A stretch of 64,000 nucleotides of DNA from positions 5,828,001 to 5,892,000 of the forward strand of contig CM060732.1 of NCBI GenBank assembly GCA_030704615.1. The letters run 5' to 3'. Both the position numbers and the translations under genes were made by a program. The notes beneath the pieces are model-generated. The model was not told where the DNA came from. It made no database searches and saw nothing but the letters and a program-made list of their open reading frames with translations. Below are positions 1 to 64,000 of the stretch, one piece after another; within the stretch, counting starts at the first letter, position 1, and each line of letters starts with the position of its first letter. This DNA comes from Takakia lepidozioides (taxonomy: Eukaryota > Plantae > Bryophyta).

Positions 1-1033
1 GCCATTTCATCCCCACCAAGGAGACGGCAATGGCACAGGAGACAGGGCGACTCACGTCTTAAAACATCATGGAGTCCCGAAGGATATTGTCTCGGATCGC
101 GATCCAAAGTTTACGAGTAAATTTTGGAGGACACTTTGGAAGAAGATGGGGACGAGGCTGAAGATGAGCACCGCCTTCCGACCTACGACGGACGGCCAAA
201 CGAAAGAGTGAATTCCGTAGTGAAGCAATTCTTGCGGAATTACGTGTCGGCAGACCAATCAAACTGGATGGAACACTTAGACGCGGCAGAGTTCTGTTAT
301 AATAACACAGAACACTCCGCAACGGGAGTTTCCCCTTTCGTATTGGTCTATGGAAAAGCACCTCTGGTGCCGACAAGTTGGGCCGCCCAGGACGTTGAGG
401 AACCGGCAGTAGCGGCAGTATTGGAAGAACGCGAGCGTTTGTTGAAGCTCGCAAAGTACAACATTGCCAAAGCTAGGAAACGGTATGAAAGGCAGGCAAA
501 TCGGAAGCGGAGGGAAGTGAAGTTTGAGGCAGGCACAGAGGTCTGGTTGAACATCAAGAATTTCCGACTACCTCCGGAAGTAAGTCCAAAGTTCGTACCT
601 CCGTATGCGGGACCCCTTTCGCATTCGGAAGGTTATGAATGAGGATGTGTATGAATTGGAGCTGCCGGCAAACAGCAAGGTGCACCCAGTATTCCATGTC
701 TCCCTTTTGAAGCCTTACTTCAAAGATGAAGCGCGTCCGAATCGGCATCAAGTGTTGCGTCCGCCACCTATGCTATTGGATCATGAAAATGAACCTGAGT
801 ACGAGGTGGAGGCAATACTTAAGTCGAGGAGGTTCAAGAACCGAGAAACGGAGTATCTCATCAAATGGAAGGGCTATCATCATGTGGAGGCATCTTGGGT
901 GCGTGCCTCAGAAATGGGAAACGCATCCGAGGCGGTTGCAGCTTTCGAAGGGCGACCTCAAAAGCGAAAAAGCGTTGATGGGGACATCAACCTTGGAGCG
1001 TGGGGGAGGAAATGCATGCTTAGCCCGGCTTAG
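1..1033 (+). mobile_element. Ty3/Gypsy chromovirus 3' end: integrase C-terminal half plus chromodomain (frameshifted)
   Basis: ORFs 124-642 and 605-1033 contain integrase tail motifs ([27 protein letters not shown], PxYAGP, VHPVFHVSLLKP) and a chromodomain (EYEVEAILKSR...YLIKWKGY...ASW); purine-rich PPT at about 995-1012. Confidence 0.93.
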
Positions 1034-1755
1034 CTAGCTTAGGAATCCGATTGCAAAAACTTGTATTGTACAAAACGTGCTATAAATGAAATGGATTCCA
1101 AATGTTGTGCTTCCTATTTTGTTTGGAATGGTGATGCATGAAATGGTTGGCTAGTGTGTAGAATGCATGCTAGCTTATAAAAGTGGGAGAGGTAAATTGG
1201 GTTAATCGTGTGTTTGCGTAGTGCCGAAATCGGGTGACCCCCATCCAAGGGGCAAGGAAACTTGCGCCTTCTTTGGGAGTTCACGTGCTAGTGCGCACCT
1301 GGCGCGTGCGCGTACTATAACTGCGCTACCGAGGGGGTTGCCTTGTAGCGCGGACTAAACTGCGCTACGAGAGGGGTTGCCTTGTAGTGCGGGCTAATGC
1401 GGAAGCTACGTGCTTCGTTCACGGTACTATAATCGTGTAGCCTCGGGACGAAGTCGTAGTGCGGCTTCGGCGTGTTCCCGTACCTCAGGCCAGCATTCCA
1501 AGGCGGACCCAATTGTAGTGATTGGGGCGCACGGTTGATTCAAGGTTATCTTCCTAGTCAAAGAGGGTTCCAGGGAACCCTTGCTCAAGGTGATGCCAAA
1601 AGCGGCATCATGAGCGGTCGCAAGCAATGTTGTTGCAGTAAGGCGATTCGATCCTCGGGGAGGATCGTTCATTGGCCTTGAAGTAGGCCAAGAAGAGTGC
1701 ACTGGGAGGAGCTGGAGAGGCTCCACCCTTGGCCGGGACTTGGAGGAAGTCGGCC
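1013..1755 (+). mobile_element. 3' LTR (family A) of the chromovirus, right end truncated
   Basis: Starts TG immediately after PPT gggggaggaaa; contains a short internal duplication at about 1320-1395; no terminal CA identified before a second element begins at about 1760. Confidence 0.6.
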
Positions 1756-1759
1756 GAAC

Positions 1760-2646
1760 TAGCTAGTGGAGAGTAGAGTCAAGTGTGGGGTTTGGTTCTT
1801 TGCCATGGGACGCCATGGTACGGAAACAAACTCCTTGATGTGGGACGCCACAACTTGGATGTTCGTTTCTACTAAATGGACAAGTCGATGAGGACATCGA
1901 CTCCCTGTTGGTAGGGGTGTGTGTCGCGGCCCTTTGCCTTGAGGGCAGGGGGTCGGGACACATGAGGGGCTGCCCCTGTAGTGGGGGCATCGGCAGCGAT
2001 AGGTATGGGGGGCTGAAGCACCCTTGAGTGCCCAAGGCACTCAAGGAGGCGGAGGCGCTCACTAGGTGGAGCCCCGCACATCGGGTTGCGGTGGGGGTGG
2101 CTCCACAAGGGGTGGTGGTAGCTTAGCGGGACTTAGTGGGGGTGGCATAGGACTCACCATGGGGTGGAGACCTCGAGGTGGGAGTCGTGGGGAGTCTTGG
2201 GACTCATCACGGTCCATTGGGGCCGCGGTGAGTGGGCCAAGACTCACCGCGACTCACCACCGGGAATCGAGGGTCTTCGTGGTGGTTCGCCATAAAATGG
2301 CATGGCTGGTTGTGAAACCCCCGCGGACAGCTACAGAAGTATATATAGGGAGTAGTAACCCCGAGAACGGTGCAAGCCCGTTGGTGACCAAAAACTAGTG
2401 AGTAAGCGAGCGAGCCGGAAAGCGACCAAAGAGTGGGGAGCTGTTCCAGACTGCCATCTACCAAAGGGAATTCTCCTAGTCCCAATTAGGTGGAGGGTTT
2501 AGTGGGAAGCGAAGGGGGACCGTTATGTCCCGGTGAGCAGCCGAAGCTCCAAGTTGGCCCGGGCGGCCAGGTTGGGAGTCAGGCGCGCGCATCAAAGCGA
2601 GTAACTATGACTTGAAGGGGAGCTTACCGAAGTGAGGTGCGCGACA
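1760..2646 (+). mobile_element. Remnant of a second chromovirus: decayed chromodomain, PPT, and complete LTR (family B, 1922-2646)
   Basis: gtcgatgaggacatcgac...ggtaggggtgtg parallels the pre-LTR sequence at 974-1012; LTR bounded by TGTCGCG (1922) and CGCGACA (2646); both LTR ends recur at 42683-43084 and 44137-44281. Confidence 0.75.
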
Positions 2647-2975
2647 AAGAGCCATTCATCTTCCCATCGCAAGTTGAGCAAGTTTTCTTTTCAGATGACA
2701 TCCATGCGCCGGGATGGAAGGTGGTTCTTCACAAGGACCCCCGGGCCAAACGAGTCGTTGCCGACGTCCATGATCTGGACCTAGGGGAGAATGCCGACCA
2801 CGAGGGTCTGAGGGAACCACGAAATCTACCAGATACGGCCGAACCAGTCTCTTTGGAAGGAGCAGTTACCTTTAATGAGGAAGACATTCCAGGGTTGGTA
2901 ATTACCGCCAGACAAATTGCAGATGTGGGTAGTGAAGGGGAAGATTATTTGGATACGGATAGTGAGCCCAGCTGA
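2647..2975 (+). pseudogene. CACTA/EnSpm TnpD (TNP2) transposase C-terminus, DUF4216 region, interrupted by the LTR element
   Basis: EPFIFPSQVEQVFFSDD...GWKVVLHK matches the conserved DUF4216 tail; begins exactly after the LTR terminal CA. Confidence 0.85.
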
Positions 2976-4557
2976 ATCTCAGTGTCCATTAAGCCAGCAG
3001 CTCATAGACGAGAGCTATGCTAAGGACTCTTACTGTCCTTAGAACCCATTTTATACAGTCCTGCTTATAAGCAAGGGTGAGACAGTTAATAGTATCGATA
3101 ATGTATGGGTATGTGGTCACTGACTGTCTTGTGAACAAACCTTTTTTTGTTCTGCCCATATTGTTTCTGACATGTGAGGAGAGGATCGTCTTCATGTACG
3201 GGAAGTAGACGTGAATGTGTGCATGCATTTTCTGGCCCATCTGCATGCTTTCCAGGAACAAAGACCAGTGGAATGGGGGGTGTCTCCAAAGGAGCAGGAC
3301 CGAACGACACCTTTTTGTGCTTCCCTTGCTTTCCTTCTCACCGTTGTTCCATTCTCCCACCTGCCCAACAGCAGCACTCTCGAAGCAATAGCATGACATA
3401 TGTTCGCACATGGTCTTCTTCACCAGTGAATGAGCTTTTATGCTACATGTACTGCCCCGTCCACATTAACGTTGATCCCTGCAAGCACTTGGCAAGACAC
3501 CCCAGAGCCGCAAATCCAGCAACCACCACAAACACATCTAACTGATTGTAGTGACATGGGAATAGCTCACTTGTAGAGGAATTGAACCTCCAGCCAAATG
3601 AATGGCTCTGCCCCTTGTAGCACAAGTGCGATGCAAAAACAAGGTGAGTACAAAATGAAGAAGCACTTACGAGGTCCCCATCCCTGGGATGGGCTCCCAC
3701 TTCTGCTCTGGAACTGTGCAGGCCTGAGTAGCACCAAATTGCATGAATCCTAAGCCTGAATGTCAAATGCAGGTTTATGTCGCGATGTAGCACGCCATCA
3801 TCTTACCTGTAGTTTCCAGTTTCACTGGTGTCACATTTGCCTTCAAGTCAACATCAAAATTAAGTCCACCTATGCGCAAATCGTAGAATCTCTCATGACA
3901 CCATCTGCGTACCGAAAAACTGGTTTGGCATGATATAATTGTAGTTCACAACCTTAATGAACGCTTTCAGCCTTTACCTCTCCGTGCGCTCCATCATGCC
4001 TCCATCCAGCACATTTTGTAAATGTTGAATGACCAAGAACCCGATGTCACACCGTTCTGAGAAGCCACTACGCGCTCACAGTATACGAAGGCCTTGCCGT
4101 GTCAGGATTTGCATTCCCACGTCCCGCCATGTCCGACGCAGCACTTGCATCATTGCCAGACAGGCCAGGTGGAGGCAGCATGTATTAAAATATCTATTCC
4201 CCCAAGGCCACATTTTGTTTACCTTTTTTTGTGAAAGCCACGTCAGCAAATGTGCTGCCGAGTCATGGGTGCAATGAATGTGCAGTGGTTCATGGAGTCG
4301 TTGAGTCGACTACATATTCACTTTAATGAATAAATATCTTTATTCCATTAATCGAATTAGGAATGCAAATTTGTAGTCGCATGTGCAGTAATTACAACCA
4401 CTTGCAATTTTGGCTTTTTCAAATTTTATCTGTTTCGACTCTCCAGTAGTCCCGTTTACTACCAAGTGGTTTCCGGAGTGGTCGCGGACATGCAGTCGAT
4501 TCGAAAAAGACACGAATGCTTCTAGTGCCCCCTCCCCCAATCCCCAACCCCCAACAA

Positions 4558-6165
4558 TTAGTGAATTACACACATACGTTGCATCAAATCCACCTCATTA
4601 ATACACATGCGACAAATGGATCTGGCACGGTACCTCCTGTCCTTCAAGTTTCGCCCCACCATCTCCATCACCCTTGTGTCATTCCAATTGCCCGAAAACC
4701 GGCGGTCTAACTCACGGGCATACGCCCGCTTCGCGCCAAAATGCTGATCAGCCCACTCAATGTGCAAAGGGAACCACCTCATTGCGAGTTCAAAGGTTGG
4801 CTTATTCATAGCCTCCCAGAACCGCAGGGGTCACCATGGCAATTCACCTCCACCGGTGGCACCACGATCTTTGCCAACTCCATGTCCTCTATCGCCAACG
4901 ATTTGTTCTTCCTCCCACCCTCTCCCTTCTTTGTAGCCTCCTTCCCCTACTCTTTTGTTACCCCACTGCCCTCCCCCGCATGCACACTCACCCTTTCCTC
5001 TCCATGGGACTTCTTCTTCTTCTTCTTCTTCTTTTCCTTCCCCTTCTCCACGACCATCTCCTTCCGCTTCCCCGCTACTTCCTCTCTCACCTTCTCCCTC
5101 TCTCTTCTCTCTCTCTCCTCGACAACCCCTTCATTGATGGTAAAAGGGACCTCGGGAGGTCAAGGCCTCTTCTTCTTACCTTTGGTGTTTGGGTCCTTCA
5201 TGAACACCACGTGCTCTCCCTCATTGGCAACCCCACCGGACTGCACCAATGAGGCCAGCCATGTTGCTGCCTCCTGAAGACAAATAACCCCCCAAATTCA
5301 AAAAAAGAAACAACAACAAAGAAAATCATGCATGCAAAGGAAAAGACAAAACATGGAACAAGGTGCGACAGTTGTACCTTTGCAAGCTTGTCCGACTCGC
5401 CCCCGGTGTCACCCAATGTGGTAGGAGTCCCCGTTGCCGGATGTGCCCGCGCTATCCCCTCCCGGAGCGCCACTGGAAATAGATTCCAGATGTGGAGCAT
5501 AGCCGGCGGCGGCACCCCGTAGCCCAGGCCCTTCTTTGCTGACCGCTCAGGCTTAGGGGGCGGCGTCGCTGATCGGCTAGGCCGCTCCAAATCGGCCCAT
5601 ACCTCCTCCTCCCCCCCCCCCCCCAAATGCGCTCACCGGCTTGACTACTTCGAGGCGCTTCGCTATCTCGGCCACTTCATTGGCCATCCTCATCTCCTCC
5701 TCCCTCATCGACAACATTGGGCTAGCAACGACCACTTTCAAAGGCCCTTGAACCTGACGTTGGCCTTGGCAAGTGCAGCCTTTGTTGCGGAGGAAGGGGT
5801 CGCTATGGGGGTGACATCCAAAAGTTGCCCATACCGGGCCCCCAAACGGGTGATGTGCTTGCCAAGGTACATTTCACCCATCTTGGTGGCCGGGGGTGTG
5901 CTCAACTGAGCATCCGGCTCAGTAACAACCTCCCGAATAGGAGAGCTGGCTGAGCCGGCCCCTGGCGCATCCAAGATGGGGACAAGAGGGGGGGTACTGG
6001 CCTCGGGGGGCAGACGAGCCCTCCGGCTGCAGCTGTCGACGGGGCTGGTAAACCATGAGACGCCCTGGCGCGTCACACGTGCTGGCAGAGAAAACGGATT
6101 CTCCGCCTGTTTCTTTGGGGCAGGGGATTTCTTCTCTTTCCCCATAAGCCCGGCACCTGTCATGC
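4558..6165 (-). pseudogene. CACTA accessory (TnpA/PTTA-like) gene, decayed, convergent with TnpD
   Basis: Fragmented reading frame with a GT-AG intron at about 5275-5377, a K/E-rich tract, then VEVNCHGDPCG...RWFPLHIEWADQ...RRF...VMEMVGRNLKDRRYR resembling PTTA/Transposase_24-type ORFs; adjacent to TnpD. Confidence 0.5.
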
Positions 6166-6269
6166 AAACCCACAAGTTGGCCTCATTAGGAAACAACCTC
6201 TACATTCCAGATCAAAAACAAAAAAAACCAAGCATGTCGGGGGCTGAGAGCAGCAAGTGCTGGGTGTCT

Positions 6270-6420
6270 CGAGAGGGGGAAACAAAGAAAAAAGAAAAAG
6301 GTTGGGGGGGGGAGTGACTGAGCAGCAGCAGCAGCTGCTGAGTACCACTTGCTCAGTCACCCGCCCGCCCCACCTTTTTTTGGGGGGGGGGGTTTCCTGA
6401 TCACTCCCTCTCTCTGTCCC
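6270..6420. repeat. Inverted-repeat junction site 1
   Basis: GAGTGACTGAGCAGC...cagctgctgagtac...TGCTCAGTCAC flanked by A/G and C/T tracts; recurs at 14175-14219 and 17079-17127. Confidence 0.8.
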
Positions 6421-6436
6421 TCTCTGTCCCTCTGTC

Positions 6437-6483
<47 letters not shown>

Positions 6484-6589
6484 TTTTTTCTTGCTACTCA
6501 CAAAAATAAACAAACCACAAGGGAGAGAGGGTGCAGAAAAAGTTAAAAAGAGAGAGGGAGAGGGAGAGAGCTAAAAGAGATGGAGAGAG

Positions 6590-8205
6590 TGGGAAGATAT
6601 TCACGTCATGTCAAGACATGGACAGGACCCATAAGGGTCATTGTCAATTAAAGACATAAACAACCCTGGATAGGGCACTATCTCACATTTTCAGTCTTGT
6701 CAAATCATCCCAAAAGACACCACCCAATCATCCAAGACAAAAAACAGGGTGGGAGGGCGGGGTTTGTTCTTGTGTGGGACAAGATAAGATATTGTTGTCC
6801 CTGTGCAGGCTGCAAGGCCTCTTGGTTCAGCCTGTACATATACCAGCCGCTTACCATTTCAGCCATTAATTATGGCAGGTCATGCATCAGCCAAGGTATA
6901 AGGACCAGCCTGCAGTTTGTCAGAATCTCAGTATGCCACCAAGCAGTCCAACTTGAGCCAGATGAAGTAGATTCCATATCATTTGTATTCACCCCGAGAC
7001 ATGTGATCATACAAGGCATCAAGGGAATGTGAATGCAGCCTGTCAAATTGCAGGTTCAAGACTTGTACCAACAAGTAGCATGAACAGCCGAGATCCAGCC
7101 TCTTTTGTATTAAAAAACAGATTGCAAGTCATAGGCCTAATGTCATGACAGATCCAAAACAATAGGTAGGATCCCATTGCAGCTTACCATCCTCATCCTT
7201 CAAGAGTTCCATGCTAAGACATGCAAAATACACCTTACTACGATCTAGTACACATCAGAAGTAGGCCTGAAAAGGAGCAGGGCAGTACCCTACCAGGCTG
7301 CCGCCTTAAACTTCAAGACCACCAGATCCATAGATACCCAAAACCGCCAAAAACATACCACCAAAAACCAGATCCTCTTTGGCCAAAATAACTTACAACC
7401 TAGCTTAATAATCCACAGGCTTTGTTGTCAAAGATCAAAAGGTAGGGTATGGTTTGTATGCAAGCCTCAGGAAATAGGCCCGTCAGGCCGAGCTGCGCAT
7501 CGGCGGCAGAACGACAAAGGCCAGAACGCAGGCTGTAGCATGTCAAGCCAGGGGCAGTCGGGTTGAAATCAGGGCTGCAGGCAGCAGCCACCTCACAGCG
7601 CACAAACCCCTAGGTCTCCTTAGCCCATATCCCAATCTGCATGCTCAAGAAACTTCAAAGTAGGTGAGGATCCTCACCTGGTCCCATCACAAGCCCCCAC
7701 AAAAACCAACAGGTTAGTGAGGATTGTGGAACCCCAGGTGAATCACAGACCCTCACACTTGTCATCAATGTCAACTAAGAAACTCAAAAGCAAGAGAAAG
7801 AGATAAGAACATGAGAATCCCTAAACTCCAAAGGCACCTTAAGCGATTGGGGAAGAGGGTTATGCGCCATCACCACCCGCAGCAAGCCGCCTCCACAAAG
7901 CACATAAGCAATGAAGCAAAGCAAGCACAATCGCAAGGCACTTGAAAGGAGGGAGAGAGCTTCCCATCATAAGCATCCTTGCTAAGCACAAAAAAAGCCA
8001 GAGGAGGGAAGATGCCACTACATTCATAGCGGTGTTTCCCGTTGCAAGAGAGACAAGGCGCCGCCTTCGCGCCCCCCCAGGCGCTCGTCTAGCATGGGTA
8101 CGACACCACAAACGGGGCAGCCACCGAAGCACGTCCGCCATAACACTCTCCTCGCGAGCTCAGAAGCACATCGCGTGCTTCTGACAGCGGGAGAGACGAC
8201 ATCGG
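6590..8205 (-). ncRNA. Structured non-coding repeat unit 1 (subfamily A), putative
   Basis: Shares a central stem domain (7636-7793) and a 3' hairpin domain (6590-6765) with other units; no conserved ORF. Confidence 0.55.
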
Positions 8206-8219
8206 GTTTTCCCCCGATT

Positions 8220-8725
8220 ATTCATCCATGGATGAAAAATAGTAGGACGCATCCGTATACCCTGACGGATTTCATCCGCAGCAAGGTTAAAAATAGGTTT
8301 TGGGGTAGGGGTTAGGGTTTCCACCGTAATTAATCATAATTAGGGGTAGTAAAGATCAATTCCAGGCCTTAATCACATCATCCATAAACAGATCACTTGT
8401 GTCAGGATGAAAAAGTAGGGAATATCATCCGTGGCAGCGCCTTACCTCCATCTAGGTAATTCTATTATTCCTCCCCAGACCATCCGGTATGGATAAAAAG
8501 AGTCAATAAAAGAGAAATGAAAAATTATCACCCTGGTAGTTTTTCATCCGGTACGGATGGAAAAACAGAATGTTGTTGGCAACCTCCATAGAGGTAATTC
8601 TTTTCTTCCATGGTGACTCATCTTGTATGGATGAGAGTCAATAAAGGAGGAAAGAAAAGTCCAAAAGAACCATCCTAGAGGTAACTCAGTGTCCATCCTG
8701 GTGGCTCATCCGGTATGGATGAAAA
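8220..8725. promoter_or_regulatory. Cluster of TCATCC-N5-GGATGA palindromes plus telo-box-like AAACCCTA (minus strand) upstream of unit 1
   Basis: For example tcatccggtacggatgg (8544) and tcatccggtatggatga (8707); gggttagggtttc at about 8310. Confidence 0.5.
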
Positions 8726-8785
8726 AGCCTGATAGAGGATGAGAAAACAAGAAGTCAACACTGATAGTAAACTGCCAATTCCCAG

Positions 8786-9066
8786 TAGCTGCTCAGTCAC
8801 TCCCCCTCCCCACCTTTTTCTTTTTTCTTTGTTGCCCCCTCTCTCCCTCTGTCTCCCTCTCTGTCCCTCTCTCCCTCCTTCTCTCTCTCTCTCTCATCTC
8901 TTTTGTGCTGCTCACAAAAAAAAAAAAAACCACAGAGGGAAAGAGGGGGTAGAAAAAATTAAAAAGAGAGAGGGAGAGAGTGGGAGAGAGTGGGAGAGGG
9001 AGAGAGGGGGCAACAAAGAAAAAAAAAAAAATGGGTTGGGGGGGGAGTGACTGAGCAGAGCAGCAG
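8786..9066. repeat. Short fold-back bounded by two junction half-sites (internally deleted, empty unit)
   Basis: About 65-bp inverted arms: gctgctcagtcactcccc...ttgttgccccctctctccctct and agagggagagagggggcaacaa...ggggagtgactgagcag. Confidence 0.75.
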
Positions 9067-9364
9067 CAAAATGTGGATAAAGCCCTGAAGCAAACACTTC
9101 AGGCCTGGGCCTGCTGCTGATAAGTTCAAATACGATCTATGAATGCATTGTTTGTTTTGCTAACCACTATGCAAATGCTCTTGAGGATGTTTGTTTAAAA
9201 GACATGGTTGCTTTTAAAACTTTCCAGCTGTTCTTGGGAACATATCTTGCTAAGTGGCAGATATATCTCAATATGGCTGAGAGATGCAATTACTCTGCTC
9301 TATGGAATATGAAACCAGTCTGTTTTGATGGTGATGGATTTTTTTCTTTCTATGATGAATATCT

Positions 9365-9548
9365 TACAATTCCCACCCTCCCACCCAGAGATTTCAGATA
9401 CCCTGAAGTCTTCATTATTCAATCAAATCGGATGCTATGTGTGAACGGAGATTTTAGATAGTGCCTTCTAAGGAGGCTGCTATGTCCTTTTCTGACAATG
9501 ACTTCAAAAGTCTTGTCTATGTCTTGACATGACATGAATATCTTCCCT
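9365..9548 (+). ncRNA. Inverted 3' hairpin domain, probably belonging to unit 2
   Basis: cccaccctcccaccc...gatagtgccttc-taa-ggaggc...gacaatgactt-caa-aagtcttgtc...gtcttgacatgacatgaatatcttccc is the same 3' domain in opposite orientation to units 1, 3 and 4. Confidence 0.5.
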
Positions 9549-9709
9549 TTCTCTTTTTAACTTTTTCTACCCCCTCTCTCCCTCTGTGGGGTTTTTTTTT
9601 TGTGAGCAGCACAAAAGAGAGGAGAGAGAGAGAGAGAGAGAGAGGGGGGGGAGAGGGACAGAGAGAGGAAACAAAAAAAAACAAAAAACAAAACAAAACA
9701 GATAGGCTT

Positions 9710-11640
9710 CCATAAGGCAGCTTATAGGTCTGGGGTACCAGTACCTAATAGTTATAAGTGTGATTGCCCCATTGTTCCTGGTTCAAACACTATAACTAGG
9801 TAGCAGGTTATGTTCCCAAAATGACTGGCAGCATTTAAGCGAGACCAAGTCTGCTAGAGAGGCTTCCATAAAAACATTGCAAGGTACTTTTACTAAGCAA
9901 TGATTGCAGTAGCAGTACTATTTGAGTGTTTCCTAAGCAGAATCAGGCCTGGAGTTGATGTTCCAGGGCCTTATCATCATTCTGCCAAAGTAAGAAAAAA
10001 GCTCAAGATGTACATGTTTGTTAACAGATCAAAACCAACAGCATGTGGTAGCTTAAGAGAATGTATGTATTCTGAGGAAGCTAAATAAGCACTACCAGGC
10101 ATGATTTGAACATAAGCTGCATAAACCAGAGCTGTCTTGGCTCGCCAAAAGACAAAAAATAGTGCCTGGAAAAGGCAACATACTGCCTTGTCAGGCTGCA
10201 GCTAAGGAAAAAAAATGCCACAATGCGGCTATGTCAAGAAAATAGATACCTTTCAGTAGAATATGTGTATTCTATGAATGCTAGCATATGCCTGCCCTTT
10301 AATCATGTAAACTGAGTTGTCAACAACTAGAGAACAAGTTAAAGAGTACAAAATAGGTCCTCCCCTGATGTCTCATTGGAGTAGTAGTTGCATTCAGCAT
10401 CAGCCACATTTTATGCGGAGTTCTTCGCATCTGCAAGCTTCAAACATTATGTAAGGTGAAGATCCTCACCTATGCCCGTCCCAAAAACACCACAAAAGAC
10501 ATTTTGTGTGTTAGTGAGGATGCGTCGGGTGAGTAACAGACCTTCACACTTGCTATCGATGTCATACATATAATCTAAAGCAAGCATATGCAGGGAACAA
10601 AGCATTAAACCACCAAGACCTTAAAGGCTTGTGGAAGCAGCGAAGCCTGCGACATGGTGTCCAAGACGTACATTCAAACAAGTGCAAATAGATTGCTTTG
10701 CTGAAAAGAATGAAGAGTTTATCAAGTGAGAGAGACTCCCTGAAAACCATGCAGGTGCTGCAGCTTCATCAATGAGCATTCAAGGGTTCAGCTAGCAACC
10801 AAATTGATTGCTTCGCAGAAAAATAAAAAATAAAAAATGTAGGTACCAGTAAGGGAGTTGAAGATCCAGCCGCACTTGCGCATGAAAAGCCTGGTAATCA
10901 GACCTAAATTTCAGATGCCAGGCTGCATAGCCTTCAATGTGCAGGTCCAGAAGCATCAAAACATCCTGGATTCATTCAATTCCAGTCGCATTTCCAGTGT
11001 GAAGACATAGCCGCCAATGCACATGGCAATTAGGCCTAGAATCAGGCTGCAAAGTCTTCATAAGGCCTCACCATAAGCATGAAATGCTTCAGATTCCTGC
11101 AGTAAAAGCACTTAGCAGCCCCCATTCACACCAGCAGAAGCTCACATCTGAAATCAGGTGTGAAGACATAGCCGCCAATGCACATGCCGAGACCAGCGAT
11201 TAGGCCTGGAATCAGGCTCAAATGCTTCGGATTCCTGCAGTAAAAGCACGTAGCAGCCACCATTCACACCAGCAGAAGCTCGTGCAATCAGGTATGAAGA
11301 CATAGCCGCCAACGCACATGCCAAGACCAGCAATTAAGTCTGGAATTCTGCTGCCAGGCTGCAAAGCCCTCATTACGCCTCTCCATAAGCACCAAATGCC
11401 TTGGATTTATGCAGCATAAGCACTCATGCGATCCAGTAGCTCAGGTATGAAGACAGAGCCGCCAAAGCACATGTTGAGACCATCAATTAAACCTGGAATT
11501 CAGCTGCCAGGCTGCAAAGCCTTCATTACGCTTCTCCATAAGAATCAAACGCCATGAATTCATGCAGCAGGAGCACTTAGCCGTCACCATTCACTCCAGC
11601 AGAGCTTAAGCACGAGCTTCGTGCAAAGTGATAAGGCCTC
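9710..11640 (-). ncRNA. Structured non-coding repeat unit 2 (subfamily B), putative
   Basis: Central stem domain at 10428-10585; upstream palindrome cluster at 11650-11785. Confidence 0.5.
10997..11600. repeat. Tandem repeat, four diverged copies of about 130-160 bp
   Basis: gt(g/a)tgaagaca(t/g)agccgccaa...gcacatg at about 10997, 11158, 11291 and 11444. Confidence 0.85.
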
Positions 11641-11879
11641 ACTCTACGCGATTTCATCCAGTGTGGATGAAATCGTGTATAACTGATAACAATAATAGGC
11701 ATTCATCTCTGATGTCATCCTGTATGGATGTCATTCGTCCACAATAAAAACCTAGGTACAGCATTCATCTGGCATGGATGAAGCAAAAAAAATGGATCAA
11801 GGATTAAGTTGAATCATACCAATTTCAAACCACATAGGCTTAAGAAAAAATGATTAGATCCCGATCCGATAGCTGGAGA

Positions 11880-13770
11880 GAGGGAAGATACTATGTCTTG
11901 TCGGGACATGGACAGGACCAAACATGGTCAATGTCAATTTTTACGACAAATCAACCTCATGAAGAGGCATTATCAGTCAAACTCCACTTCTAATCAGATC
12001 TTATGATGACCTCCATTACATTTCAAAGACAAAGAATCTACCTGGTAGATTTCAATGACAAGAAAATACGGGTGGGAGGGTGGGATTACTTAGAAGATCC
12101 CCTCCTTATAATAATCCGGCTTTATATTCTAAGGAACAGTATGCTAAACAAGTGTTCAGCCTGTTTTTATGCCTGTTTTAGAATTATAAGCTATGGGTGG
12201 CATCTAAGCAAACAATTAAATGTTTACCTATATCATGCAATAGTACTGCTCATCTGGAACCCAAAAGTTCCAGCTATTTTCCATTAATCACACAACCGGG
12301 ATATTAAATCATCTGGTTACTTGACAAGATAACCAGTTTTTTAATAACAAAAACCCAAAGCTTATCTGCTACATTTTTAGAACTTCTTGTAATCATGACA
12401 CAGAGTCAAAACTCATTGCATTGTTTAGTAAGCTTGATTTCCCAGAACTGCTTTCTACTGCAGTGTTCTGTATCAGAATATGCCATAGCTAGCAAAAAAC
12501 ATAGCTATCTTTTTTGTAACATAAAATCCAGAGCCATGTTGTAGGTTAATCAGTCTTTGATTACCAAGCAACAGCAGGGGCTTCTCTTTAAAACAACCAG
12601 ACCTGGTTTATGTTTGGGGTCATTATGTTACAACCTTGACAAGGTGTTTGCACAAACACTGTATACAATCTGTAATTACAGAGTGACATGAAGAGGTAGC
12701 AGTTTACTTACCTTAGCAGATTGTATGCAAGGTAAGAAGGAAAGGGGGTTCAGACATCCACAGAGGTTCCATATATTGAGCATATAAAGGCATACAGGGC
12801 TTAGTATAAACCATATGCAAGCTCTGGCCCTCCCCTACCGTGTTGCTTGAAAGTGTACATATCAGAGTAGCAAATCGTGCTCTAAGCATGAAAAAAGAGC
12901 ATATATTTGGTCTGGAAAACCTACTTCCAGTTTAATATTTCAATGCAGCGGAAATCATAACCCAGAGTCCTTAATAGAATTCATGTGTTCTAAAAAGGCT
13001 CGCTAATGCACTTGCTGCTTCAACACATAGATAAAAGTTGTAAGCATATCCAGATTGGTCATGTAGTGAGGCAAAAATGAGACATCTCCCTGGATAATCA
13101 GCTGATGTCGATGTCACTTCACTTGCAGGTTTGTCATCAGATTCAAGCTTCAAAAATCACATTAAGTGAGGACCCTCACCTGGTCCCATCACAAGCCCCC
13201 ACAAGAACCAACAGGTTAGTGAGAATTGTGGAACCCCAGGTGAATCGGGTCTCACGCTTGTTATCGTTGTACAACATGAGTTCTAAAGCAAGAATCAGTT
13301 CTAAACACAAGCAAGGTTATCCACAACCTTAATCGATTGCGGAAGAGGACTCGACATCGCTCCAAGCACTTGACAATCAACAGCACAAACAAGCAATGGT
13401 TTGCTTGAAATCTATGCGCATTTTAACAGGTGAAGAAACCCCCTGAGTTTTTATGAGCAGTGCTGAAACTTAATGATCCAGAGAGGATCTACAAGCAGTC
13501 GGGCAGCCTAAGGTAGATTGCCCGCCAAGGGAATAGGTCACCATACTGAGGGAATTGAAGCTCCGCCGCCGTTACGCCTCCCAAGGGAGATGAGAAAGGA
13601 CTGGAATCTTGCCAGAGTACTTGTAAACAACATTGAAGCGTCTCCATAGCCATCAAAATCATAAAATTCGTGCTAAGAGATCCCTCTGACACCATCACTT
13701 CATCTCCCGTAGAGAAAACGCACAGTATCGTGCAAGTTTTATGGCAGGAGAGGAGATATGGCAAACCATT
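11880..13770 (-). ncRNA. Structured non-coding repeat unit 3 (subfamily A), putative
   Basis: 3' domain 11880-12088; central domain 13140-13292; palindromes 13774-14005. Confidence 0.55.
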
Positions 13771-14099
13771 GCAATTTCATCCATGTGGGATGAAAAATAA
13801 GAAATGAAAAGTGAATATTCCCTTGTTGTCATCGCCATGTCATCCAGCAGGGATGACATCCTAAAATCGATGACCAGAACCTGGCATTCATTAGGGTTAG
13901 ATATAAATGACCTTAATAATCCAAAGGAACCAGGTAAAAAATGATAACCATAATTAACATTTAATGGAATTCATCCATTATTAACTATATCCGGTATGGA
14001 TGAAGATAGCATAAAGTTAATTATAGTTTAGTCAAAAATTACCTTAGTACCAAACCCTCTGGGTTATGGAATAGGTTACCAACAGGATCCATGTACAGA

Positions 14100-14270
14100 G
14101 GGAGAGAGAGAGGGAGAGAGAGGGAGAGAGGGGGCAACAAAGAAAAAAAAAAAAGGAACGTGGGGGGGGGTTTTGACTGAGCAGCTGCAGCTGCTGACCA
14201 GCAGCTGCTCCGTCACTCCCCTCCACTTATTTATTTATTTATTTTAGTTTCCTGATCTCTCCCTCTCACT
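14100..14270. repeat. Inverted-repeat junction site 2
   Basis: gactgagcagctg-cagctgctgaccag-cagctgctccgtcactc with the same flanks as site 1. Confidence 0.8.
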
Positions 14271-14391
14271 CCCTCTCTCTGTCTCTCTCTCTGTCTCTCT
14301 CTCTCCTCTCTTTTGTGTTGCTCACCAAAAAAATAAAAAATAAAAAAATGGAGAGAGGGGGTAGAAAAAGTTAAAAAGAGAGAGGGAGAGA

Positions 14392-16355
14392 GTGGGAAGA
14401 TATTCATGTCATGTCAAGACATGGACAGGACCCACTAGGGTCATTGTCAATTAAAGACATAAACAGCCCATGACAGGGCACCATCTAACACTTCCAATCT
14501 TGTCATAGCATACCAAGTGACATCACCCATTCGGTCATGATAATACAGGGTGGGAGGGCGGGGTTTATTCATGTTCAGATTCCTGACATGTACCCAAGTG
14601 ACCCTCTTGCACAATACAAGTTAAATTGCAGCCTCAGATTATATCATCCGTAATTATCCCAAGATATGCATCATGCAAGATATCATGGGCATGTAAGAAC
14701 AGCTTGCCACATTACAGATCCAAGATTTGTATACACAAGCATCTTGATGGACTAGCCTGTAGTTTATCATATTCCAAGCATGCAACCAATTAATCCTCTT
14801 GGGCATGACAAAATATAATGCAGCCTCACTCTTTACCATTTGTAAGTAACCCAAGACATGCATCATGCAAGGCTAGCTCTACTGGACCTTTGCCAGAGAT
14901 TATTTGCCTTATTTTGCCATCAGACCAGGCACCTGCAATGTATGATTTATTTTTTGGCCAAGTGGGCTTGGTCTCGGGCACTCAAAGTGTTTGTGTGTCC
15001 ATATCTTGAATCTATAATATGGCAGGCCTTTCTTCCATGCCAAGATGCCTTATATGATGCATGTCTTGGGGCAATTATACATGGTATAGAAGGAAGTTGC
15101 AGTCTGTCTTGTCATGCCCAAGAGGGTTACTTGGTTGCATGTTTGGAATCTAATAAACTGCAGGCTGGTCCATCAAGATGCTTGTGTATACAAGTCTTGA
15201 ATCTGTAGTGTGGCAGGCTGTTCTTACCTACCCAAGGGGCCTTGCATGATGCATGTCTTGGGGTACTTACAAATGGCAAAGAGTGAAGCTGCAATATGTT
15301 TTGTCATGCCCAAGAAGTTTACTTGGTTGCATGCTTGAAATCTGATAAATTGCAGGCTGGTCCTCCAAGGTGCTTGTATGAACATATCCTGAATCTGTAG
15401 TAGGGCAGGCTGTTCTTACCTACCCCGCCTGAAAGAGGCCTGTCATTGCCTAATCAGGCTGTCATCTTTAAAAACAGGGCCTCCTCTTCCTTAGAACCTA
15501 ATAGCCATTGATGCCTTACCCATAAACCATAACTCCTCTTTAAGGCCAAAACAGTACCTAGCTTAATAATCCACAGGCAATGCTGTCAAAGATTCAAGAC
15601 AAGGTAAGGTCCAGATGCTGGGCTTCAAGAGACAAGCCTGCCAGACCGAAGTGCTCCATGAAAGGCAGCACAACATAAGTCAAAAGTAAGCATCAGCATG
15701 CCAAACCAGGAGCAAGCAGGCCGAAATCGGGGCTGCAGGCAGCAGCCATGTCAAGACGCCATACACAATAGGTTCCCTTTGCCCACATCCATATCTGCAA
15801 GCTCAAGAGAATTCAAAGCAAGTAGGGATCCTCACCTAGTCCCATCACAAGCCCCCACAAAAACCAACAAGTTAGTGAGGATTGTGGATCCCCAGGTGAA
15901 TCACAAACCCCTACACTTGTCATCGATGTCAACTAAGAACCTCAAAAGCAAAAGAGAAAGACATAAAACAAAAGGAACCCTAATCACCAAAAGCACCTTG
16001 AGTGATTGGGGAAGGTAACTATGCGCCATCGCCACGAGCAAGCCACCTCCAGCAAACAAAGGAGAAGTGAAGCATATAAACACACTTGCTAGGTTTAAGA
16101 AGGGAGAGAGAGATACTTCCCAACACAAGCGCCGCTGCAAAAATTAAAAGCCAGAGGAGGGAAAGAGACGATGCATTCACAACATTGTCTCCCGCCTATA
16201 AGAAAAAACAAAGCGCCGCCATTGCGCATCCCCTGGAGATCGCCCAGCACGGGTACGATGCAGCAAACAGGGTAGCGGCAGAACGCAGACACCATAACGC
16301 TCTTCCCGTGAGCTCAGAAGCACTGCTCGTGCTTCTGACGGCGGGAGAGACATCT
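14392..16355 (-). ncRNA. Structured non-coding repeat unit 4 (subfamily A), putative
   Basis: 3' domain 14392-14566; central domain 15792-15950; palindromes 16372-16980; closest relative of unit 1. Confidence 0.55.
14655..15425. repeat. Long inverted repeat (arms about 215 bp) combined with an approximately 193-bp tandem repeat
   Basis: 14658-14872 is the reverse complement of about 15047-15265; 15047-15240 is repeated at 15240-15425. Confidence 0.85.
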
Positions 16356-16371
16356 TAGGGCTCTTGCCCGA

Positions 16372-17615
16372 TTTTTCATCCGTGCAGGATGAGTAATCAA
16401 CATCATATTCCTTAAAACCCGATGGATGTTATCCGTAGCTAGGTTAAACAGTAGGTTTTAGGGTAGGGGTTAGGGTTTCACTCCTTAATTAACCATAATT
16501 AAGGGTAATTAACATCAGTCCAGGGCCATCAGAAGTTGTACATTTCATCCGGTTCAGATGAAAAAATCATTGTGTTCATCCGTTGGAAAAAGTCCATCAG
16601 TAGGATGAAAAAACAGTAGATAACATCCAAGGCATCGGTTTTACATCCTAACAGGTAATTCAACATCCCAAAAAACAAATTGCCTTATCCAGTACGGATA
16701 AAAAAGCAATAAAAGAGGAATGAAAAAATTATATCCTGTCATTTTTCATCCAGTATGGATGGAAAAATAGGATGCCAGTGGCAACCCCCACAGAGGTAAT
16801 TCCTCATTCTCTGGTAACTCATCCAATATGGATGAAAGTCAATAAAAGAGGAATAAAAAATCAAAGACTAAGCTTAGAGGTAATTCAGTGTCTACCCTGG
16901 TAGTTCATCCGGTATGGATAAAAAATTGTTATAGGGCAGGTGAAAAAACTGTCAGAGTCCATCCGGTATGGATGAAAAAACACGAATACTGGCATTGATA
17001 AAACCGGCCAATTCCAAGGAGGGAGGGAGACAGAGGGAGAGAGGGGGCAACAAAGAAAAGAAAAAAAGGTGGGGGGGGGAGTGACCGAGCAGCTGCAGCT
17101 GCTGAGCAACAGCTGCTCAGTCACTCCCTACCCCCCCCCATATTTTTTTTATTTTTTTGTTTCCTGATCTCTCCCTCTCACTCCCTCTCTCTCCCTCTGG
17201 AAACTGGGTTTATGGAATTGTTGTCCCGACTTCCATCTTTGAAAATTTTGAAAAATTGGGTTGCAGGGAATTTTGGATGTTTTTCATCCAAAATACAATT
17301 TTTTTTCCCTAGTGAAACATTTCTTCACTAAATACCTATGAGTTGCAAAACTCCCGTCAGTTTTTATTTTTTCAATCCAACCTGGATGAAAAAAGGACTT
17401 CATCTGACAGGACCTAAATACGGGGCAAGACAGGTATAGAAAAGATGTTTCAAACCCTCGATGTTTTTCATCTAACCTAGATGAAATGTGGACTGCATCC
17501 GTCGAGTTCAAGACAGGATGAACGCACGATGTCTTTCATCTTCCGCGAATGAGAAACGGACAACGTCCGTCGGGCGTACAGGGTGGCGGATGTTTTTCAT
17601 CCTGAGAAGGATGAA
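16372..17615. promoter_or_regulatory. Palindrome clusters between divergent units 4 and 5
   Basis: About 10 copies of (T)CATCC-N5-GGAT(G/A) on both sides of junction site 3. Confidence 0.5.
17020..17200. repeat. Inverted-repeat junction site 3
   Basis: gagtgaccgagcagctg-cagctgctgagcaa-cagctgctcagtcactc. Confidence 0.8.
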
Positions 17616-17649
17616 TGACGGGCCAGACAGGGGAAAACCCTGCGCAACC

Positions 17650-19505
17650 CTAATGTCTTTCTTTTTGCGCTGCGAGAGCGCGCGCGATGGTGGCTTGGGA
17701 GGAGCGATGGTGCTCGTGCTGCAGATACCTTGAGCTACCAATCCTTGAGTGTTTATGGCTCCTGTGAGCGCCGCCTAGGCGGGCTCTTTAAGGCGATGGC
17801 AGTGGCTTAGAGATGAGGGAAGATTCACTGTCTCAGTTGTCTGTTTTTTTGCTGCACAAGGGAACCGCGGCAGTGATGGCAGAGGTACCACCTGCATGCT
17901 TATGACGTTTCCCTAGGAGCCCTCCTCTGGATCTTTGATGAATGGCGGCGTCTTGGTAGAACAAGGAAGTCTCTCTCCCTCCCTTTATAAACCCTACCTT
18001 TTGAGACCAAGCTCTTTTTTCTTGTGCTTGGCAAGACTTTGCTTTGGTTAAGGTAGCAGTGTTGTGGTGCTGGCGGAGTCCTCCCTGCACGGTTAGGCTT
18101 GTGGAGAGATGACGACTCTCCCCCAAACAGTAAAAAAAAATCTTTTTTTCTGTTTGTTTTTGCTTCCCTGCTTTCTTTGGCATTCTCTGCGCTTAGATTG
18201 AAGTGTATTTGACCTCGATAGCAAGTGTGGAGGCCTGCTACCCACCTCGTGCATCCTCACTAACTCACAATGTGTTGTGGTTGTTTTTGGGACGGGCACA
18301 GGTGAGGGCTTCCACTTAATATTTTGATGTCTAGGTGTTGTTGGATGCCAAGTGAGATTGCAGTGCAGGGGAAGGAATCGCTTGCCAGGGACTCATCTTA
18401 AAATGTTGAAAAACTAAACTACTCTATGGTTTTTCTTGATCCTACCTCTTTCCTTCCTTTATTTTTGAAGAACAAGTGTAATGCTTTCTACAATGGGCTA
18501 TTTTCAGCCCAGCCAGTGGAAGACCTCTGCTTTGTTGTGACAGCCGGGTTTATGATGGCTTGTGTGAGAGACACACATCTGTTTTCCAGGCCCTAGTTTG
18601 CTTTGCTTACCTTATGGTAGTTGGAAACAATTTGAGAGGCTGCAAGGAACTGTTTGTTACAGCTTTTCGGGTACCCATGTTGGCCCCTGTTATGTTCCAA
18701 CCCGGATGGCTTTGTTAGCTAGATGCTTAGGCCAGGGTATGGTGAAGATTCTGCCTGTGGATATTCGGCTAACAATGAAATATGGCAGCAATATATAACC
18801 GGTAACTGGTTTTTGAGGCAGTCAGGGTGGTCAAGTGGAAATACACCCCTGGACATGGTGTAATGATATGGTCAAGTGTGGAATGATGTGAATAGGGTGT
18901 ACTGACAGTATTAAATACTGTCACATGATGTGTATGCAGTCCTTTATCTTTACCTTGCTGGGTCATGAACTTTGATTTTCAGCTGTAGCAAGAAATAAAG
19001 GTATAGGGGTATTCTGGAAAACTTACCAGACATATCCACATCCCCTGTGGGAGCAAGCTGTGCTGCAGACCAGTCTAAACAAATACTGGCAGGGCAAGGT
19101 ATTTAAATATGTGATGTCCAAGTGTTCTTTTTGTTCTTTTTGCTTTCTGAAAAAAACCCTCCATGACACCCATGGGTTTGAGTAAGTATGCTTGGATTAC
19201 AGCTTGCGGACAGTAAATCTCCATTTAACCTGCACCACATCAAGGCCAAAATATGGCCAAACACCCGCCATCCCACCCAGACCTCTAAATGTGTATCATG
19301 ATCATGACTGGTGGTCAATTAGCATCAGTGGCATACTCTTTGGGTTATGAATAATACTGACATGAACACATTACTGTGCATGGATGTAATTCTGGATTTT
19401 CTAAGCTTGATGATTGATGGATGGTGCCACTGTTAAGTGGCTGATATGTCTGTTTATTCTTTTATGACAACGACCCTAGGGGTCATGTCTTTGTCTTGAC
19501 ATGAC
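17650..19505 (+). ncRNA. Structured non-coding repeat unit 5 (subfamily B), putative, divergent from unit 4
   Basis: Central domain 18190-18330; 3' domain 19262-19505, clipped by the Gypsy LTR; palindromes 17270-17615. Confidence 0.55.
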
Positions 19506-20462
19506 AAATGCTATTCGAAGTATCTCTGTGTAGAGTGAACGTGAGATGGTGAGAATGTGTATCATCTCATAATAGTTCTTATTTTCTCTTGACTACCATC
19601 TGCTTGTATGAACCAAGAGGCTTCAGTCCTTTCAACTAAGATCTTTTATGCTTAAGAGACTGTAGATTGGTCTTAATCAATAGGATTAAGCAGTCTGCAA
19701 GGATATGGCTTCATCCGACGTTCATGGTTTAGCTATCCTTAAAACGATTACTTCGTAATCGTTTCTGAAAGCATACCGTCGGACAACCTCTGTTGCATGT
19801 CTTAGGAAATGGGCAGTAGTGTTAATAGCTTGTTTTGTCTAAGTCATAAACCAGCGGTTAACATTTGGCGACCATACTGGGGACTAACGGTATGTTGAGT
19901 TCAAAAGTACTCAAAGAAGGATGGTTACTCAGTGATTTCTTGAAATCACGACAGAACGAGTCAACAGAAGCAAAGGAATGGAAAACATTCCTGAAAAATT
20001 TTCATGGTTTACCAAGAGCAATACAACAGAAAATCTTTATGTCAATCGTGAAAGAAGATGACAAATGGGGATTGAAGGGAGGAGTGATCAGTATTACACG
20101 AGCACCTTGGGAATGTAGGATTAGAAGTGAAGAGTGGTTGTCTCGTCTAGCTCTATTGATTACTCTAATCCCAATCAGAAAAGTTTGTTACACTAGTTAT
20201 ATTTTCAGAGAAGGATGTTCAAATTATGAATATTGTCACACGATCACAGAGACAGTGGAGTACTGGATACCCAAAGACTTATTGCAAGTTAGATACACTG
20301 AAAAAGATAGATGGTATTATTGTGCCCATTAAAAAAATTGGTGATCAATCAGTAAAAAGGAAAATTAAGTTGTAATATGGATTCTTGCAAGATAGGATGA
20401 GTCTTGAAGAAAGGGTAGAGACACTATAAATTTTCTTTACTGACATACCAAGACTGTTTTAA

Positions 20463-23400
20463 ATGGTACTGAAAAGGAATTCTACATATGATGTGGGAAT
20501 GAATGAGGAAATTAAAGAAAAAACTAAACAAGACAGAGCTGAACGAATAGAGAAATATGCTGCAGAAAGGGAGGCTCGGTTAAGAGAAGAGTTCCCAGAA
20601 TTACAGAACTTGAAAATTATTCAAGGTGAGACATCAAACAGTGATAAACCAGAAGATCAGGAAATCGGATCGGTGGGAAGTTGGAACACTACACCAGAAG
20701 AAGTTGCCAGTAATGTACTTGGTGAATGGTTACCACAAGAAAGATCTGAAGGACCTTCTACAGTAACAAGCCCAAATAGAGGTTTTGCTTAAATATTAGA
20801 AGAAAGATTTGAGAACATTTTGAGTGAAGAAGGTGAAAGAAGTGAAAGCACTTCTCCAGAAAAGATAACCAGAACTGCACTCAAAGCTTTTAAAGATTCA
20901 TTAAGCTTAGTATGGACAGCAGCTGGAAGACAACTATCATTGGGACAATGACCTCCTAGCTTTGAATCACTGTTTGGAAGACAAATACCAACACCGCCAC
21001 AGCCAGCAGCAGCGGGACCATCCCAATTTGGACAACCAGTTGCACCAGCTACACCGATGGCTTTAGCAGCAAGCAAAACCATACCACCATTTCCTTTATA
21101 TGATGGGAAATCTGATCCAGATATCCATTTTAATCAATTTGAAAACATGTGCACCATTTACAATGAAGCAACAAACCAAGAGAAGATCCGACTATTTCCT
21201 TGTTCAATGGCCCGAAAAGGCATTGAATGGTTGGCAACTTTCCCAGCAATCACTTTGCGAATTGGGCGGATATGAGAGCCGCGTTTCAAGAAAGATATAG
21301 ATCCAACAAATCCACGTCTGAAATCTTCACAGGATTACATAACCTAAGACAGAAAAAGAAAGAATTGGTAGTCGACTACCTGGAGAGAATGAAGACTCTG
21401 ATCAGGAAACAGGAAACTACCTCAAGCACCAGGGGATGATTTGCAAAAATCATGGTTCATCAATGGACTTCATCCTGAATACGTAACCATGGTTACAGTC
21501 ATGCCTAACAACACTTTGGCTGAAGCAGTAGGGACTGCAAAGAAGTTGGAATGGGATGATTCATCAGAGCAGAAGCAAAGATTCCAAGGATCTCTTGAAA
21601 GAAGAAGAAGAAGACTTGATGATGAAGAAGAAAAGAAAAACCCAAGCAAAAGAAGAAAGAAGTGATTGACAAAACCACTTGGATCAGAAGATAGCAGAGG
21701 CTATCAAGAATTTTAAAGATGAAGGGCACGAAAAGGCACATGATGTCACAAATGCGGGACTGCAGAATCTGGTAACGGAATGCCATATGAAGGACAAATA
21801 CTGTGATATTTGTCATATGAACAATCATAATACCAGCCTGCCAGTTGCGCACCAAGCATTAGGCAGAAGTGGGAAATATGGAAGCCGGACCAAGTGTAGC
21901 CATAAGTGTGGTAACCCCTGTAGTGGATACTCTTGCGGTAACCCAAACTCAGGCCAAGAAACCAAAACCTCCAGATAAGGAGATTGAAGAAGAACGGAAA
22001 ACAATATCCAGAAAGTGCAGCATGGCAGGAGAAAAAGAGCTTACACCAGGAAGTAAGTAAAACCATAGCTCAAATGCAAGAGGGAACCCATATACCTTCT
22101 CGAGAGCCAACTCCAGATAAGCAAATCAGACCAACGGTGAAGACCATGAATACAACCACGGAAACAGAATTGGCCGAAGTAATCTGCCAGACCAAGACCC
22201 AAATTACCATTGGACAATTATTAAAAATTGCTCCACACTGCAAGAAAACTTTATTTCGGGCAATCGAGGCATTGACCCCCACACCAAAACAAAAACCAAC
22301 ACGAGAGGTTTACACGATTAAACCCACAACTATACGACAAACTCCAGATTACGACGAAGCAGTACCCGTAATACAAGTACGTATTGGACGGAAGATGGTA
22401 ACGAATGTACTCATCGATGGAGGATCAGGAGTGAATATCATGACAGAAAAGATGAAGAAGTCATTAGGATTGGGGCACATGGAACCTGCTCCATTCACGG
22501 TACGAATGGCTAATCAACGAAAAGTGCAACCATTGGGGATCATCAGACGACTTGCAATGGAAGTAGCAGGACTGGTATACGAAATATCAGTAACCATTCT
22601 CAGAATGGAGGATGTGGCAGATGGATATTCACTACTATTTGGCCGACCATGGTTAACACAAGCCCAATCACACCACGATTGGGGAAGTCAGATTCTCACA
22701 GTCAAAAAGGGAGCGAAACAAGTCACCATCACGACGAAGCAACGAGGTACCATTCCACGAGAGAAACGACCTTGCATAGTGGAAGAATATGATTGGTCCA
22801 GTGGACTGTCGGATGAAGAAGAAGCCACAATATACGCAGCACATCCACAGTTGGAACCTATTGGACAACTGGTGGTCAAGCATACCACAACAGTAGGATG
22901 TCACATGGTGAACACCCAAGGAGAACCAAATACTTCGAGAAATGAAGATCCGGAGGAAGAAGCGATGGACACACCTCAACACCCGGCCCGGTTCTATCAA
23001 GAAAGGAAGAAGACATTCAAATCAGCGAATACTGCCACAATTGCAACCATCGGACAAGAGATTGCAGGATGGACAGTAACGGAAGAAACTCAATTGATTC
23101 AAGTGAATCTGGGAACAGTGGAAGAACCACAGATAATACGAGTAAGTGCAGGTCTCGAAGAATAATTTCTACAAAAAGCCACTGCATTATTCACTGAATG
23201 CAAGGATGTATTTGCCTGGACCTACAAGGATTTGAATGGGATACCTTCTAATATCTGTCAGCACCGAATTGAATTGGAAGTTGACACAAAACCAATTCGT
23301 CAGAACCGTTACAGAATGAACCCCAACTATGCAGCTAAAGTTTGGGAAGAAATGAAGAAGTTACTGGATGCAGGATTCATATACCCAGTAGAGACACCAC

Positions 23401-26115
23401 AATGGTTATCGCCCATTGTGATAGTACCCAACAAATGGAAAACTACGAGTGTGTGTGGACTATCGCAAGTTAAACGCAGGAACCAAGAAAGATCTTTTTC
23501 CACTACCTTTCACTGAAATAGTGTTGGACATAGTGGCTGGACATGAAATGTACTCATTCATGGATGGGTTTAGTGGGTACAACCAGGTACAGATGGCAGA
23601 AGAAGACCGAGAAAAGACCGCATTCATCACTGAATGAGGAACATATGCTTACAAAGTCATGCCATTTGGACTTTGCAATGCACCAGCCACATTTCAACGA
23701 GCAGTATCTGAGATATTCGAGAACTATCTCATGATTTTATGTAGGTCGTTTTGGATGATTTCAGTGTCTTTGGACAGAAATCCAAACTTTGGCCAGTTAA
23801 ACTTTGCCTACAAGCCTGCAGAAACAATGGAGTAAGTCTCCAACCCGGAAAATGTACATTCTGTGGAATTCAGGATTATTATTGGGACACATTGTGTGCC
23901 AACAGGGAATTTTTGGTAGATCCAAAGAAGTGGAGGTTTTATCCAAAAATACCACCACCAGAAAATCCAATAAAACGCAAGAGATTTCTGGGACAGTCGA
24001 GCTATTACAGAAGGTACATGGACAAATATGCTCATAGAGCGGCACCAGTCTATAGACTGCTAAAGCAAGATGCCGAATATCGATGGTCTCCAGCTTGCCA
24101 GGAATCATTTGATTCACTAAAAAGGCACTCACAGCAGCACCAATTCTGATAAATCCAAGATGGGATTTACCATTTCATGTACAAGATGGCATCAGCATTG
24201 CGTTGGAGCGGTTCTAGCTCAGAATGTGACAGCACAATAGATGCCACCAATCTACTATGCAAGCAATTGTTGACAGCAGCAGAAAAGAACTATAGCACCA
24301 CAGAAAGGGAGCATTGGCAATGATTTATCGTGTTCAAAAATTTGGCATTATTTACTTGGCAATCGCTTTAAGTTTTATTGTTTATCATCAGGCTGTAGTT
24401 CTTCTAACTCGACCACTAACTAGTGGCAGGTTGCTCGATGGTTATTACTTCTTCATGAGTATGACTTTGAAGTTGTTCATAAACCAGGAGATTACATGTT
24501 ACAAGCAGATCATCTGTCAAGGATTACTACAGGAGAAACCACCAGCCCGGGGGTAGAGGATCAACTTCCCGATGCATTTTTGTTTGTTGTTCAACAGAAG
24601 CACCAGATGAAGAGTACAGATTCTATAAATGCTCTGGAATGTTTCAAGGAGACTATCACCTGCCAGATGCTCTCAAACTCATGGACGACACGGATGAAGA
24701 TGAAATTCATCCGATGAAGATGAACCTCTTGATGAAGGACTTATTATTGAAGAAGAGCCAGATCCACAAGAAGAAGATGACAAGGAAAACCGAAGAAACA
24801 AAACAATCAAGAATTGGCCAATCTCATATTGGAGCTTATACAGTTACCAAGAAGAATCAAAGATATTCAGGATCAAGATCAAGATGATTGGCAATGGCCA
24901 ATCAAATACTATCTGAACACAACACAGGATTTTCCTGAAGTTCACCAAAGATGACAGGAGGAAGCTTTCAATGAAAAACAAGCCATACACATTAATCAAA
25001 GATGAATTCTGCACAAAAGATGAATTGACTCCATAATGAGAAGATGTGTAAACAAAGACCAAGCCAACACAGTAATGCAAGAACTACACGAAGGAATTGC
25101 CAGGTGACACTTCAGTTCGGACCTACAAGCAAAGAAAATATTACTAGCAGGCTATGGGGGCCTATTATATTTGGGAGATACTTATGAACACTGTCAACAG
25201 TGTGATGTCTGCCAGAGGATGGACCGGCGAACGAACGGGAAGGGGACTCTGCACCCAATACTACCAGATAACCATTTCAGCGTTGGGGCTAGACTTCGTG
25301 GACCCATTAAACCTCCAGCAAGGTCCACCAAAACCAATACATCCTCATAGCCACTTACTACACTACCAAATGGGTAGAGGCCAAGGCCCTAGAGACAACA
25401 CTACCAGATCAACAGCCAAATTCTTATATGAAAACATCAATCACACGATTTGGTTGCCCACCTGGATTCGTCAGTGATCAGGGATCACACTTCATAAATG
25501 ATGCTATAAAATGCTTGACGAGGAGTTCATGATTGTACATCACAAGAGTACTGCTTACTATCCTTAAGGAAACGGTCAATCCGAATCTACCCACAAAATA
25601 TTTGCACTATCTTAACCAAGATAGTAAATGCCAATCGTACAGATTGGGATACCAAATTGAACAAAGCACTGTGGGCATTCAGGACATCATACAAGGTGAC
25701 CACGAAGCCATACACCTTTCAACTGGTGTATGGAGGCAGAGGCACTATATACCCATTGAATGTATGATACCCACACTACAACCAGAAACTCATGAACGAT
25801 GGGGCTTAGAAGAATCATTTACGGTCAGGGAATATGAATTATTCCATCTGGAAGAAGTCGAGCAGATCCCGCGATAATATGGCACGGATCCAGGAACAAC
25901 GAAGAAAAGATATCCGAAGGGAAAGAGAAATCTTTCCAGGATGGGGATATTGTATTAGGTTACCAAAAATCAAGAAGATCAAACTGGGGGGCGGAAAATT
26001 GAAAATGCCATGGATGGGACCATTTCAAATCAAAAGGGTACATGACAATGGAACTGTTGATTTTGCAAACCTTGGAACAAGAATTCGTGGGATCGAATTA
26101 ATATTAACAAATTAA
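20463..26115 (+). pseudogene. gag-pol, frameshifted
   Basis: gag YDGKSDPDIH, WFINGL, CDICHMNNH knuckle; protease VLIDGGSGVNIM; RT CVDYRKLN, DGFSGYNQ, MPFGLCNAP, LDDF; RNase H EKNYSTTERE; integrase LDFVDP and KLKMPWMGPF. Confidence 0.92.
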
Positions 26116-26254
26116 AAGGCTACCAGGGATACATGACAAAACCCTTATACATGATTTATACCCAACGAGAAAGATCAAACGAAGAGGAGGAGCGCGAAAC
26201 CACCAAGCCTACTACATTCATCACGACACGGTGAATTAGCATGTACTAAGACAA

Positions 26255-29200
26255 GTGGCAACACGAATTCAGGGCACCACGACGGCTAGACCACCATTTA
26301 TCTGGAGGACAACATTACCACCCCGTATACCGTATGGTGAACCGTGGCCAGCACATATGCCCTACAGAACAGTGAACGAATGCGAAACGGCCAACGAGTC
26401 ACTGCTTGTGTTAAATTCCGAGATGTACGCTTTAGATCACCCCACCGACAGTGGTAATCATACACCACTACCCTTCGATCATAACACAGAGGCGGAACGA
26501 CGGCGCAATCCAACGGATTGCCAAAAGACGGCGGACGATAAGGGCAAAGCCATTAAACCAAGCTACAAGTACTGCGCTAACGCCGCCCGTCTAAAAACGG
26601 ACCACATACCAAAGTGGATGAACACAACTCAGAGGGATGAACATAAACTGACCGAAACTGGACAATCATCAACGACCATCAGTTTTAAACAAAACAAATC
26701 ACGAAGAAAAAACCAACGGAAGAAAATCAAGCACAAAAGAGATGAAGTTTTCTCAAAACCGTTACCTGAGGCTAAATGCTTCTTGGTAAGCCTGGGCCCA
26801 ACAATTAAAGCTAACCACGCTTTAAACCTAGGCAACCAGCAGGACAAAATTATCTCCACGAGAACCTCGAGAGAAGTTAGAGGAGAAACCTACAGAGATG
26901 AACCCCTACTTAAACCCATGAGCGAACTCCTCACCTTCTCTTCCGCAAACTGGAAATTGTTGTATACACAACTTCCAGTGTGCTTCATACTTCTTGTGAT
27001 ACAGGAATTGGTACTCCAATTCCTTACAGCAACCGCGAGACTAAGAGAAATGGCAGGCACCAAGCGGAAGGCACCAAGTTCTTATGCGCAAGTCAATTTC
27101 AAAATCAGCCCAGCGTTGCGGAAGATTGAGCAGGACACAGAGACACAGGAGACGTTGGACAGTCTTGGCCTGCGATACTTCATCACCACGATGGACTGGA
27201 ACCTGAAGCACGACAAGCTATGCAGGGAGTTCTTGGAGAATTACAACACCAGCACTCGGAGCACAAATGTCCACGACACGCACATCCTGCTGACAGATAA
27301 GTACTTGGCGGAAGTATTTCACCTTCCCAGTCTGGACGTACCACCGCACACCGGCAAACCTCCAAGGTTTGTACTTGCAGATTTGTTTGAGAATCTCAAC
27401 CAAGCAGATCAAGGCTACACATGCAGCCACAGCAAAAACCATGGCTTCAGGAAGATAGCTCCAGTATTTAGCACATTGCTTTGCCTCAGGCAAAACCATA
27501 GCCACTGTACCAAGGAGCTAATCGACCAAGTGTTGATTTGCTTCAAAGGGAAAATCGTGAATTGGGCAAGCTTCTTATTGAAGAAGTTAACTCAAGAACT
27601 GACCAGGTTGACAAAGAAGAAGAAGGAAGCGACTGTTACCATGGCAACTCCATTGTTACTCCACATGATTCGACACATTGTACACCTAACGGCCGAAGAG
27701 CAAGCAACGTTGGGAATCATGCAACGGGTAGATACAATGGAGGAAGAAGGAAGTGAGACGGCAGCATGTCAGGAAGAAGAAGAGGGTGGACTTGCAAAGA
27801 GAGCCCGGATCAACGAAGCAACCACAAGTGCAGCAGTAGAGGACATCATCAACTCGACGGCTGATTCCCCAGTACAAAGAGAAATGGAGAATCAACAGCC
27901 AGAAGGAGGGTACAAACCACAGACCAACGAAGCAACGCCCATGGAAATTAGCCATGGCAACACCGAAGCACAACAAGCAGCACACACAAAGGCCACACAA
28001 TCAGAGGAGGGAGACATAGTGGCGCAGCAACAGCAGATGGTGCAACAGGCACCCGACCAGCAGCACCAGATAGTACAATAGACACCCGATTAGCAGCAAC
28101 AGCAGATGGTGCAAGAGGCACCGAGTCAGCAGCAGCAAGACAGAAATTCCAATTTGGAACTACTACTAGCACAACAAGTTTTAGATACAACAGCATGGGA
28201 CACAGGGTTGGAAGAAGCACCACAAAATGTCATTCTGTAGGCAATACAAGCATTGGGGCAACTGACAGTTTGTATGGACAGGGCCAAGGATTACATCAGT
28301 CCGGAAAACCTGAACATGATCTTAGACCACATCAAAGAGAAGCACCAGAGGGAATTGGTCACTGCAAGAACAATATGTAACCATGAGGTTACAATTGCAG
28401 CATTAGAAGATCAAAAGTCAACCTTACTCCGCCAATACAACACATTGGCACAACGCAAAGATGAGTGGGAGCAAAAGTGGGAAAGACAGAGAGACGAAAC
28501 ACACCATGTCCAAGCCGACCTCGATGCAGAGCAAGAGAGATCTCGAAAAATAGAGACAGGGGTGGAAACACTCACAGGGCAGGTGCAAACATTAAAGCAG
28601 CAGGTGGAGACACTCAAGGAGCAGCTGAGGACTGCCAGAGATCAGGGAACCAAGTGGCTCAACAGCAACACTGCACTGCTGAAGCAAAGGGAGAATGCTG
28701 AGAGCAGGTTGTTTACCGCCACCACAGAAAGAGACATTGCCATGGACAATGAACAAGAATGGAAGCAGCAGCTGGAGAAGCTGACATTGCAAGCAGGGTT
28801 GGATGCAACAGACGCAGCCTTAGCCAGAGCCTGGTTGAATGAAGGGAGTGAATTGGAGATGAAGAAACTCAACAGGGCAATGGTGAGGCACATGAAGTGC
28901 CAGTTGGCGAAATTGGTGACAGACATTCATGATGAGTTCCTGCCACCAATTCCAGAACAAGAGGAACTCATGGACGAAGAGGATCAAGAGGAGCAAGATC
29001 ACAAACGAGAGACACCAATACAACAACAACAACAACACCAACACAAACACCACCAGCAACACAACCACCACCAAACCAACAGACACTGGTACAGGCCACA
29101 GCAGGGCCTCAAGAGGTAAACCCTGTAACACTACCAAGTGTCCTGGTAGCATCAACTTCAGTAGCAGTGGATGATTTCCAAATCATGCCATGCAAGCAGG

Positions 29201-29988
29201 ATGTGGAGTGGTTAAAGTATTCAGAAGAATACTTTAAAATGATGGTAGTACAAGCCCACCAAATCCCAGAAATACTGGAGAAGATTTTCAAAACCTTAAC
29301 TCCCTGCAAATCATTGGGTCAATTGCATCTTCTCAATCAAACTCTTATTCCTCTGAGATATAGGATGAGACCACTGGCTAAGGAGGAGACATGGTCAGGG
29401 GCAGAATTGGTTGAATTCTGGCGCCAAGCTCCTTTAGAATACAAGGAGCTGGTAGCTTACATGTGGGCAGTGGGGCAATTGAAGATTAGTCCTACCCCGG
29501 CAGTAACCTTCGTGATAGGATGCCCAAGTTTTTATATTGGCAGTTACTTGTACCGCATGTTCGTGACAATGAGGGGAAGCTGGCAGCGCTATGAGAATAT
29601 TGAAAAAGATACTCACTGGGAATTACCCAAATTCCACCCACCAGAGAGAGTCACATGCACTTCAACATATATGAATAGGCCACTTTATGCTGAAGCATGG
29701 CGCCAGGCGAAGGACCACTTTTCACCATTGGTATTGGACAGAGACCACCCTTTCAGAGAAACAGGGGTCCAAGCTGTTAATTGGTTAATGGGCAGCAGGG
29801 CAACAAAACACATTATACCCTGGACCAAGGAGAAGCTGCAAACCTACCGCGAAAACTTGACCAACAAAATCGATATGGTACGTGGGGACGGGATAGCAGA
29901 ACTCCCCGATGAAAAAAGCTGGCCTACTCACAAACCAGAGGAACAACCAGACAGTGACGATAACAGGAACAAGAAGCTGCCACCATGA
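26255..29988 (+). CDS. Sense-strand accessory ORF(s) downstream of pol (608, 288 and 273 aa; probably one broken gene starting MAGTKRK at about 27049) with a central coiled coil
   Basis: Long open frames between integrase and PPT; homologous blocks found in the element at 35-38 kb. Confidence 0.7.
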
Positions 29989-30505
29989 CAATCCTGGGAC
30001 GCACTTCCTACCTCGCAGACAGGCATGCCACCACCTTACATCCCCAAGAGATACAGCAAGTACAGGAACTGACAAAATTGTGCGGACACAATTTCAAAAG
30101 AGGGGGGGGGGAATAAATGATAACGGCTATGCTACGAGGGACAGACAACGAGGGTCGCAACGGGACATACTGGGTAGTGATGGACGTACACTACCCAAGC
30201 CACGGGCAGAGACGGCTAAGTACGCGGTACTTAGCCAATGGCGGGACAAGGGTACATTACCACGAGAGCAGTAAGGGGTAGTGTAGTAGCCGTGAGCCGT
30301 GAACCACGATATCATACGGTCACGATAGCATCGGCTTTAACCAATAGAGGGAGTAGTGGACCATTTACCACTATGGCTCACGACCACTACAACGAGCCAC
30401 TTTTAGCAAACCTTTTAGGTTGCCTAGGTAGTTAGGCAAACGATCATTAACGACCGCAGGCTGTAACGGCTCTTTCGAGCATAGTATAAAAAGACTACAC
30501 GCAAC

Positions 30506-31355
30506 CACTACAATAGATCGCGGTATTTATGACTGTATATATGACTATTCTGCAGTCATAAACAATACATATGACTTCTATGACTGTAAGTCGTGCAAAC
30601 CAAGTCAATACAATGAGTACAGAATGGTATGGTCCGGATGACTACAATCATATGAACCAAATGACATCTCTCACTGCAGTCATATATACCATACTGCAGC
30701 TGCCGCTGCCGCGCCACGTGGCGAGGCGCAATTGATTTAAAAAATTAAATTAAATTAAAAAAACTTTAAAAAAAAAAAAAACATATGTCAAACGCCGCGT
30801 CGCACCGCATTGTGCCATGTGGCATAATGCATTTATAATAATGAAAAAACCACGTGGCAGTCCATCTAGGGTACCACGTGCTATCCCTAGCTCGTCTACC
30901 AACCCTAGGGTCATCTTATCCATTTGATTGTACTTAGAGGAGTTTGAACCTGCAACCTCTTTACTATAAGAGTTATAGTTCACTACCTGTTAACCAATAC
31001 ACCCATTAGTCATTTATATGATCATATGGTGTTTTAATTGTATTATACACACCAAATTACAAAATCCCCAGTAGTCATCATGACTATGTAACCTCATCCA
31101 TGTACACTGTAGTCATGGAAATGACTATAAATGGTGAGCTAAATCTGGTCAATTGTCGTTGACCAGCCTTCCGCCCATTCCGGAGCCATGTAATCATACA
31201 TACGACTATTTAGATAGTCGTTCATATGACTACAGTCGTATGAACGACTGCGGGAGGTCAGTTTCATATAAAAACATGGTGCAGTCATGGTCAAAGTCTA
31301 GAAAACCATGACTACCACGGTTTGGTAGTCATAACTACCGCGATCTGTTGTAATG
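30506..31355. mobile_element. Non-autonomous CACTA element inserted in the 3' LTR
   Basis: TIRs CACTACAATAGATCGCGGTATTTATGACT and AGTCATAACTACCGCGATCTGTTGTAATG; 3-bp TSD AAC (30503-30505 and 31356-31358); many subterminal ATGACT/AGTCAT motifs. Confidence 0.93.
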
Positions 31356-31989
31356 AACTTAGAGGGTGTGCAGTATGAGTATCAGTGATCAATGTGTATT
31401 TAGATGGACTCAGAGTGATTCTGTGTACTTCTGTGATGATGTGACGAGCTCTGAAGTAAAGCCATGCTATTCGAAGTATCTCTGTGTAGAGTGAACGTGA
31501 GATGGTGAGAATGTGTATCATCTCAGAATAGTTCTTGTTTTCTCTTTACTACCATCTGCTTGTATGAACCAAGAGGCTTCAGTCCTTTCAACTAAGATCT
31601 TTTATGCTTAAGAGACTGTAGATTGGTCTTAATCAATAGGATTAAGCAGTCTGCAAGGATATGACTTCATCCAACGTTCATGGTTTAGCTATCCTTAAAA
31701 CGATTACTTCGTAATCGTTTCTGAAAGCATACCATCGGATAACCTCTGTTGCATGTCTTACGAAATGGGCAGTAGTGTTAATAGCCTGATTTGTCTAAGT
31801 CATAAACCAGCGGTTAACAGATAGCTTGATAATCCTCTATGGTACACCTTCCGAAGGATTTACTAATGAGCAGGGAGAGGTTACCCTTTTGGAGAAGGAG
31901 TCTGGTATGCACTCCCTAACGGGGTGAGTGCATACCACACTCACTCCGTAAGGGCCTGCCATACCAGGGGTTGGTTGGTGGGATTCCCT

Positions 31990-32464
31990 CTCTCTCCCTC
32001 TCTCTCCCTCTGGAAACTGGGTTTATGGAATTGTTGTCCCGACTTCCATCTTTGAAAAAATTGAAAAATTGGGTTGCAGGGAATTTTGGATGTTTTTTCA
32101 TCCAAAATACAATTTTTTTCCCTAGTGAAACATTTCTTCACTAAATACCTATGAGTTGCAAAACTCCCGTCAGTTTTTATTTTTTCAATCCAACCTGGAT
32201 GAAAAAAGGACTTCATCTGACAGGACCTAAATACGGGGCAAGACAGGTATAGAAAAGATGTTTTAAACCCCCGATGTTTTTCATCTAACCTAGATGAAAT
32301 GCGGACTGCATCCGTCGAGTTCAAGACAGGATGAACGCATGATGTCTTTCATCTTCCGCGAATGAGAAACGGACAACGTCCGTCGGGCGTACAGGCTGGC
32401 GGATGTTTTTCATCCTGAGAATGATGAATGACGGGCCAGACAGGGGAAAACCCTGCGCAACCCT
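31990..32464 (+). repeat. Near-identical copy of 17180-17651 (upstream region of unit 5)
   Basis: ctctccctctggaaactgggtttatgg...gggaaaaccctgcgcaaccct present at both sites with few differences. Confidence 0.92.
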
Positions 32465-32469
32465 TTCCA

Positions 32470-33770
32470 TGGCTCTGGCTTATCGTGGATCTGGCTTACC
32501 ATGGATCTGATTTTTCAGAACATAGTAACTAACATAGGCTGGAACAGATTGACATCATGAACCTGCTGAGAACTTATGTGGGTACCTTCATAGTTCAAGC
32601 AACTGCCATACCAAACAATTCACTGCCCGTGCAATATGTACCTTGAAAGAAACCAGCAGTAATCTTCCGAGTCAAAACAATATGCAAGGGTTTTCTTTAA
32701 AAACACTGGGATGTCCAAGAGTACACCATGGTACTTTTTAAGTTAAAACAGCAGAACCAGATCTGTTTTGCTTCAAGGAACAGCTCCAAAGACCATGTTT
32801 GGTAAGTTTACAGCGCCAGTACGCCATCTAAGAATCCCATCACTATGAAATGGTTGATCGTAGAGTAAATTGGGGATGTTTCAAGGCCCAGAGCATTAAA
32901 CTCAAAGAGCTCTGTAGGGTATCATAAACCAATCAGCAGAGTAGTTCCATACAGCCAAGGGTTCATATAGATGTTAGGGGTTTGTGAGGAAACCAGCATA
33001 CACCCCATGTGGCTCTGAAAACACAGTTGCAGGTTCGAGCAATCTAAGTTAAAACAACATACATGGGCCTGTTTTACACTTGAATGGAAGTTTAAAGCAC
33101 GTCCCTGTGGAAGCAGCATTCGAAGTAGTAAAGTGCCGCAGGGAAGTATGCAACATTATTCCCTCTTCTCTGCATCGTCCATATCATCTGCAAGCTTCAC
33201 AAATCAAATCAAGTGATGTCCCTCACCTGCGCCCGTCCCAAAAACCATCACAAATGACAATTTGTGTGTTAGTGAGGCTGTGCGAGGTGAGTTACAGGAC
33301 ATCACACTTGCTATCGATGTCAGAGATGATTCCTAAAGCAAGCATTAGATGAAAAGACAAGCAGAAGCAACATTTTCCAAAAACCTTTAAAGTTTGTGGA
33401 ATGAAAGTACTCTGTGACATGGCATCCAAGATCTGGCATTCAATCCAAGCAAACACAAAGGGTTTGCTGAAGGGTAGAGAGGAGCTTATCAACACCATTA
33501 AGCTTCCATAGATCCTATAGGGCGCCGCTGCAGCATAAACGAACAATGACCAATTCTCCATAAAGCACGGCAGCAGCTTGTCTGCCAGTTTGTGAATTGA
33601 AGATACCAGCATAGGAGCAGCAAATTCGGTTATAACCGCACCTCCCAATGAAATTGACAACGCGGAATCAAGCCGCTAAGTCGTCAAGCCGCCATCACGC
33701 AGCTCCAGGGAAAAACCAAAGCCCAAGTGTCGGGTTGTTAGGTTTAGAGAGGTGATCAAACACGCACCCT
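32470..33770 (-). ncRNA. Structured non-coding repeat unit 6 (subfamily B), putative, 3'-truncated
   Basis: Central domain 33185-33343 with a perfect GTGATGTCC/GGACATCAC stem; palindromes 33774-33950; 3' domain absent. Confidence 0.5.
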
Positions 33771-33962
33771 ACGATTTCATCCGGTCTGGATGAGAAATCG
33801 CATGTAGCTGATAGGTCATTTTCGTGGGATTTTATCCACTAGAGATGAAATTAGTAGGTTTCCAAGATATCATCCATTATGGGTGACAGGGATGAAAAAC
33901 CAACCATTCATTAGGTTTAAACCATAAGCTCATATTCAGGATAGATGAAATTTCGAACCCCT

Positions 33963-36900
33963 TGTCGAGCGGCTTTTACTCACCCATCCCTTCGCTATCC
34001 GAGGTGGAAACTCCAAGATAGAAGAGTTGGATATCTCTAAGCACTCAGCCCGCTCAGTACAATCAGTCATGACCTGCAGCTAGTGAATCATGGTTGTGCT
34101 TCCCATTTGTATTCCTTCTTGCCTTCATGTTATCAATTTACCTTATCTGATACTGAAGCATCAGATTGCTTCAGTATCTACTTAGTTCCAGTTCATCATG
34201 CATTCATTTCACAGCTTCCCTCATGTCTCTCTACACAGTGTGCTTGTATCGAATAAGTATCAGATTATGATTTATTAGGTACTAGGCCAATGTCAAGGTG
34301 ACTCTAATCCGCCCTACAGTATCACTACAGCTCTACATGTAATAAGCATCTACTGTTCATCTTTTCTCCTTCTTTGTCCTCTCCTTCTTGCTCTACGCCT
34401 GATCTCCTCTTTTCATCACCAAGAAACGCTCCCCGTGAAGTGTCCCTTCTTTCTGTTGCCGCTCCCCTTATCTGCCCGCAAGCTGTTCTAACCACCTAAC
34501 TAATTAACCGTCATCCCTGTAGTAACACGTTCCTTCTGGAGATGTCGTTCCCTCACAGTCGTTCCCTGTCAATGATAACTGTTCTCCATGTACTGTGACA
34601 GGCTGTGTCAAGTTGTGCCGAGCTGTGACTGGCTGTGTAAGGCTGTGTCGGGCTGTGACTGGCTGTGTCGGCTGTGTCGGGCTGTGCGAAGCTGTGGCAG
34701 GCTGTGACTGGCTGTGTCGGGCTGTGTTGGCTGTGTAACCCCCCTAAAGCTTGCTGTTGCCACCTCTAAGGCTCCTGTTGGTCTCAGTCTGCGCAAAAAT
34801 TAAGGGTACCCCACAGAACCCGTAAAAGCGTCTAAGTCCCAAGCAGCCCTCTAACATTTACCCCTCCCCCTCTCAAAAAGCCGTGTCCTCACGGTTTACT
34901 GTTTGGGATTAGCAAACCTTTGTGAGCGAGCACCCTTCTGATGGTGAGAGTCTCGTGAAGGACTCCGTGTGCGAGCCCGAATCCTGTCACTGGTTGACGG
35001 AGATGATTGAGCACTACCTGGAAATGTCTGACCCTCCTTTGGCTGATAACGAGGTAACCTCTCAGACATAGGAGATCCTCATCGTTTCTTCTCTGCCATC
35101 TGAAGTGCAGAGTCCTCTGCCATGTCAAAAGAGTCCGCTGAAGAAACAGTAGTATCAGAATCCTCGTCTCCCCTTAGGTGTTTTAACGGCCGAACTTTAA
35201 GTGGAATCCTGTGTGGCATACAATGTTGTCCAACCATATCTGGAAGTTTAAATTGTACAACTTGTTGTAAGTGCTGGCACGCAAAATTAGTGAACGTCCT
35301 AAACTCCTTATCTGTATAGGTAAGAGGTGTGCCAATGACTTGGGAACAGTGCAAGTATTTCCATGCCTCATGTCCCTTAAAGAAAATATCCTCAGGGCCG
35401 AATTTCTGTGTTGTCAAATTGTTCCAAGCCGAATGAAACCATGAACGAAGTTGGGAATCCTTCTACATCATAACTTTTGCATCATATAGGTACATATGAG
35501 GTGGCACTGAAGGTAAGACCCAATGATCCCCACTGGAATAACTCAGAAATTGCGATTGCATCCTCTACTGCTCAATGTGATAATGTGCCAGAAAACAAGC
35601 AGCATAGTATAATCCACAGCCCAGGACAATACTTGATACCTCCTTGGTTTTGGTATAAATGTACTCATGTACAACTTGGAAGGCAATTAATTCCTTCAAT
35701 ATGGTACCTGCTTCAGACCAGTACCTCGCAAAGTGATGATCCTCAATGGGTCGATTGTTCGGAAGAACCTTAGTCCCAATCACCACTGGCAGCCAAATGC
35801 GCATGATCTGGTAGTAATGAGCCAACGACTGTGGCGGACTAAATTCCTTCCAAGCCAAATCCAACACAATTGGAATTTGGTTGAAGGGCATAATCATAGC
35901 CCGACTGTACTCCCATGCAGCAGGAGTCTTAGGTGGGTTAAAAGCAGCATCCCCCCATACCTCAGGCTGTGGTGTGGCTGTAGTAACAACAGGGTCAGTT
36001 ACCTGCACAGTCACTTGTTGTGGTATTGGTACCACTGGCATCTTCTGCACCCCTTGCGAAGAAGACTGAAAAATTAGAGTTCTGGCATGTAAATAAGTAG
36101 CCATCAGCTGCTCCTCAGGTACAAAGACTCTCTTGTCAATATTTGAACTCAGGTCATCCACCTGAGTCTGCAGGCCTTCTACATCCTCCTGTAGCTCCGC
36201 TATCCTACTATAGACATTGTCTATAGTAGTTGTGGCAATGTTCTGCACCTGCAGTCTGAGCTCATTCATCTCGCCCTGGGTGAGCTTCCGTGGTGCTTTG
36301 CCTTCCACCGGCCCTTGTGCTAACCAGACCTACATAAGGTGGTTATCCACCAAGTCGTGTGTGGCACCCCTGTGAGTCTGCTCCTCTATGAGCCTGTACA
36401 CATCTAACTGCTGCTATAAAGCCTCCATGCGCTTCGCATGAGGTTCAACCAAACTCGCATAGGCAGCAGCCAGATTATTGGCTTCCTTCCAAGCCTTGTT
36501 AGCCACAGAGAGTTCATTTCTATTGACCATGACTGTTTGTTGCAACTCCAGGATGTACCTCTCTTGGTCAGCCTCAACCTCTCTGTATTGCTTGAAAGTA
36601 TTCTCATTGCGATAGATTGTATTCTTCATATCAACAATGAGTTTCGCCTGCTCGATTATCTCTGCTTCTGCCTTCATACATCTCTCCCCTTGTCTGTTAA
36701 CTTCTAATGCAGTTTGCTCAAGAGTAGTTGTGAGTGTAGCACATTGTATGGTCATCCTCTCATATACTACCTGCAACTCTGTATGTAGTGCATTCACTTC
36801 TTGCAACTTGCCCTCATGCTTCACCTGCATTTGGTATAACTGTTGTTTATGTGCTTCGTGCAACTGGTCTTGTGCGAGACCTGCTTCAATCAAATGTCCC

Positions 36901-39050
36901 TTGGCCAACTGCAAAGCGACCTTTGTGTCTTCTAACTCTTGCTGTAACTTGAGATTGACCTCCTCATCGACCTTGTTTGCACACTCAGTGGCAAGTCGAG
37001 CCTCAAACTCCTTCCTGAGTTCCTCCCTCAAAGCTGCCAATTGGGTAGATGGAACATGGGATTTCACATAAGTGCCCAATAAATTAAGTGTTCTGCTTAT
37101 GGAACTCATAAGCATGGCCTGCTGAGGGTCATCATGGTGAGCTTGCTGCTGTTCTCCCTGATCCTCGACAGTGTGATGCCTCACCAACCATTCAGGCCAT
37201 TGCCCCACCAGATTCTCTTCCTGAACCACCTCATCCGCCACAGGTGCTGCAGTGTCTTGATATTCTACCCCTGGTACCTCCATCACAGGTGTGGGTATTA
37301 CATGCACAACAGGGTTTTCCCTGGACAACCGCTGCACCTCTGGAATCACTGATTCCCTTACCAAGCCAGAGTTTTCATAGAGAAGGTCACCCTTTTCAAT
37401 TTCGGCCACGACCTGCTCTGTAGTGGGTATGTCCAACCTTTCTCCTTCCAGAGCGATTGGGGGTGAAGTCATAGCATGTACTAACTGTGGAACCTCCAAA
37501 ACATCTGAGTCAATTGGTTGTGGTGGCTGTGGTATCGAATTGACTTCCTCTTCCCTCTCTGAAGGCCGTGCTTCCAATAATAGCAGCTCTCTGTGCTGCT
37601 GTGCCCCATCATGCACAAGAGCTTGGGAAACATTATCGTGCGGTTTCCGTGAAGCCAGTGGATCCGCCACTACAGTCATACCCCCCCTCTATCTCTTAGA
37701 TTGGTGTTGCCCTACCAGTCCACCCTCACTGTGTGAAGAGCCCTGCTCTTCAATTGCAGCGGTTTCTGCCTCAAACACTCCCATCTCCTTACGTTCCCGA
37801 GTATCAAGTATGCAAGAATCAAGAATTATTTGGGCAATGACTGGACCGGACACAATGATTGGAGACTTAGCAGCAGTGCCCTGTAACCTCTTCATCTCGT
37901 CCACCAATCCATTGTACATTAACTCCGCCTAAGCGACATCCTCTCCCCTCAAAGCTTTCAGGATCTCCTCTGTGAATGACCTGCTCAAATACTGTTGGTT
38001 CTGTTTCATGGCAAACAAAACGTTCAATATTTGGCCAACTTCCCTAAGCCCTGGGTACTCGGCTTTGGTACAAGCGTAACCTTGAGTTTTAAAGAAACTC
38101 CCTTCTTGGAACAAATTCCCTATCTGCAATCTTGCCCTGTGCTCATCCACATCCACATGTCCTGATGGCAAATCAAACAATTGCTGCAGGTACTGGGGAG
38201 TAATTTCTATATCTACTCCCCTCACCTGAGTAACTCCCGTCCGAGGCTCAAAATTTCTAAAGAAATTGTATCATGAATTGTCGATGATGCAAGGACCAGT
38301 CCTTGCGTAGCAGCCCCTCCAATCGCAACTCGCAATGCAGTCATTTCGGCATAAAGCTTGATGTCGGCAATCGTAATGTGTTGCGCACCTTCGTGCGGAG
38401 TGTCCCCTTGAGTGTCAGTGTTTGGCTCTTTTGGCACAACACAAACAAATTTGACTCGGGGTATCCTGTTTATTGGACTCGTGGGGCCATGGCCATCTTT
38501 CCATAATGGATGGCTTCATATCCTTTGCAGGGTTTGCTTTGCAGGGTTTGCTTTTCATCCAAACACTATCCGGCTTCTTGTGGCTTCTTGTCTTTCAAGA
38601 CAGTTTTTCTAGTTGGTGTCTCTCAGTGTGGTTGACTGCGGAGTTTGGTGCAGACTTCCGCCGTGCATGTCATTCTTACAGAAGATTGTAAACCCCAAAA
38701 TCCTTTGCATACATCGCCCGCAGTTATTGGGACAGTGCTACCCTTATTCACCTCAGTTCGTTTGGGGTGGATCCCCTCTCGAGAATTACGGGCTATCAGT
38801 TCGGGGGACCTTTTGTGGATCGCAACTTTGGGTCAGTGTAGGAAAACATCTCCAGGGAGGGAGACAGAATCGCTCGATTTCATTCCAATGCATGTAGTCT
38901 TCCACTGACTGCCACTGTAGATGACGATGGGTTTGCAGTTGTTCATGAGGATGAGCTGGTTACAATGTTCCCTCTGGAATTGGGTTATCTGCTTGTTCAA
39001 AAAGAGGTATATGACAAGGATGGGAATTTGGATTCTGGGCACTTGCAGAA
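33963..39050 (-). mobile_element. 3' part of a second non-chromoviral Gypsy element: decayed integrase tail, accessory ORF(s) 35079-38437, PPT and 3' LTR (33963-34856)
   Basis: Minus-strand PPT (plus strand cccctccccctctc, about 34861-34874) precedes TGTTAGAG; LTR ends CTCGACA at 33963; accessory ORFs align with 27049-29988; GGCTGTG-based minisatellite at 34600-34737. Confidence 0.8.
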
Positions 39051-39174
39051 ACCATTGGTTGGCGAGTGTGAGAGGAAGTGGAGAGTCCTTCCAGGAACAT
39101 ACCGGTTCCTTGGATTAAAAGAGAGAAGACAATCAGCAGGATGAGTAGTTACCCCTGGCACTGCAGCATCGGTC

Positions 39175-41027
39175 GTGCAGCAGAAGGGCACAGTTCATGT
39201 GAAACAAGAGGTGAGCATATCCACTACGTTCGTGACTCTTTCAGACTCGTCCTCGGAGGATGTTTCTGAGATTCCTCCGCCAGTCCAGACTCCATTCTTG
39301 GATGATGACGAATTGCAGGAGATAACGAGTGTCATTCCGAAATTGAGAGCCCTCGCAGGGGTGCGTGGGTGCAAGAACGAACTGCGTTTTGTTGATTGGG
39401 AGTCCCTTCGGGTGCAGCGGGTTCAATATGTGCCAGCAGAGTTTGACGGGGACATTTTGTTTGAGCTCAACCCTCCCACGTCTTCCAGTGGACTAGCTGG
39501 GCTTCTGCAGGGCATGGACAAGAAACATGACGGATACCCTTGGTACAGGACAAAAACATCAAACATCCACAACGACATTGGATTGAAATTTCGGAGGTCG
39601 GTTTGCGTTGGACATTGCAAGTGCCTGAATACTTCTTGCCCTCACCTGAGAAACAACTCTAAACCAAACGAAAGTGAGTGGGAAGGGGTGCCCCTGAATC
39701 CTTTCACACCAGGGCTTGCCCCTCCCAAGACCAATACTTTTGTGTGCAGGTTCTGCAAACTTGCCCCGTCCTATGTTTCTGTGTGCCACACTCGTATGTA
39801 CCAGGTGGCACACCGCTGCAAGACAATGACTCGTGCTTGCATTCATATGGGTACACACGAGCATCATGTGTCGTAGGGAAGTTGCAGGGGTAGCGTGGAC
39901 ATCGCTAGAAATCTTCTGAAGCAGGAGTTCCACAATGCCCCTTGTGCAACACCTTCTGCTATAGCACTTGCAGCTAGCAATGCATTCCTGGAAAAACACA
40001 TACTGGGTGAAGGGGATGCGACACAACCAATGCTGGATGCAGATGCTCTCCATAGCAATTTGTGATATGCAGTCGGAGGACACTGAATCCCAAATGCTCA
40101 TGTGGAATTCTCTCCTGGCCGTCATGTAGCGCAATGGAATGCATAACACAAATTTTGCGGGGTTCATGGCTGATAGTGCACAGGCAAATTTCAATGCAGT
40201 GCGGCGCGTCTTTGGTTCGGGGGCATGGCAATTTGGACCCCCTCTTTCAAGAAATGCAAATAAAAAATATGCAAAGGCTCCAAGGGGACTCCAGATCCAA
40301 CATTCACAGGGGTGTTCCGACCTTATCATAGTGGGTCTAGTCAAAGGACCACAAGTTTTGGTTCTGCCCAGACAATATGGCACGATGCGTCAAGGGAACA
40401 GTTTGTCCTTCGGTGATAATGAAGCCCCCTCCGCCCGCAATTTGGGCTGTGAAACTTGGGACGTCGTTGTCATCAATCGAGATAAGCATGCTAGAGGAGG
40501 GGGGGTTCCGTCTTGCACGGTCCCGGGTGGTGCCCTCATGCACTCTGGGCACAAATGTGCCACATGCTCCGGCAATGCCTCCACCCGGTGCCGAATCCCA
40601 CCCAACAAAAAGAGATGGAAAAACAGTGCGCCGTGTCACTTCGGGTGCAGATCACGACTGCAAGATGGAATCGGCTAGAATTTTGCAGGCTCGGGTGACT
40701 CATATCATCGAAGTCCCGGCCCCGGGGTATGGACGGATTTACACAGTGTTGTCTACTGGCTCAGTTCTTCATGGCAAAGAATATCAGGTTACCGTGGGGA
40801 ATTTTCCTGCGTGCACTTGTCCGGATTTTGTAATGATGCGTGAGGGCGCTCTCGGCATGAGAGGGAAGTGGGTCCCCTGCAAGCATCAATATTACATATA
40901 CCTTATAATTATGTGCTGCGACGGTAAGAGAGACCAATTCATTCACCACGCCACACTAGGCTATGGAGAAGTCATCACTCTTCTACAGCGGGACACCTGC
41001 CGTGGGGCTCCGCCAGATTCTATGTGA
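39175..41027 (+). pseudogene. MULE-type transposase with N-terminal Zn-binding region and C-terminal SWIM finger, internally deleted
   Basis: DGYPWYRTKTSN...CVGHCKC...HMGTHEH; GFMADSAQANF; CTCPDF...CKH SWIM; homologous to 44845-47989. Confidence 0.8.
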
Positions 41028-41442
41028 ACAGAAACGAGCCATGCCCACTTCCCGAGCTGGTTTCCAGCTTATCGTGTGGAGTCTTTGCATGTAGGACAAC
41101 ACACATACATTTTGTTTGCGGAACCAGGGCAATTGCACATGCCATTCATTGTAGGCGTCTTTCTCTGAATTGAAATAAAGTGTGACGATCATTCTGAGCT
41201 CAAATCTGCCATATGTTCATATTCCTCTTTTTGTGCAGACATCGCAGACATGGTGCATGGTGGCCCCTTTGTTTTGTCCACATTTGTCCACGGTAATAGG
41301 CCCTCTTCTTGCAATCCTTGCCTATAGGGCCTGCTTCTCCAGTACATTGGTGCCGCTCACGCTTCCCTGAAGCGTGAGCTCAGCTCACGCTTTGCAGGTA
41401 CGACGTGAGCTCAGCTCCCAAGCTCACGGGGCTGGGCTCACG

Positions 41443-41881
41443 CCGTAGCTACGTTGAATGGGGTGTTCTTCAGTATGAAGTCATGCGTTTGCTCAATCAC
41501 CAAGGTTGGCAATGTTACCCTCTTCGATTTTTTGGGCAAAACGATGTCCTTGGTTCGTGCATCCTCCTCTTCCTTCCACATCCAAGGGGCTTCCTCATCC
41601 ACCCTTGCCATGTACTCCGTGCTATAGAACATAGCTTCTTGCAACGTATACCCCTCCGCCATGCTACCCTCCGGGTGCGCCATTTGTCTTACAAATCCTT
41701 TCAAAGTCTTCATATAATGCTCAAGGAAGTACATCCACTGAGAATGAACGGGGCCGGCAATCGAAGCCTCTTCCACTAAGTGCACTTGGATGTCAAAGAA
41801 GGAGGGATGAATGTGCATCTCCAACATACACATTACCTCCGCCGCCTCCTTCTTCATGCGTGGAAATTGCAATCCATGCAA
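41443..41881 (-). pseudogene. CACTA TnpD fragment (DUF4218)
   Basis: MCMLEM..PSFFDIQVHL..EA...GPVHSQWMY..E.YMKTLKGFVRQMAHPEGSMAEGY. Confidence 0.9.
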
Positions 41882-42682
41882 TACTCTTCGTCAGAGAAAA
41901 ATGCGTGCACATGCTCAGGTAGGATGGTAGAAAGAAACACAACATCGAATGATTTTGCTTTGTATAAAGCTTTGGCTTTAATTCAAAATGAACATCAAAT
42001 CAAACATCAAATCATGAAATCATCAATCATCTATCATCAAATCATCAAACCATCAAATACAATAATGAAATAAAGTCAACTAATTGTTTATGGAGGAACA
42101 AGATATTATTGCAAGACCATTGATCAAAGGTGCAATACTCTTCGTCACAAATCAACTCAAGCATATGCTCAGGTATGATGGTAGAGAGAAGCACAACATC
42201 GGATGATTTTGCATACATCAAACATTGAACGTAAAACATAAAACATCAAATGAACAGATCGTCAATCGAATAATGATTAACGATGAACGATCTAAAGGAA
42301 TACTTCCATGATTTTGGAATAACAATTAACGATGACAGTTCATGATTAGCGATTAAAGATTATCGATTAGTGATTAGCCATTGAAACGATCTCTGATGAA
42401 ACGATTAGCGATTAGCGATTAGATCGTGGTTATTAGCCTAGACCGTGGTTGGATGGAAAACATGAAGTCCAAATTCCAACATGTGTGTGTACACAAAGCC
42501 TTTGCCGAAATCGGCCAATACTTTGTGCAAATGTATTACGCTGAGGTTATACTCAAAAAACAAATGGATTGAAGCGAAAGAAGAACATTTTGTGAAATAA
42601 CCGGTGGTTGTTGCGAAAGAAGAGCATTTTGTGAGCGAGTTTGTTGCAGCGGAAGAACAGGTCGTCCCTGGACAAATAAATC

Positions 42683-43084
42683 CACCGCGGCTCACCACTG
42701 GGACGATTGAGGGTCTAAGTGGTGGTGCACCAGATTTGGACTGGGCTACTTGTGGAACCCCCGTGACACCTACAGAAGTATATATAGGGAGTAGTAACCC
42801 CGAGAATGGTGCAAGCCCGTTGGTGACCAAAAACTAGTGAGTAAGCGTGCGAGCCGGACAACGACCAAGGTGTGGGGAGTTGTTCCGGACTACCATCTAC
42901 CAGAGGGAATTTCCACTAAGCCCAACAGGTCAAGGGTCGAGTGGGAGTGTGAGGGGGACCGTTATGCCCCGGTGAGCAGCCGAAGCTCCGAGTTGGCCCG
43001 GCGGCCAGTTTGGGAGTTAGGCGCGCGCATTAAAGCGAGTAACTATGACTTGAAGGGGAGCTTACCGAAGTGAGGTGCGTGACA
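42683..43084 (+). mobile_element. 3' half of a family-B solo LTR
   Basis: Aligns with 2245-2646; ends GCGTGACA followed by aacat. Confidence 0.88.
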
Positions 43085-43510
43085 AACATAGTGTATCTAC
43101 GTGGTTTTGTGGAGGGAAAGAATGTGAATTAAATATGATGCAAGAAAGGCCAAAATACAATTGGTCTACATGAACATCACTAATCGCTTCGGTCATTAAT
43201 GTCATCAATTGATTGCACTTCACCCAGGCCTGAGGTGGTCAAGAATTTTCAAACCCCAAAAAAAACATCCAGGAAGGACAAATAGGGATCAGGCATCCAC
43301 TCAGTTACGTTCTCGGTCATCGCATAGGAACAAAAAAGATCTGAGCCATGGAGCTGTGGGACGGTAATGCGGCACCGCATTTCCGTCCGGGGGAGACCTT
43401 CATACTCTTTAGAACGGAAGAAGTTGAAGACCGGCATCAGATGGATGTTGCTAAAATGTAAAGCTCTCATGATTGCATTTCAGAGGACTTTCTTTGGATA
43501 CAGCCAAATT

Positions 43511-44136
43511 TCACTTAGGGAATCCATTGATCCGGAGTGTTGAAAACGTGGAGTGAGGCCGCTTCTTTTGTCTTTCTTACATCTCTAACATGGGATACTC
43601 TAATGATAGTTTGGAATTGTACGCAGTTGTGAGCATTGTTCAACCAGCATTGTTCTCTTTTTTTGACAATCTTGGTTTAAATTAGTGCAATGTAACCAAG
43701 CAACCTCTATATATTGAAATGTGCGTAATTTATGGCCCTTGGCTTGCTCATGTCTATCTGTAGTGATTTATTTGTCTAGGGACGACCTGTTCTTCCGCTG
43801 CAATAAACTCGTTCACAAAATGCTTTTCTTTCGCATCAACCGCCGGTTATTTCACAAAATGTTCTTCTTTTGCTCCAATCTATTTTTCACTTAGGGAATC
43901 CATTGATCCGAAGTGTTGAAAACTTGGAGTGAGGCCGCTTCTCTTGTCTTTCTTGCATCTCTAACATAGGATACTCTAATGATAGTTTGGAACTGTTCGC
44001 AGTTGTGAGCATTGTCCAACCAGCATTGTTGTCTCCCTTTGACGATCCTGGTTCAAAGTGCAATGTAACCAAACAACCTCTACATATTGAAATGTGCGTA
44101 ATTTATGGCCATTGGCTCGTTTGTGTCTATCCATAG
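43511..44136. repeat. Tandem repeat, period about 376 bp; the missing part of copy 2 lies inverted at about 42560-42682
   Basis: tcacttagggaatccattgatcc at 43511 and 43887. Confidence 0.85.
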
Positions 44137-44281
44137 ACCTAGTGAGCGCCACCGCCTCCTTGAGTGCCTTTGGCACTCGAAGGTGCTTCAGCCCCCTTTC
44201 CTATTTGCTGCCACTGCCCCCACCACAGGGGCAGCCTCTCTCGTGTCCCGACCCCCGCCCTCATGGCAAAGGGCCGCGACA
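44137..44281 (-). mobile_element. 5' part of a family-B solo LTR
   Basis: Reverse complement aligns with 1922-2067 starting TGTCGCGG; preceded on the minus strand by agcat. Confidence 0.85.
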
Positions 44282-44844
44282 ATGCTCGTCATAAATATAA
44301 GCTAAAAATATTCACGTACATGTTTGTAATGAGAGCATTTAAGTAATTGTCGGCTCCTTTGACTTGCACATGATGGGTGTAATTTGCTGGATATCCCATT
44401 CACATTTCCACCTCCATGTGATTTACATAGTGCAGAGTCTTGGTGCCATTTTGCATCACTTGCTCCAGTTGCACGACGTTGCCTTTGTGGAGGTTTACTA
44501 TTTCATGAGCAGAAACCATGAGCCATGAGCCATGAGCCGCATGAGCCGCATGAGCGGTGAGCCGAAGTCTAAGACACGCGGTTTTCATGAGCGGACTCCT
44601 CCAAATTTGGAAATGCGGTAGATTAAAAATATATAAAAATATTAGTTTTTTAATTTGATATTGCCGTTTTTGGAAGTTCCAGATCCTATAATGTGGCGAA
44701 GATATGTCGTCAGTAATAATTTCGCTCATGGTTTTTTAGATCCGCTCATGGAAATGAGTGACCGAGCTTGTACACTCTTCTGAATATGGATCCAGGGGAC
44801 CAGTGAGCTTGGCTTGCGGGCGCCCATCCTTTTCAAAGTTTCAG

Positions 44845-47800
44845 TTATAGTAGAACATCTTGGGGGCTCAATCCTGGTGAATGTATGAAGTGATGAGTTG
44901 TGGAATTACACCGGAGTCTCTTTAGGTACATGTAGTACAGATGCTTGCAAGGGCAGTATGATGCCCCCTTGTTCGCCATGATCTGGAAGTCGGTGCAATT
45001 GCAGGTGGGTAATTCTGAAATGGTAATGGTGTACACCTCATTGCGGACAGCTGAGCCTGCCGTGGCCATCTGATACACACGCCTGAAGCCTGGTGGGGGC
45101 ACTTTTGTTGAGCTCTGGATTGTACAGTTCATCCGAAGTGTATTCCCCATCCTTGTCTCGTTCACTTTTGAGGGAGGTCGCCGCCTCTTCGGTTTCCCCC
45201 AACAGTGTGTAGGATGCTTAAAGTTGTCGCATCCCATTGTTCTTGCTCTCATAGGGGTCGATGGTGGAGGTTGTGGAAGCGGAAATGGCTGTCTGGGGAC
45301 GTCAGTGCGCTGCACCATCCGAAATCCTGCGGCAGTAAGGGCGTCGGCCTCAACCTGACTCAGATCGCATCCTAGTTCCACTGGCCACACCGGGGGAGCC
45401 TCTGGCATTGTTTGTATGCCATACTTGGGCTTTCCATACACGCAAGTCATACTGTCATGCCTGCAGAACCAAACTGGGTAGTTGTCGCCTCCGCAAACTT
45501 TGCATGGACAAATCTTCCTGTAAAAGTAGGAGCAGGGATAGCCCCATCTGGATTCCTCCTTATTATCTCTAAACAACGTTGTCGTGTATCCACTCGAATT
45601 GCGGAACACCTGCCTCGAAACGCCGGCCTTGTGCGAGCAATTCTCCACTATGACGCAGACATAGTCGTCTCCACAATGGCTTGGCCATACTGCATAATAG
45701 CGGGCGGAATCTGGGGCAAGCGAGTGGTGGGAATTTCTCGCATGGAATCCCCGCTTGAAGGCGATGGCGATCTGGAAACTCTTGGGCTTCCACTGCTGGA
45801 AGACACATTGTGCGGCAACATGACAGGACCTCGAGGTGCTGTCCGAATGTTCCTGTCGGATCTCCAAGAATCCTCTTTGCACCCGAGTTCCTCTTCAATC
45901 CTCTGCCTCACAGGGCGAGTACGGACGTCCCCCTCTAGGTGTTCACCTCTGCGGAGCAGAGGCGTCCCTTTGATCTTCTCTCGCAATGTTGTCGCCCATT
46001 TCAGTGGATTCTTCGACCTCGAAGCTGTTCGTACCAACAATTCCTCCCTGTCCGGCCCAAAGCCCCATTGTTTCGCGCTCAGGATCTTGTAGTACCTGGC
46101 TTGCTGCATGATTGCTCTGTCGACGTCCTCCATTGTGGCCGTCACTACGTCCACCAGATGTGCGGCAGAAGACGCTCGCCAGGAGGAGTGGACTGATTCT
46201 GCCATATTCGTGTTCGGCATGTCCATGTCGGAATCCAGGCACCGCTCCTACAAAGACAGAAACAATGGTGAGGGAAAAATGGAAAGGTCCGTAATAGAAC
46301 GACAATTGCAGGAAAAGTCTGGCATCATACCTCTCGACTTTGGTTTGTGATCTGATTGAAGTACTGTCGATACCGATGCCACCACCCCAACCAGCTGTGC
46401 AAGGCTCCCAGATTGGTTGTCTCCACTGCACCTGACGTGTTCCACCAAGCCTCGATGATAACAAACTTAACCTTCGCGTCATCAAATGTGGGTGCATCTT
46501 TCCACGCCGTACAAAGGATACGGTGTTCAACTTGGAATGAGGTAGCAACAAATTTGGTAGTGTAATGAGATAGACTCTGCATCCAATGGAAATCCACATG
46601 ATCTCTCTTTCCCCTCCATTGGAACATTGGGGTCCTCACCGTACACACGCCACACCGCTGCCCAGTTGGCCTGAGCGTTGTCGGCCATGAATCCCCTGAA
46701 ATTGGGCTCTGGCAAACCCGCTCTTGCCATCTGCTCGTTTATGCCCTCCCATAAATGCATCTCCGACTGTGTGTCCTCCCCTTTCATCTCGCAGATTGCA
46801 ATCGTCATGAGCCTCTTGGAGTGATAGTCATAAACATGCGCACCCATAGTCACCCACTGATGGTTTGTAATTCGCTTGATGTGGTCAAACATCACCCAAG
46901 CATTTGACAAGTTTCCAGTTGTCATGCGAGTGACCAAGTCGACTCCACTCCCAGACCCACACGTTGACATTTAAAAAATGTAACAACGATCGGATTTGCT
47001 GCCTTGCCCTGGAAACCTGCTACCTTGGATGTAGTCATATCCAATCCTTCGTTTCACCTCCAGGATTGAGTGCATGTCTGACCCCCGGCCGAACTCCTGC
47101 TTGCAAGTTACGATGTGATTCCGCACATTCGGACTACAAACGTGCGAGATAGACTCCAACAGGTCAAGCATCTCTTCTTCGTTCAAGGGCACTCGGTCCT
47201 TTCCATCTTCAGATATGATTTTGCCAAGAGCAATCTTGTGGGCTGCCTTGAGCTGAATATGCTTTGGTCTGGCTCCGGGGCTCAATTTCACCTCCTCTTT
47301 TATGATGTCGTGTGCTTCCTGCACAGCCTCCCGGATGTTGTCGCTTGCCAAGGGGTGGCAGTGGACCCCAACGTGTATGTAAGCTCTAATCAAGTCCGGG
47401 AGCAAATGGATTACATAATATTGCTTGGCTCTGCACATAGACATGCACGTTGGTGGTTCTTTGCAATGTGCGCACTTGAAAGTACCCGCCGGAGCTTGGC
47501 TCGATCAATGTTTATTTACATCCCCGAGGCTTTGTTTGACGAAGTAACAGGTGGAAACTCGAAGATCACATTACCATCGACTTCGGGAGGCAGATACGTT
47601 ACCTTCCTGACTAAAAATTTGGCATAGTCCAGAGCAGCTAGCTCGGAGCGAGAACCATTGAGGTGATGTTGCCCTAAGAGCTGCACAATGGAGCGGGTTG
47701 GAGTTATGCTCAAGGGTACATGCGTAGCACCTGCAGAGACGTCCATGTCGGATTTGAACGACCGTGTGGAGGACATGGGGGCCTCAATGCACTCATCTTC

Positions 47801-47989
47801 CTCGTCGGAAACGTCGAATACCTCCACACGAGAAGCTATGGAGGGTCTTGACGGTCCAGGTCGGGAATGATTATCGTTGCATACCTCTCTGTTGATAGTG
47901 GCCGCCTGTCGGTTTCCCGACTCCTTTGTGGATGGTGTCGGAAGTGACTGATTCGGAAAGGGAATGGGCATTCCCACAACTCGGTACAA
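44845..47989 (-). pseudogene. MULE-type DDE transposase with SWIM finger, near full length, frameshifted
   Basis: WVMFDHIKRI (D1), GFMADNAQANW (D2), ERSC.FHW (CxxH), TNMAESVHSSW (E), CNCTDF...CPCKH (SWIM). Confidence 0.85.
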
Positions 47990-48039
47990 GATGGTGTCTG
48001 ATGGGGGGAAAGAAAGAAAGAAGAAAAAAAAAAAAACCT

Positions 48040-49520
48040 ATAAGTCGGCGCCGACTTATCGACTAAAAACAGAAAAAATCAGTGTGGGTTTAAAGTCGGC
48101 ACCAACTTTAACGATGGGAGAAAAACACAAAAAAGAAATTAAAAAAATAAAATAAGTCGGCACCGACTTATCTTCGACTATGAACATTAAAAATCAGTGT
48201 GTGTTTAAAGTCGGCACCGACTTAAACGATGGGAGAAAAAAGAAAAAGAAAAAAAAGAGAAAACTATAAGTCGGCGCCGACTTATCTTCGACTATGAACA
48301 CAAAAAATCAGTGTGGGTTTAAAGTTGGCACCGACTTTAACGATGGGAAAAAACACAAAAATAAAAATAAAATAAATAAATAAGTCAGCACCGACTTATA
48401 TTCGACTATGAACATTAAAAATCAATGTGTGTTTAAAGTCGGCACCGACTTTAACGATGGGAGAGAAAAAAAAAAAAAAAACAAAAAAAAAACTATAAGT
48501 CGGCGCCGACTTATCTTTGACTATGAACACAAAAAATCAGTGTGGGTTTAAAGTCGGCACACTTTAACGATGGGAGAAAAAAAAACCGAAAAAAATAAAA
48601 AAATAAAAATCGGCGCCGACTTATTCACAAAAAATCAGTTTTTTCTTTAAAAAAAAAAGAAAAACCTATAAGTCGGCCGACTAAATCAAGATTCTAGAGC
48701 AAATACTATATTTCATCCAAATAATGTTGTTTTTATCTTTGCTCATGAATATTTTTGCTCATGCTCATGGGTATAAAGTTCCCATCGTTAAAGTTGGTGC
48801 CGACTTTAAACCCAAGCCCGTTTTTTTATGTTCATAATTGAGGATAGTTTTTTACTTTTTACTTTTTTTTTTGGCTCCTTTGGTTAAAAGTTGGTGCTGA
48901 CTTTGGACCCAAGCTGATTTTTCCAGTTCGTAATCGAGGATAAGTCGGCACCAACTAATAGTTTTTATTAATTTATTAATTCTTGTTTTGGCTCCTTTGG
49001 TTTAAGTCGGTGCCATTTTTAAACCTAAGCTGATTTTTGGGGTTCATAATCGAGGATAAGTCGGCGCCGACTAATAGTGTTTTTAAAATAATAATAATAA
49101 TAATAATAATAATTCTGGCTCCTTTGGTTATAGTCGGTGCCGACTTTAAACCCAAGCTGATTTTTTTGTATTCATAATCGTTTTATTTTTATTTATTTAT
49201 TTTTATTTTAAAATTAATTAATTTTTTTGGCTCCCTTGGTTAAAGTCGGTGCCAACCTTAAACCCGAACTGATTTTTTGTGTTCATAGTCGTAGATAAGT
49301 CGGCGCCGACTAATTGTTTTTTTTTGTTTTTTTTTTCCTCCCATCGTTAAAGTCGGTGCCGGCTTTAAATCCAAACTGTTATTTTGTGTTCATAGTTGAA
49401 GATAAGTCGGCGCCGACTACTAGTTTATTTATTTATTTATTTATTCCCATTCTCTGATGAACTTAAACCCAAACTGATTTTTTGTGTTTATAGTCGAAGA
49501 TAAGTCGACGCCGACTAATA
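48040..49520. repeat. Head-to-head array of approximately 115-bp units, each carrying two AAGTCGGC(G/A)CCGACTT palindromes
   Basis: About 6 units with A-tracts (48040-48690), then about 6 reverse-complement units with T-tracts (48780-49520). Confidence 0.92.
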
Positions 49521-51029
49521 GATTCATATTTTCTTAAAACTATTTACCTCTCTGATGAACATGTATGAGTTCAAAGAACCAATATGTTTGCATGGAACAA
49601 TTTCTTTTCTCTTGGGCACTTGTAGTTTTTAAGTTTGTCCTCGCGACATAATGCAGAAATGATTGTTAAATATGAAGGTGCTTCAGCCCGGTGTGGAAGC
49701 CTCTAGTTGCGCATAATCATCACCACGAATGTTGGTTTCAGAAAAAAAGGGTGTACAAGGCGGTTTGGTGAAAACAAGATTTTGGTTTGGAGTGTGTTTC
49801 CAAACGGGTTTCTGTAAATGGTTGGAGTACAAAAGTTAGCAACCATTAAGAAGCCTTCGAATGCGCATCATTGTCTTAATTTCCATGCCTTTCATATATA
49901 TTAGATGAACAATCTGAGGGTAAACTCGGGATAATCAGCCTTCATGGGACGTCCGCAATGAGGTTTGCAGATGCAACTACCCAGATTACAAGCAGAAAGT
50001 GAGGGCTGAAAACAAGGTTGGTCAGACCTAGGTAGTCCCAAGATGGTGTTTGTTTGACCTACGAGGGATTGCTTAGGTTTATCCTACATTTCTGATCTCC
50101 AGCTTTTGTAAGCACTGGCACATAACAAACTCGTAGATACTGAGCTATGGGAGGAGTCAGAACGACAATCAAGTGTTGAAGCAAAGTTTGGAATTCTTGG
50201 AGTACCGAGCCCTAGTCTACTGAAGCCATAAAGTACCTCCGACAAATATCCAAATCAGTCAATCACTGGTCTGCTTATGTTGTGAAGACCGTTGCCATGA
50301 CATGACAGCAGCCATGCCGCAAAATTTTACACTCCATGTGCACACTCTTTCCCTCACATACAACCACACTTCATCTGTGTCCATTTCAAGAACAAATAGC
50401 TTTTTACTTTGTACTACTATGCACACAAACCACTCCATGTTGAACAAACATGGTCAAGACCTTACAACACACATAAGAAATTATAAGCACAATAGTAACC
50501 ATCCCTCCCAACCTAACATGAGAATATGTTCTGCTCCATTCAACTAAATCTATCACTAAACCTCACACACCATGAGTAAATAATAGATTCTTGCCTAACT
50601 TATCCAGCCTTAGTTCAATAGATTGTTGTGTCTGTCACAAATTAAGGCACTAGAGAAGTATGGTCCAGAAAGAGGCAATGCATACACCACTTCCTTTAAC
50701 CTCCCCCATCTACCTGGGTTAGTTGTCATTTTTATACAGGTCCAGCTTTGAGTGGGGATGATATAGTTGGTGACAACCATAATATCCAACATTGCCCAAT
50801 AACGAATGTGGTGCTATAGTCTGTGGCGACTATAACCCTCATCTGCAGGCCACGGTCATAGGCGTTCCACCTCCTATTTCCGTGGACTGTTACCAAGATG
50901 TATGAAGTCGGCAGTTTTGGTTGCTGACCTCCACCTTTGAGGTGGTTCGGTGTAGGTTCAAGCGAGGATCGGGAACCTCTGCTCATGCTCATGCGCTCAC
51001 CGCTCATGCTCATGGATTTGCAACCCCCC

Positions 51030-54000
51030 AAGGGCGAATGTGGCTTCCCCACTCGATTGACCACCGCCAAAGGTGGACGGTCATCATGTCGCACCCTCTG
51101 TAGTTGCATCCCTTGGTCCAAAATGCCCTCAACCATGAGGTTGGGTGGCCGTTGAATAGAATCATAGGCTCTCTTGAGCAACTCTGGTGGAGCAAGATTG
51201 GTCCACCATAACCTAGGCCTATGTGCCCGTGACCCCACTGCAGTTGCATCCAATAATACAGCTGGTCCAATCCAAGACCGCACCTGATGCACACTAGCCA
51301 TAACCCTGGCCCGAGAATCCCCCATAAGAGGAACATTCTCCAAGATGTAGGTTGGAGGTTGCACTTGCCTCGTCTGCAAGTCACGCAACACTCGTAATAT
51401 GTCCCAAAACAAATGCAACCTTGCATTATGTAAGCCATTCCCATGACCTGCGGGATAGTGTACTCCTTGGCAAGGTCATCCAGCTATCACCAAATCAATG
51501 GCACCATGCCGGCCCAAATCATCCGCCCCCAACAAGATAATGTCTGTTGACAAGGCTTTTTGGTACCCTTTAATTGCTGAGAGAGGCAGCAACTCAGGGT
51601 ACTGGTGTGTGAGCAAGACAACTTGGCGCATAGAATACGCCGAGCTATTTCATCTTTCTCCACATACAAGTACTTTCGTACTTTAATCCCAACTTGCAAC
51701 ACTCTTGCAAGCCCAGTGCTCATGCCTCCAAACAGGTCTAGCAAACAAATCCTTGAGTCAGGTGGTTGCCAGGTAATGGACACTGTGTCCAATGGAGCTA
51801 ATTGAGGAGGACCAGGTGATGTCACTGAATTCTCCTCGCCCACCAGTGGAAAGGCCTCCTGCCAGGTTAGTTGCACACACTCGTCTGCTACTCGATGCAA
51901 ATTCCCAACTGTACCCCACAGTGAGCTATGCACAGGCACATGAGGAAGCAACTCAGCCTTGTATGCCAATTGCTTGTCCTCATCAGGTGGTGGCCTATCA
52001 TTTGCATGGCTATTGCCCTCCAAGAGCTCACCATCCCGAGCCACCACCCCTGAGAATGCACTCAATGTGGGCATCATGTTCCTATGATCCACCGCTACAT
52101 TCCTAATAAATCGCACTGGGAGCAGTGCATGTCGGCCATCCCCTGACTGCCACTCCGGCTTGTAGGATGTCGTTTCTTTCCAAAAGTCCAGAGTAAATCC
52201 CATGGGGTACAACACCGCCCCACCAACAAGCACATTGTCTGACATCGCGTCCGTAACAATGCCTTTGGCTTTCATGACTGAGCCATCCGTAGGACGATGT
52301 GGCTGTAGTCGAATGAAGAGCTCATGGCGTGTGATCCCTCGCGCCTTCTCTGAACCACCTAAAGACGTCTGAATCTGGAAAGGACAAGGCTCCAAATCCG
52401 TCTCTGTAAGGCCCAAGCCTGCAATTGCCGCTCTCCCCAACATCAATGGTTGAGCTCCCGAGTCCAACAAGACTCGCAGTGGCCTATACCTCCTCCCGGT
52501 TGGGCCACCCAACTGAAACACTCCATCCTGATTGTCCACCAGGACTACCCCAGGAGTCGCCATGCTGTGCTCAATGGCTGGCCTAGCTGACAACTCCTGC
52601 AGCCTTGCAGCTACCGCTTGCCATGACGCAGCTGTGGCTGACTTCACTCTCAAATCCATGACATCCATAGACTGCACCTTATCTGCTATCCCCGCAGATA
52701 CTGCCGATGCATCACCACTCTCACAGAGTCTAGCTGCTAGTCTGAAAACAACAGTTGGCCGAATCCCCGACATTGTAATTGTCATTGCAGAAAACAATGG
52801 AGCTTGACAAATTGCTGTAGCCGCCCCCAACAATGTACTGGCTGCACCTTGCTTTGCAGCATCACCCACTGGCATTTTTCGAGCCACACCAACTCTCCCC
52901 AGTGGCACTCTTGGCTCTACCTCTGACACGCTTGGACGAGCCGGCACCATCGATGGTGTGGTTGGCACTGTCTCGGCCAATGTGAAAGACTGGGAAAGCC
53001 TTGTTTGTCGACTTGCTTCCCCTCTCTGTGGATCATAATCCACATCCGCTCCCATTGGCTCAGGAGCACGAGTTGCTGCTCGAGTGACAGCAACTGCAGA
53101 GTCCACATGCAATGGCCCTGCAAGTGCGGCTCCACACATGAAGCCTATACCAATCTGGTCTTCCCTAGGCATAGGAGGTTGTGCAGGTGTGGCTTGAACC
53201 TCAGGTCTTGGAGCTGGCGCAACATGAGTAGTTGCCATGACAACAAGACATTGTTCTAGCTGGGCAAGCCTATCCACCATGCCTTGGTCATGACCTTGAT
53301 CTTGACCCTGTGCTCCTTGGTTTTGGTTACGACCTCCATCACGACCTCTACCTCCTCTACCTCTCTGGACTACATTGCCTTGTCATCGGCCACCATTGTT
53401 CCCTTGGAACTGACTTGGCCATAGCTCAGGATGCAAGTCATAACAATGGGCCTCATCATGCCCATACTTGCCACAATGCCCACACTGTAGTTGTGTAGGC
53501 TGTGCCTATGCCGACCCTTTGCCTCTCTCTGGGCAATCTTTTTTCACATGTGGTCCTCCACAATCCCAACATGACACACTTGGCTGTTGCTGGCCTGAGA
53601 ATGAAGGAAGAGACCTCTGCATCTGAGATCATCTCTGACCTTCCCTGGGCTTCGTCTGAACCCCCTTGTTGCTTTGAGCGCATTGGGGTAGTGGTTGTTG
53701 TGGGCTAAGAGCACCACTTTGTTGTGCCTCTTTGCTAAACCCCACCATAACCACTCGCTCTTTTACCATATTGAGCTCTATCCGCTCTGCTAGCAAAAAC
53801 ACATTTGTTAAGGTGGGTTGGGCCATTTGTAGGAGAGCTGCATCCCACACCCTTCTCCTAAGCTCTTTGTCCAAAATCCCATACCAAAATTGGACTGCCT
53901 GAGCTTCCATAACCCCTTGGGTTACATTTATCAAACGCCTCATACGAGTGTAAGCCTCCCGCAAACTCTCAGTAGGCTTGCGTTGGAACTCTTGCAAGCT

Positions 54001-54204
54001 CCGCAACTTCTCTGTCCTCACCCCCTGATAGTTCCTTCTCAACTCTTGAATAAACTCCACAACCGGGTTGAAGGCAGACAGCACAGGTGTTGGTGCTGCG
54101 GCAGGAGCTGGAGTGGATGTCCCAGCTCCTAATCCACTTGTTCCACTACTACTTGCAGAAGCTGCTAGTGTAGCTGCTGCTGTGGTCGTCGTGGATCTTG
54201 CCAC
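51030..54204 (-). mobile_element. Truncated Gypsy-type retroelement: gag, two CCHC knuckles, aspartic protease, C5 DNA methyltransferase
   Basis: gag FQRKPTESLREAYTRMRRL (53629-54204); CWDCGGPHVKKDC and CGHCGKYGHDEAHC (about 53440-53575); VLLDSGA protease and LLDLFGG in the same 597-aa ORF. Confidence 0.88.
51050..51760 (-). pseudogene. C5 cytosine DNA methyltransferase domain (DNMT3-like motif wording), one frameshift and one stop
   Basis: Motif I LLDLFGG, II YVEKD, IV DLVIAG*PCQG, VI YILENV, VIII AHRPRLWWTNL, in canonical order. Confidence 0.9.
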
Positions 54205-54948
54205 TGTGCCTCTAGTGATAGAGACGTAATTAGGTGACCAATATTGTCGCTACTCCTCAATCTGTACCTCATGTCCTCGCCTAAATTCATGGTAATCATC
54301 CATGGGCGGCCCCTCAAGGTGCTGGAATAGCCCCTTCCACGCCATAGAGGACGTAAACAGTTGTGGATTGCGCATCTGCTACAAATCACACCAACTATCA
54401 AACTCAATCCCACTTGGGTCATTTTATAAACTATGCGATATTGAACATACCGTCCCTGGACAACCGTTTAGGCGATAATTAATTCAAAATGAAAGTGCCT
54501 AATGCTTTTATGGAATTTTTTCAGATTTTGGCCTAATTGTTCGGAAACTATGGGACCAAAGTGCCTAATGCCCAAAAATTTCAGCAAAAAACTTTCAAGC
54601 CTCTTCTCATGTTGTTTGTAATAAGATGAAAATTTCATTGAACAAAAATCAATACAAATATATGCGTACGGAAATAACTTCCTACTTCCAATCTATTTGC
54701 GAAAACCTAATGGAGTATGGACTCATGAGGTGGGGCCGGCTAGGTGCAAGCTTGGAGGAGATTTGAGGTGGGCCTATCGGCATGGGACAAGGGGCCATGG
54801 GCATTGGGTTTCTATTTTGTATTTTTATTCTTAAGAAAATAAATGTTTTCTTTTCTCATGTACCTAATTCAAAAAACTTATAGCATGAAGATGTCTAATG
54901 TGAGAAATGGTTTGAGAAACATGCCTAAGCAGTCTGTTTGGTTTTTAA

Positions 54949-55794
54949 CCCCTAATGGACGAGGCGACCTGTTTTGGGTCGCGTCAGGGGCGCGTCAGAA
55001 ATCATCTACGATGGCAAATTGTTGGATGACATTGGATGAAAAAACTTTCTGAACAAAAGTTGTGCGCCTTGATGTCATGCACCTGCCCGTCTTTATGGCA
55101 CCCTAAAATAATAAAAGCCCTGTCGTCAGTAATTTTTTTAGTGTGCAGGGGTGCCCAAAATTGGTCGTCCAGCAGCTTTGACTTAGCGACGTGGCAGGCT
55201 GAAGGGGTGACAACAAGGCAAAAGTACAAATGGAAAAAAATGCAAATCTCTGCCTGAATTTTTGTTAGAATTCTGAATTTCTTTTTGGAGGTAGTAGTCC
55301 ATCATTCAAGGAACACTTTCACCGCAACAATTTTGATTCCAAGGAAATTTTGACCCCCTAAGCCTGAATTACATGTCATTTGAGCTCATGGTGTGTTTTG
55401 ACCCCCCTCTTTTTCCATACAAAGCAACCTTATCAAGATTTTGGAATTCTGCTTTGAAATTTTGGGGCAACATGCTTTAGGTGCCACATAATTGGAATCT
55501 GGATGGGGTCTTGTGAGGAAAAAATATTTTGTCGATCCAATTTCTTGGTCAAACCATTTTTCCACTCTAAATTTGGAGTGTACCCCAAATTTTGGGCTTG
55601 CAAATTTCTTATAATCTTCCAAATGACACGATGAAATGAGCTGAAATTTTCAGTGAAGCTGGATGAAGTAGGTAGCCTCCCATTCATTCGGTTCATCTCT
55701 GTGGATGTTAGTCTCCTGAGAGAGATACCCTCATCCACGAGGGTATGTCATGTTTTGGAGGGGACCCACCAAAAACTGCCTCGTCCGTTAGGGG
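54949..55794. mobile_element. MITE with piggyBac-like termini
   Basis: TIRs CCCCTAATGGACGAGGC and GCCTCGTCCGTTAGGGG (16/17 match); flanks TTAA (54945-54948) and CTAA (55795-55798). Confidence 0.7.
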
Positions 55795-56420
55795 CTAATA
55801 ATTATTAGGTTTGAAAACTCTGTTGACGTGGCCCCTATTCCCGCGGCCCCTGGCCTGCAGTCCACGGAAAGTGCCCGGCAGTCAAAGAGACCGGGGCGGC
55901 CGGTGCTGTATCGACCGGAACCGGCGGTGCCTGGCCGCAAGCGTGCAAGCGGAGTCAATGAGAGCACGCGATCGCTTCTTGGACTTGCGCAGCGAGCGAT
56001 CGGAGGAGGATTTTCCCTGGCGTGAAGGTATCGGGATTTGAAATTGGATTGTTGGTAGCATAATTTGGAGAGGTCGATCTACGAGGATGGTTCTTGGTGA
56101 ATGCGTTGTGAGGGATTTTGCTGTGCGAAGTCAATTGATTGTATGTGATTGCCTGCTCTTGTTTTCAATTCAATTGCACCTCTCAGTATTCGTGTGGCTT
56201 TGAGCCGCGTGCTGAAGATTCTTCGTTTGATGAGAACGATTATGTTCTTTACAGATCTGATCATTTTCTCATGTCTGTCTTGCTCGTTACGATGGGCAAT
56301 TGTTTCTCTCTTGAAGTCCTGGATTCTCTTTTCTATGTAGACTGAGAGAGAGAGATTGTGAGTGTGTGTGTGAAGGGGGATGAGGTATACCTCCTTTCTT
56401 TTTTCTTTTGTTTGATTTGG

Positions 56421-57039
56421 AGAAAGAGGACTACTGGTTGTGGCAGGGAAAAAGGGAGTAAACCAAAGTCTTGTTTTTACCTTCGGCATTCTGGCCGTTC
56501 AGGGTGCGATTGGCTCATGGTGGAGTCTAATTCAGGTTAAAGGCAGTGGCCAACTAGCAGTCATATCCAGTGCGGATTACATTCATGGTATGATCATGCG
56601 AGGGTGCGGTCCTCGTAGGTGGCTTTCGAGGTTGTTGATGCAATTATGTTGCTCTTGAGCTTTTATTCCCGTCATCACATATTACATCGTCCTAGTCTCA
56701 GAACTGTTACGTTATGTGCAGTGGTAATGGCAGAAAGAGGACTACTGGTTGTGGCAGGGAAAAAGGGAGTAAACCAAAGTCTTGTTTTTACCTTCGGCAT
56801 TCTGGCCGTTCAGGGTGCGATTGGCTCATGGTGGAGTCTAATTCAGGTTAAAGGCAGTGGACAACTAGCAGTCATATCCAGTACATTCATGGTATGATAA
56901 TGCGAGGGTGCGGTCCTCGTAGGTGGCTTTCGAGGTTGTTGATGCAATTATGTTGCTCTTGAGCTTTTATTCCCGTCATCACATATTACATCGTCCTAGT
57001 CTCAGAACTGTTACGTTATGTGCAGTGGTAATGGCAGAA
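56421..57039 (+). repeat. Recent tandem duplication (period 311 bp) in the 5' leader of the hydrolase gene
   Basis: agaaagaggactactggttgtgg at 56421 and 56732; copies nearly identical apart from a 7-bp indel and a few substitutions. Confidence 0.92.
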
Positions 57040-57053
57040 GGAGCGAGAGAGGC

Positions 57054-60000
57054 ATGAAGAGAATGAAGGGTATAAGAACAAGCTTTGAATATATGACTGT
57101 TCCCGTCATAGAGCCGCGCCGGGAGAGGGTGCTGCAACGTGATGGGCTTCCTGATCATCTCTTGGTCCTGGTCCATGGTATTCTTTCCAGGTCTCTTTTC
57201 TTTCTCTTTGACGCTCTCTGTGCAAGGGCATGAAAATATTGTGATGTTGTGTCTTCAAATGTCTATGCGACCTGGAGCTTTCATAAGTTGTGCGTCAATG
57301 TGGTAACACTACTCCCTAGGGCTGGTAGAATCATACCTGTTCGGAAATTGGGGAGATCTACAGGAATCATGTTTAGTAAAGAGCAGGAGATCAATTATCT
57401 GATTCTGCAATTCATTCTCCTACAAGCACCCAGCATATTTCGACATTCTATTCCAGCTGAAACTGCCACTCAATATTTATGGCGAGTGATGCCAACCGTT
57501 CTGGGAATCATTATTTTGTGGCTGTCTTGCAGTCCAAGTGACTGGAGGTATGTGGAAGGAGAGTTGAAGTGTCGACTTAGCAACAAGTTTTTGATCCATG
57601 GTAACCTCTTTCTTTTATGAGAGACATATACTGATTTTGGCATTTTGAATCAAATGGACCTCCTAGCATGGTGGATTCACTCATTGAGGCTGTGAATCAT
57701 GTAGTACTTTCTTAAGGCACAGCCCCATGCTTAATACACAACCCCAGCTCTCCTTTGTTACACCCAGTGCTCAGATTTGAAAATCTACACAAGTCCTGAT
57801 AAGCACAATTTGGTCAGTGCCTTAAATGGGAGTCATATCGCCGTTGAACAAATTCCCCAATATTACTTCATTTGACAATAGGCCTTCTTCCAATGGTTCC
57901 TGCTCCCATCCCTTCCCTCTCAACCTTTTCGAAAGTAAAATCAGCTTAGTATGTTGGTACACCGGCAACCATAAGCCCTTGATAAGCCCTGGTCCTACTT
58001 GCAGGCTTAGGTTCCATCATCACTGTCCTATCGAAATCTTTTGAAGGCAGGGATTTTGAATTTGTCTCTATGGCCCTCTTATACCGCGGGGTGATTTGTA
58101 CTGATTATAAAGCTCTTGAATTTGGATATTGGTTTACTTAAGAGAGAGTAACGTAAATCATGTGGGTATATTACAGCAAGTGGGGTCAACTCATATCTCC
58201 AGACATTGACAGGCATCGACTTGGCTGGCAAGCGCCTGGCTGATGAGGTAACCCTCCTTCTCAAGTTCAGTACCAGAATCCCATAGTGCCTTGGCTAATG
58301 TAGCAAGATCTCATGTCTCGAGATCGCGTTAGTGTCGCGCATAATGGAAATAGGTGCAGGATGCTCTTATATTGTTTTGCCATCCATGAGAAATTGTTAG
58401 ACTCTCGTGGAACTGGCACCTACAAGAAACATATTTACTGGAAGCAAACCAATGTAACTCATCATTTATTGGGGTTAGCATGATCTGGGAGGTGTTGCAA
58501 CTAGCCACTCACAGGTTATATGAAGAATTGCCATAGACTTTTCAAGGAGAATACCACAGAGTAGTCCCTGCTCTCTTTTGGAAATCAAATTCCATCCAAA
58601 TGTAGAGATTGTGCTTATAAGATAACGTTAATCTGGCTATGAAGTCAGCAAACTAAAGTAAATTTTGCATGCAGGTTCAGCAAATTGTTGATAGATACCC
58701 GAGCTTGAAACGGATTTCGTTTGTAGCCCACTCACTAGGAGGCCTTTTTACGCGGTATGCAATTGGGGCACTCTACACGCCACGAGATGATGTCCAGGAA
58801 CGTGTCATTCTGCTAGAAGAACTGGAGAGCCAAGGTCAGGAGTTTCCTGCGTCTAGAAGCCGATGGTGTCAGCAAGCCAAGGTGGCTGGATTGGAGCCTG
58901 TCAACTTCATAACACTTGCTAGCCCCCATCTGGGAGTAAGGGGAAAGAAACAGGTGGGATTATGGATGGTGGGAGCTGTGTTTGAGGAGAATATTTAAGA
59001 GATTTGACATATGGACTGAACTTGAAACCAAGTCTAGATGTCAAGTGGCCAGTTTGGAGCCTGTCAAATTATTTGCTTGCTCACCCCCGTTCAAGGTACA
59101 CAACCGTGCTGCTGTTCTCTTTCTACTGACTCTTTCATGCTGCTGTTCAAATCACCATGGTGGTAATGACAAGAGATTCTGGTTGGCCCTTCAACATCTG
59201 TACAAGCCGAAAAATTGTCAGCAAGTACAAGCGCTGAGGACTACTAAGGGTGCAGTGGTGACTTCAACGGACTATTCCTATGATTCAAGACAGCCCTGAT
59301 GAACTGGAGTATATTTCAAAGGGTTACCATGCTCCCATTAGTTCTTCTGAGATTGTGGAAGCAATTGAGCATTTAAACGGATATCTTGGTGGACCTGGTG
59401 ACATAGTCAACGAGCTTATCAAGCACGGTGACGACCCCATGATAGAGGCCATTGTACTGCTCTTTAACCTTATCTGGAAGACTGAAATGATCCCCTTTTG
59501 CTGGCGACAGGGGGTCATTGTCAATCAACACAAGAAAGGTGACAGAGAAGAGCCGGGGAACTATCTAGGCATCACGCTAGCTATGTCACTGTTAATGGAC
59601 AGAAGTCTAACTTCTTTGACATAGACCAAGGTGTAGCTCAAGGATGTACCCTCTCCCCTCTGCTCTTCAATGTTTTCATCAATCAACTCCTGGAGGATGT
59701 AAAAAGTGAGGGATTTGGGTTAAGGGTGGGTGATGCCACCATACCAGCCCTTATGTTTGCTGATGACTTCGCAGGCATAGGGGAGACTCCATCCATCCAA
59801 TCTTCAGGAGTTGATTGATTGCGCGAAGAGATACTTCGGCCTTTGGGGGCTAGAGGCTAATGTCAGTAAATGCGCAGTGGTTGCATTCAACGACCGAGGG
59901 GAGGGAGGAGGCGATCTCAAGTGGCAGTTGGGAAGCCAAGAGATTCCTGTCCTCCCTTCCTACACATACCTTGGTGTTGAGTTTTCCTCCAACTGCAAGT

Positions 60001-63000
60001 GGAATCTGGCAAGCGCAAAGCATTGGGTCTCACTAAATTTTTCCACTGCAGAGGGATCAACTCTGAAGTGAAAAAAGTCATGCTGTGCCGCGTTATTAGG
60101 CCTGCCTTGGAGTACGCATCTGCAGTGTGGGTTGATAACTCCAACCAGGCTAAGTCTCTAGAATCTATTCAAGTGGGGGTGCTCAAGGAGTGATGTCAAC
60201 ATGCTCCAAAACAGCTAATGTGGTTGTTCGGAGTGAGTTTGGCATCCCTCCCTTAAGCTCCCGATGAGATGAATTGTCAGCTGCAACGTATGACTAATAA
60301 CAGATATCCTAAGTTAATTGACTCTATATCTTGGAAGCAGGATTGCCCTGTCAAACAGGCTAAGTTCCTGGCCGAAGAGGGTAGAAGAGATTCTCAAGGA
60401 TTTGAATCTACCTCCACAAGTCTTGACCCTGCTGGATAAAACTGACTTAGAGGCTGTAGTGTCCAAAGCCATGTCTGTTGCCAGGAAATTGCCTGATAAA
60501 AATGAAGTTAGGCAGAAAACTTCCCTGAACTTGTTTCCAGTCTGTGACATGGGGGAGGCCATCATGGATGACCTCATTACCCACTATCAGCACTAGAGTG
60601 AAATTTAAACTCAGGGCGGGAAGCCTACCTTTGAACAGCAAACAGAATCAGAGAGGAAGATTACAAATGCCCGTTGTGTGGGCAACCTGAAGACAATGTT
60701 CATTTTCTGATTCATTCTCCTGGGTACCCTCACCAGAGAGACGCCCTCTTCAAATCCATCAAGGGATTTGTGCTTGTACCTCTTTTTACCAATTTTGAAA
60801 ATCTCGAGGCTGAGCGAAAAGCCCAGGCCCTGTTGGGGCCTAGTTGTTGGGCAAATCACACACAGCAGATTGATGCTTGTGTAAAGGGATTTCTAGAGTA
60901 TATCTGGAAAACTCGGATCAATTGTCTGTTCCAAGGTAAGTCATACTACTGGCATCAGCCCCTGAAGAAGGTATTTTCTGACCCTTTGTGTTCTACTCAA
61001 ACTGGGCGCGGGGTCAATGGCCACATGGCTACGGCAAACAACGTCTTACGAGTACATTCTTTCTACTGTGATTTCAAAAGTTGGAGTTATTTTGGTTTAG
61101 TTACAGGGTTATTATGTGATGAAATTGGTCATGAAACTGTTCCATTGGATTGCCCCAGCTACCATTTCTGTTGGGAGTGCCAGTACTAGAGAAGTTGGCT
61201 GCACCAGTGGCGCCACTTGTGGTAGGACGGACAGGACGGCAGCTTTTCCTGACAGATGGAAAGCCCAGCGAACCCCCTCTACTCCTGCGCATGGCCTCTG
61301 ACTGTGCAGAGAGTCCCTTCATGTATGTATGTATATTCTCACCTCTTATGGGCTGTTGTAGTTCCTGTATTGGATGACCGAAATTGTGAATATCTCAACC
61401 TGGAATGGGTTTGTTTGTCAGCTTGAAGGTTATGTACTTTTGAGTTTTACTGACATGTGGTGAGGACTTGAATAATGCAATTGCACTCAAATCGAATCAG
61501 TTGACAGTTATTTTCCCATTCTGTAAACAACAAGCTGCTTTGAACCTGAATTCACAGTTTCTGTTGAAACTAACAGAGTTGCATACAGAATGTATGTACA
61601 ACCCTCCGCTAAGCACTTTCTGCAAGAAGATAGATCTTTTTATCACAGTCTTCCTTTGCTTGTGACGAGTTGTTTTGTCTGGTTCCCTGTAGATGGCTTG
61701 TAATTACTGCCAGCAAGCACATTTTAGGACTTTGATTTGTTGTCTGGTGCAGATCTGCACTTCGAGCTTTCAAGTCAAGGGTTGCCTATGCCAATGTCAG
61801 CTATGACCGTATCCTCTATGAACATTGAAAGTGGACCCAGGTTCGATGATGGGTGAAAAGTATGGGAAAACAGGTATTTCTGTTAAGCTGAAGTTTGGCA
61901 GGCAGATTTAAGAGGTCGGTATGTCCAAATGGACAACCCACGCTCTTACAGCCACCTGAACATCAGATATGGATGCATGCATTAATTAAGAAATATTAGC
62001 CTGCCTGGGTGGACTGTGTGCACTAGCTGGTTATGTCTTTGGGTGGGTTTATTTGTTGTGGATGGATCACTTTTTTGTGAAGAATGGTGGACGTGTGTAA
62101 ATTAGAGTCTACAAGCTCCAAGTTTTTCGTGCCTATCCATTTTTTGTCACAAGACCCTGGCTAGGAAATCTAGCTGACAGTACAATGGCCACTATATCTG
62201 ACCCACACATGTTAAAGCAATTAAAGATGATACCCTCTGCCATAACCAACAGGTTCATGTTCACCCATCTCTTTATGCATAGAGGCTGAGAAAGGGATTT
62301 ATCCTTGAGGTTTTGGGCTACAGATATGGTGGGCTGGCGTACATCTTCAATTCGAAGAGAGAGTGAGCTGTCAAAGGTATGACCTACCTTTACCACCATG
62401 AAGTTCCTATAAAAGGGAACAAGCTAATGCTGTAGCTTCTTGTTCTTTTGCCACTGGGACACAACTTTTGGAGCTTCATGATTTGGAGTTTGATTCAAAG
62501 TTGCGGGTGGGAATGCAACTTGTGTTACCAACCAACATTCTTTATATGTTCATTTATTATGATTCTTATCTTCAAGTGATACATAGCCTGCACAGGTGAC
62601 AGCAATTGAGTTACAAGGACGAGTATTGATTTTAGAACTTCCATTGACATTGTACTAGGAAGCACAATGTTGTACCGAGCACCACACTAGCCTCATGCCT
62701 AAACACAAATATAACACAGGCAGCACATGGGCTGTGATGCACTTCCAGAAACACCTAGGGACCAGCCAGATAAAGAGCTCGACCCTACAATATGGAGAAG
62801 TATGAGGAAACAGATGTTCAGACCATGACAGTTGGCCATGTAAAAATACAAAGCTGGGAGCAATGAGGTGTGCAGTCATGGCAGACAGAGATAACAGATT
62901 TAGACTTGTAGAATATGAATTCTTACTGTGGTGTATGGTTTGAATTGTTTGCAGCCGCCACGCAACTCATTGGATGGGTACAAGCATGTTGTGAATGTGG

Positions 63001-63955
63001 TCTATTGTCCAGCTGTTGAGAGCAATGCACCTGCTTTCCAGCAGGAGACTGCCAAAGCAAAAGCTGCCGCTCAAATTGCTCCCAGCAGCAAGAAAGCTCT
63101 GGAGTATCATGATATACTTGAAGGCATGTGCTGGGCTCCCTTTGGACATTTTGGAATGAATTTAGTTGTTCACCCCAAAATTATCATCTTTACCTGTTCA
63201 CTGGGTGAGAGGTGCTGTTAGGTTGGCCCTTTTTCTAGACGCTGTGGAATTGACTGTACTTGCACACACCTGCAATCTCTCTCTCTCTCTCTCTCTCAGG
63301 TTCCGCTCAAACTGAGCGCGGGGTCAATGGCCACAAGGCTGCGGCAAACAACGTCTTATGAGTACATTCTCTCTCTCTCTGCCCTGTTCACTGGAAATGA
63401 TCAGTGAGTGCATTCTCTTTTCCCTCTCCCAATCTTTGTCATAGGCTTCCAGCTTGAGGCATTTTGTCTCAGGTCGACACTTGAAAATGTCTTTCATTCT
63501 TCTCTTTCTCTTTCTCTCTCTCTCACACACAATCTTGAGGCTGAGCCTTCAGCCCTGGCCCTCTTGGGTTCTAATTACTGGGCAGCTCACACACAGCAAG
63601 TTGATGCTTGTGTGAAGGGCTTTCTAGAGGGTTAAACCCTTACTAATTGTCTATATCAAGGTAAGTCACACTACGAGAGTGAGCCCCTCACAAAGGTTGT
63701 TTCTATTCCCTTTTGTTCTGCCCAAACTGGGCGCAGGGTGTATGGCCACAAGGCTACAGCAAGCACCGGCTTGAGATTACTTTCTCTCCCTCACACACAC
63801 GACAGCAAGCTTGCATTGCATTTGCACTTACGCTGGTGGAGGGATGGTTTTGAACAGAGGAAATGATACGAGGATTGCAGCAGGTGAGTTGGCGCAAAGT
63901 CGATGTGAGCTTCCATTCAGCTCTATGGCCATATCTGGCTCACAATCACATACAT
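57054..63955 (+). CDS. DUF676 putative serine esterase/lipase (alpha/beta hydrolase), 3' end beyond window. Exons 57054-57190, 57533-57600, 58177-58247, 58675-58953, 61159-61322, 61753-61808, 62324-62376, 62955-63123, 63858-63955
   Basis: Spliced frame reads HLLVLVHGILSSPSDW...GIDLAGKRLADEV...ISFVAHSLGGL (nucleophile elbow)...NFITLASPHLG...GRTGRQLFL...YANVSYDHMVGWRTSSIRR...EEMIRGL...WRKVDVSF; start codon uncertain. Confidence 0.92.
59150..61060 (+). mobile_element. 5'-truncated, decayed LINE (RT plus C-terminal Cys/His region) in intron 4
   Basis: IPFCWRQGVIV...KKGD...NY.GITL; GVAQGCTLSPLLFNVFI; LMFADDF; YTYLGV; RPALEYAS.VW; CPLCGQPEDNVHFL. Confidence 0.9.
61809..62323 (+). other. U12-type (minor spliceosome) GT-AG intron
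   Basis: Donor GTATCCTC; branch-like TCCTTGA 14-20 nt before the AG; no polypyrimidine tract; splicing restores YD-H-MVGW. Confidence 0.75.
63300..63790 (+). mobile_element. Two short 3'-end fragments of the same LINE family in intron 8
   Basis: 63303-63372 and about 63530-63790 align with 60800-61060 (gcgcggggtcaatggccac...ggcaaacaacgtctta.gagtacattct). Confidence 0.8.
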
Positions 63956-64000
63956 GTAAGTCATCTCCGTTTACTTTCTTCCCCGGGTGAAGATTTGTTG

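Follow-up and report, generated by a model that had tools for sequence, protein, structure and literature searches.

A conserved, covarying fold on or beside splice sites, whose pairing state decides splice-site availability, is known from the plant TPP riboswitch (THIC) and from P5SM, the 5S-rRNA mimic of TFIIIA. The six repeated units studied here (u1 to u6) share such a fold and, under the gate we propose, would also share its mode of action. Both known elements, however, reside in protein-coding genes, with a ligand or protein partner that is known, and are represented by Rfam models, whereas the units have a non-coding host, are multi-copy and match no Rfam family, and gating is only proposed here. 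With regard to missing coding potential, snoRNA host genes (GAS5/UHG) are similar, i.e., they have no conserved ORF, their exons drift and conservation peaks in an intronic segment; telo-box-like promoter motifs are found at plant snoRNA and ribosomal-protein genes. In our units, the fold crosses the intron/exon junction and thus cannot be an excised snoRNA, and conserved C/D or H/ACA boxes are absent from the core alignment. Introner(-like) elements of algae and fungi are modules of 150-250 nt that, like those of our units, carry all splice signals, a stable predicted structure and AGGT at both ends. They occur as near-identical copies dispersed in unrelated genes, while the modules discussed here take the same place in paralogous units, are old (61-89% identity) and remain conserved over ~45 nt of the exon that follows. 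Recursive splice sites (YAG|GUAAGU, long introns of animals) also combine an acceptor with an immediately following strong donor consensus; the YAG|GUGAGG of the units is invariant in six copies. Recursive sites occur within introns of great length, with no exon left behind, whereas one of the contigs discussed below extends for at least 133 nt beyond the junction, and we know of no plant example of such sites.

Two further systems resemble the locus at the level of its DNA. Macrosatellites, e.g., D4Z4 and DXZ4, also consist of multi-kb tandem units with a promoter-like region each, possibly at several loci. Their units are homogenised, while u1-u6 cannot be aligned outside a few selected modules, such that the array is no homogenised satellite; a preceding sequence-only reading of this DNA had argued against a decaying satellite. 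DNA-transposon palindrome arrays (VANC-type target motifs) likewise place ~25-bp palindromes into non-coding DNA of repeated elements. Here, in contrast, arrays are found only upstream of a transcribed-looking body, and no transposase or ParB-like gene is seen in or beside the units; from this comparison, the palindrome arrays are probably protein landing sites.

Within the window, i.e., the whole 64-kb stretch of DNA analysed, we find six units, all with a central core, and five 3' hairpin blocks (Table 1). BLASTN comparisons of the region with itself and of the units with each other show the core to be common to u1-u6, while the 3' block is common to u1, u3, u4 and u5, with a further one on a partial seventh copy. 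The modules and their order are directly observed, and the proposal of one shared layout holds: the pattern CTCACTAAC..AGGTGAGG matches six times and never in 100 shuffles, and a covariance model of the cores recovers exactly the same six and nothing more in 64 kb. The 3' hairpin pattern has five matches in the window where none is expected, and CCCRCCMTCCCACCC has five exact ones. For u2 and u6, the pattern searches find neither an in-line C-rich box nor a 3' hairpin domain, as had been noticed before; the 3' end of u6 is truncated by the duplicated u5 upstream segment (31985-32464). Also the division into two subfamilies (1/3/4 and 2/5/6) is recovered, with core identities of 76-89% within and 61-70% between them. 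Units u1 and u4 are ~72% identical across ~1500 nt, upstream region included, with 89-93% in the core compared to ~70% in the flanks. The "variable cargo" of the sequence-only reading is better understood as large indels in an unconstrained middle, e.g., four tandem repeats of ~150 nt in u2 and a 299-nt inverted repeat in u4 (14575-14873 / 15047-15345). Irrespective of orientation in the window, the sense strand is G+T-rich (53-58%) in all six bodies.

Table 1. Features of the array (window coordinates; a dot marks features without strand).
Feature	Positions	Strand	Details
Post-u1 spacer, end of array	6271..6596	.	two consecutive long hairpins
u1 body	6597..8205	-	5' nested hairpin, exon 1, candidate intron, unconstrained middle, C-rich box, 3' hairpins
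u1 3' hairpin block, four helices	6597..6688	-	C-rich box 6747-6761
u1 core hairpin (P0/P1/bulge/P2/apical P3)	7640..7775	-	130.9 bits, covariance model
u1 candidate intron, 160 nt	7678..7837	-	AAG|GT ... CTAAC ... CAG|GTGAGG
u1 upstream region	8206..8788	-	CATCC-N5-GGATG palindromes; telo-box-like AACCCTAA 8312-8319
u1-partial copy junction palindrome	8789..9058	.	
Partial seventh unit, 3' part only, opposite orientation	9060..9541	+	C-rich box 9372-9386, 3' hairpins 9444-9541
u2 body	9710..11640	-	no C-rich box, no 3' domain; tandem repeats 10997-11603
u2 core hairpin	10432..10566	-	candidate intron 10470-10619, 150 nt
u2 upstream palindromes	11641..11870	-	at 11655, 11716, 11766
u3 body	11887..13770	-	C-rich box 12070-12084, 3' hairpins 11887-11982
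u3 core hairpin	13142..13274	-	candidate intron 13180-13327, 148 nt
u3 upstream region	13771..14096	-	palindromes 13778, 13841; AACCCTAA 13891
u3-u4 spacer hairpins	14097..14399	.	
u4 body	14400..16355	-	C-rich box 14548-14562, 3' hairpins 14400-14491, 299-nt inverted repeat
u4 core hairpin	15798..15933	-	candidate intron 15836-15996, 161 nt; contig break 15835|15836
u4 upstream region	16356..17018	-	five palindromes; AACCCTAA 16470
Palindrome common to divergent u4 and u5	17019..17199	.	
u5 upstream region	17172..17651	+	palindromes 17469, 17598; 98% copy at 31985-32464
u5 body	17652..19507	+	C-rich box 19264-19278, 3' hairpins 19409-19507
u5 core hairpin	18208..18339	+	candidate intron 18053-18301, 249 nt; contig break 18300/18302
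u6 body, shortened at 3' end	32470..33770	-	
u6 core hairpin	33189..33324	-	candidate intron 33227-33384, 158 nt
u6 upstream region	33771..33950	-	palindrome 33778-33792

The core folds into a 9-bp helix P1, a 5-nt bulge and P2, besides P0 and an apical P3; a common hairpin is predicted for all six cores (z-scores -2.0 to -4.3). Within P1/P2, 95.4% of the cells are paired and both sides have changed in 7 of 18 pairs, a covariation level reached by none of 500 shuffles of this set of six related sequences, where relatedness can beat the shuffle control without selection. When partners are slid, pairing drops to 37-51%. Double changes are found independently within each subfamily as well as between u1 and u4, which duplicated recently. 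The 3' domain (96% of cells paired, double changes at six pairs) shows covariation that is likewise matched by 0/500 shuffles, with 34-49% pairing for slid partners. That is, stems are kept by compensatory changes in both domains, as the sequence-only reading had claimed. With regard to strand, consensus energies favour sense over antisense for the core (-26.4 vs. -17.4 kcal/mol) and for the 3' domain (-22.6 vs. -18.0 kcal/mol). The non-Watson-Crick pairs of the core comprise 9 G.U and 4 A.C, which split into 7 vs. 1 for subfamily 1/3/4 and 2 vs. 3 for 2/5/6; for the latter, the antisense folds as well as the sense or better. The restriction of G-U pairs to one strand is thus clear in 1/3/4 and absent in 2/5/6, and the strand argument built on it is weaker than was claimed. 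Selection on a folded single strand agrees with the consensus energies, while the equally good antisense folds of 2/5/6 leave room for selection at the DNA level.

All six copies carry AAG|GT, followed by CTCACTAAC 36-42 nt ahead of an invariant YAG|GTGAGG, i.e., a CTAAC lies 36-42 nt 5' of the acceptor AG and an AAG|GT donor 148-249 nt upstream of it. The covarying stems pair across the YAG|GTGAGG junction. Going by these signals, the "central domain" combines the 3' portion of a candidate spliceosomal intron with the start of the next exon. The earlier picture of long non-coding RNA genes or cassettes therefore keeps its structured, non-coding character but loses the central domain as a free-standing element. 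Past AAG|GT, the donors are weak (position +5 is never a G), and the stretch 5' of the acceptor is G/U-rich and no clean pyrimidine tract.

Two contigs from two runs (presumed RNA), one u4-like and one u5-like, are both broken exactly at |GTGAGG, a pattern as expected of spliced RNA. They match the downstream exon, derive from paralogs outside the window, and have upstream sequences that are alike and also resemble the conserved end motif of exon 1. This junction evidence consists of the loose ends of two contigs, at 15835 and 18300; for the copies inside the window, the contig comparison reported no GT..AG joint. Contigs that are 90-99% alike span the unit bodies and not the upstream palindrome regions or spacers. 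One 1.7-kb contig continues for ~540 nt beyond the 3' domain of a paralog, such that the RNA may not end at the 3' hairpins. We infer that the units are transcribed, from which strand, and that they are spliced; if the runs are DNA, the junction contigs would be DNA copies without the intron and expression would then be unproven.

The units look like an undescribed structured-RNA family, which the sequence-only reading did not recognise and for which we find no family match in Rfam at any threshold, permissive filters included. At slightly less than even confidence, we favour spliced long non-coding RNA (lncRNA) genes that form a lineage-specific family and carry a hairpin that gates splicing. 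Describing the units as spliced lncRNA genes whose splice site carries a structured element is more specific than speaking of a cassette with scaffold and cargo. The array would be a cluster of anciently duplicated lncRNA genes, each separately transcribed, in a seed-free land plant. The upstream CATCC-N5-GGATG array, usually accompanied by AACCCTAA, may provide binding sites of a dimeric factor, i.e., a promoter or enhancer. The body would begin near ATGTC with a nested hairpin and the conserved GNGUGAUGGYG motif, followed by a U2-type intron of 148-249 nt (AAG|GU, then CUCACUAAC 36-42 nt ahead of YAG). An irregular hairpin of 105-150 nt would cover the 3' two-thirds of the intron plus ~45 nt at the start of the next exon, where P1 and P2 pair across YAG|GUGAGG and part of the branch-site region is base-paired within the apical portion. 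Some 1 kb tolerant of any sequence would follow, and the unit would end with the C-rich box and then four small helices. While folded, the putative gate would hide the 3' splice site as well as the strong 5'-splice-site-like GUGAGG behind it, and the precursor would remain unspliced. Once opened, splicing could proceed, which would destroy the hairpin and leave AAG|GUGAGG at the new junction. Selection would therefore act on the precursor RNA, while the remaining transcript could drift or gain insertions, which would give the appearance of a constant scaffold with variable cargo.

Alternatively, the units may be copies of a non-autonomous mobile element or a multi-kb macrosatellite, which we consider unlikely but worth keeping in view. 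The palindromes and the spacer, core and 3' hairpins would then be cis-acting sites (DNA, ssDNA or element RNA) served by proteins encoded elsewhere, and the transcripts would be those of the element instead of host genes. This is consistent with the repetition of entire units including spacers and upstream arrays (spacer arms 75-95% alike between units, e.g., I13 93%, I16 95%), with a 56-nt inverted repeat of 95% complementarity that brackets u1 (6271-6326 and 8788-8843), with the body edges of u5, which coincide exactly with two rearrangement breakpoints (ends ATGTC / GACAT), and with contigs 90-95% alike that reach depths of ~2800 and imply many more copies. It also fits the good folding of the 2/5/6 core on both strands and the transposon-rich setting. 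On the other hand, no target-site duplication is found beside the u1 inverted repeat, no unit contains a transposase or reverse transcriptase, and the near-total divergence outside a few modules is unlike a recently active family. DNA-level sites would leave the intron signals, the kept YAG and the junction contigs unexplained, and strand composition as well as consensus energies indicate one transcribed strand. A tandem array (LTR-internal-LTR) of non-autonomous LTR-type retroelements is quite improbable. Here, P1/P2 would be a tRNA-independent self-priming duplex (Tf1/sushi style) of RNA 5' end and primer-binding site, the latter directly after an LTR ending in ..CA, and a GA-rich spacer arm would be the polypurine tract. 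In the Tf1 primer structure, two stems form a long-range duplex around a folded segment, an arrangement to which the core is similar; the 3' arm of P2/P1 starts directly after CA in 4/6 copies, and the 3' domain is followed downstream by GA-rich tracts. However, u2 and u4 have TA while AG is invariant, i.e., the acceptor varies between C and T only, and a kept YAG fits better than an LTR end. Furthermore, TG..CA termini cannot be placed, the array stops at 6271 after a spacer and lacks a terminal LTR, neighbouring units differ in their upstream regions, contrary to shared LTRs, and the upstream parts of the junction contigs end with ..TTTTG(AG) or ..CAAT and not with ..CA.

It is improbable that the stems have no RNA function and are DNA inverted repeats from template switching or hairpin-templated repair, with covariation as a mutational by-product. 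Long palindromes are abundant in the region, both strands fold, and the five to six related sequences per domain could surpass the shuffle control without selection. Still, template switching does not explain that the most conserved parts of the core are the loops or unpaired stretches CTCACTAAC, TTGKGAYGGG and AGGTGAGG, templated repair would yield perfect complements whereas the core retains 9 and the 3' domain 18 G.U pairs, and the higher identity of the u1/u4 core relative to its flanks argues for purifying selection. The core could, though very improbably, be a small-RNA gene by itself, either spliced-leader- or snRNA-like (CAG|GUGAGG donor in stem I, Sm-like U-rich site) or a microRNA-like precursor. 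A strong 5' splice-site consensus in a stem, followed by UUUGA or AUUUUUGA between the helices, as well as the tandem copies and the stable hairpin are in line with this. But only ~3/6 copies have an A-U4-6-G Sm site, the putative leader would measure ~100 nt, trans-splicing is to our knowledge not known in land plants, and the junction contigs use the site as acceptor, not donor. The core matches no snRNA, SL or MIR family of Rfam, and the 5-nt bulge and a 5x6 internal loop in the best-conserved 21-mer are unlike a Dicer-like 1 substrate. Finally, a conserved ATGG(C/T)G ~70-100 nt into each body and short open frames, some of them cysteine-rich, might hint at decayed copies of a protein-coding gene, which is extremely improbable. 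Downstream of the ATG, the frames are either shifted or bear no relation to each other, those of u1 and u4 included, and that of u6 stops after three codons. A six-frame comparison of the units yields nothing past nucleotide-level similarity, and one antisense frame across the u5 core has no relative in a large protein collection. In the best-conserved segment, whose sole open frame is antisense, nearly all substitutions change the amino acid, and indel lengths between units are not multiples of three. The units thus share no conserved reading frame, which confirms the earlier observation, and coding is excluded within reach of the comparisons run.

CATCC-N5-GGATG palindromes lie upstream of each unit. 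The pattern CATCY-N3-11-RGATG matches 22 times in the window compared to 3.9 expected; 16 of these are directly upstream of the six units and a 17th (32282) lies inside the duplicated copy of the u5 upstream segment. The telo-box-like AACCCTAA is found in the upstream regions of u1, u3 and u4. Spacers and palindromes are duplicated together with the units, and the region is full of long palindromes in a transposon-rich neighbourhood. For the spacer that ends the array, Rfam gives only generic miRNA-hairpin matches, all sub-threshold. Its first hairpin has CT-rich/GA-rich arms and the second GGGG..GTGACTGAGCAGC arms with a CAGCTG-type centre.

BLASTN comparisons of the region with itself and of the units with each other confirmed six units at the places claimed by the sequence-only reading (u1 to u6, see the table) and added a seventh, partial copy that holds the 3' part only. 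A central domain, the core (i.e., the 3' part of a candidate intron and the start of the next exon), is common to all six units. A 3' block of four small helices, preceded by a C-rich box, is shared by u1, u3, u4, u5 and the partial copy. Within the window, six core matches and five 3' blocks are found, where zero are expected by chance for either, as well as five exact matches of the C-rich box. A search of the whole 64 kb with a covariance model of the core returned the six known copies and nothing else. The core copies are 61-89% alike, occupy the same position in paralogous units and fall into the two proposed subfamilies, 1/3/4 and 2/5/6 (by unit number), in a clear-cut manner. u1 and u4 are recent duplicates; over some 1500 nt, upstream region included, they share about 72% identity, and within the core 89-93%. 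All other unit pairs are alignable in modules only.

For the core, RNAalifold and single-sequence folds yield a single architecture in all six copies. A 9-bp stem P1 and a 5-nt bulge lead into stem P2, and beyond an internal loop come another helix and a small apical hairpin; this hairpin keeps its position but differs in sequence between the two subfamilies. Based on alignments of 5-6 sequences each, all from the window, P1/P2 are 95.4% paired with both sides changed in 7 of 18 pairs, and the four helices of the 3' domain are 96% paired with 6 pairs changed on both sides. The covariation observed for the core was reached by none of 500 shuffles, sliding the pairing partners left 37-51% paired, and the controls were as clean for the 3' domain. 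That the stems are kept by compensatory changes is thus borne out: the double changes are independent, being found inside both subfamilies and even when u1 is compared with u4. The related claim that non-Watson-Crick pairs are G-U on one strand only holds for subfamily 1/3/4 (G.U vs. A.C 7 to 1) but fails for 2/5/6 (2 to 3), with 9 G.U vs. 4 A.C core pairs over all six copies. The strand argument is therefore weaker than had been stated. In subfamily 2/5/6, sense and antisense strands of the core fold equally well. Consensus energies favour the sense strand for core and 3' domain alike, and the inferred sense strand is G+T-rich in 6/6 bodies, the oppositely oriented u5 included.

The AAGGT motif noted earlier recurs in every unit on the sense strand, and we read it as a splice donor (AAG|GT), located 148-249 nt upstream of the acceptor in 6/6 copies with weak positions +3 to +6. 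Using CTRAY 18-60 nt upstream of a YAG acceptor as branch-site criterion, we find CTCACTAAC invariant in all copies, 36-42 nt before CAG or TAG. The acceptor AG is invariant and followed by GTGAGG. Its preceding base is C or T only, so YAG is maintained; the C/T change of u4 at this place also preserves a G.U pair. By sequence, the full complement of U2-type intron signals is present in each unit. In the modelled fold, P1 and P2 would have their 5' arms in the intron, and their 3' arms would be formed by the acceptor and the 15 nt of exon that follow it. Since the arms lie on either side of the intron/exon junction, the helix would be present only in unspliced RNA, and the acceptor would be buried in it together with the strong donor-like GUGAGG. 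In the predicted fold, the apical helices take up part of the branch-site region. Sequence conservation reaches about 45 nt past the junction and takes in UUUGA and CUUGCAG.

Two small sequencing runs, the only ones listed with the same species label, were available in contig form (2-4% of words; 'RNA?' is the tool's guess). For positions 14000-19999, the unit bodies are covered by contigs 90-99% alike; the upstream palindrome regions and the spacers are not. Depths of up to about 2800 at the u5-type core imply many paralogs elsewhere. Each run contains one paralog contig, with each subfamily represented once, whose match to the downstream exon breaks exactly at |GTGAGG. Their unmatched upstream parts share ..AGGAGAC..AAT.. 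and resemble the conserved exon-1 end; both are absent from the window, such that the molecules stem from other loci. Among the contigs, no GT..AG joint is reported for the window's own copies. The two junction contigs look like spliced RNA from paralogs, which is suggestive but short of proof, the RNA origin of the runs being itself a guess.

Taken as a whole, we tentatively regard the units as spliced lncRNA genes that form a lineage-specific family, with selection on promoter motifs, on a precursor hairpin that gates the splice site and on the 3' hairpin block; we hold this to be somewhat short of an even chance. A decayed coding gene is less likely. In accordance with the sequence-only reading, no reading frame is conserved, i.e., six-frame comparison, substitution and indel patterns of the units give no coding signal, and the six-frame comparison reveals similarity at the DNA level and nothing more. 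Most indels between u1 and u4 have lengths not divisible by three, and the sole frame open across the core is antisense with mostly non-synonymous changes. The open frame across the u5 core found no candidate in a large protein collection, exact-protein look-ups of two unit ORFs returned no record, and Pfam matches among 28 window ORFs are to retrotransposon domains only, all outside the units. A small-RNA gene is likewise less likely: a plant MIRNA precursor was rejected as the best-conserved 21-mer is interrupted by a 5-nt bulge and a 5x6 internal loop, and MIR families show no match to the core. Less likely, too, is a mutational origin of the stems. The main rival is a non-autonomous mobile or macrosatellite element, which we regard as possible but improbable. 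It would account for the repetition of whole units, spacers included, for the 56-nt, 95% inverted repeat on both sides of u1 and for the u5 body ends, which are exactly two rearrangement breakpoints. However, no target-site duplication flanks the inverted repeat, there is no enzyme gene, the divergence is very old, and the logic of the intron signals would stay unexplained.

For a self-priming LTR retroelement (Tf1/sushi type), which is less likely, the CA of the expected TG..CA ends is replaced by TA in u2 and u4, there is no terminal repeat after u1, and neighbouring units have unrelated upstream regions. A Helitron (5' TC, 3' CTRR and a hairpin 10-12 nt before the end) is dismissed, as the bodies begin near ATGTC and end with GACATGAC(A/G) without CTRR. 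With regard to a DNA transposon of MULE or foldback type, u1 has its inverted repeat but no target-site duplication, and the other units share palindromes with their neighbours, which leaves their termini blurred. An introner element is rejected since the six copies of the window sit at one position of paralogous units and are not near-identical in unrelated genes. A spliced-leader RNA would fit the donor-like site within a stem in 6/6 copies and the A-U4-6-G Sm site in about 3/6 (CUUUGA in the others), but the junction contigs use the site as acceptor. Box C/D or H/ACA snoRNAs (boxes not conserved), telomerase RNA (telomere-like motif upstream, not in the body) and a rolling-circle origin hairpin (nonamer not in the apical loop) were discarded as well. 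Rfam 15 covariance models gave 0 matches in the whole window at the gathering threshold. At E<=10 (14 kb and three short segments, lax filters) nothing credible was found on core or 3' domain, and generic miRNA-hairpin models matched spacer palindromes only (best 20.5 bits vs. a gathering score of 70). A tRNA scan of the window found none, and JGI metagenome scans gave 0 matches each for the core and 3'-domain patterns. In the literature on introners in mosses and bryophyte tandem lncRNAs, nothing similar was found; the IGS-derived 76-bp repeat PpNATR76 of Physcomitrella (PMC6302065) is unrelated to the units in size and layout.

A more specific version of the lncRNA gene reading, which we consider unlikely, takes the units as bryophyte-specific tandem non-coding genes whose selected product is a precursor-RNA switch, with branch site, 3' splice site and YAG|GUGAGG in one hairpin. 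The fold would then determine whether the RNA stays unspliced and structured, is spliced, or enters a second, recursive round of splicing. If true, this would be a self-contained structural splicing device plus a zero-length-exon site not described in plants. To our knowledge, covariation-backed structured RNA elements are few in plants, with almost none from bryophyte non-coding genes. In the present units, compensatory changes recur in two domains, with about 1 kb between them free to vary, and the better-conserved one, the core, would hold all three splicing signals within one fold. If real, the family would offer a compact natural system for how RNA structure gates plant splice-site choice, and the core and 3'-domain models together provide a family-wide signature for finding more members. 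A mobile element with a cis-acting core mimicking an intron would also be unusual.

One to five CATCC-N5-GGATG palindromes stand before each body; they are often set inside T5/A5 arms, which extend them to about 25 bp. For the pattern CATCY-N-RGATG, the window holds 22 palindromes vs. 3.9 expected, 16 of them just upstream of units and a 17th in the duplicated copy of the u5 upstream segment. A telo-box-like AACCCTAA lies in sense orientation near the start of four units, i.e., 4/5 of its occurrences in the window (2.1 expected overall). Next in the body follow a nested 5' hairpin and a GNGUGAUGGYG motif; exon 1 and the stretch about 260-450 nt beyond the core hold short motifs common to both subfamilies. 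The middle had been taken for variable cargo. It differs even between u1 and u4 and carries repeats, and we read it as an insertion-tolerant zone instead. In u4, it contains a 299-nt inverted repeat, which could form long double-stranded RNA and whose fold-back also appears in paralog contigs; in u2, it contains four tandem repeats of about 150 nt. Long hairpins between units are of two kinds, with CT/GA arms or with arms ending GTGACTGAGCAGC around a CAGCTG-type centre, and their arms are 75-95% alike across units. On the strand opposite the C-rich box, four G-triplets form a canonical G-quadruplex motif. AATAAA stands directly before the box in u4, and A-rich variants of this hexamer precede it in the other units. 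One paralog contig continues about 540 nt beyond a 3' domain, so the RNA may extend past the 3' hairpins.

Features of the window with their positions and, where assigned, strands
Feature	Position	Strand	Remark
u1 body	6597-8205	-
u2 body	9710-11640	-
u3 body	11887-13770	-
u4 body	14400-16355	-
u5 body	17652-19507	+
u6 body	32470-33770	-
Partial seventh copy	~9060-9541	+	3' part only
C-rich box	6747-6761, 9372-9386, 12070-12084, 14548-14562, 19264-19278
Telo-box-like AACCCTAA	8312, 13891, 16470, 17646		upstream of u1, u3, u4; at u5 start
Contig break points (loose ends)	15835|15836 and 18300/18302		coincide with predicted junction
Inverted repeat in u4 middle	14575-14873 / 15047-15345		79% complementary, 173-nt loop
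Tandem repeats in u2 middle	10997-11603
ORF, integrase C-terminal SH3-like and chromo domains	605-1033	+	Pfam E 1e-12 and 2e-10
Dispersed repeat, 400 bp	2245-2648 and 42683-43086		86% alike, unrelated to units
Duplication of u5 upstream region, 480 bp, direct	17172-17651 and 31985-32464		98% alike
LTR retrotransposon	19508-31819	+	356-bp LTRs 19508-19863 and 31464-31819, 97% alike
gag/aspartic-protease ORF	21984-23165		within the LTR retrotransposon
Gln-rich ORF, 608 aa	26255-28081		within the LTR retrotransposon
Tandem array, 10-bp unit (CTGTGNCNGG)	34583-34740		~15 copies, just past unit array
AT-rich block, GC 34%	48004-49560		tandem and inverted repeats 70-88% alike, period near 113 bp
ORF, weak aspartyl-protease match	51487-53280	-	Pfam, this frame

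The window is eukaryotic and transposon-rich, with ORF domains of retrotransposon gag, aspartic-protease and integrase/chromodomain type. The ORF with chromo domain represents the terminal part of a chromovirus-type Ty3/gypsy element, which lies just upstream of the unit array. Within the frame of the minus-strand ORF with the weak aspartyl-protease match, no methyltransferase family is found by Pfam at E<=0.01; the Gln-rich ORF has no Pfam match. The LTR retrotransposon starts exactly at the end of the last 3' hairpin of u5. Its flanking bases form no target duplication, which suggests later rearrangement. The similarity between the two 480-bp copies ends exactly at the u5 body start (..GCGCAACCCT|AATGTC), and the second copy adjoins u6, which runs in the opposite direction, at the truncated 3' end of that unit. 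With A denoting the 480-bp segment, the order is A-u5-LTR ... LTR-165 bp-A.

Follow-up and report, generated by a model that had tools for sequence, protein, structure and literature searches.

The central domain of a ~2.7-kb, ORF-less, transposon-like repeat in the bryophyte Takakia lepidozioides forms a bona fide RNA structure kept by selection, a rod-like hairpin of ~100 nt, or ~165 nt when a weaker closing stem is counted. The repeat was analysed in a 64-kb stretch of contig CM060732.1 (assembly GCA_030704615.1, positions 5,828,001 to 5,892,000, forward strand), hereafter the window, to which all coordinates refer. Tentatively, the hairpin is read as a cis-acting domain of a non-coding transcript that may mask an invariant AG/GUGAGG (the slash marking the would-be splice junction) with a U1-like CUCACCU, adjoining a branch-site-like CUCACUAAC; we regard this as a real possibility that falls short of being probable.

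The ~125-nt core of the domain was searched for in the 64-kb window with a covariance model (R1, filters off). Exactly six copies were recovered at 109–129 bits, and the next-best match scored 13.5 bits. The copies fall into two subfamilies. Subfamily A comprises unit 5 (18206–18330, + strand, 129.2 bits, also placed by the six-copy alignment A6), unit 2 (10441–10568, − strand, 127.9 bits) and unit 6 (33198–33326, − strand, 127.3 bits). Subfamily B comprises unit 1 (7649–7777, − strand, 124.6 bits), unit 4 (15807–15935, − strand, 120.5 bits) and unit 3 (13151–13276, − strand, 109.1 bits), the last with a 3-nt deletion in the bulge. Across copies, identity was 0.70 in the core versus 0.37–0.43 in the flanks. 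Counted on the alignment, the cores of units 1 and 4 are ~91% identical, versus 72% over 1.4 kb. A first pattern scan of metagenomes for the core returned 0 matches, and a second returned 10 loci, all of them chance matches rejected by the covariance model.

Two stems carry the hairpin. In unit 5, the outer stem (P1) pairs GUGGAGGCC (18227–18235, + strand) with GGCUUCCAC (18307–18315, + strand), where the initial annotation had placed a 9-bp stem of differing sequence and constant pairing; among the six copies both sides were changed in 5 of the 9 pairs, and 96% of cells were paired. The P1 arms and bulges it had listed for units 1, 2 and 6 (bulges TGTGA, TGTTA and TGTAA, respectively) recurred exactly in the alignment, and the bulge of unit 5, TGCTA, was located at 18236–18240 (+ strand; UGCUA in the RNA). 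This 5-nt bulge is UGYDA in five copies, and unit 3 retains only GA. The inner stem (P2) has a 5' arm made of CCCACCU, which resembles the U1 5' end, and an extension GUGC (18241–18252, + strand), paired with a 3' arm (18296–18306, + strand) whose invariant columns spell AG/GUGAG, resembling a combined 3'/5' splice site; P2 proper in unit 5 joins 18241–18247 to 18300–18306. The P2 core, CACCU paired with AGGUG, showed no variation in any copy. Beyond it, P2 is lengthened by 2–4 bp in every copy through differing sequences, and this extension covaries (U-A in unit 5 versus C-G in unit 6). The longer form described for units 1 and 3, TCACCTGG paired with CCAGGTGA, was present in both and was also found in unit 4, with one G-U pair.

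Over the stems as a whole, 94.4% of cells were paired, versus 42–51% when the 3' partner was slid by 1–3 columns. The covariation score was 0.416 versus 0.271 in shuffles and was reached by 0 of 500 shuffles; these statistics are modest and are inflated by relatedness, since the six sequences belong to two subfamilies from one 27-kb neighbourhood. P1 and P2 were both formed by each copy folded singly (z −1.5 to −3.0). Because the cells of P1 and P2 include 8 G-U versus 2 C-A combinations, the sense strand of the unit is the RNA strand. In P1 only the helix is conserved and the sequence is free to vary, whereas in P2 and the interior blocks it is the sequence that is retained; the central 5 bp of P2 do not covary, so this stem is constrained in sequence as well as in pairing. 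The earlier description of invariant segments on covarying stems is thus borne out by the compensatory changes in P1, the one-strand G-U bias and the core identity of 0.70 against ~0.40. An enclosing stem of GCUUU with GAAGC, which had also been suggested, was predicted by RNAalifold and received partial support.

Several blocks inside and beside the stems are conserved. A 17-nt block, UGACNUCGAURRCAAGU, precedes P1 (18210–18226, + strand; invariant columns in A6) and gave 5 matches versus 0.53 expected by chance; the palindrome AUCGAU inside it is partly conserved, units 3 and 5 lacking it. The invariant, branch-site-like CCUCACUAAC lies at 18255–18264 (+ strand) in the alignment. An apical hairpin, CACAA-UGUG-UUGUG (18266–18279, + strand), was identified by pairing analysis and single-copy folds; in subfamily B, UUGUG pairs instead with a CCACAA insertion lying upstream, and interior pairings in general vary by subfamily. 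AGGUGAGG, CACC and CUCACUAAC were invariant in all six copies, and the branch-site-like block stands 34–40 nt 5' of the AG in AG/GUGAGG. The blocks had previously been described as conserved and apparently unpaired. They are conserved, but are probably partly paired: CCUCA may pair with UGGGA in subfamily A or GUGGGGG in subfamily B, and in single-copy folds the AAC of ACUAAC closes the apical hairpin with a UGUN loop. Likewise, the U-tract reported before GGGAC was found in subfamily A (units 2, 5 and 6), whereas subfamily B has GGGCUUGUGAUGGGAC at this place. As a separate observation that the initial annotation had missed, three of the invariant blocks resemble splice signals, namely AG/GUGAGG, the U1-5'-end-like CUCACCU and CUCACUAAC.

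The core lies within a transposon-like non-coding unit, a setting that the initial annotation had likewise not remarked on. From 5' to 3', a unit consists of a GA/CT palindromic junction, an array of TTTCATCC-N5-GGATGAAA sites, a GC-rich stretch, a TATA-like box, a hairpin termed H(-1) and the core, followed by ~1.1 kb of variable sequence and a 3' hairpin domain. Palindrome analysis placed at 17019–17199 (unstranded) the GA-rich/CT-rich junction that separates the head of unit 4 from that of unit 5, with similar modules at 6271–6435, 8787–9068, 9544–9688 and 14096–14400. The head of unit 5 (17172–17651, + strand) was delimited by site search as ~65-nt subrepeats with palindromic sites of the TTTCATCC-N5-GGATGAAA type; this pattern had 24 matches, confined to unit heads and to a near-identical duplicate of the unit 5 head at 31985–32464. 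H(-1) of unit 5 (18124–18156, + strand) was defined by single-sequence folds and alignment. Its counterparts in units 2, 3, 4 and 6 share a UCCNCAA- 5' arm and a UUAAGG-type loop, with a 3' arm that is complementary but variable, and unit 1 has a weaker, different fold at this position. RNAalifold gave no common H(-1) consensus because the 3' arms occupy different columns; the hairpin is seen in the single-sequence folds. The 3' domain of unit 5 (19262–19506, + strand) contains three short covarying hairpins and ends in GUCUUGACAUGACA.

Coding potential of the units was rejected, as tblastx between units showed no frame preference (all frames conserved) and long ORFs were lacking, with none of at least 150 aa within 6196–19865. 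A search for relatives by means of a 106-aa antisense ORF that spans the unit 4 core, and is itself spurious, found none. ARAGORN detected no tRNA genes, and the window yielded no ORF-bearing autonomous relative. When the unit was examined as an LTR element, no iMet PBS was found and the GA-rich tracts present proved to be part of palindromes; a 748-nt CTGCA-flanked indel (described below) does not end in CA. When it was examined for TIRs, palindromic junctions and motif arrays were present, but the orientation of junction arms relative to unit bodies was inconsistent and no transposase was found. Candidate classes for the unit are a non-autonomous DNA transposon that has kept its parent's leader, a lncRNA gene derived from a TE, and a retroelement.

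Possible transcription was assessed with contigs from two small public runs, which are probably RNA (the label 'RNA?' being a guess). The contigs span 17663–19508 and 14400–16211, and coverage of the unit begins just past the site array and runs as far as the 3' domain; the site arrays are uncovered, with a depth of 0 at 17201–17600. The core is carried unspliced at word depths of up to ~1000–2800, which would represent copy number and leave transcription unproven if the two runs are DNA. An equally deep contig covers 17908–18128, well upstream of the core, and closer paralogs of the unit family are present among the run contigs. No joints at the splice-like sites were found in the contigs of the two runs, so these show no use of the splice-like signals; contigs of this kind are, however, no proof that splicing is absent. 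One paralogous contig is without 748 nt that include the core (17892–18639) and has the 5-nt repeat CTGCA on both sides; the core module may thus be detachable from the remainder of the unit. An intron was rejected as the explanation for this skip (17891 to 18640), as GT-AG, GC-AG and AT-AC ends were absent in every CTGCA-overlap register on either strand. It may be a target-site duplication or a microhomology deletion.

Known RNA families and classes were then compared with the domain. Rfam 15 gave no match in the whole window at gathering thresholds, and at E values up to 10 no match overlapped any of five cores; the only weak matches were to generic miRNA-precursor models, on GA/CT palindromes. 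A plant miRNA precursor with its ~21-nt duplex was rejected, the stem having 9 bp, a 5-nt one-sided bulge and then 7–11 bp. Canonical snoRNAs carry boxes C (RUGAUGA) and D (CUGA), or H (ANANNA) and ACA 3 nt from the end; no such boxes are conserved in the alignment and no snoRNA model matches a core. A telomerase-RNA template was dismissed (TAAACCCTA occurs only in unit 5), as were a TAS3/miR390 site (matching at only ~15 of 21 positions, with mismatches in the seed), a K-turn at the bulge (the covarying P1 closing pairs leave no G-A tandem) and a group II intron (GUGUG is present, but D5/D6 and an Rfam match are not). A Cassandra-type element was likewise rejected, as box A matches were at chance level and outside the units, and no PBS with two or fewer mismatches lay beside the units.

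From the likeness of motifs, we infer that the invariant blocks are splice signals held inactive or regulated. AG/GUGAGG would be a juxtaposed 3'/5' splice-site consensus, paired in P2 to a CUCACCU that mimics the 5' end of U1 snRNA, and CUCACUAAC a consensus branch site, with a U/G-rich tract 34–40 nt upstream of the AG. Acting in cis on the unit's own transcript, the domain would gate access of the U1 and U2 snRNPs and could thereby affect splicing, nuclear retention or premature polyadenylation, by a mechanism resembling the 5'-splice-site-masking stems of other genes and of retroelement leaders. The domain may plausibly bind a protein or snRNP. A more novel form of the idea is improbable: a repeat-borne device that engages the spliceosome while remaining unspliced, as a 'zero-length exon' (branch site, U-tract, AG/GU) gated by the U1 mimic and serving a plant transposon family as an snRNP decoy or a nuclear-retention switch, or else an undescribed self-processing RNA.

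Alternatively, the hairpin could serve a non-autonomous retroelement in cis, as a packaging, dimerisation or priming signal that an autonomous partner recognises through its Gag or RT; conservation would then reflect selection for mobilisation, and the tandem arrays would have arisen in the manner of those of Cassandra TRIMs. Covariation at the RNA level, G-U pairs included, fits such a role, as do the multiple hairpin domains conserved along the non-coding unit, the multi-copy family with its closer paralogs, a 5'-truncated copy with the 3' domain only (9069–9534, + strand) and the documented tandem arrays of non-autonomous LTR elements (PMC7215508). The AUCGAU palindrome, in a single-stranded block, also fits, although two units are without it. 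We nevertheless consider this origin unlikely, given that a tRNA-iMet PBS, TG..CA LTR ends and matching TSDs were not found, the window's two Gypsy elements are without the core, and each unit is bordered by long palindromes instead of direct repeats. A real short spliceosomal intron of ~80–95 nt in a transcript leader (GUGUG.../GUGAGG ... CUCACUAAC ... YAG), with its ends zipped by P1 and P2 and its splicing regenerating a 5' splice site (../GUGAGG) as a recursive-type site, would account for the presence of all three intron signals, in the correct order and spacing, as the most conserved letters. Its length would be typical of short plant introns, and unit 3 has GC for GU, an allowed variant, at one candidate donor. 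Such an intron is distinctly unlikely, however: contigs cross the core unspliced at the highest depths with no joint at the splice-like sites, the upstream donor, situated in covarying P1, is a poor one in subfamily A (GUGAAG, GUGAUG, GUGGAG), and the two stems would hide both splice sites instead of exposing them.

An independent family of small ncRNA genes (snRNA-like or Sm-class, ~125–165 nt), duplicated with ~300 nt of its own promoter, is quite improbable. The conserved module measures only ~300–450 nt between diverged flanks, depth over the core is high, the upstream block UUCCCCAAUCG resembles a plant snRNA USE and subfamily A has the U-tract GUUUUUGG. In plant snRNA promoters the USE is followed, at a fixed spacing, by a TATA box ~30 nt upstream of the start, and this promoter type was rejected: the USE-like block forms the 5' arm of an RNA hairpin that is itself conserved, it stands at varying distances from the core (55–65 nt from the UUAAGG-type loop, counted on the alignment) and no TATA box stands at the canonical spacing. 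An Sm-class snRNA or SL RNA was also rejected, the Sm site RAU(4–6)GR not being conserved; GUUUUUGG is confined to subfamily A and is without the A, and subfamily B has GGGCUUGUGAUGGG. Equal depth well upstream of the core, the lack of a 3' box or consistent terminator in the units and of an Rfam snRNA match also speak against such genes, and T5 runs within the core weigh against Pol III. The initial annotation had considered a catalytic core, and a new self-cleaving ribozyme on a repeat, comparable to the hammerheads of retrozymes and Penelope-like elements or the HDV-like ribozymes of R2, would explain invariant junction nucleotides on covarying helices in a multi-copy host. GUGAGG of subfamily B could also pair with CCUCAC in a pseudoknot-like alternative, but this is not kept in subfamily A. 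No ribozyme family matched at E values up to 10, and contigs cross the whole core intact. For a hammerhead or retrozyme, the CUGANGA...GAAA core is absent and the bulge CUGUGAU is without the essential A6. HDV-like ribozymes follow the order P1-P2-P3-P3'-P1'-P4-P4'-P2', whereas here P1 encloses P2 (P1-P2-...-P2'-P1'), a nested order and not a nested double pseudoknot. A catalytic core is supported by none of the tests made and is highly improbable. Conservation of the DNA itself, with no RNA function and with the domain serving a DNA transposon as a cruciform or as a palindrome bound by protein, would suit the palindromic junctions and the clearly DNA-like palindromic TTTCATCC-N5-GGATGAAA sites elsewhere in the unit, but has very little likelihood in view of the strand asymmetry of G-U over C-A cells, the ~80-nt separation of the arms together with the asymmetric 5-nt bulge, and the long invariant non-palindromic blocks.

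Should the masking of splice signals be correct, a seedless land plant carries an abundantly represented, hitherto unnamed family of structured RNA whose conserved letters are exactly the three spliceosomal recognition signals, helix-locked by a U1 snRNA mimic. This would provide a testable case of a transposon-like non-coding transcript that controls or exploits spliceosome binding. R1 supplies a new RNA motif for genome-wide annotation, and even if the domain were only the cis signal of a non-autonomous element, it would still mark that family and its autonomous partner.

Among known systems, Sm-class snRNAs and SL RNAs share the size class, the multi-copy state and (in subfamily A) the U-tract, and stem-loop I of SL RNAs likewise pairs a 5' splice-site sequence within a stem. 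They differ in their conserved Sm site and snRNA-type promoter layout, and the transcript here is apparently much longer; we know of no SL trans-splicing in land plants. Non-autonomous class II elements such as Ds (from Ac) and dSpm (from En/Spm) keep their parent's leader and 3' UTR. The units resemble them in their inverted-repeat borders, subterminal arrays of short palindromic motifs of a protein-binding type, GC-rich region after the array and lack of an ORF, but their arrays are one-sided, and neither TSDs nor termini of the CACTA or hAT kind could be delimited; to our knowledge, an internal domain under strong selection as RNA is not a feature of Ds/dSpm-type elements. Retrozymes and Penelope-like elements carry hammerhead ribozymes, and R2 carries HDV-like ribozymes. 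These are similar as repeat-borne RNA domains with an invariant core on covarying helices, whereas the hammerhead core, the HDV-like double pseudoknot and any Rfam match are absent here.

Cassandra TRIMs are non-autonomous, ORF-less, transcribed plant repeats that occur in tandem arrays and contain a structured domain like a small RNA (PMC7215508). The present units are likewise ORF-less repeats in tandem arrays with a conserved structured RNA domain. Unlike Cassandra, they contain neither a 5S rRNA domain (box A, box C) nor the tRNA-iMet PBS that follows it, and they are ~2.7 kb long and separated by GA/CT palindromes instead of LTRs. Stem-loops that mask 5' splice sites include the tau exon 10 stem, SMN2 TSL2 and the HIV-1 leader SD hairpin SL2. 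In the present element, unlike in these, the masking strand nearly copies the U1 5' end, a branch-site consensus and U-rich tract lie within the hairpin, and the setting is a multi-copy non-coding repeat in which no splicing was observed. As in the masking stem-loops, a 5' splice-site consensus (here AG/GUGAGG) is held in a helix by an upstream complementary segment, and HIV-1 SL2 also lies in a non-coding leader beside other hairpins.

Motif searches of the window located the conserved blocks of the core, a hairpin domain of ~125 nt, at six places; GAYVTCGATRRCAAGT was matched 5 times against 0.53 expected, and the CTCACTAAC block was also recovered. A covariance model run with filters off returned exactly six copies (units 1-6; 109-129 bits), with the next best match in the window at 13.5 bits. 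All core statistics refer to these six copies only, from one genomic neighbourhood. The ~125-nt alignment contained two subfamilies, A (units 2, 5 and 6) and B (units 1, 3 and 4). Mean pairwise identity was 0.70 in the core, 0.43 upstream and 0.37 downstream. Units 1 and 4 were 72% identical across 1.4 kb and ~91% identical in the core (manual count on the alignment), and their differences in the outer stem (P1) were mostly compensatory.

In unit 5 (+), P1 was placed at 18227-18235 with 18307-18315, the one-sided bulge at 18236-18240 and the inner stem (P2) at 18241-18247 with 18300-18306. Both stems were recovered by RNAalifold. The initial annotation had described 18190-18330 as a stem, bulge and second stem whose pairing is kept across copies; the sequence read as it stated, and 94.4% of pairing cells were paired on the named structure vs 42-51% when 3' partners were slid 1-3 columns. 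The covariation score was 0.416 vs 0.271 ± 0.029 in shuffled alignments (0/500 reached 0.416; six copies, one neighbourhood). Five of the nine P1 pairs were altered on both sides, for example AU / GC, GC / AU / UA and CG / UA. The central 5 bp of P2 (CACCU / AGGUG) were invariant across the six copies and were extended in each by 2-4 further pairs of differing sequence (GUGC/GCAC in unit 5, GC/GC in units 2 and 6, GG/CC in subfamily B). Constraint on P2 therefore covers its sequence besides its pairing. Each copy folded singly into P1, bulge and P2, above which an irregular helix led to an apical hairpin capped by UGUN (z -1.5 to -3.0). Conserved blocks annotated as apparently unpaired are probably paired in part, the U-tract proposed as general was confined to subfamily A, and the suggested enclosing stem was weakly supported. 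We consider it very probable that the core is a selected RNA structure within a non-coding repeat.

The core was the best-conserved portion of a ~2.7-kb unit. Units 1-4 lay head-to-tail at about 6.3-17.1 kb (-), unit 5 (+) head-to-head with unit 4, and unit 6 at 33 kb. From 5' to 3', each unit was read as junction, site array, GC-rich stretch, TATA-like box, H(-1) (a hairpin upstream of the core), core, ~1.1 kb of variable sequence, a CCCACCCTCCCACCC block and a 3' domain, which comprises three short hairpins that covary and terminates in GUCUUGACAUGACA. No ORF of at least 150 aa was found between 6196 and 19865, and tblastx between units gave no frame preference. The junctions were GA-rich/CT-rich palindromic modules of 180-300 bp at each unit border (6271-6435, 8787-9068, 9544-9688, 14096-14400 and 17019-17199), with GCTGCTCAGTCACTCCCC at the arms and a central GC-rich hairpin, GGAGTGACNGAGCAGCTGC / GCAGCTGCTCAGTCACTCC. 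They gave weak generic matches to miRNA-precursor models; their orientation relative to unit bodies was inconstant, and they could accordingly be foldback or MITE-like elements in their own right.

Unit heads carried 2-8 palindromic sites, TTTCATCC-N5-GGATGAAA, within ~65-nt subrepeats. These were matched 24 times against 0.07 expected (8541-8725, 11651-11673, 13774-13796, 16373-16978, 17370-17485, 32183-32298 and 33774-33796), only in unit heads and in a duplicate of the unit 5 head. Both half-sites were invariant and the spacer variable; such sites look suited to recognition by a protein that binds DNA as a dimer, either a transposase or a transcription factor. H(-1) lay ~50-95 nt upstream of the core (18124-18156 in unit 5; 15972-16016, 7812-7860, 10590-10642, 33355-33407 and 13300-13351, all (-)), with a conserved 5' arm, UCCNCAA(UC), and a 3' arm varying complementarily. 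It folded as a hairpin in 5/6 copies and weakly in unit 1; a UUAAGG-type loop was present in units 2, 3, 4 and 6 and absent from the unit 5 hairpin. A 5'-truncated seventh unit (9069-9534 (+)) had lost all but the CCCACCC block and the 3' domain (about 9440-9534 (+)), with hairpins covarying with those of other units (GCCUU..GAGGC, GACUU..AAGUC).

A Gypsy-type LTR retrotransposon (19510-31819; 354-bp LTRs, TG..CA, 97.2% identical) was inserted directly after the unit 5 3' domain; PBS-like TGGCGACC follows its 5' LTR, and a purine tract precedes its 3' LTR. Its 5-bp flanks were unequal (ACAAA vs GATAG), which suggests recombination between elements. The unit 5 head (17172-17651) was duplicated in the same orientation at 31985-32464 (480 bp, 97.7% identity). 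This copy adjoins the truncated tail of unit 6, which has the opposite orientation, and the arrangement suggests that a rearrangement took place recently. Elsewhere, ORFs at 124-1033 (+), translated and read by eye, apparently encoded the C-terminus of an integrase and a motif resembling a chromodomain (..YEVEAILKSRRFKNRETEYLIKWKGY..), and would mark where a Gypsy element of chromovirus type has its 3' end. At 48000-49560, tandem arrays (periods 107-229 bp) were organised around AAGTCGGCGCCGACTT, a palindrome, and long runs of A or T.

Two small runs with the same species label, kept as contigs and typed 'RNA?' by guess, were compared with 14001-20000. Contigs covered unit 5 at 17663-19508 and unit 4 at about 14400-16211, mostly at 88-99% identity, and therefore represent paralogs or a divergent accession. 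Word depth was highest over the core module (bins of 544-1089 in one run, X1; single contigs up to ~2800). The site arrays were empty in both runs (depth 0 at 16401-17000 and 17201-17600). Because contigs totalled 33-49 Mb, the longest were <10 kb and arrays were absent though the sequence next to them was represented by close paralogs, RNA is probably the source rather than DNA. In both runs, one contig form joined 17891 to 18640, skipping 17892-18639 (748 nt), which holds the TATA-like box, H(-1) and core and has a 5-nt CTGCA repeat on both sides. An intron was rejected since no register had canonical ends; the skip therefore shows that paralogs differ at the DNA level, either by an insertion that duplicated a 5-bp target or by a deletion through microhomology. 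Between core and 3' domain, unit 4 carried a 299-nt inverted repeat (14575-14873 with 15047-15345; 79% complementary), where opposite-strand joints in both runs (14875 with 15427 or 15470) indicate that paralogs differ by inversion.

Invariant AGGUGAGG resembles the AG of a 3' splice site joined directly to a 5' splice-site consensus. The facing P2 strand, CUCACCU, was among the never-varying letters and differs from the U1 snRNA 5' end (CUUACCU) by one change, the one matching GUGAG instead of GUAAG. Invariant CUCACUAAC resembles a consensus branch site 34-40 nt upstream of the AG; a U/G-rich tract separates the two. P1 varied freely provided pairing was kept; together with the invariant splice-like letters, this led to the reading of a cis-acting splice-signal module. 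Such a domain would hold complete spliceosomal recognition signals closed or regulated on a non-coding, transposon-like transcript, and masking would affect splicing, retention or premature polyadenylation. The mechanism, drawn from motif resemblance, is put forward tentatively, at somewhat less than even chances; the abundant unspliced core in contigs fits a masked state.

The same splice-like letters could belong to a real short intron, which we think decidedly unlikely; contigs crossed the core without a joint. A retroelement packaging, dimerisation or priming signal is unlikely. The core might also be a free-standing small RNA gene: a plant snRNA USE lookalike coincides with the 5' arm of H(-1), T5 runs within the core argue against Pol III, and we regard this as quite improbable. 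A new ribozyme is very improbable. Conservation as a DNA-level palindrome is equally improbable; P1 and P2 held 8 G-U cells vs 2 C-A cells and the opposite strand would pair worse, which assigns the RNA sense to the units' strand.

No copy matched an Rfam family, even with E relaxed to 10. The core failed the defining features of Sm-class snRNA / SL RNA, hammerhead and HDV-like ribozymes, miRNA precursors and snoRNA, as did core and unit those of Cassandra TRIMs. Metagenome scans and an ORF-based search returned no relatives, which has little weight for a plant-specific repeat.

Among known systems, the closest presumed functional counterparts of the core are 5'-splice-site-masking stems (tau exon 10, SMN2 TSL2, the HIV-1 SD hairpin). 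The unit resembles Ds- or dSpm-type derivatives, which keep the parent's leader. Its closest setting is that of Cassandra TRIMs; these repeats are non-autonomous and transcribed, form tandem arrays and contain a structured RNA domain (PMC7215508). Core and unit belong to none of these three groups; the core is a repeat-borne structured RNA domain of unnamed fold and sequence family.
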